From IMG/VR virus record IMGVR_UViG_3300032326_002378: 64,000 bases of DNA. One strand, given 5' to 3'. This DNA comes from an uncultured virus (IMG/VR IMGVR_UViG_3300032326_002378). Its lineage: Duplodnaviria; Heunggongvirae; Uroviricota; Caudoviricetes. Shown here one piece after another: positions 1 through 64,000 of the stretch. The translations under genes and the position numbers were made by a program. Each line of letters opens with the position of its first letter. Positions within the stretch are counted from its first letter, which is position 1. The notes under the pieces were generated by a model. It had not been told where the DNA came from and made no database searches. It was given only the letters and a program-made list of their open reading frames with translations.

Positions 1-192
1 AGTGATATAACATTTACATCTGTCACCGGCTCCCAGGTGACCCAATTTGTAATTTTCAGAGACACAGGCACAGAAGCTACATCTCAATTAGTTGCATACT
101 TCGATGTAGCAACAAACCTACCTATCACTCCAAACGGTGGAGATATCTCCATCACTTGGTCCAATGACACAAACAGAATATTCAAACTTTAG
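1..192 (+). CDS. C-terminal fragment of a conserved phage virion/tail-associated protein (5' truncated; not in ORF track)
   Basis: Frame 1 is open from base 1 to TAG at 190-192: ...VIFRDTGTEATSQLVAYFDVATNLPITPNGGDISITWSNDTNRIFKL. The LPxTPNGGDI...W...IFKL ending is typical of a widespread small phage structural family. Confidence 0.75.
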   Translation, partial: SDITFTSVTGSQVTQFVIFRDTGTEATSQLVAYFDVATNLPITPNGGDISITWSNDTNRIFKL

Positions 193-200
193 AGGCAGAA

Positions 201-449
201 ATGGATTACACATCATATACTATTGAAGAATTGATTGATCTCAAATTAGTAAAAGAAGCTGCCATGGAAGTAGCTAAAGCAGAGTTGGATGAAGTTGCAG
301 ATGCTTTAAGAGAAAAACAAATTAATTTAGAGCTTGCAAACAAACTTAATTCTATGACCGCTGAAGAAATTGAATTGTTGAGAAATTATAATCCTTCAGC
401 AATGACAGTTGGAAGTATTTTATCTCAAGAGGAAGTTGGCAAGATTTAG
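201..449 (+). CDS. Hypothetical helical protein
   Basis: 82-aa ORF with GAGG upstream. Coiled-coil-like; ends with one copy of the SIxSxE motif repeated in the next gene. Confidence 0.7.
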   Translation: MDYTSYTIEELIDLKLVKEAAMEVAKAELDEVADALREKQINLELANKLNSMTAEEIELLRNYNPSAMTVGSILSQEEVGKI

Positions 450-464
450 CCAATTAATTCTTCC

Positions 465-1508
465 ATGAGCGCCAATGATTTCTTAGCGCAATCAACTCCT
501 CAAAGTATTGGCGCAACTTCTATACCATCATCTGAATCTTTTGATAATCAGAGTTTATTAGCGTCTAAAAGACTCTCTCTTGTCCCTATAGATACGAGAG
601 AAACCTTCCCGATTAATTCTAGAATAGCTAATGTAGTTTTTGTCTACCCTAGTGCAATAATATCTTCTGAAAGTATCCCTACTGACTTACAATTAAATGT
701 ATTTAACTCAAGAACATATTTTGAGTTTACATCATCAATTGCAAGTGAAGAAGCTTTTACAACACCATCAATCAATTCAGTTACTAGCCTATCTCCAAGT
801 GCAATTGGATCTACAGAGACATTTGGAAGTTCAACAGTAAACTTTTTAAGTAATATTTCAATTGGATCTGGAATAAGTTCTTCAGAGTCATTGCTGAATA
901 ACAATTTGCTTAAACACATTGGTAAAATATTATTTCCTGACAATATATTTACTGGACAACTGTTTTCATCACCAAGTATATACTTATCTAGAACTATATA
1001 CCCAGGTTCAAATGCAAGTTCTGAGTTTATTACAAACAATCATTTGATTAATGGCATTCAACCTACAATAAGGTTTGTTCAACAATATTCTATTAATTCA
1101 TCTGAAAACTTCAGTTCAAATAACATCTTTTCTATTTCTCCACCACCACCTACTATCATAGCTTCTGGGTTTATAAAATCATGGATAGCAGTTGTTAATT
1201 CTATGATAGTAAATTTAACAAAGAAAAATATTCTTGATGTTGATACTTTAATTGAATATCAAAGAATAATTCAGCCACAAACAAGATACATCATTGACTC
1301 TTACATCAAATCAAATATCTTTGAAATTGATTATCATCAAAAATATACTGCTGTTTCTTACATAGATGTTGAAGAAATTGATATGGCAAGACAAACCAGT
1401 AATAACTTAGAAAGTTATATAAAACAGAAATATCACATTGAAAGCTATTTTGTAAGTGAAAATATTCAAATGCCAAAGATTACAAGATACAAAATTGAAA
1501 AATATTAG
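465..1508 (+). CDS. Ser-rich repeat protein, putative virion/tail component
   Basis: 347 aa; about 9 degenerate PxxIxSxExF repeats in the N-terminal two-thirds; structural gene context. Confidence 0.65.
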   Translation: MSANDFLAQSTPQSIGATSIPSSESFDNQSLLASKRLSLVPIDTRETFPINSRIANVVFVYPSAIISSESIPTDLQLNVFNSRTYFEFTSSIASEEAFTTPSINSVTSLSPSAIGSTETFGSSTVNFLSNISIGSGISSSESLLNNNLLKHIGKILFPDNIFTGQLFSSPSIYLSRTIYPGSNASSEFITNNHLINGIQPTIRFVQQYSINSSENFSSNNIFSISPPPPTIIASGFIKSWIAVVNSMIVNLTKKNILDVDTLIEYQRIIQPQTRYIIDSYIKSNIFEIDYHQKYTAVSYIDVEEIDMARQTSNNLESYIKQKYHIESYFVSENIQMPKITRYKIEKY

Positions 1509-1519
1509 GAGATAGAAAA

Positions 1520-1831
1520 TTGCAATCACCGATTTACACAAATACCACTGTTAAAATCTACGCTAAAATTAAGGACGAAGATGGCAACCAAATTGATCCT
1601 GATGGCATAGATTTTTTCATCACACAACCAGGAATTGGAGCAACTACCATTCAATACTCGTATGGAAATGTTGATGGAACAATTCAAAAAACAGGTTCTG
1701 GTTCAACTGCAGAATATTTTGTTGAGTGGTTGACTGATGATCCAGGTAGATATAAATATACTTGGGAGACTACAGGCACAATTCAAACAGCATTTAAGAG
1801 TTTCTTTGAAGTAGAAAACTCAAGGTGGTAA
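1520..1831 (+). CDS. Small beta-rich (Ig-like) phage structural protein
   Basis: 103 aa, TTG start with AGGAG SD; alternating beta-strand pattern (GRYKYTWETTG). Confidence 0.6.
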   Translation: MQSPIYTNTTVKIYAKIKDEDGNQIDPDGIDFFITQPGIGATTIQYSYGNVDGTIQKTGSGSTAEYFVEWLTDDPGRYKYTWETTGTIQTAFKSFFEVENSRW

Positions 1832-1834
1832 TAA

Positions 1835-2776
1835 ATGGCCTATCCTGGTTCACTTACTAGAGCAGAAATAGCTTCTGGTTTATTAGTCAGAAGTGTTAAG
1901 ATAAATGGTAATTACCTTTTAGTCGAAAGCTGCAACATAAACCAAGTCCAAGATATAGATATGAACTCTTTATATCTACAAGGTGGGCCAGGAAGCGCTA
2001 TTGCAAACATTGGTGCTAAAAAATACGAAGGTGACATATCTTTTTTCATAAGAGTAGATAGAGATAATGTTTTAGATCCTGCAATAAGAGCAATTTTTCA
2101 ACATGCAGAATCTCCAATGTCAGGATTAACTTTAGATACTAATCATTTACTTTCACATTTTGGCATTACAGCTGAAGATGGCGGAACAGACAATAACGAG
2201 CTTTTGACAGTTGATGAATTAGTTATCAAATCACTAAATATCACAGCAAACGAGAATGACTATGTCAAAGTATCAGTATCTTTTCAAGGAATGATTGATA
2301 CTAGAGCTGCTTCAGATTATGCTGTACCTGATGAAAATCATGTTCTAGGAAGATCTTTATCATGGGGAGATTGTAACGCTAGTAGATATGAGTCAAACTT
2401 AAGAACAGTTTCTAGTTTTGAATTGACAATTAATAATGAATTGGAAGCTTTATCATTTCTCATGGCTGGAAACTTAGCTGGAGAAAACCGTTCAGATCAG
2501 ATTGCTCTTATAGGTGTTAAATCAGTCAAGTGGTCTGGAGAATATACAGAAATACTCAGAAAGGGTATGGAGCTTGAAACAGCAATTCATGGTGGGTGGA
2601 TGGTTGATGAAAATCTTACATTTACAATTGGACCAATAACTGCAACATACAGGATACCTTTGTTTCAAAAATCAGAATTACCTCTTACAGCTAAAATGTT
2701 GATTAGGAAAGTAAAATGGAATGCTATGATAAATCCATCAGCACCATTAAGACAAGGTGGATTATTTTCGTTTTAA
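1835..2776 (+). CDS. Putative tail-tube-like protein (paralogue of 2871..3896)
   Basis: 313 aa, beta-rich; N-terminal RSVKING..VES.N..N..YLQGGP....NIG aligns with the downstream gene. Confidence 0.55.
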   Translation: MAYPGSLTRAEIASGLLVRSVKINGNYLLVESCNINQVQDIDMNSLYLQGGPGSAIANIGAKKYEGDISFFIRVDRDNVLDPAIRAIFQHAESPMSGLTLDTNHLLSHFGITAEDGGTDNNELLTVDELVIKSLNITANENDYVKVSVSFQGMIDTRAASDYAVPDENHVLGRSLSWGDCNASRYESNLRTVSSFELTINNELEALSFLMAGNLAGENRSDQIALIGVKSVKWSGEYTEILRKGMELETAIHGGWMVDENLTFTIGPITATYRIPLFQKSELPLTAKMLIRKVKWNAMINPSAPLRQGGLFSF

Positions 2777-2781
2777 GAATA
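2754..2781 (+). promoter_or_regulatory. WAGG-N18-AGAA candidate phage promoter (tandem copy 1)
   Basis: AAGG tggattattttcgtttta AGAATA, upstream of 2871. Confidence 0.6.
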
Positions 2782-2810
2782 GAATAACAACATTTCGAAT
2801 GAATGTATTA

Positions 2811-2838
2811 AAGGGAAAATTTGCATCATAAAAGAAAG
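2811..2838 (+). promoter_or_regulatory. WAGG-N18-AGAA candidate phage promoter (tandem copy 2)
   Basis: AAGG gaaaatttgcatcataaa AGAAAG, 34 nt before ATG 2871. Confidence 0.6.
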
Positions 2839-2870
2839 TACAAATTATATTGGTTTAAGGGAGAATTATT

Positions 2871-3896
2871 ATGCCTCTAAATAATAATCTATTTGGTGTT
2901 TACAAATCACTAAAGGTTAGTGGTCGTACATATGTAGCTGAAAGCGCAAACAGAAACGTGAGCATGGAAGTTGATGCGAAGAACTATATCCAAGGTTCTC
3001 CAAAAGCTCGTGTTCTCAACATTGGTGGAACAAAAGAAACCATTTCTATCACTGCCCCAATCCTCGTTGGTGCTGGCTCTGCTGTTGACGGTAGAGAATT
3101 AGCTAACACCAAAATTACTGAGATTTTGGATCCTAACACTGCTAGACTTCCAGTCCTTGAAAGTGCAGTTTACAAAGTTAGCCCAGATGGAGCTAGCGTT
3201 TCTATTACATTAAAATCTGACGGTGACCCAGGAAGCCCAACAGATACATCACCAAGACCTTTCGAAGTTTCTGGTAGAGAAATTGAAGAACTCAAGCCAG
3301 GTTTTGGTGCTCAACCATCAAGAGTTGCAAGATTCTATGACTTCCGTGTTCAAATTGGTTTCAGAAAGTTCTTCATCCTTGAAGCTGAAATTACAGTTGC
3401 AGCAACAACAACCGAAGCATACTTCTTAGTACCTTACAACACAATCAACGATGGTACTCCTGATTATATCCAAGGCCCATCTGGTTCTGGTACTATTGCA
3501 GCTGGTTTCCAATTCCCGTTCCTTGGTATCTCTGGTATCAAGATCACTGGTAAGGGCAAAGCTGCTGTTATCCTTAAGGATATTCCAGGAACTGCTAACT
3601 ACGGTGACTACTACTTCTTTGATTACTACGGTGGAGAATCAGTCGGAACTGACGAATCTATCAACCTTGGTCTCTCAAGAGGACAATCCGACCTTACATT
3701 CCAAAGACCTGGTGAAGCTGTTGCAGAAGCTCAAAGTTTCCGCCTTGAAATCTTTGATGGTCTTGATGACAATGCATGGGAATCACTCCTCCCAGCAACA
3801 ATTGATACTTCCAAGTCTGTTGTTTCCACTTCAAACTTCTCTGTATCAACTGGTCTTCTTACTGTTGACTTTGACTTCTACTGCTGGGTTCAATAA
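2871..3896 (+). CDS. Putative major tail tube / abundant virion protein
   Basis: 341 aa, beta-rich; strong SD (AAGGGAG); high-expression-type codon bias (TTC, ATC, AAC, GGT, GCT); two upstream promoter motifs and its own terminator. Confidence 0.6.
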   Translation: MPLNNNLFGVYKSLKVSGRTYVAESANRNVSMEVDAKNYIQGSPKARVLNIGGTKETISITAPILVGAGSAVDGRELANTKITEILDPNTARLPVLESAVYKVSPDGASVSITLKSDGDPGSPTDTSPRPFEVSGREIEELKPGFGAQPSRVARFYDFRVQIGFRKFFILEAEITVAATTTEAYFLVPYNTINDGTPDYIQGPSGSGTIAAGFQFPFLGISGIKITGKGKAAVILKDIPGTANYGDYYFFDYYGGESVGTDESINLGLSRGQSDLTFQRPGEAVAEAQSFRLEIFDGLDDNAWESLLPATIDTSKSVVSTSNFSVSTGLLTVDFDFYCWVQ

Positions 3897-3917
3897 TCTA
3901 GCTGCAGAAATGCTTAC

Positions 3918-3946
3918 AAAAAACCTCCCTTTCGGGAGGTTTTTTT
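3918..3946. terminator. Bidirectional rho-independent terminator
   Basis: AAAAAACCTCCC-tttc-GGGAGGTTTTTTT between convergent genes. Confidence 0.9.
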
Positions 3947-4454
3947 ATTCTCTAGTCCAATCTACTATAAACTCTTCATAATTCCAATCATCATATGGAT
4001 CAATCTTATCCCAAGTTTCTTTCACAACATAAAAGTTTAACTTGTTCAATATGCTCATGATTAATCCATCAACAATACTACAAACTGAATAATATCTTCT
4101 GTGTTTAGAATCAACATAATGAAGAGTGCAATATAAAATATCCCCTACTTTTGATTCCAATACAACTTTTTCAATTGCAGAGTTGCTATCTTTTAAATGT
4201 TTGTTAAATATTTGATAAATTGTATGTATATGGGAGTTTTTATGCAAGCTTTTAAAGAAAAACGAGAGCATAGATCCTTCATAAGCATTCAACACTATAG
4301 CAACATCTTTATCATCACCTTCAAGCAATGCATACATTTTGTTTTCAGGGCTTATTAAAATATGTTGTAAATCAACTTTTAATAAACTCAAGTCCTCAAT
4401 GTCATTCAAGTTCTTGGTTTTGATAGTCAATTTTTTAATTGGAAGATCGTCCAT
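3945..4454 (-). CDS. Bifunctional nuclease (DUF151/BFN)-like protein, degenerate
   Basis: Pattern AIVLNAYEGSML...TIYQIF...IEKVVLESKVGDILYCTL...DGLIMSI...FYV follows DUF151. Probable ATG at 4454 overlaps the upstream TGA (track start 4457 is TTG). Confidence 0.65.
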   Translation of the reverse strand: MDDLPIKKLTIKTKNLNDIEDLSLLKVDLQHILISPENKMYALLEGDDKDVAIVLNAYEGSMLSFFFKSLHKNSHIHTIYQIFNKHLKDSNSAIEKVVLESKVGDILYCTLHYVDSKHRRYYSVCSIVDGLIMSILNKLNFYVVKETWDKIDPYDDWNYEEFIVDWTRE

Positions 4455-4858
4455 CAATGACTACAGCCTTCTTTTTGGCAAGGCTTGCAACTACCACAAA
4501 GTTTATTGTTTAAATAATGAGATGCTGCTACAAGAAAAGAACCAAATACTAGAACAAAAGTAAATAAATCTAATTCTAAGCCATGTTCTGCAGAATGATT
4601 ATGATGTAATCTACCAATCACAATCAACATAATTCCTGAACTTAAATATGCAAATGCTTTTAATGATTTATGTTTTCTATAACCAAAACATAAACTGCAA
4701 ACACCCAAAATTGCTGAGAATGCTAATAATCCCCATTCAAAAGATTCATTCACAAAAAGAGATATACCAAATACTGGAACAAGAGTAATAACCAGTGGCA
4801 TAATTAAACAATGAACCGCACATGTCAAACTAGAAAACATTCCTATTTTATCTATCAT
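4454..4858 (-). CDS. MerC-domain membrane protein
   Basis: DKIGMFSSLTCAVHCLIMP N-terminal signature, 4 hydrophobic segments, GYRKH loop, AASHYLN. Confidence 0.85.
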   Translation of the reverse strand: MIDKIGMFSSLTCAVHCLIMPLVITLVPVFGISLFVNESFEWGLLAFSAILGVCSLCFGYRKHKSLKAFAYLSSGIMLIVIGRLHHNHSAEHGLELDLFTFVLVFGSFLVAASHYLNNKLCGSCKPCQKEGCSH

Positions 4859-5472
4859 TTTAATTGGTAACTCTTCCTGTGAAAATATTGAAGTCCATAT
4901 TTAGCAACAGCTTCTTTATGCTTGGGAGTAATGTAGCCCTTGTTACTAATTAAATCATATTCTGGATACTCTTCATGCAATTTGGCTAGAACTCTGTCAT
5001 GATGCACTTTAGCAATTATGCTTGCAGCTGCTACAGCTAAAGAAGTGGAGTCAGCTTTAGGGATCATTAGTTGTGGAGAAAGATTATTCTTTGGTCCTTG
5101 GTCAATAACGTAAACACCTGGTAGCTCATCAATATATTTAGTGGCTTGAGATGCAGAATTAATCATTGCATTTAGGTTTGCTTCTTGAATGCCAAAATTA
5201 TCAATTTCTTCAGCAGATATTTCAATTAAGCCATAAGAAATGCAGCTAGTAATGATTCTTTCGTACAGCTCTTCTCTTTTCTTTTGAGTAAGCTTTTTAG
5301 AATCATTAACTCCTTCTAAAACCTGCCTATCATCTAGTACCACACAAGCAGCAACTAATGGTCCAGCTAAAGAGCCACGACCGCATTCATCAATACCAGC
5401 GATGTATCTGCCATATTTAAGACGAAGTTCATCATCAAACTTTTTTAATTCTATGTGAGCTTGCGATTTCAT
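4855..5472 (-). CDS. rnhB: Ribonuclease HII
   Basis: IAGIDECGRGSLAGP, DSKKL, AAASIIAKV, NKGY.T..H, HRKSY motifs. Confidence 0.95.
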   Translation of the reverse strand: MKSQAHIELKKFDDELRLKYGRYIAGIDECGRGSLAGPLVAACVVLDDRQVLEGVNDSKKLTQKKREELYERIITSCISYGLIEISAEEIDNFGIQEANLNAMINSASQATKYIDELPGVYVIDQGPKNNLSPQLMIPKADSTSLAVAAASIIAKVHHDRVLAKLHEEYPEYDLISNKGYITPKHKEAVAKYGLQYFHRKSYQLK

Positions 5473-7235
5473 TACATTTCTTTCTTAGCTTGATCATAAA
5501 CTTTTTTTGTTAAGAAATTAACTAATTCTCTACCAGATTCTACAAGAGATGAAAGAAGTTCAATATTTTCTGAATTATAATCAGCTTCAATACTTTCTCT
5601 TAAATCATCCAATTCTTTTACTTCTTCTTCAGATAAAACTTTAGTATCAACCAATTCAAATAATTGTATCTTTAAACTAGTAAGCCACTCTCTGAGATTT
5701 GAAAGCTGAATAAATCTCTCATCATCAATTTTATTTTCTTCAGCATCAATAAGCATTTTTGTCATTTCTTCTTTTGATAGAGACCCAGATAATACCATGA
5801 CTTTTTCATTTTTAGTAGCTTCATCTATTGCTTTAACAGTTACAATTCCATCAGCATCAACATCAAAAACTACTTCAATTTTTGGCACACCTCTTCTCAT
5901 AAAAGGAATATTATCTAGCTTAAACTCTCCCAAATAATGATTGTATTTAGTTTGAGGTCTTTCTCCTTGGAATACTTTGACATCTACAGAGGTTTGGTTG
6001 TCTTCAGCTGTGGTAAAAACTTCTCTATATTCTGTGGGGACTTGGGTGTTGCGTCTAATCATTGTATTCATCACGCCACCTAAAGTTTCAATTCCCAAAG
6101 AAAGTGGAGTGACATCTAACAGGAATATCATTTTGTCTGAATTACCTGAAAGAACAGAAGCTTGAATTGCAGCTCCTAATGCCACTGCTTCATCTGGATT
6201 AATTGTTTTGTTTGGACGTTTACCAATCCATTCATTAATCTTCTTTGAAACTAATGGAATACGAGTAGAACCACCAACAAAAACAACTTCATCAATATCG
6301 TTGGCTTTTAATTGTGCGTCATTAAGTGCTTGTTCAATACAATCCTTCGTTTTATTTAAGATCGATTCTATTGCTTTTTCAAACTCTTCTCTAGATACTA
6401 CAACAGAAAGATTTGCTGGCTTTCTATCCCTAAATGAAAACATAGGTATACTTACATTTGTGCTTTCTAATTGAGATAAAGATTTTTTTGCTTTTTCTGA
6501 TGCTGCTCTAAGTCTTGATTTTTGTTGGTCTGATAAATCTTCAATTGTTTTTTCGTTGTAATCATAATCAAACTTGGAATTATATTTATCTAAAATTATC
6601 TGCGCAAGAATATCATCAAAATCAGCACCACCTAAATTAGTATTGCCAGAAGTAGAGAGAACATGAAAATCTACCCCATCTGATAATTTAAGCACTGTAA
6701 CATCAAAAGTACCACCGCCAAGATCATAAACTAATATTGTAGAATCGTGGCTTTTGTCTAATCCATAAGCTAAAGATGCGGCTGTTGGTTCATTGATAAT
6801 TCTTAGTACATTTAATCCAGCAAGTTCTCCGGCAGCTTTAGTGGCTTTTCTTTCATCATTATTAAAGTAAGCAGGAACAGTAATTACCGCATCTGTTACT
6901 TCTTGACCTAAATAATCTTCTGCATCTCTTTTGAGCTTTTTTAGGATCTCTGATGATATTTCGCATGGAGTAAATTGAGCATTATCAAAACAGTAGATTT
7001 TTTCAAATCCTGTACCCATTTTACGTTTGACTAGTCTTATTGCTCTATGTGGATTTTCTGCTTCAAAATCAACAGCTAAATCACCCACCATGCGAACAAG
7101 ATTTTCATCAACTGCAACAACTGATGGTGTAATTCGATTCCCTTCACAATTAGGAATGACTTCAGCTACACCATTTTTAACATAAGAAACTACAGAAAAT
7201 GTACTACCTAAATCTATACCAATTGAAAGTCCCAT
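5472..7235 (-). CDS. dnaK: Hsp70 chaperone DnaK
   Basis: GIDLGST, TVPAYF, NEPTAA, DLGGGTFD, VGGSTRIP, LLDVTPLSLG; shortened C-terminal lid/tail. Confidence 0.95.
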   Translation of the reverse strand: MGLSIGIDLGSTFSVVSYVKNGVAEVIPNCEGNRITPSVVAVDENLVRMVGDLAVDFEAENPHRAIRLVKRKMGTGFEKIYCFDNAQFTPCEISSEILKKLKRDAEDYLGQEVTDAVITVPAYFNNDERKATKAAGELAGLNVLRIINEPTAASLAYGLDKSHDSTILVYDLGGGTFDVTVLKLSDGVDFHVLSTSGNTNLGGADFDDILAQIILDKYNSKFDYDYNEKTIEDLSDQQKSRLRAASEKAKKSLSQLESTNVSIPMFSFRDRKPANLSVVVSREEFEKAIESILNKTKDCIEQALNDAQLKANDIDEVVFVGGSTRIPLVSKKINEWIGKRPNKTINPDEAVALGAAIQASVLSGNSDKMIFLLDVTPLSLGIETLGGVMNTMIRRNTQVPTEYREVFTTAEDNQTSVDVKVFQGERPQTKYNHYLGEFKLDNIPFMRRGVPKIEVVFDVDADGIVTVKAIDEATKNEKVMVLSGSLSKEEMTKMLIDAEENKIDDERFIQLSNLREWLTSLKIQLFELVDTKVLSEEEVKELDDLRESIEADYNSENIELLSSLVESGRELVNFLTKKVYDQAKKEM

Positions 7236-7242
7236 ACAATAA

Positions 7243-7250
7243 ATTATACA
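7243..7250 (-). promoter_or_regulatory. -10 element (TGTATAAT) 7 nt before dnaK ATG, candidate leaderless promoter
   Basis: Minus strand reads TAA-TGTATAAT-ttattgt-ATG with no SD. Confidence 0.5.
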
Positions 7251-7607
7251 TTATTCAGGATTTTCGTCTGGTAGTACAGTTCCTCCAGGCTTATAACCTT
7301 CCATTAATGTATGCAAAACATCTGTATCTTCAAGTCTTTTTTGCATATTCTTAATTTCATTCTTAGTAATAGGCTTTTCAGAATTAATCATGGAAGGATC
7401 TCTATGCAAAGAACTTTTATAATCGTGAGCCATAGAAATTAATTGGACAACAGCAAAAGTATCCTTGCACTTTAAACAGCGCATGACAGCATATATCTCC
7501 ACTTCTGATTTAGGAAGCCAACCCAAATGAGACTCCCTGAAGAATGGATGTTTGCAAGTTCTATTAAGACAATTTTTTGGCTTTCCAACAATAGTTTGGT
7601 GATGCAT
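7251..7607 (-). CDS. Hypothetical Zn-binding protein
   Basis: 118 aa with CLNRTC and CLKC cysteine pairs. Confidence 0.7.
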   Translation of the reverse strand: MHHQTIVGKPKNCLNRTCKHPFFRESHLGWLPKSEVEIYAVMRCLKCKDTFAVVQLISMAHDYKSSLHRDPSMINSEKPITKNEIKNMQKRLEDTDVLHTLMEGYKPGGTVLPDENPE

Positions 7608-7641
7608 AGTATACCTGCCTATAAGATGCTGATTCTTTTAA

Positions 7642-7669
7642 TATTCTATGTATATGCAAGTAATTCCTA
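7642..7669 (-). promoter_or_regulatory. WAGG-N18-AGAA candidate phage promoter
   Basis: TAGG aattacttgcatatacat AGAATA on the minus strand, 36 nt before ATG 7607. Confidence 0.6.
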
Positions 7670-7676
7670 AGGTAAA

Positions 7677-7704
7677 AAGGATCTACTCATGGTATATTAT
7701 AAAC
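7677..7704 (+). promoter_or_regulatory. Variant motif AAGG-N18-ATAA, back-to-back with the previous copy
   Basis: AAGG atctactcatggtatatt ATAAAC upstream of 7780/7854. Confidence 0.4.
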
Positions 7705-7779
7705 AGTAGTATTGTTCATTGTCGAGCATTATTCTTCCAAAGATGGTTTGTTTGAAATCTATTTAAGGAGGTATTGACA

Positions 7780-7851
7780 ATGAATATACTTAGAGACATC
7801 GAAGAACTCTTTACAACTGTATTTGAAACCCTTTTCAAATTCGAGTTATAA
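7780..7851 (+). CDS. 23-aa microprotein (not in ORF track)
   Basis: Perfect SD TAAGGAGGT at 7764-7772; MNILRDIEELFTTVFETLFKFEL*; stop lies 2 nt before the next ATG. Confidence 0.7.
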   Translation: MNILRDIEELFTTVFETLFKFEL

Positions 7852-7853
7852 TC

Positions 7854-8585
7854 ATGAAAACCGCTATTGTTTACTCTTGTTTTTTATCAGGCAAATGGTA
7901 TTCATTAGTAACAAATCAATTAAACAAAATCTTCTCCTCCAAAACAGTGTTGAATGGGGGAGATGTTTTTATTTGTGCTGTTGGTACTGAAGAAGAATAC
8001 AAGAAACTAATTGAAATTGTTGGAAATCATAAAGCTACAATTTCTTACCATCCAGATACAAAATATGGATGCGAAGCTTATGGCTTTATGAGAATGCATG
8101 AAATTAGCAAAGAAGGCTATGAATACATTTGCTTCATGCATAGTAAGGGTGTTTCAAGATTAAAAGATCCAATGCCAGTAATTGTCACTATCAATACTTG
8201 GCGAGCTTGTATGGAGTATTTTGTGTTAGATAGAGCTGATGATTGCATTTCAGCGTTACAAGTTTCAGACAAAAACTGTGCTGGTGTTATGCTTGATGTT
8301 TTAAATTGGTTTCACGATGATGTTAGTTTTGAAAAGTCAGTATCAATCTATCACTGGGCTATATTTCCAGGCAATTTCTTCTGGGTTAAAGGCACATGGT
8401 TTGCTGAACAACGAGAGCCTACGTTTGAAGAAGACAGATATGAATATGAGAGATTCCTTGGAACTTGTAATGGAATAAACCCCTACTATATCTGGATTAA
8501 AAAATATTCAGCAGTAGGGGCTCATATGTCTTATTTTGAACCAATTTACGAACAAGAATACAAAGGTTCAGAAAAACTTATTTAA
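7854..8585 (+). CDS. Putative glycosyltransferase-related protein
   Basis: YICFMHSKGVS, WRACMEYF, GNFFW, RYEYERFLG motifs resemble rhamnan-synthesis-F-like viral glycan proteins. Confidence 0.5.
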   Translation: MKTAIVYSCFLSGKWYSLVTNQLNKIFSSKTVLNGGDVFICAVGTEEEYKKLIEIVGNHKATISYHPDTKYGCEAYGFMRMHEISKEGYEYICFMHSKGVSRLKDPMPVIVTINTWRACMEYFVLDRADDCISALQVSDKNCAGVMLDVLNWFHDDVSFEKSVSIYHWAIFPGNFFWVKGTWFAEQREPTFEEDRYEYERFLGTCNGINPYYIWIKKYSAVGAHMSYFEPIYEQEYKGSEKLI

Positions 8586-10383
8586 TTGCAAACATCTTCC
8601 AAGCCCTTTCATTTCTGTAAACCTTTTTTCTCATTTGACAGTGAGATTTAAGGTTTTTCTGTTCAGGCATAAAGTCAATTATCACAGCATCAGGTTTACC
8701 ATTAGATATTGATTGTTCTATATCTTTACCAACACATCTTAATACTCTTCCAACTTGCTGATATGTAGTTACTGATGATTGATTTGAACCAGCTAATATT
8801 AACACTGAAATCTTTGGTGCATCAACTCCAACGTTTGCCCATTGAGTAGCTATCAAAACAATTTCATTATTTTCAACAGCATTAAGCATTCTTCGGCGAT
8901 AATTCTTTTCCTCATCAGTTGGGTCATCTACGCCCTTGTCACCACCAGGAACAAATACAGCATCCTCAATTAATCCTTCAAGTAAGAATCCATGTTCTCT
9001 TCTTTCAACTAATATGATTGTAGGTCTTCCAGCTTCTTTAAATGCTTCTGCAAATTGTTTGATTCTGAAGTTTCTCTCCCAGTTATTTACAATGTTGTTT
9101 GAATAGATATCAGCATAAGTATCGCCATCATGATTTTCAGCAACATTACATACAAAAATCTTGGGTGGAACTAAAAAACCAAGTTCAATTAAATCACTAG
9201 CACTAACATCAATTATTTTTCTCCCAAGAGTGCCTTCAATTCTAATTTCTTGATTGTCCATTCTCCAAGGTGTACCAGACAAACCAAGGCGATAATAGGC
9301 TTTTTTAGCATAAGAACCTAATTCTTGAATAACCACTGAAGCTACGTGTGCTTCATCAACTATAAAGGCTTGACAAGATGAAATCAAATTGCGAACTTGA
9401 CTTTTTTGAAACAATACTTCTTGTCTATTATCCCAAGCTGTTTTTGCTTTTTTATATGCTGTTAATTCATTTTTGAGAAGAGCATTTAACTCTCTATTAA
9501 ATTGTTTTTCTAGAGTTAAGGCAGTTGCAGATAAAGATTTTTTAACTTTTAAATCGGTTTCTTTATCACTAAGTTCTACTGCATTTTTCATTCTTTTTTG
9601 GAGTTCAGCCAGTTTAGCAGTTGCGTTATTTTTAGCTATTTTTAAGTTTTTATCAGCTTCATCTAATTCTTTTTGAAGTTGAGCAGTAGTTTTTGGACCA
9701 TCAACATTAGGATCGTCAACAACTTTATTGCCCTTTTCAATATACTTTTTATCGAAAGCATTTAAAGCTGTCTGGTAAGTGACTACATTGATTCCTTCAA
9801 GATTGATATCACAAAGACCACCACCAGCAATGCCTACTTTCACTGGTTTGCCATCAAGTCTAAGATATCTTTCAAACTCTTTTTGTGTTTGCTTAAGAAG
9901 TTCGATAGCAGGTACTATAAATACTACTGGGCTTACTGCAAGATTCTCAAAAATCTTACATGATGTCATTGTTTTACCAGCGCCAGTACAAAGAGAAAGC
10001 ATACCTCTTTGTGTTTTACGTGCTAAAGTTGCAGCATTTTCTTGATAAAATCTTAGTTCTTTACCTTCAAAATCGCAAGTTACTGGATAATTACGATCAG
10101 GTTTTACTCTAACATCAATTACTTCATGATCGATTTTTAAAGAATTAAATAATCTTCTAATTCTTCCAGTTAAACCAGATGGAAAAGATTGAGTTCTTTT
10201 ATTGTAAAGAGAAATCTTACCATCCCACTGGCCTTGCTTAAACTTCTGTGACCATTCAGCTGAAGGAACTTCATAAGACAATTCTGTTCTGATTGCTTCA
10301 TGTAAGTTATTGTTTACAGCATATTCATCGTGTAAGTTACCAACGATTTTGCCAAATGAATTATCAACTTCTATTTTGACCAT
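8578..10383 (-). CDS. SF2 DEAH-box helicase (UvsW/XPB-like) with coiled-coil insertion
   Basis: LRFYQ (Q motif), CTGAGKT, IVP, TYQ, IVDEAH, GLSGTP, GVDAP, QQVGRVLR. Confidence 0.9.
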   Translation of the reverse strand: MVKIEVDNSFGKIVGNLHDEYAVNNNLHEAIRTELSYEVPSAEWSQKFKQGQWDGKISLYNKRTQSFPSGLTGRIRRLFNSLKIDHEVIDVRVKPDRNYPVTCDFEGKELRFYQENAATLARKTQRGMLSLCTGAGKTMTSCKIFENLAVSPVVFIVPAIELLKQTQKEFERYLRLDGKPVKVGIAGGGLCDINLEGINVVTYQTALNAFDKKYIEKGNKVVDDPNVDGPKTTAQLQKELDEADKNLKIAKNNATAKLAELQKRMKNAVELSDKETDLKVKKSLSATALTLEKQFNRELNALLKNELTAYKKAKTAWDNRQEVLFQKSQVRNLISSCQAFIVDEAHVASVVIQELGSYAKKAYYRLGLSGTPWRMDNQEIRIEGTLGRKIIDVSASDLIELGFLVPPKIFVCNVAENHDGDTYADIYSNNIVNNWERNFRIKQFAEAFKEAGRPTIILVERREHGFLLEGLIEDAVFVPGGDKGVDDPTDEEKNYRRRMLNAVENNEIVLIATQWANVGVDAPKISVLILAGSNQSSVTTYQQVGRVLRCVGKDIEQSISNGKPDAVIIDFMPEQKNLKSHCQMRKKVYRNERAWKMFAIK

Positions 10384-10392
10384 AGCGTAAGA

Positions 10393-10402
10393 ATTATATC
10401 AT
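10393..10402 (-). promoter_or_regulatory. Extended -10 (TGnTATAAT) 9 nt before helicase ATG
   Basis: Minus strand TGATATAAT-tcttacgct-ATG, no SD. Confidence 0.5.
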
Positions 10403-10438
10403 AAAAAGAAAGAAACGGGAAAATACTTCCCGTTTCTT
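10403..10438 (-). terminator. Rho-independent terminator
   Basis: 12-bp stem AAGAAACGGGAA/TTCCCGTTTCTT with 5-nt loop, followed by a T-rich tract on the minus strand, just after the 10457..10906 gene. Confidence 0.8.
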
Positions 10439-10456
10439 ATTTGTGGTTAAGTTTAT

Positions 10457-10906
10457 TTACTCAGGATCAGTAAAAGACATGGAATTGAATTTGTTAACTG
10501 CTACTGATATAGCTTTTGGCTTTTTACCTACAAACATATCAAGAGTACTCATAACAAGTGTCTGAATATTTTCAACGTCAGAATCGGTTAATTCAACACC
10601 TTGGTTTACAGCTGCCAATCTAATAAATCTTACAAACTGGTCAACTCTATCTTCATCAGAAAACTCGCCGTCTTTAATTTGTTCAAGTCCTGCAATCCAA
10701 GCATCTACAAGCATAATGCCCTTCTTGCCTAATTTAACTGCTAAAACTGACCTAATTACAATCAATGTCTGTAATGCTACTTTTGTATCATTCGGGGCGG
10801 CTCTTGAAAGCAAAAACAAAGCAACCATAGAAATAATACAAAGCATTCCAATTACTAACAAGCCCTGCCAGTTAGTAAGAATTAAAGCTATTTGAGATAG
10901 TTCCAT
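10457..10906 (-). CDS. Membrane protein, possibly holin-like
   Basis: N-terminal TM segment then helical domain (...QGVELTDSDVENI) reminiscent of LL-H-type holins. Confidence 0.4.
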   Translation of the reverse strand: MELSQIALILTNWQGLLVIGMLCIISMVALFLLSRAAPNDTKVALQTLIVIRSVLAVKLGKKGIMLVDAWIAGLEQIKDGEFSDEDRVDQFVRFIRLAAVNQGVELTDSDVENIQTLVMSTLDMFVGKKPKAISVAVNKFNSMSFTDPE

Positions 10907-10907
10907 T

Positions 10908-11120
10908 TTAGCAATCCTTAGCTACTATATCATCATCGTCGTCAGTACTATTGATGTCAAGATCTACATCAGTTGTAAGAGGAATGACAAGCTCGTCCTT
11001 GATTGGGTCTTGTTTCTTTTCATCTGCCCAAACTACTCCTTCATTAGATGCAACTACTTCATCGCCCTCTGCATCTGTGAACTTCTCAATCTTGCCTGTG
11101 GCTCTCTTAATCATTGCCAT
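10908..11120 (-). CDS. Small acidic hypothetical protein
   Basis: 70 aa, GAGG SD, Asp-rich C-terminus; coupled to the next gene. Confidence 0.7.
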   Translation of the reverse strand: MAMIKRATGKIEKFTDAEGDEVVASNEGVVWADEKKQDPIKDELVIPLTTDVDLDINSTDDDDDIVAKDC

Positions 11121-11131
11121 AATTTTTTACC

Positions 11132-12106
11132 TCAATTATTTAAAGTAGAAACATACTTAGAAAGAATATCTTCCTGCTCTGCAGTCAAACTGTCAGGATA
11201 ATTATACAGAAAAGTGATGATAAACTCTCCACTAGAAGAATCTGGTCGTGGGATACCTTCTTTTTCAAATCTTAACAAACTATCCAATTTAGTAAGCTTT
11301 TCAACTGTAACTTCTTTTTCTACACCGTTAGGAAACTTAATATTTTTCTTTGTGCCGATCAAAGCTTCTATAGGGTTCAAAGAAAGCTTATAGAAAACAT
11401 TACCTTGATTATCAAACTCAAAATCAGGATGTTGGTTCAAATTAAACTCTACTATAGCCTTGCCTGGTGGTTGGGTAGGATTTTCTTGATTACCACCATC
11501 AGGGATCATAATTGCAGAAAATACTTGCCCTATTTTAATATGTAAAGCTCTTTGTATTGTTTCGGTAGTCAAACCATTTCCATGGCATTGACCGCAAATT
11601 ATATCTAACTTCCAGCCCCTGCCCTTACAATCATGGCAAGGTCCTAATATTTGCTCAAAGAAGAAACCACCATGTTGCATAGTGTGTTTGTTTTGTCCTG
11701 AACCCATACAAGTTCTACAAACTTGTTTTGCACCAGAGCCACCTTCGCCATTACAAGATTTACAAAATACTCTTCTTTGATACATAATATTTTTTGTATC
11801 TTCTTTAAAAAGATCTTCTAATGACAAGTTAACTTTGAGAGTGATGGGGGTGTTAAAAGATTGAGTTTTAACTACATTCCAAGAATCAAAGGGGTTGTGA
11901 TGCTGAGGTGGCTGATCATATCTACTTTTTGAATCGGGATCACTTAAAACTGAATAAGCTTCATTTATTTTTTTAAACTTATCCTCAGCATCAGGTTCTT
12001 TATTTACATCAGGGTGAAACTGCTTGGATAGTTTTCTGTAAGCTGATTTGATTTCATCAGAAGTTGCATTTCTTCCAACTCCTAATATTTCATAATGATC
12101 TTGCAT
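11132..12106 (-). CDS. dnaJ: DnaJ (Hsp40) co-chaperone
   Basis: [11 protein letters not shown]-domain with HPD; four CxxCxGxG repeats; C-terminal DnaJ_C. Start placed at ATG 12106 rather than TTG 12130. Confidence 0.92.
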
Positions 12107-12112
12107 ACTTAA

Positions 12113-12120
12113 AGTATACA
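12113..12120 (-). promoter_or_regulatory. -10 element (TGTATACT) 6 nt before dnaJ ATG, candidate leaderless promoter
   Basis: Minus strand TGTATACT-ttaagt-ATG, no SD. Confidence 0.45.
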
Positions 12121-12122
12121 GG

Positions 12123-12947
12123 TTATTCAATATTGTAAGGATTGTTTTTGACTTCTATTCCCTTGCTGCGTAGATAATTTATAAATTCCTTAGGACTATA
12201 TGTGTCGTTTTTAGAAATGTTTTCTTTTAAGTCTAAAGGTTGTAAGTTGTCAAGATCATTTATAATTTTAATGTCTTCTATATGATCAAAGCCATGTTCA
12301 ACAAATGCTTTTATAGGAAAAATATGATCAATTGACATTTGATTATTTTTTAATGATGAAAGATAATTAGGATGACTTTCTATTTTTTCTTTTAATTGAA
12401 GTGGGGTAAAATTTAGAAGATTATAAGTCTTATCACATTTAGAATTTTTTGTAGCAATTAAGCATTTTCTCAAAATATCTTTGCATTTTCTTCTGTATAT
12501 TTGGTACTTTTCAACTTTCTCACGATCTTCTTGCCATAAATGATTTTCAGACCCAATCCGCTTTTGCTTATGTATGCCACAATCTTTACATCTGACACCA
12601 GATTTAAAATGTGAAAATTTTTGAACAGACTCTTTCCCGCAAATACAAATATAATTCATAGGTGTTGTCGAATTGATATATTCTGTTTCAAGTAATTTAC
12701 AACCATTTTGTAAATAATAGTCATAGACATAGTCAAAATCAAATTGTCTATCTTTTCTTAATTTATTTATCTTGCAATTTCTGCATCTTGATCCGTTTTT
12801 GAATGACATCCATGCAATTGAGCTTTCATTTCCACAAGAGCAAATATATTTCATAGGTGCTGAGTTTTTGACATATATGTCAATAAGCTTACAATTATTT
12901 TTTAAAAACTCATTTGAAACATACTCTTGTGTTAATTTATCTCTCAT
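12123..12947 (-). CDS. Free-standing HNH homing endonuclease with two Zn-ribbon repeats
   Basis: Two repeats CKL..Y.NS..PM.YIC.CG...FK.G.RC..C; C-terminal SIDHIFP...NLQPL...ENISK. Confidence 0.8.
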
Positions 12948-13624
12948 TTTCCAATCTTCTTTAATAAACTTATTATTTTATTAGAAGGACACGCTGCGTT
13001 TTGTCCAACACCTACATCAGCATGTTGTCCTGTTACACCCATCACACATCCAGCAACAGTACCATCAGTAAGAACTAACATTCCTCCTGATGCGCCTTCT
13101 AAAATATCAGCATCAAAGAACAAAATATCTTGCCATGCCAAACTTGGACTTTGCTTTCCTAAAGTTTGATGTACATTAGTAATTCTTCCAACAGTTGCAG
13201 TATCATGAAAACCTTCTGGTGATCCTAAAACTGCAATAATATCTCCCACTTCAACAGTGTCAGAATTAGCTAGTTGTACTGCTGGTATATTTTTAGCAAT
13301 AGGGGTAGATAATATAATTCCAGCATCATAATTTGGATCAGATATTTGCATTTCTGCTGGATATAAAGATTCGCCATCAAATGAAACTTTAATTTCATGT
13401 GGTTTTTTAAGCAACACTGGAGGCACTACATGCGAGGCAGTAACAATATATCCTTCGCCAACATGAAATCCACTTCCAGTCCAGCTTTGGTCACCTGCAT
13501 CAACATAGATAGTGCATGAAGATTGAATTGCTGTTTGAATAATCTTTTTGACAGGATCTTCTATTTTTTGTCCTAGCTTCATTCTCCAAGCAAGAGAATC
13601 AGCGTTGAATGAAAACAAACTCAT
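12944..13624 (-). CDS. Trypsin-like serine protease (S1, HtrA-type catalytic domain, no PDZ)
   Basis: GSGF, TASHVV (His), YDAGI (Asp), GASGG (Ser). Confidence 0.88.
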   Translation of the reverse strand: MSLFSFNADSLAWRMKLGQKIEDPVKKIIQTAIQSSCTIYVDAGDQSWTGSGFHVGEGYIVTASHVVPPVLLKKPHEIKVSFDGESLYPAEMQISDPNYDAGIILSTPIAKNIPAVQLANSDTVEVGDIIAVLGSPEGFHDTATVGRITNVHQTLGKQSPSLAWQDILFFDADILEGASGGMLVLTDGTVAGCVMGVTGQHADVGVGQNAACPSNKIISLLKKIGK

Positions 13625-14082
13625 TTACTTATAACCTTGTACATTATATCTGATTTTTTGACCGCTCCAAATCTTCTTGAATCATCTGAGTGTTCAGTAT
13701 TGTCTCCAAGTAAATACACATAACCTTTTGGTACTATATGTTTCATCACTAAAAAATTATGATTACCTTCATAATATTTTTCAGCCATAACACCAATATG
13801 TTGATCAAATACTTCAACTTTGTCTGAATGAGAATACATTAAATAATAATAAACATCATTTTCAACAAACTTAATTCTTTTTATAATAGTTTCTCTAAAA
13901 TCATTCTTTGTAACGACAACATCATTTACAGAAAAATCATTAGTTTTAACAGCCAAAAGTAATTCATTGTTTTTAAGAAAAGGGTGCATTGAAACACCCT
14001 TAACTACAATAATTTTAAAAGGCATAGCCCATAAAGCCAAAACTACTAATAAGCAAACAATTAATTTGATATATTTTCTCAT
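13621..14082 (-). CDS. lepB: Signal peptidase I (S26)
   Basis: N-terminal TM, GVSMHP (Ser), IIKRI (Lys), LGDN...SDDSRRFG. Confidence 0.9.
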   Translation of the reverse strand: MRKYIKLIVCLLVVLALWAMPFKIIVVKGVSMHPFLKNNELLLAVKTNDFSVNDVVVTKNDFRETIIKRIKFVENDVYYYLMYSHSDKVEVFDQHIGVMAEKYYEGNHNFLVMKHIVPKGYVYLLGDNTEHSDDSRRFGAVKKSDIMYKVISK

Positions 14083-14145
14083 TGCACTTCTCCTATTTTC
14101 AGAAGAAGAGCTTAAAGATTTTTGTTTTTTGCCTTTTGGCTCTTT

Positions 14146-15165
14146 TTAAATTAATTTTTCTGGTAATGGTTGAGGATCCTCAACTATTTGGGTAACGACA
14201 GATGTCTTGTAATGATCTGGATTTATGTTTGCAAAATTAGGAACACCATAGCCCCAATTTTTAATATCTCCAGCTGTGATAAAAGGACTATCTTCAGCAA
14301 CTGTTTTAAGAGCTTGCATCATCTCAATATAATTTTTGATTAATGGAACCCCTGCAGTCTTTCTTGAATATGACAAAAGAAGTGCGCAAATACCAGCTAA
14401 AAACGGTGATGCTTGGCTTGTTCCTGACATTTTTGCATAACCATTATTAAAGTGTGTAGAATAGATATCTACACCAGGTACTGCTCCATCAACTTCTTGC
14501 CCTCTAGAAGAAAAATGAGCCAAGTTGCCATTTTTATCCAAAGCAGCTACAGCTATGACTTCGTTGTAACGTGCTGGAAAATTCACATTTCCAGAATCGT
14601 TTCCAGCTGCTGCAACAATGATGATTCCTTTTGATGCGGCTTCTTTGATCAAATTATGAATCTCTTTAGGTGGTTCAGATGGTGCGCCCAAAGACATATT
14701 AATTATGTCGCAATTAGCATCAATTGCATATCTCAAACCTTTTGCAATTGACTCATATGATCCAGAACCATCACTATTTAAGACTTTAATTGGTAAAATA
14801 TGACATCCAGGAGCTACGCCAACAATTCCTTTACCATTTTCTCTTGCTGCTATAATGCCGGTAACGTGAATACCGTGACCGCTTCCATTATCTAAGCCAG
14901 TGCCCTCATTAGTAGCATCAAGCATGGTTCCCCAAACTTTTTCTAAATCTTCATGAGGAACAATGCCAGTGTCTAAAACACCAATTAAAATGCCCTCTCC
15001 TTTAGAATATTGCCAGAACTTATCAATATTGCAGGTCATCAATCCCCAATCTTTCTTCTCTCCATCAGTAAGAGCAGACATTACATGGGTGACTTGCAAA
15101 TCTTCTTTTGGAATAAAATCTAATTGATCTTCAAGGGAAACTTTTTCTCTTTCCATTCCTTCCAT
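14146..15165 (-). CDS. Subtilisin-like S8 serine protease, no signal peptide
   Basis: VLDTGI, HGIHVTGIIAA, AAAGN, SGTSQASP; AAGGAG SD. Confidence 0.93.
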   Translation of the reverse strand: MEGMEREKVSLEDQLDFIPKEDLQVTHVMSALTDGEKKDWGLMTCNIDKFWQYSKGEGILIGVLDTGIVPHEDLEKVWGTMLDATNEGTGLDNGSGHGIHVTGIIAARENGKGIVGVAPGCHILPIKVLNSDGSGSYESIAKGLRYAIDANCDIINMSLGAPSEPPKEIHNLIKEAASKGIIIVAAAGNDSGNVNFPARYNEVIAVAALDKNGNLAHFSSRGQEVDGAVPGVDIYSTHFNNGYAKMSGTSQASPFLAGICALLLSYSRKTAGVPLIKNYIEMMQALKTVAEDSPFITAGDIKNWGYGVPNFANINPDHYKTSVVTQIVEDPQPLPEKLI

Positions 15166-15196
15166 TTTCTTAATCTCCTTAGAATACTATTAGTAA

Positions 15197-15225
15197 TATT
15201 CTGAATGCAATGAGATTAAATCCTA
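15197..15225 (-). promoter_or_regulatory. TAGG-N19-AGAATA candidate phage promoter for the protease genes
   Basis: TAGG (overlaps upstream TAG stop) atttaatctcattgcattc AGAATA. Confidence 0.55.
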
Positions 15226-18200
15226 TACAATTTGAACTTGATAACTGAAAACTTTAAGTCCAGTATTAGCTCCATTTGAAGGAAGAAGAGAAACAGAGAT
15301 TTGACTTCCAGCTTTAAACAAACTTGCATCAAGGGTTGTGCTAGGTTCAGAAATAGATATTTGTTTATCTTTATCGAACCAGGCCAATGCAGTTTGATTA
15401 TTTACAGTAGTTGGAGAACCAGAACTTCCATCATAGTAATCATAAGTTAAAACAATATTTGGTCCAACAGGCATAGAATATATGAGAGTTGAGCTATCCA
15501 AGGTTATTGGTTTGGTTGGGTCACTAGAAGTTAAAACTACATTTGCTGCATATGGTATGAAATTACCAGCCAATATTACCGATGTGCTTGTAACAGCAAT
15601 TCCAGTTTTAAACCCATCAGAAGGAGAGACTTCAGCATATATAACATCTCCAGCTAGGAAATAATTATTTGCTTCATCTAAATCTTCCAACCTTTGAACT
15701 GTTCTATTTCTGTAATTTGGCAATGAGTTTGTAGAAAACACCTCAACTGTAGATCCGCTTCCAGATATTACTCTATATCTAAACCATTTTGTTTGGGTAT
15801 TTCTCTCTCTATTTCCATCTGGTGAATTGTATTCATAATCAAGAATCATTCTTTCAGAAACTGAAATAGAAGAACCAATTGAAGACATAGAAGTAATTTT
15901 TGGCTTACCAGTCAAATTAGGAAGTGTAGAGTTTAAATAAGATGAAAATACATCTCTATTTTTAACTACTGAATACTGCAAGGCAAAGTCATATGTATTT
16001 GCAACATCATCATCGTAATCTTGAACTAATAAGCCAATTCTAAACTTATTGGATGGGAGAATGAAGAAAGTTACAATGTCTGTTCGCTCTAATTCCTGAA
16101 CAAATGTAACAGCACCATCCTCCCTATTTACGAAGTAATTGCCTCTATTAATTACTCCATTTTTCAATACAACTAATTGACTGTCAGCTGGCCATCTTCC
16201 ATTTACAGAAAAATATGTTCTATTATCTACAGTAGTTGTTGGTTCACCCTCATAAAAGTTTTGAAGTTCAGGATAGACAATCTCTACACTTGGCAATTCA
16301 AATAACGGAATCTCAAAAGTTATTGTTCCTAATTTATAATCAGTCTTGTATGTAATTGAACTTATTACATCCCCACTGGCTAACTTCAACGTAATGACTG
16401 CATCAGATCTCCAATTTCTAAACTTAGTTCCATTTAAAAATGTTTGAAAAACTTGAGGAGTAACTGGTGCACCCTGCTCATCCAATCCTGTAGTGTCTTG
16501 TAGTAACAATCCATTTTCAGAATTGTATACTACTTCATCTAAATACTGGAACGTTTTTTGACGATTTGAAAGGCAGCCATTTCTGTCAGTAAAGATTAAT
16601 TCATAATCTGCCCAATCAGTGCTATCACCTCTACAAATACCCCATTGAAGTTTACTTGTATCTGGAACAGTTGAATTAGAAGTCAAATTATATTCAAATA
16701 TACTCCCCTTTACATCATAAACATCAGTAAAATAATATCTTTCTGATGGGGAGGTTTCTATGTGATAAAGAGATGATACTAATGGCCTAATAGTAGATCC
16801 AGCAGAATACCCCTCAGTCATATTTATTTTATATTCTAAGTTTGTTATTTGCTTTCTAAAAGTATATCCAACGCCACTGTTCAATGTAATCCAAGAAGAG
16901 TAATCTTTTCTGTTATTTGACCATCTAAATTGAACGCTACAAGTTGATCCAGAAGCAGCCGAATAAGAAGAGTGTAATTCTTTAATATAAACAGGGTCAT
17001 TATATTCAAAATCTCTTGTCCATGAAGCAGTATATAAATCGTTTGCCTGACCATGTAAGAATGAGCTTAGTGATGATTCTAAATCACCATTATCTTCTCC
17101 GTTCAAAATATCAAAATAATTGCCGTTTGTGTCTACAGAAAGTGTTTGCAATTCCCTTTGGTCATTTGCTCTTCCAAATCCAAAGGTGTTGATATTGACT
17201 CCCGTTTCAAGCCAAGATGTTTGTGCTGAAGTAACAATATCAGAAGCTAAATCAGTTGAGATATTATCACCATCAGCAAATACCATTGATAAAGGCTTAT
17301 AGGTTTCTGACCATTTCCTTATCAACTCCGTCCTGGCAGTATCGGAGTTTTTGATATCAGATGAAGTACCATCCCAATCTTGCCTTAAATAAACTTCAAG
17401 ACTATCTCCAGAAGTTAATTCATAACCAGAAGCAAATGTAACGGATCCATTTGTAGAAGAAACAGTGTAATTTGAAGTTCTAGTAACCCCATTGACCATC
17501 ACTTCAACATCAGGGTAAGTACTAGATGCCCACTTGTAAGTTCCGCCAGTGCTAGATTTTGAAAGGTAGACTGTAGCATCTGTTTCATCAGATCCAGACC
17601 AGATTTGCAGAGTTACTTGTTTATCACTAGATGTTTGATACCAATCTCGTAAGCTATTCAATCCCAAAGCACCAATTTGGGATAAATATCCTACAATAAG
17701 GTTAACTCTTGAAACATTATTAGTTTCATCATTAGCTTTCAAAATTGATTCAGAAATAGATTGAGGAGACAACCCAACAATTGATAAAGCAACCGCCTCT
17801 AACAATTCTGATTTAGTGCCTTTCTGCTTCAAACTTAAAAGATTTGTATTAAGTTCTGTTTGAGAATTGTCATAACCAGCTGTCTTTTGAGTTACAGATG
17901 ATCCGAATTGCCAGAAATCAAAATATGTAGTAAATAAAAACGTACTTAATCCAGCAACATACTTTTTATTTCTGGTGATAAACGTATCAAAAAAGTCTTT
18001 TACTGTGTAAACATATTGTGTGCTTCCAATACTTGACTTGATTGAAGTTGAATCATCAAATACCAAACTTGTTGCAAACTTCAAGTCTGTGGTTAGATGT
18101 CCAATATCTTTTATTAAAACACCAGAGCCTGTTCCATTTGCCCAATCATAAGATGTTGATCCAGAACCAGAATAATATGCTCCAACTGGAATTGGGGTAT

Positions 18201-21200
18201 CAGTAGGTGTAGGAGCAGCTTGGAAAAATACTTTAAAGAAATAATCTAAACTTGTATCGTTGTATACTTCATCCCATGAGCCATCAAGTTTGAATGCTCT
18301 TCCATTTGCAAATGGATTAGATAAATTACTTAATTTCCACTGAACTATAGAAATGCCAGACGATGCTAGTGTTTCTGTAATAACAATTGCATAAGTAGTA
18401 CCAGCTGTTGCAGTGTAAGTGAAGTCAAATGTTACAAAACTTGAGTTGACAATATCTTCTGGATTATAAATAGTACTTGAAACTGCTAATTGGCTTAATG
18501 GCAATCCAGATCCATTTACTGAATAAATATAAGCCCTGATTGTGTTTCCAGAAAAGGAAGTAGCATATCTACTATCTGAAGATAGTTCTGTCTTAACTTT
18601 AAGGTATACAGACGCTTTAACAAGATCGGTTTGTCCAACACCAACTTTGAAGGTCTGAGCTAAAGACCCACCAGTTGTAAGTGACACGCCAAGATTGACA
18701 TTGTTATTTGGTCTGCTGGTAAAGGAAACAGCTGGGGTAATTTCACCATTTTCAAAACCTGGCTCATACCATGTATCACCATCATCAATGCTATACCAAA
18801 ATCCGTCTTCTGTTGCTGCTAATAAAACTTGGTCAGATGTAATACTACTGGTAAATACTTTCAAATCATATACTGCATAAGAAGCTGAATTAATCTTCTC
18901 ACATCTTTCGAATGTATTCCCCTCATCAAGTGATCTATAGACACCATTATTAGTGCCAACAAATATTTTTGACTTACCAGGCTCACTTCCACCAGGAGAA
19001 GCTTCAGTGTCTAATGCATAGCAGTAACACGATATTCCACTCAAGAATGTTTTTTCAATTGTAAAATCAGGTGTTGCTGCGTCTGTTGGATCAAGCCATC
19101 GCCAGTTTCTAACCTTTAAAATACCATTGTTTGTAAGTATGAACATTGGTACCGGAGCTTTGGTAGATGGTGGTGTTGCAAGTGCTCTAAATGCTCTATA
19201 ATATTTATAGTCTTCAACCTTTCCACCAAACACTTCTCTGCCTTTTAAGAAAGCTGTCAAATTAGTTCCAGAAGTTGCACCATTAGTAACAGCAAACAAG
19301 CCATTTTCAGCACACACATAAAGTGCATCAACTTCAGTTTGTTTTGAATTACCCTGAGAGTCTGTAGTTATTTTTATAAACTTATCTTGATAAAGACCAT
19401 TTACTCTCTTTTTATCAACAAGAGTTAAGTGATCAGACTGGAATGTAGATGCACCTTGAGGAGTCCAAACAAAAGATAATCCATCTTCTTTTCCAAAAGC
19501 TTCATATGTTCCATTAAACCAACTTCCTCTTATATAATCGAATTGAGGTTGATTAAAAGTTACATCTTCAGTCCAACTAGAAGAAGCTGTGCCGTACCAA
19601 AGATTATTATCAGAACCAGCATTTAAAGTAGAACCATTACTCTTGATGTAGTAAACTCTTGAAGAATTACCCAAATCAGAAATTTGGTCCCATTTGTCTC
19701 CATATGCCCAAAGACCTTGATCAGTACCGGCAAGCATATTTGAGCCTGTAGCAGATGGATTGTATATAGAATAGATTGATTTAGGATTATTAGGCTTATC
19801 ATTTTCAGTTGGAATTAATCCAACATAGTCATATGAAATTGAATTAGTTGTATCAAATAATGCACTTGCATCAACATCAGAAACTAATGTCAAGTTTTTA
19901 AGACCAGTTTCTTTTTCAACAGTTTTTACAGAAATAGCTGGATATGGCTCAAATGTGTTTGGGTCATCTTTATATAATTTCAAAGCTGCATGAGACGTAT
20001 TAGCTACATCAACAGACTCATAGTAATAATGATGGCCTGATTGTTTCAATGAAATAAAATCTTGGATGCCAGCATACTTCTTAGTTCTTACTGCATAAAC
20101 TTCAGTATTAATAGGAAAAACTACAGAGCTTGTTCTAGGAATTATGTTATTGATATATCTTTTATTTCTTTCATCATAAACAATGCTAACAATCACTTGC
20201 TCAGAAATTGCTGGAGACACGGTATTGTTTCTAAACTCAAGAATGGTTAAAGCTGTATCTGTAATAGGTTTTTTAGTAAAGAATAAAGATTCAGAAGGTG
20301 AGTTTGATTTACTTAAGAGTGTAAGAGGATCAGCATCTGCCACTAAATCCCTGATGGCTTCTTCGTGATAAGTCTCTCCAATATTTGTTAAAAAGGCACC
20401 CTCTCTTACAATAGTAATAAAAACACTATTAATTTGAGATGCTTTAAGACTTTGAACAAATTGTATTTTGCCTAATGATGGAGTTAGGATATAAGGAATA
20501 TTGCTTGGATTTTTACCAATGTAAACTACTACCTTTGCATTAGTGTCAGACCAAGGATTTACATAAAAAACACTGTAGTCTCTTTCAAAAAATAAGTTTT
20601 TACCAAAATCTGCAGAAGAATTTAATTCAACTAATTGGTAAGGAAAGTGTGTTATAAAGTTATATTCTTGAACTTTATCTTGAGCATTGAATATAGACAC
20701 TTCATCAGTTTTTCTAAATGCAGTGTAAGGTCTGATCCAAGGATAGTACACATTGACATTTGGATTAGTTAAATACCAAATATAGTCAGTGGATACATAC
20801 ACTCCTCTATCAGTGCCAGCATATATTAAACCTAATCCAGAATCACTTGCTGCTTTTGAATAAACTGTATTTACTGCACCTTGAAGTGTAAAATCCCATT
20901 CTAAATCAACAAAAGATGGACTAACTCCTGGGCCAGTTGCATCAGTTACTAGTCCAATTCCTCTTGTGTGACCAATTAAATATTCATTAGAACCATTAAT
21001 ATTACGCTTTACAACGCTAGTAATTGTAGATCCTAAACCTGAAGTTGTGAATATTTTATATCTTGTTATTTTCCAATTTAATTCAGAAGTTCCATAAGTA
21101 ACAGCAGATGTATCTTTATCTAAAAACCATATACTGTCAGAGTTCTTGTTGCCATTTAATACTTTAAAATTGTCACCAGCAGATGGAACTGAGGAAACTC

Positions 21201-24200
21201 TTGTTAGTACCCAGTTTGCACTTGCACTTCCTAATGTGCTTACATAATAAACACCATTATGAACAGGATTGCTTTGATTTTTTACCAAAACTGTCTGCCC
21301 AACTCCAGTGCTAGCAAATGTATACCCATCTACCGCAAAAGCAGCATTTGGATACCTAATAATATAAGATGTTGAAGCTGTAGAACTACCAGCATAATTA
21401 CTTGATAAGAATAATCCAGTATCACTATTAATAGAATTGATTGAATACCAAGTAGAAACTAGTGAACCAAGTGTAGCTCCAATTCCAATGCTAGCGCCAG
21501 TACCAGAATAAATTAAAAAGCTTGTGCCTGTTCCTGTTATTATAGTAGATCCGCTTGATGCTGCAATAGTACCTAGCGTCTCTTCATCATAAGGTTCAAA
21601 GGTTAAAGTATGCGGAGAGGAAAGTGTGCTATATGAAGATGATAATTTAGCAACAGTAGCAGCCCTTACAGGAGTTGAAGTTATAGCTCCAGAAAGCGGA
21701 TGTTCCCAGTATGTAGTAGCGGTAGTGCCATCGTCAGTTTCAACATAACGTGCAGTATGAGTAATGTAGGCGTTTTGCTCAGTCCACCAAATTAAATCAT
21801 TATTATTGACATTATTTGTACCATTTTCAATCCAATAAATGCCCTTAACACCTTCATTGAATACTCTAGTAATTAATCCTGAATTGCCATAAAACAATCC
21901 CGTATTTCCTACAGCAGCGGCAGCATACAAGGTTCTGTCATAAGTGATTTTCAAGGAACCTTCTTTCTTTTCGGTTCTTCTTGTAGATATTTCTTTGACA
22001 TCAGAAATTGGCTTCACATAACTTAACGTGCTTCCATTTTCATCATAAATAGATTTGACCTTTGACCACGTCCAATCATTCTCAGTCATTTTATCTGCTA
22101 TGACTGCCGTGTAAAGACCATCATCTGTGCCATTGTAAGAATAATAAGAGTAGTTGTATTTACCTGTAAATCTACCAGCTTTATCATATATTTCTTCTCT
22201 GTCTGAAGAAATGAAGAATGAGGTAGTTTTAATTGAAGGTATTGTTGAGTCTATTGGATTTTTTACTACTGTCCAATTGTCACCAAAGTCTACTGTAGTC
22301 CATATTCTGCCTTCTTTTGTAACGGCATAAGCTGTCTTGAAGTAATTAACATTTTCTGGTCTTAAAATATTATCTATAAAATATTTGACCTGCCCTCTAT
22401 CAATGTTCCAGCCAGTTAAATAAGTACCAGTTGAAAGATCTGTAGAGGATAGAAAACCTCTTTTATTGCCAACTAAATATTTGTTTGTTTCTACATTCAA
22501 AGATTTTTCAATGTAAAAAACTTCAGACGTGTTTTGCAAATCAGAAGACGGTATTTCAGTGTAGAAATAAGTGTGATTACCTTCTGGAAATAATCTTTTA
22601 GATGGAATTAAAGAAGCTTGTTCTTTGTATCTATTTAAGCCTATATGATCTAAATTATATATTCTTTTAGGATCTAATGTTCCAGCATTAAAAGAAGCAG
22701 CATTGATATCCTTTAACCTTTTTCCAGAAAGCTTGTCATCAATTTCTCTTCCAACTGCTTCAATAATTACACTTACATCAGAATAATCAAATGTTTCCAA
22801 ATCAATCAAAGAAGATTTAAAAGAAAGTTCAGCAGCAAATGGTTTTATCTCATAATAATCACTATCTATAAGAGTGTCATTTATATACACTGAAGCTGGA
22901 AGATAATCTGCATCTGACCAAATTGTTCTATTCAGGTAAGTTGTTTTTGTGTTGGTATTTGGATCTGTTATGGTTGTAGTAGAACCGTCAGACAGATAAA
23001 TACTATAACCTGCAACGATGTTTCCAGTAAGAGAAGTACCGTAAGATTTGTTAGAAGAATTAAGTGTAATTGCTTGTAAGGCTTTTTGTGGAGACTTTGG
23101 CAAAAACACCTGAAGCTTATCAGTTGAAAGAATATTATTCTTTAAGGAAAGTCTTGAAGAAGATAGATTTAAACTATATTGTGATGGGTCAAGCTTTACA
23201 TTGTTAAGTCTTACTTCAGGAATGCCATAGAATCCAATTGTTCTACCAGTTCCAGAAGAACCTGAAGTAGGCTTAAATGCATCATTTGATTGTATGACAA
23301 ATATATTTGAAGCATAATTTAAAGAACCGTTTGATTCTATTGGTAGAGCGTCTAGAACCACTCTTGTAGATAAATCTATTTTTGATGGATTATTCTCTCC
23401 CCCAGCATGAACGTGCTTGTAAAAACTTTTTCTTAAAGCTTTTTGAAATGAACCAGAAAAGTTTTTCAAATCATTTCTGCTATCACCATAAGTAATCTCA
23501 TCAACTACAAATGTGTTCAATTGGATAGAATAATCTGTATCAACTTTATTGAAAGTGCTAACCTCAGCTAAATATATTGCATCATTTTGCAAGTAATATT
23601 CATCATCAGGTATTGAAGGAGAAGTGATAGCACAAATACCTTCAGATTGCAAACAAATACTTGGTTCTGCCCATACATAATAAGTATTGTTTCCGGTATA
23701 TCTAAAGTAATTATATTTTAATGTTTTTGCAGAGAATGTACTTACAATTCCATTACCTGGAGTTACTAAAACACATTGCTCAAATGCATCAATAAAATAA
23801 AGATTTGAGGTTCCTAAAATAAAACTTGTTTCTGCTCCAGATGCTTTCCAAGAAGCAAGCCATAGAGTTTGTTTATATAAGTTGCCAGTTTTTACATAAA
23901 CTAGAAAATTAGAATTAAAATCATTATTGTTGTTAAGTTCAGCAGCTCTTGTCCATGTAGAAGCACTAACTACATAAACTCCATTATCACTTTCATCACT
24001 TTGTAATCTTACTAAAACTCTGTCTCCAACAACACACTCAACTCCATCAATTGTCTGAGTGCCTGAAAGTGTAATATTTGCTGTTGTCGCAGCTACACAA
24101 TATCTTTTTTGGGTTGCAGTCTCACGGGCAAAGTTAAGATTTAAATAAGTAAGTCTTTGTCCTAATTCGCTTTCAAAGTTTTCTAAATATGCATTGATAA

Positions 24201-24393
24201 GGAGTAATTGGTTTTCTCTATAATCAGAAAGCTTGTAAACATCCCAACCTTCAATAATTCCTGGCCCAACAAACTTAAACATTGCTTCAAGCTGATTTTC
24301 AGCGGTAAGCATATTCTCTTTGTCATAACCTGGATACCATTTATCTCCATATTGAAGATATAGATAATTATATATATTTGTTCGTTGGGCCAT
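15223..24393 (-). CDS. Giant multidomain virion/tail protein (3056 aa)
   Basis: Tail-fibre-type ATTANITLSGTQTIDGV..DRVLV..NGVY domain, Asp-box motifs (SLDEGNTF, SIDDGDTW), vWA motifs (DDSTS, ADGD, TFGFG), repeated V.NG..Y.V...G.VTF modules. Confidence 0.75.
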   Translation of the reverse strand: MAQRTNIYNYLYLQYGDKWYPGYDKENMLTAENQLEAMFKFVGPGIIEGWDVYKLSDYRENQLLLINAYLENFESELGQRLTYLNLNFARETATQKRYCVAATTANITLSGTQTIDGVECVVGDRVLVRLQSDESDNGVYVVSASTWTRAAELNNNNDFNSNFLVYVKTGNLYKQTLWLASWKASGAETSFILGTSNLYFIDAFEQCVLVTPGNGIVSTFSAKTLKYNYFRYTGNNTYYVWAEPSICLQSEGICAITSPSIPDDEYYLQNDAIYLAEVSTFNKVDTDYSIQLNTFVVDEITYGDSRNDLKNFSGSFQKALRKSFYKHVHAGGENNPSKIDLSTRVVLDALPIESNGSLNYASNIFVIQSNDAFKPTSGSSGTGRTIGFYGIPEVRLNNVKLDPSQYSLNLSSSRLSLKNNILSTDKLQVFLPKSPQKALQAITLNSSNKSYGTSLTGNIVAGYSIYLSDGSTTTITDPNTNTKTTYLNRTIWSDADYLPASVYINDTLIDSDYYEIKPFAAELSFKSSLIDLETFDYSDVSVIIEAVGREIDDKLSGKRLKDINAASFNAGTLDPKRIYNLDHIGLNRYKEQASLIPSKRLFPEGNHTYFYTEIPSSDLQNTSEVFYIEKSLNVETNKYLVGNKRGFLSSTDLSTGTYLTGWNIDRGQVKYFIDNILRPENVNYFKTAYAVTKEGRIWTTVDFGDNWTVVKNPIDSTIPSIKTTSFFISSDREEIYDKAGRFTGKYNYSYYSYNGTDDGLYTAVIADKMTENDWTWSKVKSIYDENGSTLSYVKPISDVKEISTRRTEKKEGSLKITYDRTLYAAAAVGNTGLFYGNSGLITRVFNEGVKGIYWIENGTNNVNNNDLIWWTEQNAYITHTARYVETDDGTTATTYWEHPLSGAITSTPVRAATVAKLSSSYSTLSSPHTLTFEPYDEETLGTIAASSGSTIITGTGTSFLIYSGTGASIGIGATLGSLVSTWYSINSINSDTGLFLSSNYAGSSTASTSYIIRYPNAAFAVDGYTFASTGVGQTVLVKNQSNPVHNGVYYVSTLGSASANWVLTRVSSVPSAGDNFKVLNGNKNSDSIWFLDKDTSAVTYGTSELNWKITRYKIFTTSGLGSTITSVVKRNINGSNEYLIGHTRGIGLVTDATGPGVSPSFVDLEWDFTLQGAVNTVYSKAASDSGLGLIYAGTDRGVYVSTDYIWYLTNPNVNVYYPWIRPYTAFRKTDEVSIFNAQDKVQEYNFITHFPYQLVELNSSADFGKNLFFERDYSVFYVNPWSDTNAKVVVYIGKNPSNIPYILTPSLGKIQFVQSLKASQINSVFITIVREGAFLTNIGETYHEEAIRDLVADADPLTLLSKSNSPSESLFFTKKPITDTALTILEFRNNTVSPAISEQVIVSIVYDERNKRYINNIIPRTSSVVFPINTEVYAVRTKKYAGIQDFISLKQSGHHYYYESVDVANTSHAALKLYKDDPNTFEPYPAISVKTVEKETGLKNLTLVSDVDASALFDTTNSISYDYVGLIPTENDKPNNPKSIYSIYNPSATGSNMLAGTDQGLWAYGDKWDQISDLGNSSRVYYIKSNGSTLNAGSDNNLWYGTASSSWTEDVTFNQPQFDYIRGSWFNGTYEAFGKEDGLSFVWTPQGASTFQSDHLTLVDKKRVNGLYQDKFIKITTDSQGNSKQTEVDALYVCAENGLFAVTNGATSGTNLTAFLKGREVFGGKVEDYKYYRAFRALATPPSTKAPVPMFILTNNGILKVRNWRWLDPTDAATPDFTIEKTFLSGISCYCYALDTEASPGGSEPGKSKIFVGTNNGVYRSLDEGNTFERCEKINSASYAVYDLKVFTSSITSDQVLLAATEDGFWYSIDDGDTWYEPGFENGEITPAVSFTSRPNNNVNLGVSLTTGGSLAQTFKVGVGQTDLVKASVYLKVKTELSSDSRYATSFSGNTIRAYIYSVNGSGLPLSQLAVSSTIYNPEDIVNSSFVTFDFTYTATAGTTYAIVITETLASSGISIVQWKLSNLSNPFANGRAFKLDGSWDEVYNDTSLDYFFKVFFQAAPTPTDTPIPVGAYYSGSGSTSYDWANGTGSGVLIKDIGHLTTDLKFATSLVFDDSTSIKSSIGSTQYVYTVKDFFDTFITRNKKYVAGLSTFLFTTYFDFWQFGSSVTQKTAGYDNSQTELNTNLLSLKQKGTKSELLEAVALSIVGLSPQSISESILKANDETNNVSRVNLIVGYLSQIGALGLNSLRDWYQTSSDKQVTLQIWSGSDETDATVYLSKSSTGGTYKWASSTYPDVEVMVNGVTRTSNYTVSSTNGSVTFASGYELTSGDSLEVYLRQDWDGTSSDIKNSDTARTELIRKWSETYKPLSMVFADGDNISTDLASDIVTSAQTSWLETGVNINTFGFGRANDQRELQTLSVDTNGNYFDILNGEDNGDLESSLSSFLHGQANDLYTASWTRDFEYNDPVYIKELHSSYSAASGSTCSVQFRWSNNRKDYSSWITLNSGVGYTFRKQITNLEYKINMTEGYSAGSTIRPLVSSLYHIETSPSERYYFTDVYDVKGSIFEYNLTSNSTVPDTSKLQWGICRGDSTDWADYELIFTDRNGCLSNRQKTFQYLDEVVYNSENGLLLQDTTGLDEQGAPVTPQVFQTFLNGTKFRNWRSDAVITLKLASGDVISSITYKTDYKLGTITFEIPLFELPSVEIVYPELQNFYEGEPTTTVDNRTYFSVNGRWPADSQLVVLKNGVINRGNYFVNREDGAVTFVQELERTDIVTFFILPSNKFRIGLLVQDYDDDVANTYDFALQYSVVKNRDVFSSYLNSTLPNLTGKPKITSMSSIGSSISVSERMILDYEYNSPDGNRERNTQTKWFRYRVISGSGSTVEVFSTNSLPNYRNRTVQRLEDLDEANNYFLAGDVIYAEVSPSDGFKTGIAVTSTSVILAGNFIPYAANVVLTSSDPTKPITLDSSTLIYSMPVGPNIVLTYDYYDGSSGSPTTVNNQTALAWFDKDKQISISEPSTTLDASLFKAGSQISVSLLPSNGANTGLKVFSYQVQIV

Positions 24394-24395
24394 AA

Positions 24396-27300
24396 TTACA
24401 ATTCGGGCATAAAGTTCATATCTTCATCGCCAGCATCAAGTTGAACAGCAAAGTCATAAACTATTGAAGGATCGCCATCAATTGAGGTTAATAAGATAGC
24501 AAACTTGATTGTGGAAGAAGGTGTTTCAAGTTCAAATGACTTATTAGGTTCGATGATTGTGTATCTAGCAAAATCATACTTGTAACCATCTCTGTCATCA
24601 GTTGTATACCCATAAACAATTTCTCCATCCTTCTTGTCTTGATTAGATGTTAACAAGCCTCTTCTAAAAGTAGGTACAGGAGATGTTGTACTGTAATCTG
24701 CAGAATCAAATGTCTTGGTAAAGAAATATGAGCCTGTTGCTGCTGAATAAGAAACAGTGACTGCTAAAACCTCTGGAGAATCACCTTGAGTTGCAGTTAC
24801 AAGTTCAAGATAGAATTGTAAGAACTTTCCACTGTAAGCTTGTAGATCTATACTCAGGGTCTCTGCTGAGGCTGGAGCAGTAGAATTATTAATGTAAGAT
24901 TTTGAATATGCAGTTGACCATTCAGCAGTTAAACATGCAGATGCAGAATCAGCTGTTCTTACATAAACATTAACTTCAGTTCCAGCATCTAATCCAAGAG
25001 CAGTATTTAGGTTGTATTTATTTAATACCAAGACAGACATTGTGTCCCATCTAGTCAATGTTGGGACATAGAATGGTCTACTGACATAATTACCAGTAGA
25101 TCTAACTTTTCTCTTAGGTGAATAAATAGTATCTAATGTTCCAGACTTATAAGTGATAGGGTCAACTGTAGAACTCATAGTTGGTTTGACTTGATAGATT
25201 ACTGTAGTTGTTTTAGTGGTAGATGTGGTTCCACCACCACCACCCTCTGCAGGATTGATATTTAAAGTACCTGTGTAAACTTCATCATCTAGTGTAGCTG
25301 TTACAGTTGTGCTTGTTATTGTACTTGCAATTGTTGATGGAACTGTAATTGTAAATGGATCAGAAGATCTTAAACCTGCTGCTACAGTAACATTTGTAAC
25401 TGCAGATGTTGAATTACCATCAGTTGTTATTGCAAATACTGAAGTAGTTGTTTTAGCTTCTGCAATTGTTAAGGTTGCTTCAGAAGTGTTGCCTACAGTG
25501 ACAGTTGCAGGAGTAAATGTAATTTTACCCGTTCCAGGCGGTGGTGGATCTCCTCCACTACCTTGTTCTTCAGCACCAAGAATAATAAAGTCATCTAAAG
25601 ATGCATAAGGAATACTTCCATCTTCAAGTTGATAATTATGATAGTTTCCAGCTTCATCTTTTAATCTTACATAAGTGTATTTTTTATTACTCTCATAAAA
25701 AGTTGGGTCAAAAGTATATGAGAAACCATCTAGAGAAGACGCAACATAACTATTTACAACATTGGAAATTGAAGTAATGTTTGTTGGTCTGTAAATTACA
25801 CTGCTTGGTATTATTACCTCAGGGTTAGCATCAGAAGAGTTATCTTTCCACAATAGGCTAAATGTAGGTGTAATTCCTCCTGATATTTCCTTGACAGCTA
25901 GTTCTAATTTTACTTTATATAATTCATCTTCAACAAACTCTAAAGTGCTAGTAGAATAATAATTTGTCGTAGTATTTGAAGTTATATTACTTTCTGTTGT
26001 CCATAGTGAAGCTGGAGTTAAAACAGTATTTCCAACTATGAGCCTTGCTGGAGAATTAGTTCTTAAAAGAAATTGATAATTTGTGGTGCTAGGAGATTTA
26101 ATTGAAAAATCTAAAGTAGCAGTATAGTAAGACGATCCAATTCCTGATGGTTTTAACGAATTGAAGTTTACATTGCTTAATGAACTTTGAAGAGTCTGTC
26201 TTTGAATAAAAGAAAAGTCTCTATCATTTTTATAATCTGTAGAACCTGCTGTAGCAAATTGTTTGTAAGTAAGATTTGAAAAAGTTTCTGTATTTTTAGG
26301 GAAAACGCCTTCATACCATGCATCAATATTTTTGACGTAAACATGGAAGCTTTCGGATAATGACACAAACAAAAACTTACCTGAAGCATCATCACTTATA
26401 TTTGTAATTTTAAAATCTGATCCAAACTCATTTAAAGTAGCTAAAGTTGATGGATTAGAATTAGAATCATATGTCAATTTGTAAACAGTGCCGTTGCTAA
26501 ACCCTGCTACAATAGTATCAAGTGCTGTGGAGTAAACCATAGCCAAGGTTTCATCTACAACTGGAGTGCTGATGCTATTGATATCAGTACCATCGTAAGT
26601 ATAGATATTGCCTTCTTCGCTATCAAGTAATCCAGATGTAGCAACATATAATAGACCCTTATTTGTAGCTAGAAATGACACTTTATTTTCAGTAAAAGAA
26701 TTAGATACTAAAACTATTCTTTTGTCTTGATATTTATATAAAGAAGCATTTTTTGATGTTGTCTTTTTTGTGCCAATATATAAAGAACCTGCATAAGAAA
26801 CCAATGCTGTAATTGGTGGTAGTAAAACTCTAGAAGATGAATCTAATGGATTTTTGGTATTAACAATTGTCCAATAATCGCCTCTAGAAGATTGTAGTAA
26901 ATAACCAAGTCTAGTTCCAGCATAAATTACAGAATTATGAACAGCAGTACATAAAATTGTGTCACCTGTTGCTAAAGATGTGTTAGTGGCATTTCTTATT
27001 GTTGAGCCTTGTGAAACATTTATTTCATTATCGCCAAAAATTGCTGCTTGACTTGATGAAGGTGCTGTTAATAGTTTAGGTTGCCCATAATTTATTCCAG
27101 TATGCTTTTGCCATAATCCAGCTTCGTTTGTGATGTTCCAATCGTATACTGTTGACCCTTCTGTAAAAGGTGCCCATCCTCTTGTATTTGATCCTGCAAA
27201 ATCATCTGCATCTCTAAAATCTGAGAAATGAGAAACTTGAACTTCAGTTACATCGGACCAATCATCAATGCCAGCAATAGTAAGAGTGCCGCCATTTCTT

Positions 27301-28805
27301 TGTAACGTATTGTAATCGCCCTTGTAAACCACTCTGATATTTGAAAGTCTAAGAGATGTTGTAAACTTATATCTAATAAAATCTGTAGTAGTTACATCAG
27401 AAACATTAATAAATAATGTTTGCCATTTAGCTGTTGGACTTGTTTTAACTTCTACACTATAATTTTTTGATACAGATGAAGTGACACCAACATCAATTGA
27501 ACTTACTAATGGATATAAATAAGTTTGACTATCGGGTGTGAAGTACATATTTAAGATGTATGCATCACCTGATCCAATTCTTTCATATCTAGAAATATTA
27601 GAAGATCCACCAAAATTAGTTGCTTCGTAAAGATTCTTGCCCAAAATATCTTGAGCCATTATAGTATTAGATATTGCAGAACCATCTTTAAACGAACTTA
27701 CAAAACCAAGATATCCAATTTGTTTTGTAGTAAGTCTTCTCCAAACATTACTTTCAAAAACAGCGTAACTATAATCATCGCTTGCCTTTACTGGTATCTT
27801 GATGTTTCCACTTGAGGTTACACCAGATTTTACAATTGTTTCAAAAGATAAAACAATCCAATAAATTGTTTGTGCATCTAAGGTAATTGGTAAAGAAGGA
27901 CTAATTGTGAAATCTTGATAGGACGCAGTTAACTGATCGTATTGAATAAAACCAATATCTTTAATTTTATTATTTGGAATATCTCCAGTAGTGTTAGAAT
28001 ATAAAGAAACTGTAACTCTACCAGCTGTGTTACCAATAGCGGGATCAGCACCATTTTGAGTATATTTCATCCTCAAAATAAAAGACTTAACTACTTGGCT
28101 TGTGCTTGATAAAAATTGCCAACCTTCAACTGCTGCAGATGTAAGTAATAAAGTTCTATCTGTAAAACCACTAGTGCTTGTATCTACAGGAGCATAAGCC
28201 GAGAATGTTCTTACTTCGATACCATCGTCTGAATTAACTTTATCATTGATAATAATCAAGCCATCTGGAGGTGTAGTATCCAATATAACCTCAGCAGATG
28301 GGTATGACAATTCTCTTTTAAATATGTCGGTATCATCACTGAAAAATGTATTTGAGTTTCCAATATTTTGCTCACCAGAATCAAGTGAGTTATTCCAATC
28401 AACAGCATCAAAATAAAGCGGATCATATTCACTTACATTATTAGTGATATCGATTGCATTAAAACTACTAATGGCTGTTGTGTCAGTATCAGTTAAATTA
28501 CCGCTAAAATATTTGATAGTAACAACGTCATTAGAATTGATTTTTACATAGGTTTTGAGTCTTACTGTTGATTGTTCTACTTCGCTTCCAGTAGGGTTCA
28601 ATACACTTGCGGATTTGACGCTTACTATTACATCATTGACATAAATACGGAAACCTGTAATTCCTGTAGATGGAAGTAATGGCAAGGTTACAACACCAGA
28701 TAAAGCTACATAAATTGTATATCCATCTGAAAGTACATAGGTATTGGCAGTATCTAATGTAACTGTAAATGCCTTAAAATCTTGGCTTGAGTTGTTGTCT
28801 TCCAT
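24396..28805 (-). CDS. Large virion protein with beta-propeller, PA14-like and Ig-like domains (1469 aa)
   Basis: Propeller blades (LVSYAGSLYIGT, KGLLYVAT), PA14-like segment ~25790-26180, DTTPP and LKDEAGN Ig-type motifs. Confidence 0.7.
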   Translation of the reverse strand: MEDNNSSQDFKAFTVTLDTANTYVLSDGYTIYVALSGVVTLPLLPSTGITGFRIYVNDVIVSVKSASVLNPTGSEVEQSTVRLKTYVKINSNDVVTIKYFSGNLTDTDTTAISSFNAIDITNNVSEYDPLYFDAVDWNNSLDSGEQNIGNSNTFFSDDTDIFKRELSYPSAEVILDTTPPDGLIIINDKVNSDDGIEVRTFSAYAPVDTSTSGFTDRTLLLTSAAVEGWQFLSSTSQVVKSFILRMKYTQNGADPAIGNTAGRVTVSLYSNTTGDIPNNKIKDIGFIQYDQLTASYQDFTISPSLPITLDAQTIYWIVLSFETIVKSGVTSSGNIKIPVKASDDYSYAVFESNVWRRLTTKQIGYLGFVSSFKDGSAISNTIMAQDILGKNLYEATNFGGSSNISRYERIGSGDAYILNMYFTPDSQTYLYPLVSSIDVGVTSSVSKNYSVEVKTSPTAKWQTLFINVSDVTTTDFIRYKFTTSLRLSNIRVVYKGDYNTLQRNGGTLTIAGIDDWSDVTEVQVSHFSDFRDADDFAGSNTRGWAPFTEGSTVYDWNITNEAGLWQKHTGINYGQPKLLTAPSSSQAAIFGDNEINVSQGSTIRNATNTSLATGDTILCTAVHNSVIYAGTRLGYLLQSSRGDYWTIVNTKNPLDSSSRVLLPPITALVSYAGSLYIGTKKTTSKNASLYKYQDKRIVLVSNSFTENKVSFLATNKGLLYVATSGLLDSEEGNIYTYDGTDINSISTPVVDETLAMVYSTALDTIVAGFSNGTVYKLTYDSNSNPSTLATLNEFGSDFKITNISDDASGKFLFVSLSESFHVYVKNIDAWYEGVFPKNTETFSNLTYKQFATAGSTDYKNDRDFSFIQRQTLQSSLSNVNFNSLKPSGIGSSYYTATLDFSIKSPSTTNYQFLLRTNSPARLIVGNTVLTPASLWTTESNITSNTTTNYYSTSTLEFVEDELYKVKLELAVKEISGGITPTFSLLWKDNSSDANPEVIIPSSVIYRPTNITSISNVVNSYVASSLDGFSYTFDPTFYESNKKYTYVRLKDEAGNYHNYQLEDGSIPYASLDDFIILGAEEQGSGGDPPPPGTGKITFTPATVTVGNTSEATLTIAEAKTTTSVFAITTDGNSTSAVTNVTVAAGLRSSDPFTITVPSTIASTITSTTVTATLDDEVYTGTLNINPAEGGGGGTTSTTKTTTVIYQVKPTMSSTVDPITYKSGTLDTIYSPKRKVRSTGNYVSRPFYVPTLTRWDTMSVLVLNKYNLNTALGLDAGTEVNVYVRTADSASACLTAEWSTAYSKSYINNSTAPASAETLSIDLQAYSGKFLQFYLELVTATQGDSPEVLAVTVSYSAATGSYFFTKTFDSADYSTTSPVPTFRRGLLTSNQDKKDGEIVYGYTTDDRDGYKYDFARYTIIEPNKSFELETPSSTIKFAILLTSIDGDPSIVYDFAVQLDAGDEDMNFMPEL

Positions 28806-28810
28806 TATGC

Positions 28811-31726
28811 TTATCTATTTTGATTATACTTAATAGAGCTGTACTGACCACTTAAATAAAACGCATTATCAAAGCTATTGGCTGTAAGTGCTCGTACAAT
28901 TCCTAAGATGTCTCCAGTATTGGTTTGAATCTTTCTTTCAAATGAGGAATTTTCTTTTACCCAGATTTCTTTATCAGGTGAATAAGAGAAAATCTTTATT
29001 TGTCTATCGTCTGGATTATCTGAAAATCTGTTAGTATTCAAACCATCGCAAATTGCATATAAAGTGCCATTATGAAAAGTTAAAATCCTAGTTCCACCAG
29101 CAGAAGGAAATCTCCATGAATTGTGAAGATTCAATACTTTTTTACTGTTCGGATTGTAAGTACCACCTGCTATATACCTAAGCTGAGTATATCCAAACAA
29201 AGATTCATCATCAGTAGGAGTAAGTTTTCCAATTTTGATTTTGGGTCTGTCATAATCAGAAACAGAAGTTTTATAAGTATCAGCTACAATAAAGTTTTTG
29301 TAATCAAGAACTGGATAATCTTGATTACCAGCCCATACTTGAACATCTTTATCTTGAACAGTTATTCTTACTTTTGATGGAAACAAATTGATATCAAAAA
29401 AGCTGTCTTTATTTACAATCTGAATATAATCGATATAAGCATTAGTTGGTCTTGAACTATCTTCTGAAAGTCCACTAAGCTCTAAAGCAATTTGGCTAAT
29501 AGTTCCATGCCAAGCTGGACTCAATTCATATAAAACATAATCGCTTGAGTTTTTAATTTCAACACCAGACCAATTTTCAAATTGTTGATTTTTATAGCTC
29601 CAAGATAGTCTTAATTGTCCCTTAGAAATTGTAAATCCAGCTTGAGCGGCAATTTTAAGTTTGACAAAAACTTTTGTATTTGAATTGACTTCTACATTAA
29701 CTGCGCTATTTAAAATGTATGGATTTCCTGTTGCGCCTAAAGTCTCTAAATGAAGAACTTGAGTTTTCTTGGCAACATTGTCAACAGTGTATTCATTTTC
29801 TTCAATAACAGAAAGTGTTTCTATTAACCCACCGATTTCCCAATTAGATGTTGTTCTGGAATCATAAAAGTTCCAATTCTTCAAAAATCCAAAACGAGGC
29901 AAGTCAATCACAGCTTGGCTATTGCCGCTGGACAGTTTAACTTTCTGATAATTAAACTCTAATTTATATTGTCTGTATCCATCAGACACTTCTATTCCTT
30001 GATAACCGTCTTTAATGTCACCAATTTGATCGACATAAGAATTACTTGCTAAGTTATTATCAAAACCTATCCAATAAGGCTCAGCATCTTCATTTGAATA
30101 CTTTTTGTATCCAGCATTGAACAATTCTAATTCTATTGTATGTTGAGGTTTATAGAAGCTAAAGTTTCCAACATAAACATCAGTAGTATTGATGAGATAT
30201 CTTGTATTGGAATTGATAAAACCATTTTTAACAATAAAACCGACTCTAGTTGCAGAAGCAGTATTAAAAGTTGCTCTGACTAAATTATAAGTTCCACCAG
30301 AAAAATTAACTACATAAATACCATTTTGCGATTGAGTAGTTTGATCTTTCAATAAAACTGTAGAATTGATAGATGTTTGAAATCCATCTATAATTGGCAA
30401 ATCAGCATTGGACAAACTAACATTTACAGTAGAAGCACAATCAACTTCATTGAATGCCAGTTGAGTAGATGTTTTATCAAGAACTTGTTCCCAGTCAGAA
30501 CCAGTTGAAAATTCAAATGCTGTTTCAGAGTTTGCAGTGCCAGTTACTAACATCAAGTCTTTGAACTTGCTTGGATTTGACAAGTCATACAGGTATTGAT
30601 GATTTACGTTAGCATGGAATCTTGAATTAGTTACTCCACCTTCTGAGTAATATTGTGCTGGAGCTGGGTCGTCAATAAAGACTCTATCAAAGACTTGAGT
30701 ACCCCATTCTTCATCATTTAATGGGTTGTTAATTTTGACTTCAGAATATGACCAAACTTCTGGTCTATTAGAAATACCAGCAAATAATTGATTATGGCCA
30801 ACTTCAAAGCATTGTATGTCAAATGTTTCTCTGTCATAATCTTCGATATTATCAGGTGTCAAAATATGCACAACTGTTGACTCTGTTTCATTAATTACTT
30901 GTTCGTTTGCATCTGATAAAAATGAGTCAGGTGGGTTTAATTTACTTTCTGGAATTCTTGAATATATTCCAAATTGATTATTCTTCATTCCCAAGAAAAG
31001 TTTGTTGAAAGCAGATGCCATGCAATTGACACCTGGATTAGATAAATCTCCTACAGCTTCCCAAGTGTTTCCATATTGCGCTTCGGCTAATTCTGCTCTA
31101 AACAAACTAGTGTCATTACTGCTTCCGGCATAAATGTAAGGAATGTTTTCATGAGCAAACTGATGGATACACAATGCAGATACAGGTTTCAAAACTCCTG
31201 CGTTAGCAAATTGATATATCTCTTTTATTCTAATTCCATCATAAAACCAAATCTTGCCAGAAACACCGCCTAAAAATAAGCCTTCATCACTGCTAACAAC
31301 GGATAAAATTGCTCTTTCGTTTTGATAAGTAAAATCAATTAAAAACTGTGGTCTTTCTTGATTTCTTTTCCAAATTGATGCAACATTTTTTACAATCTTA
31401 ACTGAAACTGAAGAAGTATTTGTAATAGGATAATCAGGGTCAAAAACAAGTAAATTATTAGCTTCATCTATACCAAAAGCATTGTTATTAGGGGCGCCAG
31501 TAATAGTAATTGTGTCAGAAGAACTTAAAACTATTTTTCTACCAATTGACCCTGTGTCTTGTGAAATTAAAAAATAAGCAGTATTGTCATCGTAATCTGT
31601 GTTGTTAGAATTGAGTAGAGTAGCGTAATTATAGACAGTCTGAGTTATTCCCATCATGTACAACCATGATTCAGAATCAAACTTGCTTTGCCAAACTATG
31701 CTTTGATTAAATATTGTGCTACTCAT
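28811..31726 (-). CDS. Large virion protein with beta-propeller and tail-fibre-type domain (971 aa)
   Basis: IDGF...VLLKDQTTQSQNGIYVV motif; propeller blades (FNKLFLG, HNGTLYA). Confidence 0.7.
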   Translation of the reverse strand: MSSTIFNQSIVWQSKFDSESWLYMMGITQTVYNYATLLNSNNTDYDDNTAYFLISQDTGSIGRKIVLSSSDTITITGAPNNNAFGIDEANNLLVFDPDYPITNTSSVSVKIVKNVASIWKRNQERPQFLIDFTYQNERAILSVVSSDEGLFLGGVSGKIWFYDGIRIKEIYQFANAGVLKPVSALCIHQFAHENIPYIYAGSSNDTSLFRAELAEAQYGNTWEAVGDLSNPGVNCMASAFNKLFLGMKNNQFGIYSRIPESKLNPPDSFLSDANEQVINETESTVVHILTPDNIEDYDRETFDIQCFEVGHNQLFAGISNRPEVWSYSEVKINNPLNDEEWGTQVFDRVFIDDPAPAQYYSEGGVTNSRFHANVNHQYLYDLSNPSKFKDLMLVTGTANSETAFEFSTGSDWEQVLDKTSTQLAFNEVDCASTVNVSLSNADLPIIDGFQTSINSTVLLKDQTTQSQNGIYVVNFSGGTYNLVRATFNTASATRVGFIVKNGFINSNTRYLINTTDVYVGNFSFYKPQHTIELELFNAGYKKYSNEDAEPYWIGFDNNLASNSYVDQIGDIKDGYQGIEVSDGYRQYKLEFNYQKVKLSSGNSQAVIDLPRFGFLKNWNFYDSRTTSNWEIGGLIETLSVIEENEYTVDNVAKKTQVLHLETLGATGNPYILNSAVNVEVNSNTKVFVKLKIAAQAGFTISKGQLRLSWSYKNQQFENWSGVEIKNSSDYVLYELSPAWHGTISQIALELSGLSEDSSRPTNAYIDYIQIVNKDSFFDINLFPSKVRITVQDKDVQVWAGNQDYPVLDYKNFIVADTYKTSVSDYDRPKIKIGKLTPTDDESLFGYTQLRYIAGGTYNPNSKKVLNLHNSWRFPSAGGTRILTFHNGTLYAICDGLNTNRFSDNPDDRQIKIFSYSPDKEIWVKENSSFERKIQTNTGDILGIVRALTANSFDNAFYLSGQYSSIKYNQNR

Positions 31727-31737
31727 TTACAGGCTCA

Positions 31738-34700
31738 TTACTTTTTAATTTTAATTATTTTATTCCATTTGACTTCAGGTTGTGTAATATTGTTACCATA
31801 GTCTCTGAAAGCTATTTCAACTTTTTTAACACCATCTGATTCATTAGTAAATAAAACTGGTGCATAGGAATTGTACATTTGCCAATTTGACCAGGTTGAT
31901 GGACCGTCATTGTAAACTCTTCTTATTTTAAAGTCTTTAATTCCTGAAACTGTATCGGTTCCATTTACTTTCAACCATGAATTAGTTTTATTAGTTAAAA
32001 ATACTTGCTTATTAGTTTCTAAATTGTAAAACTCAATTGTTCCAGAAGGAGCTTCTGTATCTACTGCTGCAATTGCTTGAGCAACAAATGTGTAAGGATA
32101 TGACTCAGAAATATTTCCAGCAAAGTCCATTAATTGGACCCATACTTTACGTGCTCCAGAATATCCAATGTTTTGTTGGGCAAAAAGGTTATTTGAAGCT
32201 CCAGCGTAATCATAACGTGAAGATCCATGGAAGAAGACTGTGTAAAGATTATTGCCTTGGTAATTTGTAAAAAGATCCCAGCTTTGCCATGGTTCAAAGT
32301 AAATCAATCCATAATCAGTTTCTTTAGCAAATCTAAATGCTAAAATACCCGAATCAATATCAGAGGCATTTATTTGAAAGGTTGCTGTTCTTACTGTAAC
32401 TTTGTCATGTAAGGACAAAGTAGGTCTTACAGCCAAAGATGAAGTTAAGTCAGCTGGACCTTTGATATCAATACTTGTTGGTAAAGAAATATTTGAACCA
32501 TCACTTGATAAACCTGAATGTGATAATGCCGATATTCTTGCTTGTTGAATTGATAAATGATTGGTATTTGATCTTCTTTTTGAATATCTAGCAAACAATT
32601 TAAACCACAAGTCAGATGCTAGATTCCAGCCTGCGTATTTACCTGATTCTATTTTATTTCCAGAATCATATTTAATACCATTGGCTGTACCCAAATCAAC
32701 TCCCATAGGTGTATTTACCGCAAGCCAAATCTTTTCACCAGCATCAAGGCTTAATAAATTATCTGCAAGAACAAATTGAACTAAATCATTGTTACTTTTA
32801 AGTGTTGATATGGTAGAAGTTATTGTTTCTGCATTAAATGAAATCCAATCAGATATTGGACTATCTGGAACATTGTTTGTTGAGTCGTTAGAATAGAATC
32901 TAATTTTGAACTCATCATATGGGAAAGAAGTATTAGCAACTGTCCATTTTGATTTGATTTCAAGCAGCAATGGATTCATAGCAGTTGAAATAAAACTTGA
33001 GAATGATGATATTTCTATATCTTTAAACCAGATTGTATTGTAGAAATATCTCTTAGCTCCTTTTCTTTGAACAAACCAAATTGTGTTTGCATTTACTGTT
33101 CCAGAGCTAACAGTTATTTTTTGATTGTTGACATAAGAGTCATAAATTGTAAATGTTGTATTGTTTACTTTTCTATAAATCTTATTGTAAGAATTATCCA
33201 CTTGATCTTTGATAATTATTAAGTCGTTAACATTGAGACTTGAAATTGCCACTCCATCAATTTCACTAGTTGTTGTAAGGAACAAAGTACTACCAACTAA
33301 TAACAAATCGTCAATATTTCCACCAGCTGAAGCACAAGACACAACTAAGTTTGTCGCATCTCCTGCGGGTGGAGCTACATAATTAAATCCGTTGAAGTCC
33401 GTATTGGAGCTCATCAAAACTTGCCCTAAATAAGGTTTTGCTTTACTTGCTCCTTCATTTGCCAGCATGAATGATCTTATGCTTTCAGGCTTGTTAAAAT
33501 AATCTTTTTCAATTCCTGGTAATGATTTAAAGATTGCTTCATAAATAAAGTTTTCATCAGATGTAGTTCCGTATTCATCTTCTTTGAACCCAAAACCAAC
33601 ATAATATCCCAAGCCATTTTCATTAGGGCTGAACTTTTTAGAAAGCTGAATGTAGCCTTCTATATTTGAGCCTCTTCTCAAGCAAACCCAAGTTGCATCA
33701 GCAGATTTTCTTTGGCTTGTACCAGATAAACCTTCAGGATTAAAGTCAGTAATTTCTATTGTGTAAGTATCATTCTGAACACCTGTCAATGGCTTATATG
33801 ATCTCAAGACATAATTTGATAATGACTTGTCTGCGTTTCTTTGACTAATATTTACTTCGTTTTTGATTGCGCTGAATCTGACAACAAGAGTTTCATTATT
33901 AGTATAGTCTTCAGATAAATTATATTCTGGATCGCAGTTTATACCTAAAACACTTGCATAGTTTAAATCGGTTGGAAAATCTGATGCAAAAACAACATAT
34001 AACTCATCACAATTATGTTGATAGTTTAATGTCAAACTTGCTCTATTTGACAAAGATGGTTTTAAAAATTGAAACTCTTGATAGCTTGGAGCATAAGGAG
34101 TGTCAATAGAAATATCTTGTATTTTAGGAACTGTAATTTTATCAGTGTCATATGTTGGTGCTGTAGAAGAAGATTGCTCAAAATAATTAGTCTGTTTCAT
34201 CTCCTCATCAAAATAAACATCCCAGTTTGAAGTTATTGAAGTGATAGGAAAATTCAAACCTGTAAAATCATCATTTTTGCAGTCACCTAAGTCTGCAGCA
34301 ATTATAGAAGGCCCAGAAGCAGAAATTATTTCTTGTACCTTAACAGTTACACCAATTGCACTTGAACCATTGTAAAATACATTAAACTGAGGATAAAAAT
34401 CAGCTACTTGTGGTGGATACGGCATCAATGAACGAGAAAGTAAATAACTCTTTTTATCTAAATTGGCTACATGGGTAGATCCAATGTTTTCAGTAAAATA
34501 ACTTTCTACAATAAACTCATTATTGCCAGTGTCTTGTAAATATGTCTCAAAAATGCCACCCTCTAAAACCTTTGGTGCCAAATGAGCTGGTAATGTAGTT
34601 CTTTGATAAATTGATGATTCTCCAATAGATGAAGTTACATCATACATAAATGCTTCTGGAAATGTTAAATCACTTACATCAAGTCTAGTAACAATTTGAT

Positions 34701-35781
34701 CTTCATCTGTAGCAGATTGAGTTTTGATGACGTTGTAGAAAGAAATTGTATACCCATTGCCTGCATTTAAGGTATCTAATGTATATTTGGATTGAACATA
34801 AAATCCATTATTTGTTGTATCTAAAGTTAGTCCAGTATCGCCATCGAAACATACACCTTTGGTATAAGACGATACACTAGAATATAATCTAAAATCAGCA
34901 TTTATGTCTGCCGTAGATGGGGAATTATATGTAAAGGTAGTTGCTGGGTTGGGAATTCTAGTTCCAGATCTAGCAAAACCATATGTTGTAAATGACAAAG
35001 CAGCTAAAGGACCGACAGCAGGAGTTGCTAGAGAAGTTAAATATATATTTGTTGATCCTATCGCAGAATATAAATTGTAACTACCTGTAAGCTTAGCCAC
35101 TTCAACAATGCTCCCAAGATATGTAGCTGGGCCATTTAAATTAGTTTCATTAGCATCGGAAGCGCCTTTAAATGTAATTAAAGAATGCGCTCCTGTCCAT
35201 CCGCTTTTTAGTGATGAATATTCTACTTGAGATGGTGTTGTAGGATATTGACCTTCCCAATATATTTGATCAAAAACTCCACCACCATTAGGATATTCTG
35301 CTTGATCATTGCCAATTGAAAGAACAACTTTGAAGTAAACAGTTGAAAGTCCACCATTAGCACTTAGAGGCCAATTGTTTATTAAAAAATATCCAGTTCC
35401 TGCTGCTGAAGAAGTACTTGATATAGAAGATAATGAAGTATTGTAAAAATATTGAGGATTTAAATTAATTGTGTAATCTAATTCTGGATCATATTCTGAA
35501 GGAACAGCTGGGAAATTACTAATTACTAAAGTTGCAGACGGATCAAATTGTGGATCGTTTGAAATGTAAAGATTTTTAATTCTTGTCGGGGTGTAAACAG
35601 TTTGCCTTGTTTCAGCATCTCTAACTTCAAACTTAAATTTTAAAAGGTTTCTGTTGAGATCTAAATTAGGATCTTGTGATGACTTCTTATTGACATAGAT
35701 TTTACCAAGCTCAATGAACTCTGAATTGAGAGATTCGCTTCTTAAATTGTCAGGTAAAATAATCTTTGTTGAATACGCCAT
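31738..35781 (-). CDS. Large virion protein with C-terminal Ig-like repeats (1347 aa)
   Basis: IDGV...IIIKDQ motif; two D.SG..F...WxxW...G.KKV...D.AGN repeats at the C-terminus. Confidence 0.7.
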   Translation of the reverse strand: MAYSTKIILPDNLRSESLNSEFIELGKIYVNKKSSQDPNLDLNRNLLKFKFEVRDAETRQTVYTPTRIKNLYISNDPQFDPSATLVISNFPAVPSEYDPELDYTINLNPQYFYNTSLSSISSTSSAAGTGYFLINNWPLSANGGLSTVYFKVVLSIGNDQAEYPNGGGVFDQIYWEGQYPTTPSQVEYSSLKSGWTGAHSLITFKGASDANETNLNGPATYLGSIVEVAKLTGSYNLYSAIGSTNIYLTSLATPAVGPLAALSFTTYGFARSGTRIPNPATTFTYNSPSTADINADFRLYSSVSSYTKGVCFDGDTGLTLDTTNNGFYVQSKYTLDTLNAGNGYTISFYNVIKTQSATDEDQIVTRLDVSDLTFPEAFMYDVTSSIGESSIYQRTTLPAHLAPKVLEGGIFETYLQDTGNNEFIVESYFTENIGSTHVANLDKKSYLLSRSLMPYPPQVADFYPQFNVFYNGSSAIGVTVKVQEIISASGPSIIAADLGDCKNDDFTGLNFPITSITSNWDVYFDEEMKQTNYFEQSSSTAPTYDTDKITVPKIQDISIDTPYAPSYQEFQFLKPSLSNRASLTLNYQHNCDELYVVFASDFPTDLNYASVLGINCDPEYNLSEDYTNNETLVVRFSAIKNEVNISQRNADKSLSNYVLRSYKPLTGVQNDTYTIEITDFNPEGLSGTSQRKSADATWVCLRRGSNIEGYIQLSKKFSPNENGLGYYVGFGFKEDEYGTTSDENFIYEAIFKSLPGIEKDYFNKPESIRSFMLANEGASKAKPYLGQVLMSSNTDFNGFNYVAPPAGDATNLVVSCASAGGNIDDLLLVGSTLFLTTTSEIDGVAISSLNVNDLIIIKDQVDNSYNKIYRKVNNTTFTIYDSYVNNQKITVSSGTVNANTIWFVQRKGAKRYFYNTIWFKDIEISSFSSFISTAMNPLLLEIKSKWTVANTSFPYDEFKIRFYSNDSTNNVPDSPISDWISFNAETITSTISTLKSNNDLVQFVLADNLLSLDAGEKIWLAVNTPMGVDLGTANGIKYDSGNKIESGKYAGWNLASDLWFKLFARYSKRRSNTNHLSIQQARISALSHSGLSSDGSNISLPTSIDIKGPADLTSSLAVRPTLSLHDKVTVRTATFQINASDIDSGILAFRFAKETDYGLIYFEPWQSWDLFTNYQGNNLYTVFFHGSSRYDYAGASNNLFAQQNIGYSGARKVWVQLMDFAGNISESYPYTFVAQAIAAVDTEAPSGTIEFYNLETNKQVFLTNKTNSWLKVNGTDTVSGIKDFKIRRVYNDGPSTWSNWQMYNSYAPVLFTNESDGVKKVEIAFRDYGNNITQPEVKWNKIIKIKK

Positions 35782-35824
35782 TTAGAGCACCATTTTATAT
35801 TTTTTGGGAGATCTTTAATGAAAT

Positions 35825-35852
35825 TATTCTCGTAAAAGACCTCTTAGCCCTT
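35825..35852 (-). promoter_or_regulatory. WAGG-N18-AGAA candidate phage promoter
   Basis: AAGG gctaagaggtcttttacg AGAATA, 45 nt before ATG 35781. Confidence 0.65.
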
Positions 35853-35854
35853 GA

Positions 35855-36841
35855 CTAACTGATCAAGAAATCAAATTGTAAAGGTATATCTCTTTGTACA
35901 GTTACAGGAGAATAAACATCTAAGTACATATAACCATCAACATATTCGATATTGTCTTGTATGCCAGATTTGTGAAAAATGTATTCAGCATAATAAATTG
36001 AAATATTTTTAGCTGTATCTTTATGCAACAAAGTCATGGTGATGTATTCAGCTGCTTTAACAGTATCTAATCCATTTGGAAGATAAAGTTTTAATTGACA
36101 TTTTGATGAAGACCCAACTGTAAGAGTTGATTCCAAAATAGAATTACAAACTATTTTGAAATAAAGCTTCTTGCTCATCTCGCCTAAACCAGTGGAATAT
36201 GCATTCTTTTCAGATTCAGTAAGAAAAGTACTATCCTCTGCTGGAACTGTTGAAATAATAGGCACACCATGTCTAATTAATCTAGGTAACTTAAATGCTG
36301 GATCAACAGAAGAAGTTACTGATTTAGAAGAATTATAGTAATCAAAAACTCCAATTGAAAATTCAGGTTCTCTAACTCCAAACGGAATAGTTGGTAAACC
36401 CGAAGGACTTGTAAAAGAAACAACTTCAGGTGCACTTAACTTTTTAATTTCTAATGTTTTACTTTGCAATCTTAAATTAGCATTATCATGTAATACCTTA
36501 ACTAAAATTGCATTATTTGAATTAAACTCAAACTTACCAAAATCAATTGAAAGTTGTATAGCATCATCTAAAATTAAGGTTTTTTCATCAACCTGATTAA
36601 TTTTGACATTATCAATTTTAATTGCAAAAGAAACACTATAAGAAACATCTTTAGATATTTCAAAAATAAGACTTTCATCAGATTCAATGATTGTAGCTTT
36701 GACATTTTTTCTCAAAATTACTACAGGATTGTATTGATTTGAGTTTTCTATAAAGTTATCAGGTGCAGAAACAAGCTGTATTTCAACTTGTCTATCATTA
36801 ATTGTTGTTTGTATTGATGGGTTTCTTGCGGAAATATTCAT
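35855..36841 (-). CDS. Hypothetical beta-rich protein (virion block)
   Basis: 328-aa ORF, co-directional and tightly packed. Confidence 0.7.
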   Translation of the reverse strand: MNISARNPSIQTTINDRQVEIQLVSAPDNFIENSNQYNPVVILRKNVKATIIESDESLIFEISKDVSYSVSFAIKIDNVKINQVDEKTLILDDAIQLSIDFGKFEFNSNNAILVKVLHDNANLRLQSKTLEIKKLSAPEVVSFTSPSGLPTIPFGVREPEFSIGVFDYYNSSKSVTSSVDPAFKLPRLIRHGVPIISTVPAEDSTFLTESEKNAYSTGLGEMSKKLYFKIVCNSILESTLTVGSSSKCQLKLYLPNGLDTVKAAEYITMTLLHKDTAKNISIYYAEYIFHKSGIQDNIEYVDGYMYLDVYSPVTVQRDIPLQFDFLIS

Positions 36842-36845
36842 ATCT

Positions 36846-39800
36846 TTACTCGGCTACCAAAAGATCTCCATTACTCAACACATTAAGGCCTGTCGGTTTG
36901 GTAAGTAAGCCTTTATTATTCCAAGATTTTACTACAGTGCCAGAGGTATTGATTCTTAGAAGTTTTGAGTTTTTACCATTATTAAATCTATCATCAACCA
37001 ACACATAATATTCGCCAGATTTTTCAGTTGGTAAAGCATAAACAGCATCGCCTTGCAACGTAATGTTTACGATTGGGAAATCATCTGTATTTGTTCTTCT
37101 TATAACCATCAATTTTCCTAAAACAGTTGATGATTGCGAAGGAGTTGCAACTAATATGTTTCCATTATTCAACTCATATGCAGAACCTAACAAATCTGAA
37201 TTGAATGCAACTAAAGTACTAGGCAAAGTCCAAAGAACACTATTAGCTGTATCGTAATCAAATGCCACAATTGAGTTAACAAATGGTTGAGCAACTATGT
37301 ATTGATAAGAATTATTTACCATTACCGAAATAGGATTAAATATGTTTGCATAATAAATTGGACCAGTCAACATATTTAATTCTATAGGAGCTATTTGAGC
37401 AACAGTTTGACCAGATTTAGGAGGCGCAATTAAAGTTGTTGTAATCCCATCTCCGTTGTAATCAAATATTTCTGTTATATCTCCATCTGCCATAGCCTTA
37501 AAATCAAAGCTTTGGAAAGCAGAAGATACTTTCTTTGGTGAAACAGAATCAAATATCTCAACAGTTCCAAAAAGATTTGTATTTCCTTTTAATTCAAATC
37601 TTTTTAAAGAAGGACTATCTAAAATATCATTAACATTCCAATCAGCTTTTACAGACAAAGAACCAGGCTTCCCACCATCTCCTAGACCTCCTCCTGTACT
37701 TCCTGAAGGTGGTCCAACTATAGTTCCTGGAGTTGAAGAGCCTGTACCAGAAATATTATTTGTGTTGTTTGAAGATTCACTATCATTCGTAGCAATTCCG
37801 TTTGATGAGAATGCTCCAGATAATATAATTACCCTTTTGTCTGTTGCTGAAGTTAAAAGCTTATTCATTTTTGAAGTAAGTTTTATTACAACAGTAGATG
37901 ACTTTTGAGATACTAATGGAGTTAACAATTCTACAGAAGTAACATATGCAATCTCATTACAAGATATATCAAGGCCATCATAAATAATTTTGATTTTACT
38001 TGCGTCTACAATATTTACACACTGAGAAAATGGAAGATAAATTACAGCAACGTCAGGATTGTAGTGTGCTGCTAAAACCATAAAATCTCTTTCTGCAAGT
38101 TTTAATCTTAAATTACCTTGAATTATCTTTTTGACTATTCCATTTGAATCAAAATGGATAATTCTGTCATTTGCAGTATCTGCATAAATTGCAGATTCAT
38201 CCCATAATATTCTAAAGTCTTTTGGTTTATAAAATCCATAATTTGTTGACTTATTGAATATTTGCCAAGGGGTTAAATAAGTAGAAAGATTATTAATAGC
38301 AGTACTGTTATCTTTACCATCTTCGTAAGTAGACTTTGTTGTTGTTGAAGTGGTTTGTAAGGCAGAAAGTGCACTACTTTTTGATAAATAGATCCAGTTT
38401 CCAACATCTTTTTTATCAAGTGTGAGAACATTTTTAGTCAGACCGCCTTCAGTGTAGTTTGGACCATATAAGATATTGAACTTTTGGTATTCACTTTCAA
38501 TCCACCCAGATTGATCGTCTTCAATGTTATCATACTTTGTATTCCAAGTTCTGCTCTGATCTCCACCAACTGAAGTGTAATCAATGCTTAATTCTTCAAA
38601 CTCAGGAGTATTTAAACCCTCAGAATCTGCATAAAGATCAATTACTATATCTAACCATTTACCAATATTGAACTTGGGACTAGTGTACGTTCCTGATCCT
38701 GGCAAAGTGATGCTGTATGATGATGGTGGGACAATTTCATATGTTCCACTGATCAAGGTTGCTTCTTCAGTAATATCCAAAGCAGTTAGTGAATTCAAAT
38801 CATCCTCTACCGCACTATCAGTAATTCTTGCAGATATGGTATACGATGTACCAGCAGGCACTGTAATTTTATATGAGTACAAATTAAGAGTAGCAGATGT
38901 GCTTCCTGTATCAAGCCTAAATATGTATCTTGCACTTTCTGAATAAAGGTATTCATTCCATAAGAATAAGGCTGAAAGATTGCCATTAGCTGTATTTAGT
39001 CTTGCATCTTGTAGTGCTGTCAAATCATTACCGCTGTTATCTACAAGTAATTCAGAAGCAGGAGCAACTAATTTCAAACTTGGAGAAGCATCACCGTTCC
39101 ATCTTTCAGTAGAAGTATCGTCAGTTTTTATATAAAAAGCAAAACCGACTACATTTACTCTGTCAGAAGGCAACTCTATCATTTCTGAAAGATCGACATC
39201 TACAAAGATATCTGTTGCATAATCATCAGTACCTTTAGTAAAAATCTTTCTTGGAAGAGTTCTTTTAATTTCCAATGTCTGAACAGTAGAATTAGCTCTA
39301 TCTTCAATGGTTTCACTCACCAATGTTCCGTCAGTAATTCTATTATCTGTTGGATCTACCAGTAAGACCATATATATTGAACATGCTGAATCTGTTTCTG
39401 TTAAATTAATACCAAGACCGATATTAGTTACATTACTCCAATCTCTTTTTGTTGTTGGAATTGTAAAAAGAGTGTATTGGGTATCAGTGTATGTATCGTT
39501 TGTATTTCTAATTTTTTTAGTATAGTAATTCCATCCATAAGCTGCATTTTCATAATCAGGTCCAGCAGCATTTGACAATACAGTAAAATTGATTGGTGTA
39601 TCAATCTTAAAAATACCATCAGCATTGTCTTCTGTAGTACCCTCAATTTTAATGTTTGAGTTTGTATATAATTCACCAATATCTTTACCATTAATGTAAT
39701 TAAACATTGTAGTAAAATTATTCTTAGTGGTAAAGAAAACATTGAAAGCTGTGTTGGAGTCACTTGCAGCTGCTTCAATAAAGTTGACTGAAGCATCATA

Positions 39801-40778
39801 TCCTGCTCCTGGGTCATCATATACATTTGCTTCAGAAATGTATGCAGGAAGACTCAAGTCTCTCAATGTTGTTGCTGTATCAGTGTCTCTATTTGGGAAA
39901 ATGCCAGGAATATAAAAAAAAGCATTTATTTGTGTAGAGTCTGAATCTGCAGCAAATTGTTTTTTCATTGCCAAGACTATCTGCAATCTATTGGCCATTG
40001 AAAGATCAGAAAGTCTATATGAGCTATCTGGTAAGGTCAAAGCTCCAAGTAAAGAATCAATCTGTGAGTGTGTGAGAGTACCAATATTTTCTAAAGTTTT
40101 ATGATCAATTTGTGGCAATCTTTCAGCTGATAATGTTCCTTTGGTGACTGTAGATATATCAAGATTTTCAATATATTCTCCAGATAATTTACCTTGAACA
40201 TGTTTTGCCAAGTTGATAGGGCTAGGATTGTTTGAACCACCAATATGCTTGTGTGAATTAATGATTCCAGATAAAGACGAAATTATGCTTATTCTAACTC
40301 TTCCAGTGGTAAAAGGCTCTATGGTTGTTGTTTCACCAAAAGTTACTATAACTCCACCTAAAGATACATAATTATCAACATCAATAATTTCAACTAAAGA
40401 TGTAAGAAAATCAATATCTTTTGTTACCGGAGTGCTATCATTGGTAACTGCATAAACCCAAACTGTGGCGCTTGTAATGCCTGTTGGAAGAATTGGCAAT
40501 GCAACATCTTCAAATGCAGTTGTTTCAGCTGCTTTCCAAGAAACAAAACCTTTACCACTTGATATTCTGATATTTTGAACATCATTAGGAATTACACTTA
40601 TAACCCAAGATGAATAGTTGTTGCTTTCATCTTCAATAATTCCATTACCAAATATTTGATATAGAGAATACGTTTGGGTATCTATAGCACGAAAGCGAAG
40701 CTCATCTAAATCGAGTTCTTCGCTTAAATCCTGATTGGGCTCTAAATATCCAAGCCCATAAATTGGTGTCTTTCCCAT
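36846..40778 (-). CDS. Large virion protein, N-terminus paralogous to the 3056-aa protein, C-terminal NHL-like propeller (1310 aa)
   Basis: HKHIGGSNNPSPINL and KLSG..I..GTL..ERL..IDH motifs shared with the 3056-aa protein; IYADTANDRII and NGDLLVAE blades. Confidence 0.7.
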   Translation of the reverse strand: MGKTPIYGLGYLEPNQDLSEELDLDELRFRAIDTQTYSLYQIFGNGIIEDESNNYSSWVISVIPNDVQNIRISSGKGFVSWKAAETTAFEDVALPILPTGITSATVWVYAVTNDSTPVTKDIDFLTSLVEIIDVDNYVSLGGVIVTFGETTTIEPFTTGRVRISIISSLSGIINSHKHIGGSNNPSPINLAKHVQGKLSGEYIENLDISTVTKGTLSAERLPQIDHKTLENIGTLTHSQIDSLLGALTLPDSSYRLSDLSMANRLQIVLAMKKQFAADSDSTQINAFFYIPGIFPNRDTDTATTLRDLSLPAYISEANVYDDPGAGYDASVNFIEAAASDSNTAFNVFFTTKNNFTTMFNYINGKDIGELYTNSNIKIEGTTEDNADGIFKIDTPINFTVLSNAAGPDYENAAYGWNYYTKKIRNTNDTYTDTQYTLFTIPTTKRDWSNVTNIGLGINLTETDSACSIYMVLLVDPTDNRITDGTLVSETIEDRANSTVQTLEIKRTLPRKIFTKGTDDYATDIFVDVDLSEMIELPSDRVNVVGFAFYIKTDDTSTERWNGDASPSLKLVAPASELLVDNSGNDLTALQDARLNTANGNLSALFLWNEYLYSESARYIFRLDTGSTSATLNLYSYKITVPAGTSYTISARITDSAVEDDLNSLTALDITEEATLISGTYEIVPPSSYSITLPGSGTYTSPKFNIGKWLDIVIDLYADSEGLNTPEFEELSIDYTSVGGDQSRTWNTKYDNIEDDQSGWIESEYQKFNILYGPNYTEGGLTKNVLTLDKKDVGNWIYLSKSSALSALQTTSTTTKSTYEDGKDNSTAINNLSTYLTPWQIFNKSTNYGFYKPKDFRILWDESAIYADTANDRIIHFDSNGIVKKIIQGNLRLKLAERDFMVLAAHYNPDVAVIYLPFSQCVNIVDASKIKIIYDGLDISCNEIAYVTSVELLTPLVSQKSSTVVIKLTSKMNKLLTSATDKRVIILSGAFSSNGIATNDSESSNNTNNISGTGSSTPGTIVGPPSGSTGGGLGDGGKPGSLSVKADWNVNDILDSPSLKRFELKGNTNLFGTVEIFDSVSPKKVSSAFQSFDFKAMADGDITEIFDYNGDGITTTLIAPPKSGQTVAQIAPIELNMLTGPIYYANIFNPISVMVNNSYQYIVAQPFVNSIVAFDYDTANSVLWTLPSTLVAFNSDLLGSAYELNNGNILVATPSQSSTVLGKLMVIRRTNTDDFPIVNITLQGDAVYALPTEKSGEYYVLVDDRFNNGKNSKLLRINTSGTVVKSWNNKGLLTKPTGLNVLSNGDLLVAE

Positions 40779-40780
40779 AA

Positions 40781-41002
40781 TTAGTTAACTGGCTTATCTT
40801 CGTTGATTACTTTTGCCTGACCCCATCTAGAAGCACCCCAAGTCAAAGCATCTTGATTTGGATCAAAGGTATCTCTTCTGTACTTAGACAGCATAAGGTC
40901 TTGAGCCAATTGGGACTGCGAATTGAGCTGAATATCTCTTTGTAATTGGTTTGCATGTATCTGATATTTAATTGCATCAGAAAGATTGAAGAATTGAGGC
41001 AT
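40781..41002 (-). CDS. Small virion-block protein with WGxxxWG ending
   Basis: 73 aa, AGGAG SD, LTWGASRWGQ. Confidence 0.7.
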   Translation of the reverse strand: MPQFFNLSDAIKYQIHANQLQRDIQLNSQSQLAQDLMLSKYRRDTFDPNQDALTWGASRWGQAKVINEDKPVN

Positions 41003-41020
41003 AGTAATCTCCTAATTCAA

Positions 41021-43813
41021 TTATTTTGGACTGAAGATCGATTTTCCTTGCACAGAAGCCGTAATTATATTTTCTTTTTTATTAGCTCTGTAAACCACAT
41101 TAGAATAAAAATAATTATCAGTAACCTTAAATCCACCATTCCAAAGGTATTTGATATGGAATGTACCCATATGTTGCAAAGGCCTTGTGACATAACAGCT
41201 AAAATCAACTAAGTAGTTTGGCTTTCTACTTAACTCAATTTGATTATTATGCCAAGTTCTCAATGCCAAAGTGTCAGGCATTCCTTTACCCCAATTTCTA
41301 TAAGTTGTTTTTTCAAAACCAACATAGCCTACTATGTTGAAATTGCCATTTAAAATTGGATCAGGATTTTGAATGATAGGCCTACGATCAAATATAAAAC
41401 CTTCATATCCAGAGCCTTCTGCAATCCAATTGCTATGATATCTGTCAGTATCTGAAGTAATTTGATAACCGCCTTCAGTAAGTAATCCATGCCAATCAGT
41501 TAGGCGTTCACTAAATGTTGTATTTCTGGAATTAGCCTGTCTCAAATCAATATCAAAAAGTTTGAGTTCATCTCTATATTTAGGGTCATATTTCCAATCA
41601 AGTTTGAAATATTGTCTGTCTGTATCATAAAACATTACAGGCCAATCTGGTTGTTTATTTAACCTTTGTCCTAATAAACCAAAAACATCAGAAATGTCAG
41701 TATATATAGTAGCTTTCAATGCATCTTCTTCTAGTGGCGTATTTGACATATTAAGATTCATGGTTGCTTGAAAACCAGGATTTAAGTTATTTACATCAAA
41801 ATCAAAGAATCTATGAAATGATGAGTGTTCCATAATTCTTCTAAAACAATATTTATATTTAGCACCATGAAAAGACAGGAAACCAAAAAGCTTAGTTTTT
41901 TTTAAAACGTAAGAACCAACATCTACTGCAGAAACTTTTGTAATACTTCCAGATGCTGTTCTTGTAGTTTTAAGGTTGGTAATGAACCCTTGAAAGAATA
42001 CTTCTTCTTGTTCATATCCAGCTGAAAGCTCGATAACTAATTGATTTTGTTCAATCAATGTTAAAATGTTAACGCCATTGTAGACAGTATCCAAAGAAAA
42101 AGCTACATCAACATTAGCAAGACCAATCTCGGCAGTAGATGAAAGTATTTTACTAGACTCATCAAATTGCACATTAACAGACCAGTCCTCTAAATACTTT
42201 GTAAGATTTCCACCTATAGCATCTGCAATTGGTCTAAGCAATGATTTTGGAGGGGCTAATGTGTATTGAGGTACATTTTCTGATTTTACAAATAAAGGCC
42301 CTGATATTGAAGAACTAAACTTAATTTGGGCGTATTTACTTCCAGCTAGTGATGTATATTCAATTTTTAATTGTTCGTCTATCTTTGATCTTTGATCATG
42401 GAAAAATGAAATACCATTTTCTAATTGTGTAGAGTATCCCTTGTATGGCTCAAGATTGAAAGTATTTTCAATATGGTCAAAATATCTATATGTTAAAGTT
42501 GGTAAAGTGTCATCTATAAGTTGTGGGTCAAAATTATTGAAACATAAAGGCTCAAATTGGAAATTTACTGAAGCAAAATAAACATCCATGTATATTTCAG
42601 CTTTCTCAGATATACCATGTGTGTACTTATCCAAAGGTTGGTTTTTATTTTTAGAGCTTGGATAGTTTGAAACCCATGTGCTTGGATCTGGTGTTGTTCC
42701 ATAAAGCAAAATATCATTTAAGAAATGCATGTACAAATTGATTTCTTGCCCTGAAGAAACAATGACATTCAAATCAAATTTTGCTACAATAACATTTGCC
42801 TGATTAATCATGAATATTTGTATTTTTTCATTAGGCACCAAAACGATTGTGTATTTAAATGCGTTGTCTTTGTTTTTGATATGGGCAAACTCTTTAGCAT
42901 CTTTGGATAATGCAATAGAATCAATAATTATTTCAATTCTTGATTGCTTACCTTGAATCTGCTGTTGTGGGAAAATAGGTAATAGTTGAAGATGAAAACT
43001 TGAATTGTATGTTGATTTTTCTTTAACATCAAAAGAATATTTCTTTTGTTTTGCATCAAAGCAAAATAATTTTGCATTTTCTTCAGAAGTTCCATAAACA
43101 ATATCAGCTGATATAGGGAAAATTCTTTTTACTCTGCATGCATGATCTGGGCTAGTAACTTCTACAAAAGCACCATTGTTGATATCATCAACTGTACTTA
43201 TATGTGGTGTGTACGGATCTTCAAAAATTTGTCCAGAATATTTTTGGCATTTATTGAGATCTACATTTTTTCCAAATATCTGAGTAATCTTCCAAATATT
43301 GTAGGTTGTAAAAGCACTAGCATTATATAAATTAGACTTTCTATAAGGCATAAAGGGCTGCTGTGGACCTTGCAAAACCTCTAATGCTGGAAAAACATTT
43401 TCTACATTACTATTATTTCTTGGATTATTGTCAAATTGGGGAACTGATAAATATTGATCCTTTCTTGGACCCATAATTAAATTAAATACAGGGTGTGTAA
43501 CAGCATCTTTTTCAACATCAAATGCACCAAAAGCAAATGTGCATTTAGGAGCACCAATAGCTGTGTTAACCTTTGGAATAAAACCACCATAAATGCTTGG
43601 TACAGAACTTAAATAATCCGAAGTATTTAATGTATATAAATTGTTATTTAATTTCACTGCAGAAGAATGCATCTTGTTATTTTGTGGTGAAAAGTTTTCT
43701 ACATTTTCACTCTTGTTTGCAGTGTAAAAACCTTCAGCAATAGGTTTATCAGGATTATATAAAAGATATAATCTGCATGTTTGTTTTAATTCTCTTGTTG
43801 GATCAATTATCAT
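41021..43813 (-). CDS. Putative baseplate hub / tail-tip protein (930 aa)
   Basis: C-terminal half IELSAGY...VFFQGFIT...ITKVSAVD resembles phage hub proteins; position in the tail block. Confidence 0.45.
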   Translation of the reverse strand: MIIDPTRELKQTCRLYLLYNPDKPIAEGFYTANKSENVENFSPQNNKMHSSAVKLNNNLYTLNTSDYLSSVPSIYGGFIPKVNTAIGAPKCTFAFGAFDVEKDAVTHPVFNLIMGPRKDQYLSVPQFDNNPRNNSNVENVFPALEVLQGPQQPFMPYRKSNLYNASAFTTYNIWKITQIFGKNVDLNKCQKYSGQIFEDPYTPHISTVDDINNGAFVEVTSPDHACRVKRIFPISADIVYGTSEENAKLFCFDAKQKKYSFDVKEKSTYNSSFHLQLLPIFPQQQIQGKQSRIEIIIDSIALSKDAKEFAHIKNKDNAFKYTIVLVPNEKIQIFMINQANVIVAKFDLNVIVSSGQEINLYMHFLNDILLYGTTPDPSTWVSNYPSSKNKNQPLDKYTHGISEKAEIYMDVYFASVNFQFEPLCFNNFDPQLIDDTLPTLTYRYFDHIENTFNLEPYKGYSTQLENGISFFHDQRSKIDEQLKIEYTSLAGSKYAQIKFSSSISGPLFVKSENVPQYTLAPPKSLLRPIADAIGGNLTKYLEDWSVNVQFDESSKILSSTAEIGLANVDVAFSLDTVYNGVNILTLIEQNQLVIELSAGYEQEEVFFQGFITNLKTTRTASGSITKVSAVDVGSYVLKKTKLFGFLSFHGAKYKYCFRRIMEHSSFHRFFDFDVNNLNPGFQATMNLNMSNTPLEEDALKATIYTDISDVFGLLGQRLNKQPDWPVMFYDTDRQYFKLDWKYDPKYRDELKLFDIDLRQANSRNTTFSERLTDWHGLLTEGGYQITSDTDRYHSNWIAEGSGYEGFIFDRRPIIQNPDPILNGNFNIVGYVGFEKTTYRNWGKGMPDTLALRTWHNNQIELSRKPNYLVDFSCYVTRPLQHMGTFHIKYLWNGGFKVTDNYFYSNVVYRANKKENIITASVQGKSIFSPK
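41022..41049 (-). promoter_or_regulatory. Variant motif AAGG-N18-AAAATA
   Basis: AAGG aaaatcgatcttcagtcc AAAATAAT before SD/ATG 41002. Confidence 0.45.
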
Positions 43814-46800
43814 TATGATAAACCTTTGTAATATTTCTTTTCTGAGACATATGAATAAGGGATTATATTTCTAGAAACTATAGTATTATCTCTATCCTTA
43901 TACCAGACAGATATCGAACTTGAAGTGCCTTTGTTTTCCAGACTGATACCTGCTCTTTGCAAAACAATATCAACCTTTTCATCTTTATCGTTATTGTTCA
44001 TAACTAAATATTTTTGCTTTTCTAATTCATATACTAATTTATTCTTCTCATCTAAAGTAAAATTTCCCGCTACTAACTGCAATTTTGGGTTTATGTTTGC
44101 ACCACCAGGATATCCAGAATAACTAGTTTTGAAATAAAATAATTTACTGTCACACCAAAAAACAGTATGCAGTAATCTTCTAATTGAGTCATATTTTGAA
44201 CTTATTCCATATATCTGTAAAGCTGAATACAATGTCGGAATAAGTCCTTCAAAAGTAAATAATATATACTCAGGGCTAGGTTGTGATAAATTAAAACTTT
44301 TGGATTTTATTGCATATTGAGAAGAGTTCTTGACATATTGCAAAAGAAAATCATTACTATTTAACTTGATTAAATCAACATGTGTTGCAAGTAAATTATC
44401 AACAGTTTTAATTTCTTCAGGAGTTCTCAAATCTATCAAACCAGGAAATAAACTTAAATCTTCAGGTTTATCACCAGCAAGTAAATAATTTCTGTATTCA
44501 TTTTTACCATCAGCTGAGACGTTTACAGATCTATTTATTTTAAAAATTAGAGAGCCTGGTTGTGCAAATCCTGCTCCATAAAAAGTTTGACTTGCTTTAT
44601 CAATTGCTGCAGTGAATAAATTAAATCCACTAAATATTTTTTTAACTTCTTGGCCAAATCCTGGTGTTGTTGCATATCTCTGTTCAGCAGGCAATCCCCA
44701 TCTTTTAGCATCACCATCATTTTGATTTAATGCAGCAGAGATATAATTACCTTCAGAACTAACAGCTTCAGTCATTAAATAGATTTGATCTGCACTTCCT
44801 GAGTTACTGTTAGATACAGAAAAGTTTAAAAGTTTTGGCTTTGATCCATTTAAATTAGCAACAACTGTACCAGAAGAGTTGTAATTTGCTACTGTATATT
44901 GATCAAAAGAGCTTCCATAAGAATTCACTCTTAAAATGTCTATTTCGCCTAGTTCACTTGCACTTGTTCTATTACTAGTATAAGCAACAATAAATGTGTC
45001 ACTAAATCCGCTATTGACAACACCTATTGAGTCTTCTGCTAAATCTGCAACTCCTGCTACAGTTCTGAATTTAGGTTCTGCACTACCAAAATTATGATTA
45101 AACCTTACCTCCATATCAGATGGGAGGTTTACATACCAAGTTGGAGAATACAAGGTACCTCTTAAAACATATGGGTCTTGTAAAGTTACCGTTTTTGTAC
45201 CTAAGCTTTCAGGTGAGGCAATAAAATAAAACTGACTGTCTTTGTCAGCATCTGCCCCTAATATTTTAGTTGGTGCTAATGGTAAATCTTCATAGTATGC
45301 GGGAGATCCTATTGCTGACGGTGTAGAAGGTGCATTATATATAATTCTTTCTTGTTCTATTGTATTTTGCTTTATTTCAATGCTGTCAATTCTGAACCCA
45401 AACTTAATTTTTAGATTTTTATCGTAATATTCTTTAAGCTCGGAATATGTAAAATTCAAATCGCAATAAGGAAAATATGTTAATCTTAAAACAAATTGTG
45501 TTTCTGCACCATCGATTAAAAATGGGAATGAAATATTTGTTCTGTATGTGTAAGTCTGAAATGATAAACCAGCTCCTTTTAATTCAGGAGATTTAAATAA
45601 TCTACTTACAACTTTACCTTCAACATCAACAAGTAACCCTTCGATGATAAGGTTAAAGTCAATGCTAACATCACTAATTCTATTTCTTTTAACTTCGATT
45701 TCCCAAGCACCAGAATTGATCCTTCCATTTTGCAATGAAACTACATCTGTAACAAAATCTGTAATTATTGTTTTTGATGGACTTGTGGTTTTAGATAATG
45801 TTCTGAATAGCTCTTCTGTGATTGGTACATTTAATTTTCCAGTGTCATAACTTTCAAATGCATCTGGTTTTTTCAACAAAGCTACATCTTCAAATGCATA
45901 ACTATTATCAGATCCAGCAAAAGACACAAACTTGTTTTTATAAGGGATGTACTCATAATTTTTATCAAAATCAGCGGCTTGTTCATATGTTATAGGGATT
46001 GGTCTTCTGCCTGTCAAGCTTGAAGAAACTTTCAATGAATTAGCTATTTTAAGATAAGAGTTTGAAGTAAAGCTTGTTTCTGATGGATTTCTTATTGCAT
46101 GAAGTTCATTAGATATAACTTGATATATAGGTGTATCAAATCCATTTTTTTCAGTATCAAAAGCAAAATTAACTACAGTTCCTGTTACCCTGGTACCTGA
46201 AGCTCTAACATAAACTCCAACAACTAAAACAGCTTCATCAAATGAGGCATCAGGCATAGATATTATTTGCTTATCAGATATGTATCTTGCAATTTCATAT
46301 TGTGTTAGATTTGTTGGAGACGGAGGGGCTATTAATACTTCATCATATTTTGTGGGTGATTTTCTTACTAGTTTTGTAGTTGTAGCGTTTGATTCAAAGC
46401 AAACTTCAGTTTGCGATCTGTAAGATGTAAGATTATTTTTTGAGAAAGAATCTTTTGGAGCAAACCACATACGAAAATAAATATGGTAATTGTTATCATT
46501 GAAGTTATTTATTGTCTGAGTTTCAAATGATGCTCTGAACAATCCCTTTGAGAAGTTAACACCATTTTTCAAAGACACAGGATTAATTTCATCAAGAGCG
46601 ACAAACGTTGCTATTTCTTGATCAAGCTCTAACAAACCAGGTTCTTGATTAATTGTTTGCTTGATTGAGAAATCTTCTTTTTTTGATATTGTTGCTACCT
46701 TATTAAGCTTCCAATATTGAGATGCAGGGTTTTCCTTTTTGATTTTCTGATCTTCAAAAAATACATATCTAGCTTGTCTTTTTCCAGCTTGAATACCTAA

Positions 46801-47919
46801 TAAAGTAAATTGATAAATAGTAAAGGGTGATTCTAATCCAATGCCAGCTAATAAATCAAATGCACCACTTACAGGAACAGATGCAAAATAAAATCTTAAA
46901 TTGACACCATGAGCAAAACCTGGACTATTAGTTCTTGCTTCTGGATTGAATAATTTTAAATTGACTGTAGGCCTATAGTTGTCACCTTTTGGAAAAGTAA
47001 CAAAATAAGTATTCTTTTCTGGATCAATAGCTTTTCTTAAAGTTACTGCATATCCCAAAATACTACATGGAAGATTTCTTGGATTTAAGTTTGTCTCATC
47101 AAAAGCTCTAAATATCCAAATATTTTTAATTCTTAAACGCAAGCTAGAACAATTTGCCGATTCATTAGTTAAAGCAAGTTCAAGATTATCAGCTGAAGGT
47201 CTTGATAATGCAGATATAGACGTGCCAGTTAGTAAGTTCTTTTTTATGGTTTCTGGATAAGAAGTTGTCGAAACTCCGTTATTTGAAACTTCTTTGTGAA
47301 TGCCAGTCAAGCTCAAAGTTAATGGTACAGTTCCATTATCAGGATTAAATTGTTTTCCCTCAAGTAGCAAACTAATCAAATTGTATTCATTGAAAGGAAA
47401 ATCACTTAATGCTGAAGAGTCACCTTTTCTATACGCATCAATTTTAGCTAAATGTTCTTCATTGGTTATAAAGTTTGAAATAGAATCATCAAAAGGATCA
47501 AAAGACAAACTATATTCGATAGTGAAACATCCTAGCTTGAAAGTAAAGTTTGGAAGTTTTATCTTATAGTTCAGAGAAGTTGCTATCGTGAAGTCTTCAT
47601 TTAATTCATTTCCTAAAACAAAACTCTTCATAGGCGGTAATCCTATGTAAGAAGTTGGATTAGTTAATGGACGGTATGTATTGAAAAATGGCCAGATTTC
47701 TGAGTCTTCGTCAGTCAAAACGGAACCAGAAATTGTAACTAAAATCTTATCTGTTTCTAAAGATGACTTAGTTGCTTGTACGTTGTAAAACTGTCCTCTT
47801 ACACACCTAGCTATAGAATATCCCGTGCCGATATCATCCCCTTTAGCAAGTGTAGTTGGAAACCATTTTTTGCCTGCTTGAGGTGGTGAATATGGAGGAT
47901 TGATATATGAGTCTGGCAT
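43813..47919 (-). CDS. Large hypothetical virion-block protein (1368 aa)
   Basis: Long beta-rich ORF, TAATG overlap with the next gene. Confidence 0.7.
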   Translation of the reverse strand: MPDSYINPPYSPPQAGKKWFPTTLAKGDDIGTGYSIARCVRGQFYNVQATKSSLETDKILVTISGSVLTDEDSEIWPFFNTYRPLTNPTSYIGLPPMKSFVLGNELNEDFTIATSLNYKIKLPNFTFKLGCFTIEYSLSFDPFDDSISNFITNEEHLAKIDAYRKGDSSALSDFPFNEYNLISLLLEGKQFNPDNGTVPLTLSLTGIHKEVSNNGVSTTSYPETIKKNLLTGTSISALSRPSADNLELALTNESANCSSLRLRIKNIWIFRAFDETNLNPRNLPCSILGYAVTLRKAIDPEKNTYFVTFPKGDNYRPTVNLKLFNPEARTNSPGFAHGVNLRFYFASVPVSGAFDLLAGIGLESPFTIYQFTLLGIQAGKRQARYVFFEDQKIKKENPASQYWKLNKVATISKKEDFSIKQTINQEPGLLELDQEIATFVALDEINPVSLKNGVNFSKGLFRASFETQTINNFNDNNYHIYFRMWFAPKDSFSKNNLTSYRSQTEVCFESNATTTKLVRKSPTKYDEVLIAPPSPTNLTQYEIARYISDKQIISMPDASFDEAVLVVGVYVRASGTRVTGTVVNFAFDTEKNGFDTPIYQVISNELHAIRNPSETSFTSNSYLKIANSLKVSSSLTGRRPIPITYEQAADFDKNYEYIPYKNKFVSFAGSDNSYAFEDVALLKKPDAFESYDTGKLNVPITEELFRTLSKTTSPSKTIITDFVTDVVSLQNGRINSGAWEIEVKRNRISDVSIDFNLIIEGLLVDVEGKVVSRLFKSPELKGAGLSFQTYTYRTNISFPFLIDGAETQFVLRLTYFPYCDLNFTYSELKEYYDKNLKIKFGFRIDSIEIKQNTIEQERIIYNAPSTPSAIGSPAYYEDLPLAPTKILGADADKDSQFYFIASPESLGTKTVTLQDPYVLRGTLYSPTWYVNLPSDMEVRFNHNFGSAEPKFRTVAGVADLAEDSIGVVNSGFSDTFIVAYTSNRTSASELGEIDILRVNSYGSSFDQYTVANYNSSGTVVANLNGSKPKLLNFSVSNSNSGSADQIYLMTEAVSSEGNYISAALNQNDGDAKRWGLPAEQRYATTPGFGQEVKKIFSGFNLFTAAIDKASQTFYGAGFAQPGSLIFKINRSVNVSADGKNEYRNYLLAGDKPEDLSLFPGLIDLRTPEEIKTVDNLLATHVDLIKLNSNDFLLQYVKNSSQYAIKSKSFNLSQPSPEYILFTFEGLIPTLYSALQIYGISSKYDSIRRLLHTVFWCDSKLFYFKTSYSGYPGGANINPKLQLVAGNFTLDEKNKLVYELEKQKYLVMNNNDKDEKVDIVLQRAGISLENKGTSSSISVWYKDRDNTIVSRNIIPYSYVSEKKYYKGLS

Positions 47920-47920
47920 T

Positions 47921-50900
47921 TTAGGTGTTTAAGAACTTGATAAACATATCTTGTATATCGTCTTTTACTCTTTTTTCTGTTTTTCTTATTTCATCGGAAG
48001 TACGTCTTTCGTAATACTCGGTTACTTCAAATATAATTTTCTGTTTCAAAATAACAATATCTTCTTGAGTTACATTGTAAGATTTTAGCTTTTGTTCAAT
48101 CTTCTCGAATACTGTTTGTGTAATTTCAAAAATATTTATTTTCTCAATTTCAGTTATTGTAGTTTCAGTTTCTCTAATAACCTTGGAAGTATTCGGGTTT
48201 ATTTTTTGATTGTCGTTTATATTATAATAGTTGGACTCATTTTTAGTTGAGGAGAAATCCTGATTAATTGTACTTTCGTATTTATTATTTACTTCATTTT
48301 TTGTTACAGAATTAGTATTACTTGAATTATTATTTATAGTTCTTTGATCAATATTGTTTACATTATTAATCTCACTTTCAGAATTAATTTCTTCTACTAT
48401 TTTATTAACTTCGGTTTTGACAAAATTATTCCAAATCTTATCAATCCTTAAATTACTTACATCTACATCTTCTTCATTATTAATTACTTCAAACGAACTT
48501 GATACATTTTCAACTACTTGCTCAGAAGAATTAGTAGTAGAAATCTTTGATATATTGTCTGGCAGATTAATATTATTCGAATTGTTTTGATAATTTAAAA
48601 CACTTAATTGACTATAATTCTGCTCATTGTTATTTGCAATTTTTTGATTAACAACTTGATTTATTTCACTTTGAACATTCTCCATAATCACAGTATTCAG
48701 AAGAGAATAGTTGCCAGAAGATTTGAATACATTAGTTAACCCCTGAACCAATGTAGAATCATTTTGTTGTTTTATAATGCTTTCAATATTCTCATTATAT
48801 ATTTCTGTATTTAAAGTATTTTTAATAACTTCTGAGGCACTTTGCACAACTTGAGAATTAAGAATATTTTGGTTTATATTGATATTACTGTTTAAGGTCT
48901 CGCTTATAACCTTTTGAATATTATAGTTTTGAATATTAGTTTCAACTTCTTCAACGAGGTTTTTAGTCAAAGAGTTAAATGTTCTCTCCATGTTAAAAAT
49001 ATTGAAGTTCTTTAATAAATTGCTTAGTACTGCATCTCTAGTAGTACTCATAAAAGAAATAGAGTTTACAATATTATCAATTTTTTGCTGGACTGAAAGA
49101 TTATTATTTTCATTTATTAAGTTTATTGTTTCTAAAAGACTCGAATATGTTTTGGTTTCATAGTTTTCAAATCTTTGCTTCACAACTTCTTCTGAATAAA
49201 TATTGTTGAGTTCAGTAATAATATTGTTCTTTTCAACAACATTCAAATCCGAGAAATTAGTGTTAGTCGAAGCACTTTGGTAAACACTCGAAATAGTTTG
49301 CTGTGTAACATTTGAAAAATTGTTTACTACATTCTGCAAGCTATTATTTGACTCTAAAACATTATTCAGAACTTGCTTTACTTCATTGTTCAAAAATACA
49401 GAATTAGTATTTAATGTTTCTTGGATATTTGATAAAGTAAAAAGTTCTTTATTTTCTTTGATAAATCTTTTGTATTCATTATTTTCAACAAGAGTATTAG
49501 CAACAAAATCAATCTGTTCTAATTTAACTTGATTGATAGTTGTTTGAAAATTGTTAATTACTTCTTTAAGCTCATCATAACTGTTTACATTTTCAATCTC
49601 ATTTTTAAAACTATTTAATATTTTAATTTCGTTTTTGACTTCTGAAAATTGAGTAGTATATTTGAGTGCTGTTTCTTTGGCTATAAGGTTTATTTGTTCA
49701 AAGTTATTTACAGTTGTGGAGTTTTCTATTAGGTCAACTTTGAAAGCCAAATTGTTCAAATAACTAGTAAAATAATTAAGCTGGTTGTTTTCATTTATTT
49801 CATAGTTATTTGCAATCAGATTTTCTTCAACTATGTTTTTAAGCTGGTTGATATTGTTTGAATTGAAATTGTTAACATTCAAAGTTTGCAGAACATTTTC
49901 AATATTTTCTATCTTGATGTTTTGATTTTTAAAGATGTTTTGAGCAGTGGATAAAGTTTCATTTAAGAATTGTTGTTTTAAATTATTTACATAATTCTTA
50001 TTATCTTCTTGGGTGTTATTCTTTACTGAATTATAAACTTCATCAATAAATTCAGAGTTTTGATTTACTATTGTATTCTCGCTCAAGCTCTGATTTACGT
50101 TCAAATTATTTAATTCAGTGTTTATGGTATTTAGTATTTGCTCAACATTAGTAGTGGCATTTAACTGTTCTGTAATGTTACTTATGGCTGTATTAAATTG
50201 CTGTGAAAGATTAGAATTACTCATTTGCTTAAGCGTTGACGCATTCTTGAGCTCTGTGTAATTCTTATTTTCAACTAAAGTTTTCGCCACTAATTCACTT
50301 GTAATGTTTGAAAGATTGCTTACATAATTGTCAATATTTTCAACTATAGAATTATTTAAAACATTATCTTCTGAGACATTTGTAATTATATTTTTGATAT
50401 CAACAAATGCATTTTTAACTTCCTCTAAATTATATTGATTTAGCACTTCCTTGATTTCAGTAAGAGTGGCAAAGCTATTTAGAGATTCATTTTTTTCGAT
50501 AATATTTTTAATTTCAGTTACAAAAATATAATCATCAAATGCATGCTTGTAAACATTTTCTTTGATTACGTTTAATGTGTAATTTGATATGGTTTCATTT
50601 TGACTAATTAGAAAGTTTTTTACTTCCTCTTCCACAATGTTGCTTGAAGTTATTAAATTGAAAAACTTATTTGTTATGTCAGTGTTTTGAGTTTTTGTTA
50701 GTCTTTCTTGTATTTCAGACACCACTTCATTATTAGGTGCCATAACTGATATTTTGTCTATAGTATTTTGGAACGTTTTGAGTATTTCTTTTGTGCTAAT
50801 TAAAGACTGAGAAACATTAGTAAGCTCGATAGAAGTTTTATAGACCTTATTGATAAAAGATTCTATATTATAGTTTTTGATATCTGTAAAACTATTCAAT

Positions 50901-53254
50901 GATTCATAAGCTGACAAATTGCTTATGTAGTTTTTGTTACTGAATTTGCTCTCCAAATTATATTGAGCAAGATAATGTCTAATCTTATTTATGATATCTA
51001 ATTTGCTAATATTTGAGTTAAAAATATTAGTAATTTCTTCATATTGCTCTTGAGAAATTACAGAATTATTGTATTCTTCCTCTATGACTTTACTGGTTGA
51101 ATTGACTATTTCATCACCCAAGATATTGATAGCATTACTCAAAGAGCTATCAATCATAGTAAGAGTTTGCAGTGAATAATCCAGATTATTTGTGTTCTGA
51201 ACTGTTGTATTTACAGTCTTGATATTATTTAAAAGATTGTTTACAGTTTCGTTTTCTGTAACAATTTCAATATCAGATGCTTTGTAAATGATATCTTTTG
51301 TAAGATTTGTAATGCTTTCGTTAATTGTACTTTCAAAGTTTTGGATTACTTGTCTATTTTCTGTAATACTCAAAGACTTCAAATTGTAAGTATTTATTTC
51401 TTGGTCAATAATATTTTGAATATAATTTCTAATATCATTGTTGCTAACAAGTTCACTAATATTCTGGTTCAATGTAGAAATTAAAACATCTACATTTTCA
51501 TTTTTGGAAATTGTGTTTACAATATTTGACCTTATTTCATTAATGTTTAAGGATGTCTTAAAGTCTGTAATTGATGAATTAATATTGTTTACAATATCTT
51601 GTTTTATAGTGCTTAAAATCAAATTATTATCTATTGATTGTAATTGATTTAAGGCTACTGTTGAGTAAAAATAATTTGCATTATTTACAATTGCATTTTC
51701 ATGCTGATTGTAAATAGCACTTACTAATTGAACATAGTCTACATCGTTATTTACAAGATTATTTTCATTTATAAACTGTGCCAATCTTAACGCACTATCA
51801 TTTATGTTCTGAATGTTGTTTGTTTGACTAATTTTTGAAACTAATTCATTTCTTAAATTGTTTACTTCTTCATTTTGAATATTTTGTATACTTGCTAAGA
51901 AATTATTATATAGATTGTAATTGTATGATTCATTCGTTTGGTTTATGACGTTTTCAAGTGGTGCAATTAAATCCTTAAGAGCAGAAGCTGATTGTTCTGT
52001 CTTTACTTCAGAAAATGTATTCTTGAATTGTTCGATTGAGTTAAATACAGTGTTAAGATTTGTATTGTTTTGATTACTGTTAACTATATTAATTACTTCA
52101 TTCTTATAATTTTCAAATGAATTATTTTGTTCTAAAAAGTCTTGTTCCGCTTTGATGATAATCTGTGGCAAAGTTTCATTTAAATAAACACTCAGCACTT
52201 GAATTGTTTTATCATCATTTTTATTTACAACAGATTCAATAGCTTGCTGGATATTTGTAATATTTTCAACATTTGATATCTCATTCAAAATCTCATTCTT
52301 AATTTCTTCAATTTTGTCGCCTTCATAAATTGATAATTCATTGACTATATTTTTAAGAAGATTTTGTCTAAACTCTAGTTTAGTGTTGTTAATAAATTGA
52401 TTAACATCAGAAGATATTTTTGATAAGTTTACTGAATTACTATTAAGTATTTTATTTTGTAACTTAACGTCTAAGATCTCTGTTTTATTATTATTTATAG
52501 AAAAGAAATCAATTGGTTGGGTGTATTGAGAGACCTTTGTAGTATTTACAGGTTTTACAATCTCAATCTGTTTTGATTCTTGTTTAGGTGCTACTGATGA
52601 TTGATTTCTATTTATTACAATTGGCTCTGCAATCTTTTCTTGTTTAGCTGTAGCAGAAGTTTTAATTTCAATTGGTTTTGCTGAAATATTGTATGCCTGA
52701 GAAGCATTTTGTGTTTCGCTGTAAGAGTCAGCTATTTCTTGAGCTTCTGGTACTTTAATATCTGGATTTGTTTTTTGAAGCATTTGTAAAAACTCTTTTG
52801 CTTCAGAACTAATCATGTACTCTTCTTTCTTTGAGGCTAATTGTTTGACATTAAAAGCTTTCTGATCTTTTTTATCAAAATCATTTAAGTCCTTATATTT
52901 TGTTGGACCCTCAGTTACAAGAAAATTGTTTTTTGAGTCTTGGTATGACAAAAACACAGGATCAGGTGGTCTGTATCCACTGTAATCCTGTTTGGTAGCT
53001 GGAGAATATCTACGTGCTACATTTGATGGGTTTTGAGTTAAGAAAGACTCTGATGAAGATATACTTTCAGTGGCATCATTAGTGTTACCAGCAGTATATT
53101 TTTCAGTAGGAATACCCTTAGCTCTTACAGGAGAGCCTTGATTTAAGTGTTCAAATGAATCGTTCAAATCAAAACCTATATCTTTGATGTAAGAGAAAGC
53201 ATCAGATAAATTAGAAATCTTGTCATAACTCAACCATGGTTTTTTGTTTTCCAT
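47921..53254 (-). CDS. Asn/Ile/Glu/Gln-rich low-complexity helical protein (1777 aa), possible tape-measure or internal protein
   Basis: Uninterrupted ORF; central ~1400 aa nearly lack Gly, Pro, Trp and Cys. Confidence 0.7.
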   Translation of the reverse strand: MENKKPWLSYDKISNLSDAFSYIKDIGFDLNDSFEHLNQGSPVRAKGIPTEKYTAGNTNDATESISSSESFLTQNPSNVARRYSPATKQDYSGYRPPDPVFLSYQDSKNNFLVTEGPTKYKDLNDFDKKDQKAFNVKQLASKKEEYMISSEAKEFLQMLQKTNPDIKVPEAQEIADSYSETQNASQAYNISAKPIEIKTSATAKQEKIAEPIVINRNQSSVAPKQESKQIEIVKPVNTTKVSQYTQPIDFFSINNNKTEILDVKLQNKILNSNSVNLSKISSDVNQFINNTKLEFRQNLLKNIVNELSIYEGDKIEEIKNEILNEISNVENITNIQQAIESVVNKNDDKTIQVLSVYLNETLPQIIIKAEQDFLEQNNSFENYKNEVINIVNSNQNNTNLNTVFNSIEQFKNTFSEVKTEQSASALKDLIAPLENVINQTNESYNYNLYNNFLASIQNIQNEEVNNLRNELVSKISQTNNIQNINDSALRLAQFINENNLVNNDVDYVQLVSAIYNQHENAIVNNANYFYSTVALNQLQSIDNNLILSTIKQDIVNNINSSITDFKTSLNINEIRSNIVNTISKNENVDVLISTLNQNISELVSNNDIRNYIQNIIDQEINTYNLKSLSITENRQVIQNFESTINESITNLTKDIIYKASDIEIVTENETVNNLLNNIKTVNTTVQNTNNLDYSLQTLTMIDSSLSNAINILGDEIVNSTSKVIEEEYNNSVISQEQYEEITNIFNSNISKLDIINKIRHYLAQYNLESKFSNKNYISNLSAYESLNSFTDIKNYNIESFINKVYKTSIELTNVSQSLISTKEILKTFQNTIDKISVMAPNNEVVSEIQERLTKTQNTDITNKFFNLITSSNIVEEEVKNFLISQNETISNYTLNVIKENVYKHAFDDYIFVTEIKNIIEKNESLNSFATLTEIKEVLNQYNLEEVKNAFVDIKNIITNVSEDNVLNNSIVENIDNYVSNLSNITSELVAKTLVENKNYTELKNASTLKQMSNSNLSQQFNTAISNITEQLNATTNVEQILNTINTELNNLNVNQSLSENTIVNQNSEFIDEVYNSVKNNTQEDNKNYVNNLKQQFLNETLSTAQNIFKNQNIKIENIENVLQTLNVNNFNSNNINQLKNIVEENLIANNYEINENNQLNYFTSYLNNLAFKVDLIENSTTVNNFEQINLIAKETALKYTTQFSEVKNEIKILNSFKNEIENVNSYDELKEVINNFQTTINQVKLEQIDFVANTLVENNEYKRFIKENKELFTLSNIQETLNTNSVFLNNEVKQVLNNVLESNNSLQNVVNNFSNVTQQTISSVYQSASTNTNFSDLNVVEKNNIITELNNIYSEEVVKQRFENYETKTYSSLLETINLINENNNLSVQQKIDNIVNSISFMSTTRDAVLSNLLKNFNIFNMERTFNSLTKNLVEEVETNIQNYNIQKVISETLNSNININQNILNSQVVQSASEVIKNTLNTEIYNENIESIIKQQNDSTLVQGLTNVFKSSGNYSLLNTVIMENVQSEINQVVNQKIANNNEQNYSQLSVLNYQNNSNNINLPDNISKISTTNSSEQVVENVSSSFEVINNEEDVDVSNLRIDKIWNNFVKTEVNKIVEEINSESEINNVNNIDQRTINNNSSNTNSVTKNEVNNKYESTINQDFSSTKNESNYYNINDNQKINPNTSKVIRETETTITEIEKINIFEITQTVFEKIEQKLKSYNVTQEDIVILKQKIIFEVTEYYERRTSDEIRKTEKRVKDDIQDMFIKFLNT

Positions 53255-53278
53255 TAGTTGTGTTATACGTTACAGAAA

Positions 53279-55639
53279 TTAAATCAATTTGAAACTTGAT
53301 TTTTTCTTTAATTCTGGATGTACATCTAAAATTTGTTGAATTGTATCACCAGCATGCTCTGGAGATTCTTTTAACGCAGTGCCTTCACCTGGTAACAATT
53401 CATCCCAATAATTTGCTGCTTCATCATCTTCGAGCTTTTTAAATCGAGCAATTTTGACAAACTTGCTAGTGACTTTGGCAAATGCTGCACCTGGAGATTC
53501 AATTGCTTTGGTATAAAAGTCCTTGCTGAAAGAACCACTCAAAGCATCTTGTAAATTGAGCAGACCCTTAGATTCCAACTGACTCAACTTACCTTTTTCT
53601 TGAACAATATCAGCTTGTAACGCTGTTTTTCTTTCACCAACTGCAGCTGCTTCCATTGCTTGAAGGTTTTGTATTTTTTGCTTTTGTTCTTGTATTAATG
53701 GTTCGTTTAATTTATTAAGTTCCATTACATGACCAACAGCAAATGGACCACCTAAAGTTTTCTGAATGAGTTCAGCATCAGTAGCTGTTTGAGAACCGCC
53801 AAAGAATCTAATATCTCTTTGCTTCATTGATTGCTCAATGGTTGCGCCTTCTCTTTCTACTTCTAACTTTTCTTTCTTAATGTTTTCAAGTTTGATTTGA
53901 ATCTGCTGAAGCTGGACTTTGAACTGTTCAATTTGTGCAGCAGCTACTTGTCTATCTCCTGACAAGTTCGACATTGCAGCAGGATTAGACATTACTCTAG
54001 CATATATTTTAAGAAGAGTATCTCCTTCAGCAATAGCAGAATCAATACTTGCAATGAAATTAGAGATTTTGCCTTTGACTTGTTCTGCACTGTTATAAGC
54101 AACTTGTTTATCTTCTCCAAGTTCTTTAACAATTGTTTTAATCATTCCGGCGTTGTCGGAGCCAGTTCCATAATATGCAGATTTTGCTGTTTGATAATTT
54201 TTGACTGCTCTATCAAACTTTTGCTGTGCTGGTGCGATTTCTTTGATGAATGTTGTTGCACCAAAAACTGCTTCTGCTGTTTCTTGAGTAGTTGCACTTA
54301 GGTCTGCTAAAGATGCAGCACTGCCAGTAGTAACAAAATCAAGACCAGTATTTAAAGCTTTTTGTAAATTAGGAGCAGAACCTAGAGAACCTGCATAATT
54401 TCTAAGATCACCAGTTAATCTAGAAACTTCAGCAGCATTACCTGCTATAGATGCATTATTCAAACTAATAAGAGTATTAATACCTTTACTAGCATTGTTC
54501 ATAAAAAATGGATTTAATCTCAAAGCAGGTGAACTTTTTAATGCTTCATCTAACTTCTGATCTAATTCATTTTTAAGAATTCTTGGGTCCATGCTTCCTG
54601 CTGTTCTTATGTTCGCAACTTTTACGAACTTATAAGATGAATTAGAAACTGTAATTCCTGGTGAAAATGGAGCCTGCGCCCTTTGTGCTTTGCCAGGTAC
54701 AAACTCAACTGTAGCTTGTTCGGATAAAGAATAACCAATATTTAAAGTATAGAATATACTTCTTACGAGACCAGTAATTGGAGCAAAGTTTTTGAATGTC
54801 TTTTCAGTGAACTCATAAAGGTTTCTTTCAGCTTCAAGGAACTTTGGAGCTTCAAGGCCTTGTTGCAAACCTCTAGACAAACCTAATTCTTGCAAAGATC
54901 TCTTTGTAGCGTCCATTGCTTTTTGAGTTGTTGAAACAATTTTTTCAGCCGAAGCCTGTCCATGTCCAACAGCATGGGCAAGAGCTCTGCTAAACTTAAC
55001 TTGGAGTTTCGGATCTCCAATCATTAATGCAAAGAATTCTTTTCCAGAAGTGTTTTTAGAACGAGCACATTTTGTGATGAACTCAATAATACCCAATCCT
55101 AGAAGCTCATTTTCTAATTGAGCTGCACTTTCAACAACTAACTTAACTTGTTGAATATTATGATTTCTTTGCCAAATAATCATTCCAAGATCTAATATCT
55201 TCTCAAGATATGTAGACCCGGTGACATTTAAGAACATTTCTAACAATTCAATTGTTTGATCAATTCTAGTGTCTTTTGACATTTTTGCCATTGAAGCTGG
55301 ATCTTTAATGTCAAATTGTGAAGGAAAGAATGAGTCAAACTTTGCTTGAGGCACTCCCTCTCTCAAATATTCATCTTTGAGTAGGGATACTTTTCTTACT
55401 ACATCCGCAGCATTCTCAAACTCTTTGTATTGACTCTTCTTTGATTGCTCTAATGCTTCGTCAACTAACTCTTCACCAAAGCCTTTGGACTTGTTCCCAA
55501 AAGCATCTTGAAGCGCCTTAACCTGTGAAGCTGAAAGTGCACCCTCAGCTAAACCTGCAGCGCCTGCTTCGGCTGCTCCAGCTGCTAAGGCTTCAGCTCC
55601 TCCAATCAATAACGGGTTAGCTATTTTGACGAATTTCAT
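53279..55639 (-). CDS. Ala/Gln/Lys-rich coiled-coil protein (786 aa), putative internal virion or tape-measure-like
   Basis: Helical composition; KFVK[IV]A occurs three times. Confidence 0.65.
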   Translation of the reverse strand: MKFVKIANPLLIGGAEALAAGAAEAGAAGLAEGALSASQVKALQDAFGNKSKGFGEELVDEALEQSKKSQYKEFENAADVVRKVSLLKDEYLREGVPQAKFDSFFPSQFDIKDPASMAKMSKDTRIDQTIELLEMFLNVTGSTYLEKILDLGMIIWQRNHNIQQVKLVVESAAQLENELLGLGIIEFITKCARSKNTSGKEFFALMIGDPKLQVKFSRALAHAVGHGQASAEKIVSTTQKAMDATKRSLQELGLSRGLQQGLEAPKFLEAERNLYEFTEKTFKNFAPITGLVRSIFYTLNIGYSLSEQATVEFVPGKAQRAQAPFSPGITVSNSSYKFVKVANIRTAGSMDPRILKNELDQKLDEALKSSPALRLNPFFMNNASKGINTLISLNNASIAGNAAEVSRLTGDLRNYAGSLGSAPNLQKALNTGLDFVTTGSAASLADLSATTQETAEAVFGATTFIKEIAPAQQKFDRAVKNYQTAKSAYYGTGSDNAGMIKTIVKELGEDKQVAYNSAEQVKGKISNFIASIDSAIAEGDTLLKIYARVMSNPAAMSNLSGDRQVAAAQIEQFKVQLQQIQIKLENIKKEKLEVEREGATIEQSMKQRDIRFFGGSQTATDAELIQKTLGGPFAVGHVMELNKLNEPLIQEQKQKIQNLQAMEAAAVGERKTALQADIVQEKGKLSQLESKGLLNLQDALSGSFSKDFYTKAIESPGAAFAKVTSKFVKIARFKKLEDDEAANYWDELLPGEGTALKESPEHAGDTIQQILDVHPELKKKSSFKLI

Positions 55640-55641
55640 AA

Positions 55642-55821
55642 TTAATCTTTTGCAATAATTTTATAAGTTGATGTTGAGCAATGAGGGCATTTTCCTTGCA
55701 AAGCATTTCTAGAACTCTTCATAGTAACAACCTTTGGTCCAGTAACAGTGACCATAGTTCTACACTTTACACAGTACATCGGATGCGTTTTGGTAGCATC
55801 TTTAAGTTCGGTATCAGCCAT
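55642..55821 (-). CDS. DUF5679-like zinc-ribbon protein, 59 aa (not in ORF track)
   Basis: AGGAG SD; MADTELKDATKTHPMYCVKCRTMVTVTGPKVVTMKSSRNALQGKCPHCSTSTYKIIAKD*; YCVKC...VTMK..R...GKCP.C pattern. Confidence 0.85.
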   Translation of the reverse strand: MADTELKDATKTHPMYCVKCRTMVTVTGPKVVTMKSSRNALQGKCPHCSTSTYKIIAKD

Positions 55822-55884
55822 TTTAAATAACTCCTAAAGTTTTATTATTAATTTTTGTACAAATACCTTTGAGGATTAGCTTCA

Positions 55885-56235
55885 ATGCCCAGGTATGAAT
55901 ACTGTTGTAAATGTGATGGAAGTGAAAAGAAGTTCACAGTCAATATTTCCTTTAATGAATATTCTCCAGAAATTCCTTGTCCATGTGGCACAGAAAATGG
56001 TGTTGCTTCGAGGGTTTTTACAACTTTTGCAGTTCAAGAAGGCAGAACTGCAAACGAAATCAAGTTTGGCACTACTAATAAACGTAAGCAGATGGCTGAG
56101 TTTATGAAAGATCAAAAACAAGTGAGAAAAAAATCTTACGCAGCTGATACAAGAGAAGCTAAATCGAACGAAATATGGACAGGCAAGGAAGGCTTAGACG
56201 GTATAACATCTTTACCTATTAATAAGGACAAATAA
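55885..56235 (+). CDS. FmdB-family zinc-ribbon protein
   Basis: MPRYEYCCKC...CPCG...RVF; GAGG SD. Confidence 0.75.
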   Translation: MPRYEYCCKCDGSEKKFTVNISFNEYSPEIPCPCGTENGVASRVFTTFAVQEGRTANEIKFGTTNKRKQMAEFMKDQKQVRKKSYAADTREAKSNEIWTGKEGLDGITSLPINKDK

Positions 56236-56236
56236 C

Positions 56237-57013
56237 ATGGAAGAACCAGAATCATTTATTATTCAAAATATCACTATGAATTATCAATATATTAGTGATA
56301 TCAGACTTCAATTAGATCCACTACAAGTTGAAGACCTAACATGGTGGGATGCTAAAGTTGTCAAAGCATCAAGAGATCTCAAAGAAGCACTTCGAAGAGG
56401 TGTTTTACGTCAAATCACTCAAACAGAATGGGATTCTAAGCTAGAAAAGCAAGCTGCTAAAGAAAGAAGAGAGCTTTCACTTAACAATAAGAAAGAAAGA
56501 ATCAAGACTATTGAAACTGAAGATGGAAAGCAATTTGAAGCTGAATCTATTGATGCTGAAAAGCCTTACAGTAAAGAAGGAGAGCTAAGCACTGCTGGTT
56601 ATGCCAATGATGCTCTTTCTTACGCTATTGCTCTAGAAACTGCGCAAGTACAGGCTGAACTTAATGGTGAGGAATTGACTGTTGAAGATTTTGCTGAAAG
56701 AGTTGAGCGTGATCCAGCTTTAGTTGCTAGACTTCTAAGACAAAATACAGGTGCAGTGACATCAGGGACAAACAGACAATCTAGAGCTTTTGTAGCTCAA
56801 GCTCCTGAACTTGGCAGATCAGAAACTACTGTTGCTGGAATGAAGATGTCCAACATGCAAAGAGACGGATACATTGCAGGTGGAGATTTTAACTACACTG
56901 CAAAGCCAAGTGATGATTTTGGATTTGATAGCGAACCTTCAATTGCTGAGGAAATTGACCTTGAAGTTGATTCTTTAGGAGATGATGAAAAGGGCTCAAT
57001 TAGAAGACTCTAG
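56237..57013 (+). CDS. Hypothetical acidic protein
   Basis: 258-aa ORF with AAGGA SD. Confidence 0.75.
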   Translation: MEEPESFIIQNITMNYQYISDIRLQLDPLQVEDLTWWDAKVVKASRDLKEALRRGVLRQITQTEWDSKLEKQAAKERRELSLNNKKERIKTIETEDGKQFEAESIDAEKPYSKEGELSTAGYANDALSYAIALETAQVQAELNGEELTVEDFAERVERDPALVARLLRQNTGAVTSGTNRQSRAFVAQAPELGRSETTVAGMKMSNMQRDGYIAGGDFNYTAKPSDDFGFDSEPSIAEEIDLEVDSLGDDEKGSIRRL

Positions 57014-57017
57014 AAAA
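56990..57017 (+). promoter_or_regulatory. WAGG-N18-AGAA candidate phage promoter
   Basis: AAGG gctcaattagaagactct AGAAAA overlapping the stop at 57013. Confidence 0.5.
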
Positions 57018-57038
57018 ATTGTAATAAGACTTAAGCTT

Positions 57039-57072
57039 AAGAAGGCAGTCTAACAAGGCTGCCTTCTTTTTT
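57039..57072 (+). terminator. Rho-independent terminator-like hairpin
   Basis: AAGAAGGCAGTCT-aaca-AGGCTGCCTTCTT-TTTT. Confidence 0.8.
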
Positions 57073-57085
57073 ATGGAGACATCTT

Positions 57086-58150
57086 ATGGCAGACTTCAAC
57101 GCATCATCATTTACACAAAGTGAACTTGTATTCTACAATAGATCTGCTGGGACTCAAGGTATTTACATTGAGTGGGAAAGATACACCGGATCTGGAGTAA
57201 GTGTATACAATATTTATAGAAGTGAGTATTTTGATGGCAACTACGAACTTGTAGATGCTGTTGTATTTCCAAAAAATGAATATGTAGACAAGACTGGTAA
57301 ACCTTCATATTATTACAAGATAGAAGAAGTTGGAGGTACTGGATATACAGTTTCCTTTAGTACAAGCGCTCCAATTTCTGGTGATGAATTACTTACAAAA
57401 AGTAGCTTAAGATTTGAATTAGAGCACCTTTTGAACATCCCAATTTATGATGAAGAAGTTTTATTCAATGCAAATAGAACTTCTGCTTCTGTAGCTTTTC
57501 CTCATTGGAATTATTCTCCAAGACCACAAGTTAGAATTACTGGCGCATCAAATGAAGGTGACAGTGAACCAATGAAGTTCTTGTCTGAATATGATCCAAT
57601 TTACACGACTCTTTCAGGGACAGCTGCATCATCATATCCACAAGGTTTAAAATATAAAACAGATTACAACGGAAATATTTACTTCTTAAAAGCTGATGGC
57701 ACCCCGCAATCTATACAAAGCTACGACACTGTAATGGTTTCTTACAACATCAAAATGTTTACAAGTCAACACATGAACAGTGCATTGAATATGGCTTTGC
57801 AATCAGTTAATTCTCAACCTGGTTCTTCAAAATATCAATCAGTGGCCAGCGCTCCATTCTATTACGAACCAGCTCTTGTTATTGGTGCTTCTTATTATCT
57901 TTTAAGAAGTTTGCTTGTATCTTTGACAGGCAGACAAAGAAGATTGTTACTTGAAGATCCTGATGCAAAAATTGTTGATGATCTTAGACAATCAGCTACA
58001 ATGTATAAAGAAGATTTTGAGAAACAACTTGAGAAACTTCCAATTGCAAGATTCCCAAGAATTACGACTATTGTCACTCCAGCTTTCAACATGCCTGGTG
58101 GTAGATCAAGATTCTTTAGATACATTTGGAATCTCGGTACTGGTGTCTGA
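57086..58150 (+). CDS. Putative virion neck/head-tail protein with FN3-like N-terminus
   Basis: YNIYRS...EYVDKTG..YYYKI (FN3-like); helical C-terminus resembling head-tail adaptors; GGAG SD. Confidence 0.5.
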   Translation: MADFNASSFTQSELVFYNRSAGTQGIYIEWERYTGSGVSVYNIYRSEYFDGNYELVDAVVFPKNEYVDKTGKPSYYYKIEEVGGTGYTVSFSTSAPISGDELLTKSSLRFELEHLLNIPIYDEEVLFNANRTSASVAFPHWNYSPRPQVRITGASNEGDSEPMKFLSEYDPIYTTLSGTAASSYPQGLKYKTDYNGNIYFLKADGTPQSIQSYDTVMVSYNIKMFTSQHMNSALNMALQSVNSQPGSSKYQSVASAPFYYEPALVIGASYYLLRSLLVSLTGRQRRLLLEDPDAKIVDDLRQSATMYKEDFEKQLEKLPIARFPRITTIVTPAFNMPGGRSRFFRYIWNLGTGV

Positions 58151-58866
58151 TGAATTATATTGTCATTGAGCATAAAAGTGTAGAAAGTACACAAAAGTTT
58201 TTGGATTTTATTGATTTTGATAAAGCTGAACTAATTTTGCTCAATGACAAAAAAGTCAGAGGAATTAAAACAAACTTAAAAACACATACACTGAACATAG
58301 AAAAAATATGTTCATTCTTGAAATTATTAAAACCCACAGACAAAATCTTATTTATAGATAATGTTGTGGGTTTTATTCTTCCAGGAAGCATTTACAATAT
58401 TTTTTCAAAACACTCAAATGACCAAGTTAGTTTAGCTTGTCATACTAATGGTAATAACGAACTATATATAGCCCAAGTAATGGGATTTATTCCAGATATA
58501 GTTACTAAACATTGGTCAGATAATTATATAGATGAGGCTGATTTAAACCATACTGAACTTGAAAACGAACTTATAACTCAAATGAAGTTTTTAAAAGATT
58601 CAAATATAATTGATTTTTTGAACTTTAATAAATACAGAGTTTACAATATTAATTACAAGGTCAGAGCTATTTGCGTCTCACCTAAACATTTACTATTTAC
58701 ATTCAAAGCAAAAAGACCATATAGTTTGCCAGAAATTATTTACAAAACTTTAACTCAAAAGTTTACAAAATATTTAATTTCAGGTTGTTGGGTATCAGAA
58801 AATCCAGAAATGTATAAGTTAACAAATGAACATAAAGGATTTGAAGATAGTAATATCATCATATAA
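58150..58866 (+). CDS. Hypothetical protein, possibly glycosyltransferase-related
   Basis: Start at ATG 58150 (TGATG overlap) rather than TTG 58126; ILFIDN motif; clustered with GT genes. Confidence 0.55.
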   Translation: MNYIVIEHKSVESTQKFLDFIDFDKAELILLNDKKVRGIKTNLKTHTLNIEKICSFLKLLKPTDKILFIDNVVGFILPGSIYNIFSKHSNDQVSLACHTNGNNELYIAQVMGFIPDIVTKHWSDNYIDEADLNHTELENELITQMKFLKDSNIIDFLNFNKYRVYNINYKVRAICVSPKHLLFTFKAKRPYSLPEIIYKTLTQKFTKYLISGCWVSENPEMYKLTNEHKGFEDSNIII

Positions 58867-59491
58867 AACTTCATATCAAAACTCTGGCAAAAAATTGATT
58901 GAGAGTTTGATTGAAAATAATTCTTTTGATTCTGAACAAATCTTATTGGTTATTGGTGGTTATGACAAGAGAGAAGAGTTCAAATATTTGAACTGCAAAG
59001 CTATAAAGGTTAATCACAACTCTTATGATCACACTGGAATAATTGAAGTTATTGAAAGTGGAGAGCAATCAAAATATTGGTTTTCTACACATGATACTTG
59101 CATTGCTGGGACTAACTTCTTACCTTCATTATTAAGATGCAAAGTCAATGAAGATTTTGTAGCAATGACTGAAATGGGATGGCTAAATATGGGAATATTC
59201 AGTCAGAAGTTTTTAAATAAAAACAAACATTTTATTCTTTCATTAAAAAATTGTTCTAAGATCAGAGCAATTTTAAGTGAAAGAACATTCACTCGTTTAG
59301 GTAAATATCAATACTTAACCCCTAATTCAAAAGTATATAGATCCAATGAAGATCAGAATATATACGAAGACAACAAAAAAAGAACTGTGTTGTATTTTGA
59401 AGATTTAGATTTTTATAAATACCAAAGTTATGAAGCTGTATCTATCATGAAACCTAACTTCACTGAACATAAAAAGGAGGATCTATTTTAA
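58826..59491 (+). CDS. Putative glycosyltransferase-like protein
   Basis: KIVISS start strand and YWFSTHDTC motif; GT-A-like layout. Confidence 0.5.
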   Translation: MNIKDLKIVISSYKTSYQNSGKKLIESLIENNSFDSEQILLVIGGYDKREEFKYLNCKAIKVNHNSYDHTGIIEVIESGEQSKYWFSTHDTCIAGTNFLPSLLRCKVNEDFVAMTEMGWLNMGIFSQKFLNKNKHFILSLKNCSKIRAILSERTFTRLGKYQYLTPNSKVYRSNEDQNIYEDNKKRTVLYFEDLDFYKYQSYEAVSIMKPNFTEHKKEDLF

Positions 59492-61080
59492 TGTTTTTAG
59501 ATGAATTAACTCCTGAACGTGCTTTGGTATCACATGGTTATTTAGGGACAAAAGGTGATATGGGCTATCCTATTATCCCTTCAATTAATGGAATCAATTT
59601 TAATAGATGCTTAAGCGCTCATGCAAGCTCAATCCTTAAATATAAGTTATCAAAAAAATACAAATCTTTTCACTCTTATATAGGTCTTAATGATTCATCT
59701 TCATTTGATGCAAGAGTAGTTTTTCAAGTTCTATGTGATTCAAAAATTGTTTATGAAAGCTCTGAAATTAAAGTATACGACAAAATAATTCCAATTGAAA
59801 TAAGCTTAGAGAATTGTGAATATCTAGAATTGAGATGCATAAACAAAGGAAGTAGCTTTGCGCATTCTGTATGGATTAACCCACAAATTAATGAAGAATT
59901 ATTAAAAGTATTCACAGGGCCTTTTAATAATTCAAAAGCGCATTTAGATTTCGAAAAAAGAAAATCTAACATAGCGGTAGTTTTGTTTGCTACAGAAAAT
60001 GTATCTCAATACCTCTACACTTTTATAAAATCATTCAAAACAAACTCAAAGCTAGAAGATTATGAAATATACATCACATGTCCAGACAATTCAAGTACAG
60101 TTAAAAATATTTCCAAGCACTTCGACTGTGTTTTTGTAAAATTAGAACCAACTGTAAATTACCATGTCAAATCGCTTGTTGATTTGAAAGATGCTGCTTA
60201 CTTACTTGCTAAACACATAGACTGTAATTTTGTAATAATTTCGGACATAGACATTATTATTAATGGCGACTTAAACCCAAGTCTAATTGAGAATAAGATA
60301 GGCATTTGTAGAGATTACAACACAGAAAAGTTTTCTTTTGGTCAGCTGATTGAAGCAGAGTGGAGTGCATACAATGGAAATGAGAAAAGTAAAGAACTTT
60401 TAAAGCTAAGTCAAGATGAGTTTGAAAACAAATCGATCATTAATTGTGGATATGTAACTGCTGACAAGAAAACATTAAGTATTTTAGATTCTGAATTGAG
60501 AAAAATGCTGCCGTTTTCTCAATTTTATTTGTTTGAAAATAACGGATCTTTCTGTAGAGAACAAGCTCTAATTAATTTAGGTTTGATCAGGTCTAACAAT
60601 TTTGAAATACTAGACGATACATTCAACCACCAATTGCTACATGCTGATCCAAATGATTCAACTGTAATTCACTTAAATGGAAAAGAAAGTAAACAAAAAT
60701 ATAAATATTTAATTGATGAATGGTTGGATAACGAGTTTGATGATCTTAAAAAATCACTCATAGAAAAAGAAATTAAAAATAAAAATAAAGTACTAAATTG
60801 GACTAATGAGCATATAAATCATACAATTAAATTAGATTTTAATGATTTTGTGTCAGCTAAAAAATTGATCAATGAAGATCTTGATTTAGTGTTTGTTGAT
60901 CTAAGAAGAGATGTGGCTAACCTTAAAATAGTCATTCATCTTATCGAAAAATATCTTGAAAAAGGAAAAGTCATTGGTCTTTGCTCAAATCAAGAATACA
61001 AAAACCTAGAAGCAATTAAATGCAATTATGAAGTTATTGGAGAACATGGGCATTTGCTACTAGTCCATATAAAAAAATAA
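59491..61080 (+). CDS. NPCBM/NEW2 carbohydrate-binding domain fused to GT8-like glycosyltransferase
   Basis: LSAHASS...IGLND...VVFQV...HSVWINPQI (NPCBM); DIDII, INCG, EQALINL, FN, VIHLNG (GT8-like). Confidence 0.75.
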   Translation: MFLDELTPERALVSHGYLGTKGDMGYPIIPSINGINFNRCLSAHASSILKYKLSKKYKSFHSYIGLNDSSSFDARVVFQVLCDSKIVYESSEIKVYDKIIPIEISLENCEYLELRCINKGSSFAHSVWINPQINEELLKVFTGPFNNSKAHLDFEKRKSNIAVVLFATENVSQYLYTFIKSFKTNSKLEDYEIYITCPDNSSTVKNISKHFDCVFVKLEPTVNYHVKSLVDLKDAAYLLAKHIDCNFVIISDIDIIINGDLNPSLIENKIGICRDYNTEKFSFGQLIEAEWSAYNGNEKSKELLKLSQDEFENKSIINCGYVTADKKTLSILDSELRKMLPFSQFYLFENNGSFCREQALINLGLIRSNNFEILDDTFNHQLLHADPNDSTVIHLNGKESKQKYKYLIDEWLDNEFDDLKKSLIEKEIKNKNKVLNWTNEHINHTIKLDFNDFVSAKKLINEDLDLVFVDLRRDVANLKIVIHLIEKYLEKGKVIGLCSNQEYKNLEAIKCNYEVIGEHGHLLLVHIKK

Positions 61081-61081
61081 A

Positions 61082-62425
61082 ATGAAAGAATTAGAAGTAC
61101 AAAAATATTTGAGATCAGGAAAGTCTCTGATCAACTTAAGGCAAGAATATAAAATTGATTTTACTGTCAATACCGAACAAAACTCTGTGGTATTGAATTA
61201 CAGTCCTTTGACTCCAATGACAACACAAATTGGCAAAGAAAGTAGAGCTTTAATTCTTGATCTTGATAATTGGAATGTAATAGCCAAATCAATGGATGCT
61301 TTTGATGTCCCTACTAGCCTCAAAACACCAGGTATTATCGAAGATTTTGATTGGAATAGTGCTTTTGCTATTCCCAAGTATGATGGATGTTTAATGATGC
61401 TGTATTTCCATCAAAATCAATGGTTTATAGGAACAAGATTTTCCACTGACAGCAATTGTAATGTGTACTCACCTAACTCTGGAGAAACAGATTTAAAGTG
61501 GATTGACTTGTTCAAACAAATCATTGAAGATTACGGATATACATTTGAAGAATTTACAGCCAATTTTTCCAAAGACAAATATTACAGCTTTGAGCTATGT
61601 AGTAGATTTAATAGGAACATAGTTATTTACGAAGAGTCCTTAATCAAGATTATCTCAATTGTTGATGCGAAAACACTTGAAGAGATAAACATTGATAGTT
61701 TTCACTTAACAGAGTTTCTACCTGAAAAAATCAAAGTTAATAATTTAAAAGAAGTTTATGACTTAATCAATCTAAATGACAACCCAATTGAAGTGGAAGG
61801 TTTTGTAGTAGTTGACTCTAGCTTCAAACGATTAAAAGTTAAGAATGACAAATATACTAATTTAGGATTTAAATCTTACAGCACTGATGATATCAAAGCA
61901 CTTAAAGAATACGCTTCGATAATTTTGTCAACTCCAAGCATTACTGAATGGTATTGCGTTACATGTAATCCACAACCAGGGTATGGAGCTCCTTCAAATA
62001 ATTGTGTTGAAGTACCAATTGGAGAAAATCTATTCTTTCCGCCAGAACAAGGATGTGTAGTGACCGGACCGTATTCAACATCTGCAGAATGTACCAATAA
62101 TTGTTTAGGATTCATTGGAGATTTTGGAGAGTCAAGTATCCAATCAAACAAAATGTGTTCAACTCAATGGAGTCCAAAGAATAAATCAAGTAAAGAACCA
62201 ATTTCATTAGTAAATCAATTTGTTGAAATGCTAAATTGGTTTAGCAACAACTATATTAGTTACAAGATTACAAATAATGAATCTATCAAAAATCTTCTAT
62301 GTTTAGTTTGGGAATATGCATTCTTCCAAATGGAATCAGGAAAGAGTATTAGTGAAATTATTAATTCTTCAAGTGAAGTAGATCAAATCTTAGCTTTGGA
62401 GAAATTTGAACAATTAGTAAAATAA
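61082..62425 (+). CDS. T4 Rnl1-type RNA ligase with Cys-rich insertion
   Basis: ESRALIL, KYDG (motif I), FEL, EGFVV, RLKVKN. Confidence 0.8.
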   Translation: MKELEVQKYLRSGKSLINLRQEYKIDFTVNTEQNSVVLNYSPLTPMTTQIGKESRALILDLDNWNVIAKSMDAFDVPTSLKTPGIIEDFDWNSAFAIPKYDGCLMMLYFHQNQWFIGTRFSTDSNCNVYSPNSGETDLKWIDLFKQIIEDYGYTFEEFTANFSKDKYYSFELCSRFNRNIVIYEESLIKIISIVDAKTLEEINIDSFHLTEFLPEKIKVNNLKEVYDLINLNDNPIEVEGFVVVDSSFKRLKVKNDKYTNLGFKSYSTDDIKALKEYASIILSTPSITEWYCVTCNPQPGYGAPSNNCVEVPIGENLFFPPEQGCVVTGPYSTSAECTNNCLGFIGDFGESSIQSNKMCSTQWSPKNKSSKEPISLVNQFVEMLNWFSNNYISYKITNNESIKNLLCLVWEYAFFQMESGKSISEIINSSSEVDQILALEKFEQLVK

Positions 62426-62430
62426 TACTA

Positions 62431-62459
62431 AAGGTTAAATTTATTTCTTTTATATAATC
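62431..62459 (+). promoter_or_regulatory. Variant motif AAGG-N19-ATAAT (also contains TATAAT)
   Basis: AAGG ttaaatttatttcttttat ATAATC upstream of 62544. Confidence 0.4.
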
Positions 62460-62543
62460 TTTATAGTATTAATACTAATTACTGTATTAAATAGAATTCC
62501 CTTAATTATCGGGTGTTAAAAAAAAGAAAAAGTTGGAGCAATT

Positions 62544-62975
62544 ATGAGCAGTAACATTAAAGCAGCGTTGAAGAACATCAAGCCTAAAGTGGCTTCCAAA
62601 TCAGGCATCACTCAAAGAGTTGCTCAGATGTTGGATGAAATGAACCAATTTGATACGATGGGTGCAACAGACATGATGGGTGGGTTAGATAGCATTGAAA
62701 CAAACAATAGCATCAATTATGTAAACCCAGATGCACCTTATGGCAGCGCAAACATTTCAAAATATGCACTTCCTAGAGAAGACAACGATGTTCAGACCGA
62801 TTCTAATCACACCATCCATACTTTCAAAATTGACATTAAGACCCCTAAGGGAGACACATTCCCAAAGTCTGATGTAATGAAAGCAGTTGGCGATGCAGTG
62901 GAAGGTTTGGGTAATATGGAAGTGATGGGCTTTTCATATCAAAAGGCAGATAAGGAAGGCTCAAAGAAATCCTAG
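62544..62975 (+). CDS. Hypothetical protein
   Basis: 143 aa, GGAG SD; N-terminal KVA/RVAQ motifs. Confidence 0.75.
   Translation: MSSNIKAALKNIKPKVASKSGITQRVAQMLDEMNQFDTMGATDMMGGLDSIETNNSINYVNPDAPYGSANISKYALPREDNDVQTDSNHTIHTFKIDIKTPKGDTFPKSDVMKAVGDAVEGLGNMEVMGFSYQKADKEGSKKS
62943..62970 (+). promoter_or_regulatory. WAGG-N18-AGAA candidate phage promoter
   Basis: AAGG cagataaggaaggctcaa AGAAAT, 16 nt before ATG 62985. Confidence 0.5.
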
Positions 62976-62984
62976 GAGCCATAA

Positions 62985-63533
62985 ATGTCGGAACAAGATA
63001 TCAAGAAGCTGCGTCATTCGTTTACTAACCCTTTTCGTGAAGACTTACCAAAGCCCAAAATTAATCAGTTTGGGCATACAATTTTGACCGATAGTGATAT
63101 TTGTGAGTTAGATCTTTCAGAGTTCAAAATAGAGCAAAATCCTGATGGTTCTGTAACCTTGAACAAACCATTGATGCAGAGCTTTATAGAGACATACGTT
63201 CAGCATTCTGAATCAGAACCAGAAAATTCTGAAGTATTTATTCAACCAGTTGAAAGTGATTTATTAACAAAACTTATTTCAGAACTCGATGACATGAAAG
63301 AAGATAAATCAAAACCTTTCTTGAAAACAAGTGCTTCTGAAATTGATACGGCAAAAACTACTCAAAACGTAATGAAATCCTGTGCAAATGAAAAATGCTT
63401 GTACGGTTTGCCAAAGGAAGCTACGTTTTGTTTGAAATGTGGAACTTATCAAGCCCCTAAATTTTGCACAGAATGTGGATTTAAGTTTCCAGGAATGGAA
63501 AAGTTCTGCCCTGATTGTGGAACAAAAAGATAG
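62985..63533 (+). CDS. Double zinc-ribbon protein
   Basis: C-terminal CANEKC, FCLKCG, FCTECG, FCPDCG; AGGAG SD. Confidence 0.85.
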   Translation: MSEQDIKKLRHSFTNPFREDLPKPKINQFGHTILTDSDICELDLSEFKIEQNPDGSVTLNKPLMQSFIETYVQHSESEPENSEVFIQPVESDLLTKLISELDDMKEDKSKPFLKTSASEIDTAKTTQNVMKSCANEKCLYGLPKEATFCLKCGTYQAPKFCTECGFKFPGMEKFCPDCGTKR

Positions 63534-63558
63534 GTATTGACAACAATTTACGAGAAAA
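63531..63558 (+). promoter_or_regulatory. WAGG-N18-AGAA candidate phage promoter
   Basis: TAGG (overlaps TAG stop) tattgacaacaatttacg AGAAAA, 10 nt before ATG 63567. Confidence 0.6.
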
Positions 63559-63566
63559 TCTAGATT

Positions 63567-64000
63567 ATGAAACGTACATGGTACCAAACTGCCAAAGAAT
63601 GCACTGCGCTCAGAAAAAATACTTTGAGGGTTGACCTTGCCGTTTTTGTTGACGATGAAAAATCATTCACATCTCAAAATGTACTAATGTCAACTGTAAA
63701 GTCGTTTCTTACAGCTGCAATTATCAAAGGTATTGATGTAATTGGTGTCTTATCAGCAGTAAATCCTAATGTTGGCTGGATTGCTTATCAAATGGCAATT
63801 GATCAACAAATGGATGTTGCAGTATTGCCTGGTCAGGTATACAAGTGTTCTACTGGCGAAATCCTTTACGTTTACAAAATACGTGAAACAATGAAGCCTG
63901 GACTTGATCTTCCCAAAGCATGTGCCTTTGCTCACAAACTTGGAGGTTATGTAGTTGCTACAGCGTTAACCAAAAAGAAAGTTGCTCAGTTAGACAAGCT
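63567..64000 (+). CDS. PHP-fold-like protein lacking metal ligands (3' truncated; not in ORF track)
   Basis: Open from ATG 63567 to the window end: LRVDLAVF...AIIKGIDVIGV...VLPG...AHKLGGYVVA follows the PHP strand order. Confidence 0.6.
   Translation, partial: MKRTWYQTAKECTALRKNTLRVDLAVFVDDEKSFTSQNVLMSTVKSFLTAAIIKGIDVIGVLSAVNPNVGWIAYQMAIDQQMDVAVLPGQVYKCSTGEILYVYKIRETMKPGLDLPKACAFAHKLGGYVVATALTKKKVAQLDK

Follow-up and report, generated by a model that had tools for sequence, protein, structure and literature searches.

Which promoter signal does a jumbo phage place before its virion genes, and which sigma factor reads it? The question is raised by a 64 kb stretch of low-GC DNA (the window; 41 ORFs), part of an uncultured jumbo phage whose genes carry Shine-Dalgarno sites. 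The initial annotation picked out a two-part motif, WAGG-N18-AGAA, as the possible mark of a phage-specific sigma factor. Its seven exact copies, at 2754, 2811, 56990, 62943 and 63531 on the plus strand and at 7669 and 35852 on the minus strand, are all found again, and each is indeed sense-oriented and ends (3′) 10-91 nt upstream of a start codon on the same strand. Five near-matches (7677+, 62431+, 15225-, 41049- and 55869-) also have the letters ascribed to them. The reuse of stop codons is likewise seen: the TAG of gene 62985-63533 lies within the TAGG at 63531, while sites 2754 and 56990 take in a TAA (2774-2776) and a TAG (57011-57013), respectively. Three further exact copies, at 12191+ and 32746+ (both antisense) and 26286- (sense), all lie within coding sequence.

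The window by itself does not establish the motif. Counted over both strands of the whole window, WAGG-N18-AGAA has 10 matches against a shuffle mean of 5.87 (sd 2.45), and 6 of 100 shuffles reach at least 10. Within 120 nt upstream of the 41 ORFs, AGG-N18-AGAA occurs 7 times against 0.82 expected (Poisson P 2.4e-5) and ranks third among all dyads of a 3-mer and a 4-mer spaced by N14-22. The best dyad of 100 shuffled upstream sets has a median p of 2.7e-5, however, and about half of the sets attain equal enrichment. Because shuffled sets give similar best dyads, a motif chosen post hoc has no significance in the window alone.

Three related jumbo-phage contigs served as an independent test set. 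The two jumbo relatives, G001 (261 kb) and G002 (300 kb), have a GC content of ~33%; G001 is collinear with the window over all 64 kb at 83-84% identity, and G002 has a mean protein identity of 49%. Gene calls in the relatives are crude longest-ATG ORFs. Further comparison sequences were G003, L001, L002, a 94-kb contig, L068 (68% identity) and L072 (54% identity). In G001 outside the window homologue, 84 intergenic upstream regions (9,332 nt in all) contain AGG-Nx-AGAA 4, 6 and 2 times at N17, N18 and N19, against a mean of 0.82 at the spacings N8-30 other than N18, N17 and N19 included (N18 Poisson P 2.1e-4); measured against the dyad expectation, the six N18 sites compare with 0.96 (P 4.8e-4). 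The corresponding counts in G002 (133 regions, 16,281 nt) are 4, 6 and 3 against a mean of 1.41 (P 3.3e-3), and its 9 upstream matches to WAGG-N18-AGAA are the maximum over spacings N8-30, the others giving 1-5. An unbiased dyad scan of all 98 G001 regions finds 10 sites against 1.23 (p 7e-7), and only one 3+4 dyad ranks above AGG-N18-AGAA; for the minimum p of the shuffles, the 5% point is 2.4e-6. The expected upstream enrichment over shuffled background is thus borne out by the spacing peak in G001 and G002 and not by the window alone. Expectation-maximisation did not recover the motif de novo. In the same intergenic sets the antisense orientation also peaks at N17-19 (4/2/2 and 5/3/2), a control that is confounded because divergent gaps are counted in both orientations.

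These counts refine the motif. N18 stands as the optimum but not as a strict spacing, since N17-19 is tolerated. The leading W falls away as part of the signal: at 16 intergenic sites the base before AGG is A six times, C five, T five and G never. After AGG, the 16 AGG-N18-AGAA sites of G001 and G002 have A 11, G 4 and T 1, then A 10 and T 6 with no C or G, whereas the base after GAA is spread over A 7, T 4, G 3 and C 2. The motif holds ~16 bits, and beyond AGG the extra conservation is confined to this A/G and A/T; being so short and without extra conserved positions, it does not allow single sites to be called with confidence. Its distance to the ATG is structured as well: gaps of 28-40 nt hold 14 matches against 3.75 in control spacings, gaps of 19-27 nt hold none, and gaps of 9-10 nt hold 4 against ~0.5. 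Four genes combine a 9-10 nt gap with the lack of a Shine-Dalgarno site; G002 has three genes of this kind.

Conservation in related contigs, which the initial annotation had proposed as a check, is found before orthologous genes even at 49% mean protein identity. G001 and G002 form 129 reciprocal-best pairs: both members have the motif in the 150 nt upstream in 5, the G001 gene alone in 8, the G002 gene alone in 3 and neither in 113 (Fisher P 2.2e-4). The upstream DNA of orthologs sharing the motif is unalignable. None of the five shared pairs lies in the window's region, and none of the seven exact window sites is kept as an exact AGG-N18-AGAA in G002. The L072 lineage keeps the motif before a head-operon gene, and the window sites 7669 and 35852 have both boxes unchanged, around a diverged spacer, in the relatives compared (G001 and G003). 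Judged by spacing, position and conservation, AGG-N18-AGAA is a real, conserved promoter-like signal of sigma-H shape.

In G001, the motif stands before a prohead-protease fusion gene, a structural or minor-tail gene, an Ig-like decoration gene and a 533-aa gene heading a run that ends in the major head protein (phrog_2522, 1.6e-68). A Pfam match to a gp23-type capsid was not found here, in a search whose control also gave nothing. The proposal of a late class driving tail, protease and head genes holds insofar as such genes are preceded by the motif; 'late structural only' is too narrow, because a chaperone operon (118-aa gene, Hsp70, RNase HII) is also behind it.

None of the 41 window ORFs holds a sigma domain. 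The rest of the genome was to be searched for a sigma70-family gene; among the relatives, G001 and G002 each have two sigma-like ORFs, one of them SigH-like. From the collinear, 83%-identical G001 we infer a SigH-like sigma in the window's own phage as well. For the 242-aa sigma of G001, the top five NCBIfam models are all SigH / PRK08295 (E 7e-33 to 2e-25), the next family being generic sigma70-ECF (E 1.5e-14, 54 bits). The best PDB match is 3mzy_A, 'RNA polymerase sigma-H factor' (E 3e-16, residues 54-216; next 2e-4), PF04542 scores 31.1 bits (cut-off 24) and PF08281 25.5 bits, just under its cut-off of 25.7. By these profile matches, SigH is the closest sigma family (TIGR02859, NF006145-NF006148, 3mzy), with regions 2-4 aligned and regions 2 and 4 recognisably present. 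The protein is phage-borne, has ~30% identity to its cellular matches and is not an equivalog. It is named SigH-like rather than SigH because it scores under every curated SigH cut-off, at about half or less (NF006147 114/212, NF006148 107/208, TIGR02859 104/294.8 bits). Its 76% identity between G001 and G002 ranks seventh of the 129 pairs (median 47%), and the protein has more than 200 relatives (70-92% identity), carried by contigs as long as 337 kb. The second sigma-like ORF (184 aa) is ECF-like (TIGR02937, 7e-21) and 48% identical between the two genomes. No Pfam beta, beta′ or T7-type polymerase was found in the G001 or G002 records.

This evidence supports a bipartite, sigma-H-like promoter class, apparently with a phage sigma as its reader and with tail, protease and head genes behind it. 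That AGG(A/G)W-17 to 19 nt-AGAA is a non-early promoter class read by the phage SigH-like sigma has, in our estimate, a probability of about 0.7; promoter function, reading sigma, start position and timing are all features that we infer from sequence. The likeness to SigH promoters in spacing and layout, remarked on at the outset, is close. Bacillota SigH promoters share a -35 core of AGG followed by A and A/T, a -10 core of (A)GAA and 17-18 nt between them. In B. subtilis, the spacer between the two 9-mers recognised by SigH is 11-12 nt. The consensus for B. subtilis and B. thuringiensis is RNAGGAWWW / RNNGAATWW (PMC8510167). Among mapped C. difficile SigH promoters with the same layout (PMC7438776, Table 3, rows tallied by eye), 30 of 40 read AGG-N17/18-NGAA, 15 with N17 and 15 with N18, and the N of NGAA is A in 18 of the 30. 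On the assumption that the last base printed marks the mapped start, 21 of these 30 begin transcription at the 10th or 11th nt past NGAA, which would imply a start at 10-11 nt in place of the ~6-8 nt after AGAA originally expected. The ATG of the phage leaderless subclass falls where these C. difficile starts fall, 10-11 nt after GAA. Some details differ: a G before AGG is common in the C. difficile rows but absent from all 16 phage sites, where C is frequent instead, and the phage sites have no overall preference for T after GAA, unlike the SigH consensus. Starts are mapped for the C. difficile set, whereas those of the phage are predicted, and the phage sites serve virion and chaperone genes where Bacillota SigH serves a transition-state regulon.

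A plausible sequence of events would begin with the host RNA polymerase and its housekeeping sigma transcribing an early or middle operon that includes the phage SigH-like sigma gene. The phage sigma would then bind the host core polymerase, its region 4 reading AGGA at -35 and its region 2 reading (A)GAA at -10, and transcription would start about 10-11 nt after AGAA. The product would be either a 20-30 nt leader with a Shine-Dalgarno site or, if AGAA lies 9-10 nt from the ATG, a leaderless mRNA. The class would cover the head module, tail and other virion genes, and the chaperone and protease operons. Since the relatives carry their own sigma-H-like factor, this would be the familiar phage re-aiming of host RNA polymerase, carried out by an unusual sigma.

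The scheme resembles that of SPO1, T4 (gp55), phiEco32 and 7-11, in which a phage sigma re-aims the host core polymerase to middle or late phage promoters. SPO1 gp28 recognises AGGAGA together with a T-rich -10, and the late promoters of T4 consist of a -10-like box alone, whereas the motif described here has both boxes of the cellular SigH kind. Phage sigma cascades include SPO1 gp28 and gp33/34 (PMC13401047), phiEco32 gp36 and phage 7-11 (PMC8948821, PMC12276001), and SPO1 gp28 groups with sigH, sigD and sigI in the tree of Schwartz et al. The 'Group 2' jumbo phages of Iyer et al. 2021 (PMC7824862), as far as the accessible text goes, are alike in having a UvsW-type helicase, a DnaJ-domain protein, phage sigmas and no phage RNA polymerase; their sigmas are given there as minimal and RpoD-like, with no promoter motif. 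A non-exhaustive literature search found no published description of a SigH-type sigma-promoter pair in a jumbo phage.

For an uncultured, widespread jumbo-phage clade, such a pair would provide a readable gene-expression map, consisting of the predicted sigma-promoter pair and predicted starts, leaderless genes included, by which many unlabelled genes could be sorted into temporal classes. It would add a SigH type to the short list of phage sigma-promoter pairs and could be an orthogonal expression part. Because phage promoters and sigma so closely copy a host-type SigH system, it also makes cross-talk with the SigH regulons of the host a testable question, with host SigH firing the virion and chaperone operons and the phage sigma switching on the host regulon. 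This is a rather unlikely prospect; if true, host SigH would act in stationary-phase, pre-sporulation or competence-state cells, and phage development would be coupled to the host's exit from growth, or would sabotage that decision.

The reader of the sites might instead be the SigH-type sigma of the host itself, with or without the phage sigma, an arrangement that would tie late or accessory phage genes to host transition-state physiology and leave the phage sigma for another purpose, such as the perturbation of host programmes reported for phage sigmas of the sporulation-like kind. The motif cannot be told apart from the promoters mapped for C. difficile SigH, and Shine-Dalgarno use and low GC are compatible with a Bacillota-like host. 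The only binning hint to the host, however, is a 7-kb contig in a MAG of Bacteroidetes, a phylum in which SigH is not known to occur. According to the Schwartz et al. preprint, sporulation-type sigmas borne by phages can act upon the regulons of the host without being needed for lysis, but the phage sigma here is among the most conserved proteins of its clade. As the motif lies before the head genes themselves, a design relying on a host factor of stationary phase would be fragile, and reading by host SigH is unlikely.

It is very unlikely that the signal, though real, is read by the 184-aa ECF-like phage sigma or by a DNA-binding regulator with two half-sites that are separated by two helical turns only by coincidence. 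The second sigma-like ORF is present in both relatives, and the function of so short a motif is deduced from position and conservation; nevertheless, ECF sigmas recognise GAAC/CGT-type boxes, which AGG and AGAA do not resemble, the layout, ±1 spacing tolerance and start-codon distance are close to those of SigH promoters, and the motif is unchanged between G001 and G002 while the second sigma is only 48% conserved. Least credible, and largely refuted, is a post hoc by-product of composition (A/G-rich sense strands, Shine-Dalgarno-like AGG, A-rich AGAA), for although the window total is ordinary, its dyad p is matched by about half of the shuffled sets, the copies at 62943 and 56990 sit implausibly in coding sequence and a few matches in relatives with an ATG after AGG could be small-ORF ribosome sites, most intergenic sites have no start codon there, and composition gives no N17-19 peak in two genomes that played no part in defining the motif, no recurrence before orthologs with unalignable upstream DNA and no invariant boxes around diverged spacers.

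With the phage SigH-like sigma as the preferred reader, the best supported candidates in the window are 7669, 35852, 15225 (N19), and 2754 or 2811. The best candidate promoter, 7644-7669 on the minus strand, is an exact match (TTAGGAAT ... AGAATA; -35 box reading TTAGGAATT) located 36 nt before the 118-aa gene 7251-7607, which heads an Hsp70 / RNase HII / MerC-like operon; its predicted start is about 7634-7633. The exact motif is kept in G001, the 94-kb contig and G003 and lost in L068; 14 of 14 box positions are unchanged while the spacer differs at 6 of 15 positions in G001 and 12 of 15 in G003. The exact candidate at 35827-35852 (minus strand; predicted start about 35817-35816) lies in a gap of 73 nt upstream of the 1347-aa gene 31738-35781. 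It is exact in G001 and likewise in G003, where 10 of 17 spacer positions have changed, and its G002 equivalent reads AGG-N18-GGAA. The N19 candidate at 15199-15225, also on the minus strand, has ATAGGATTT as its -35 box and reads ATAGGATTT ... CAGAATA; 33 nt downstream begins the subtilase gene 14146-15165, the first of a protease/DnaJ block. G001 keeps this form, as does G003 with a diverged spacer, and G002 does not.

Two exact candidates on the plus strand share the gap before gene 2871-3896. The one at 2754-2779, 91 nt from that gene, overlaps the end of the tail-tube-like gene 1835-2776, taking in its last codons and its stop; AGG ... GAAT occurs at equal offset in the window, L001, L002/G001 and G003, with TGAA in G002, a conservation that is ambiguous because the stretch codes (..GGLFxF..) in relatives. 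The second, 2811-2836, is fully intergenic, 34 nt before the gene, and its predicted start at about 2846-2847 is upstream of a GGGAG ribosome site; it is kept in L001 and L002/G001, loses AGAA to a 10-nt deletion in G003 and is absent from G002. The exact candidate at 63531-63556 (plus strand) abuts gene 63567-63998. The A of the ATG is the 11th nt after AGAA with no Shine-Dalgarno site between, so a leaderless mRNA is predicted. This site is kept in G001 with spacer changes, not in G002, and overlaps a sigma-70-like match, TTGACA-N18-TAGATT. Sites 2811 and 63531 persist in the closest relatives only, G001 for both and L001 too for 2811.

The remaining two exact copies, both on the plus strand, are doubtful. 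That at 56990-57015, in the 3′ end of gene 56237-57013, is kept in G001 only, where it is coding, and is probably not a productive promoter, as its start would fall ~13 nt before a strong terminator. This is an intrinsic-terminator-like hairpin of 13 pairs with a T run, at 57039-57068 on the plus strand, which separates gene 56237-57013 from gene 57086-58150. The copy at 62943-62968 lies wholly within gene 62544-62975, is kept in G001 only (coding) and absent in G002, and is probably due to chance; it is only 16 nt from the next start, so that its predicted start would come after the ribosome site.

A housekeeping sigma-70/sigma-A promoter was rejected as an account of the motif, whose boxes are AGG and AGAA, not TTGACA-N17-TATAAT. 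Matches of the TTGACA/TATAAT type are not enriched in 55600-64000 (34 against 35.9, sd 6.3, in shuffles). The ATAA near-matches at 7677, 62431 and 55869 look sigma-A-like, of a different, TATAAT-type class. Boxes resembling TATAAT are seen elsewhere, in the gap before the UvsW helicase gene and at the 7677 and 62431 near-matches.

Because the motif WAGG-N18-AGAA was defined on the window, the 198 kb of a 261-kb relative contig (G001) beyond the window homologue and the entire 300-kb relative (G002) serve as unseen test sets. Outside the homologue in G001, seven of 21 exact copies end no more than 120 nt before a start on the same strand (such zones make up 6.3% of strand positions), and N18 is the highest among 28 spacings (the others give 1–6, mean 2.4). 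For the shorter form AGG-Nx-AGAA in intergenic upstream DNA, the counts at N17, N18 and N19 are 4, 6 and 2 in the same part of G001, against a mean of 0.82 for the other spacings from N8 to N30 (P 2.1e-4 for N18), and 4, 6 and 3 in G002, against a mean of 1.41 (P 3.3e-3). The antisense orientation of these intergenic sets also peaks at N17–19 (4/2/2 in G001 outside the homologue, 5/3/2 in G002), a control that divergent gaps confound, since they were counted for both orientations. Dyad statistics were used in place of expectation-maximisation models: a de novo search of the latter kind did not recover the motif and returned terminator hairpins or A-rich low-complexity models. An unbiased scan for dyads across the full set of 98 G001 regions places AGG-N18-AGAA second (10 versus 1.23, p 7e-7); for the minimum p of shuffled sets, the 5% point is 2.4e-6. 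The same scan yields ACGT-N18-ACGT dyads, which stem from an 11-nt unit, acacgtagtaa, repeated three times in tandem at G001 ∼34985–35025 (∼14985–15025 in locus L013, minus strand), where the repeats separate the motif at 35030 from the start codon side of a 1156-aa structural gene.

Window statistics alone cannot carry the motif claim. The window holds ten exact copies, against 5.87 (sd 2.45) in shuffles, which reach at least ten in 6 of 100 cases. The seven exact sites listed in the initial annotation are present, all in sense orientation with 10–91 nt from AGAA to the next same-strand start; the remaining three copies lie within coding DNA. A set of 41 upstream stretches, each 120 nt long, contains seven AGG-N18-AGAA copies versus 0.82 expected (p 2.4e-5), but the best dyad in shuffled upstream sets has a median p of 2.7e-5. 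The upstream enrichment foreseen in the initial annotation is thus borne out in G001 and G002, and neither in the window by itself nor by de novo expectation maximisation. A reading of the motif as a Shine-Dalgarno sequence plus N-terminal codon bias is rejected, because a start codon is absent after AGG in most intergenic sites.

The motif also recurs before orthologous genes. Among 129 G001–G002 ortholog pairs, a copy ≤150 nt upstream is found in both genomes for five, in G001 only for eight, in G002 only for three and in neither for 113 (Fisher 2.2e-4), and the DNA around the shared motifs is unalignable between the two. All five pairs lie outside the window's region; they comprise a structural or minor-tail gene, an Ig-like decoration gene, a prohead-protease fusion gene, a 351-aa gene of the head module and a 533-aa gene at the start of a run whose last member is the major head protein. 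The motif precedes the 533-aa ortholog in a 54%-identity lineage (L072) as well. Pfam assigns no family to nine motif-downstream proteins, and the best protein-atlas score of the 533-aa product, 0.79, is uninformative. The major head protein (284 aa) was found via PHROGs (phrog_2522); the capsid Pfam models Gp23 and HK97-type have no match in G001 or G002, and the Gp23 control likewise has none. This protein (G001 168976–169830, G002 185824–186678) is 96% identical between the two genomes, whose median protein identity is 47%. The last 20–25 nt of the leader before the 533-aa gene (gagggaagcagca..) are near-invariant across loci L069–L072 and G002, down to 47–54% protein identity, and much better conserved than the remainder of the gap; they may be a translation-control element.

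Within the window, conservation separates the sites. At 7669, the boxes TTAGGAAT and AGAATA are invariant in G001, a 94-kb contig and the 55-kb relative G003, with spacer differences at 6 of 15 bases in G001 and 12 of 15 in G003; the site is absent in locus L068. An exact copy of 35852 occurs in G001 and also in G003, where 10 of 17 spacer bases have changed; its G002 equivalent has GGAA. The N19 form of 15225 is preserved in both G001 and G003. These three are well-supported candidate promoters. Site 2754 is kept in all relatives compared, where it is coding, and 2811 is lost in G003, by a deletion, and in G002; they are supported as a pair of candidates, at least one of which is likely real. 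The conservation in related contigs on which the initial annotation would have the motif judged holds for 7669, 35852 and 15225 and in the five ortholog pairs, and is confined to G001 for 56990, 62943 and 63531. Of these last, 63531 is a plausible leaderless-type candidate, 56990 is doubtful because its predicted start lies ∼13 nt before a 13-pair terminator (57039–57068), and 62943 is doubtful because it is coding and would start transcription downstream of the ribosome site. All five near-matches were confirmed as originally described. The terminal ATAA of 7677, 62431 and 55869 falls within a TATATT, TATAAT or TAATAA box, which suggests that these three belong to a different class; 41049 lies in coding DNA, with AAAA for AGAA, and has TAAA in G001.

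The spacing had been likened to that of sigma-H promoters, and the match extends to the SigH rows for Clostridioides difficile. The SigH boxes are quoted as RNAGGAWWW and RNNGAATWW in PMC8510167. Of the 40 C. difficile SigH promoters in Table 3 of PMC7438776, tallied by eye rather than by script, 30 contain AGG-N17/18-NGAA, 15 at each spacing, the first base of NGAA being A in 18, C in seven, T in three and G in two; on the strength of this shared layout, the phage motif and the tabulated promoters are the same almost to the letter. If the printed strings end at the mapped start, an assumption that agrees with the listed starts of spoIIAA, spo0A and sigA2, 21 of these 30 rows place the transcription start at base 10 or 11 downstream of NGAA. 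The SigH cores AGGA and GAAT at offsets 21–22 give six upstream and five other matches in G001 outside the homologue, versus 13 upstream and 129 other at eighteen other offsets (offset 23, with 2 versus 6, was excluded from both groups). Across G001 and G002, the gap from AGG-N17/18-NGAA to ATG is 28–40 nt in 14 matches versus 3.75 in control spacings, 19–27 nt in none and 9–10 nt in four versus ∼0.5. The 9–10 nt group, to which window site 63531 belongs, has no Shine-Dalgarno sequence; transcription there would begin at the A of ATG and give leaderless mRNA. Both the start site and the sigma dependence of the motif are predicted, and the mechanism is inferred.

A sigma70-family gene, as the initial annotation anticipated, is found in the relatives: G001 and G002 each carry two sigma-like ORFs. 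For the 242-aa G001 protein, the best matches are five SigH/PRK08295 models (E 7e-33 to 2e-25, with scores that fall short of the model cut-offs), and the nearest solved relative is 3mzy_A, a chain named sigma-H (E 3e-16). It is 76% identical in G002, against the genome median of 47%, and has >200 relatives at 70–92% identity on contigs of up to 337 kb, labelled ‘sporulation-specific sigma factor’ by JGI. Isolated phages hold no close copy (best identity 33% or less). No RNA polymerase was recognisable in G001 or G002 (estimated completeness 73% and 84%); the T7-type control also had no match. In architecture, this clade is consistent with the ‘group 2’ jumbo phages that Iyer et al. describe (PMC7824862). 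As a host indicator, sigma matches gave no usable assignment: the closest genome-contig match (70%) comes from a Bacteroidetes MAG, on a contig of 7 kb, and of the ∼30% matches inspected, L045 is an ECF sigma with an anti-sigma neighbour and L048 has no sigma ORF of ≥150 aa in the range inspected.

The 242-aa sigma gene lies in a minus-strand run with a clamp-loader-like gene and adenylosuccinate synthetase, preceded at G001 199206–199281 (locus L021) by a T-run hairpin and then TTTACA-N17-CATAAT, possibly the housekeeping-type promoter of the sigma operon. This arrangement fits, and does not show, early expression of the sigma by a host housekeeping sigma. In the window, the gap before the UvsW-type helicase gene (10384–10456, minus strand) contains a terminator-like hairpin and, after it, a TGATATAAT box. 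This resembles a promoter of the housekeeping type and suggests that two or more promoter classes occur in the window. Sigma-70-type matches are not enriched in window 55600–64000.

The whole window is collinear with G001 70829–134031 at 83–84% identity; other relatives are the 94-kb contig, G003 (∼75–79% protein identity) and G002, which shares 129 reciprocal-best proteins with G001 (mean identity 49%). Megablast of an 8.3 kb query found no DNA-level match among GenBank phages. A tail-tube-like gene (PF18906) is encoded on the plus strand. On the minus strand, 3945–15165 holds a set of chaperone and protease genes: a block of subtilase, S26 signal peptidase, trypsin-like peptidase, HNH nuclease and DnaJ, then an operon of Hsp70, RNase HII and a MerC-like membrane protein. 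After the peptidase block, nine very large ORFs (786–3056 aa) follow in a run, with Ig-like/virion-protein or no PHROG match. GC is ∼33% over the 64 kb and falls to 25.6% at 48001–52000, with an AT skew of −0.18, which suggests a compositionally odd or repetitive domain of the 1777-aa ORF at 47921–53254. At 7766–7852 (plus strand), a strong Shine-Dalgarno sequence, AAGGAGG, stands 8 nt 5′ of the ATG at 7781; from this ATG runs an ORF of 23 codons that stops 1 nt ahead of the gene at 7854–8585 and could encode a small leader peptide or represent an unannotated micro-gene.
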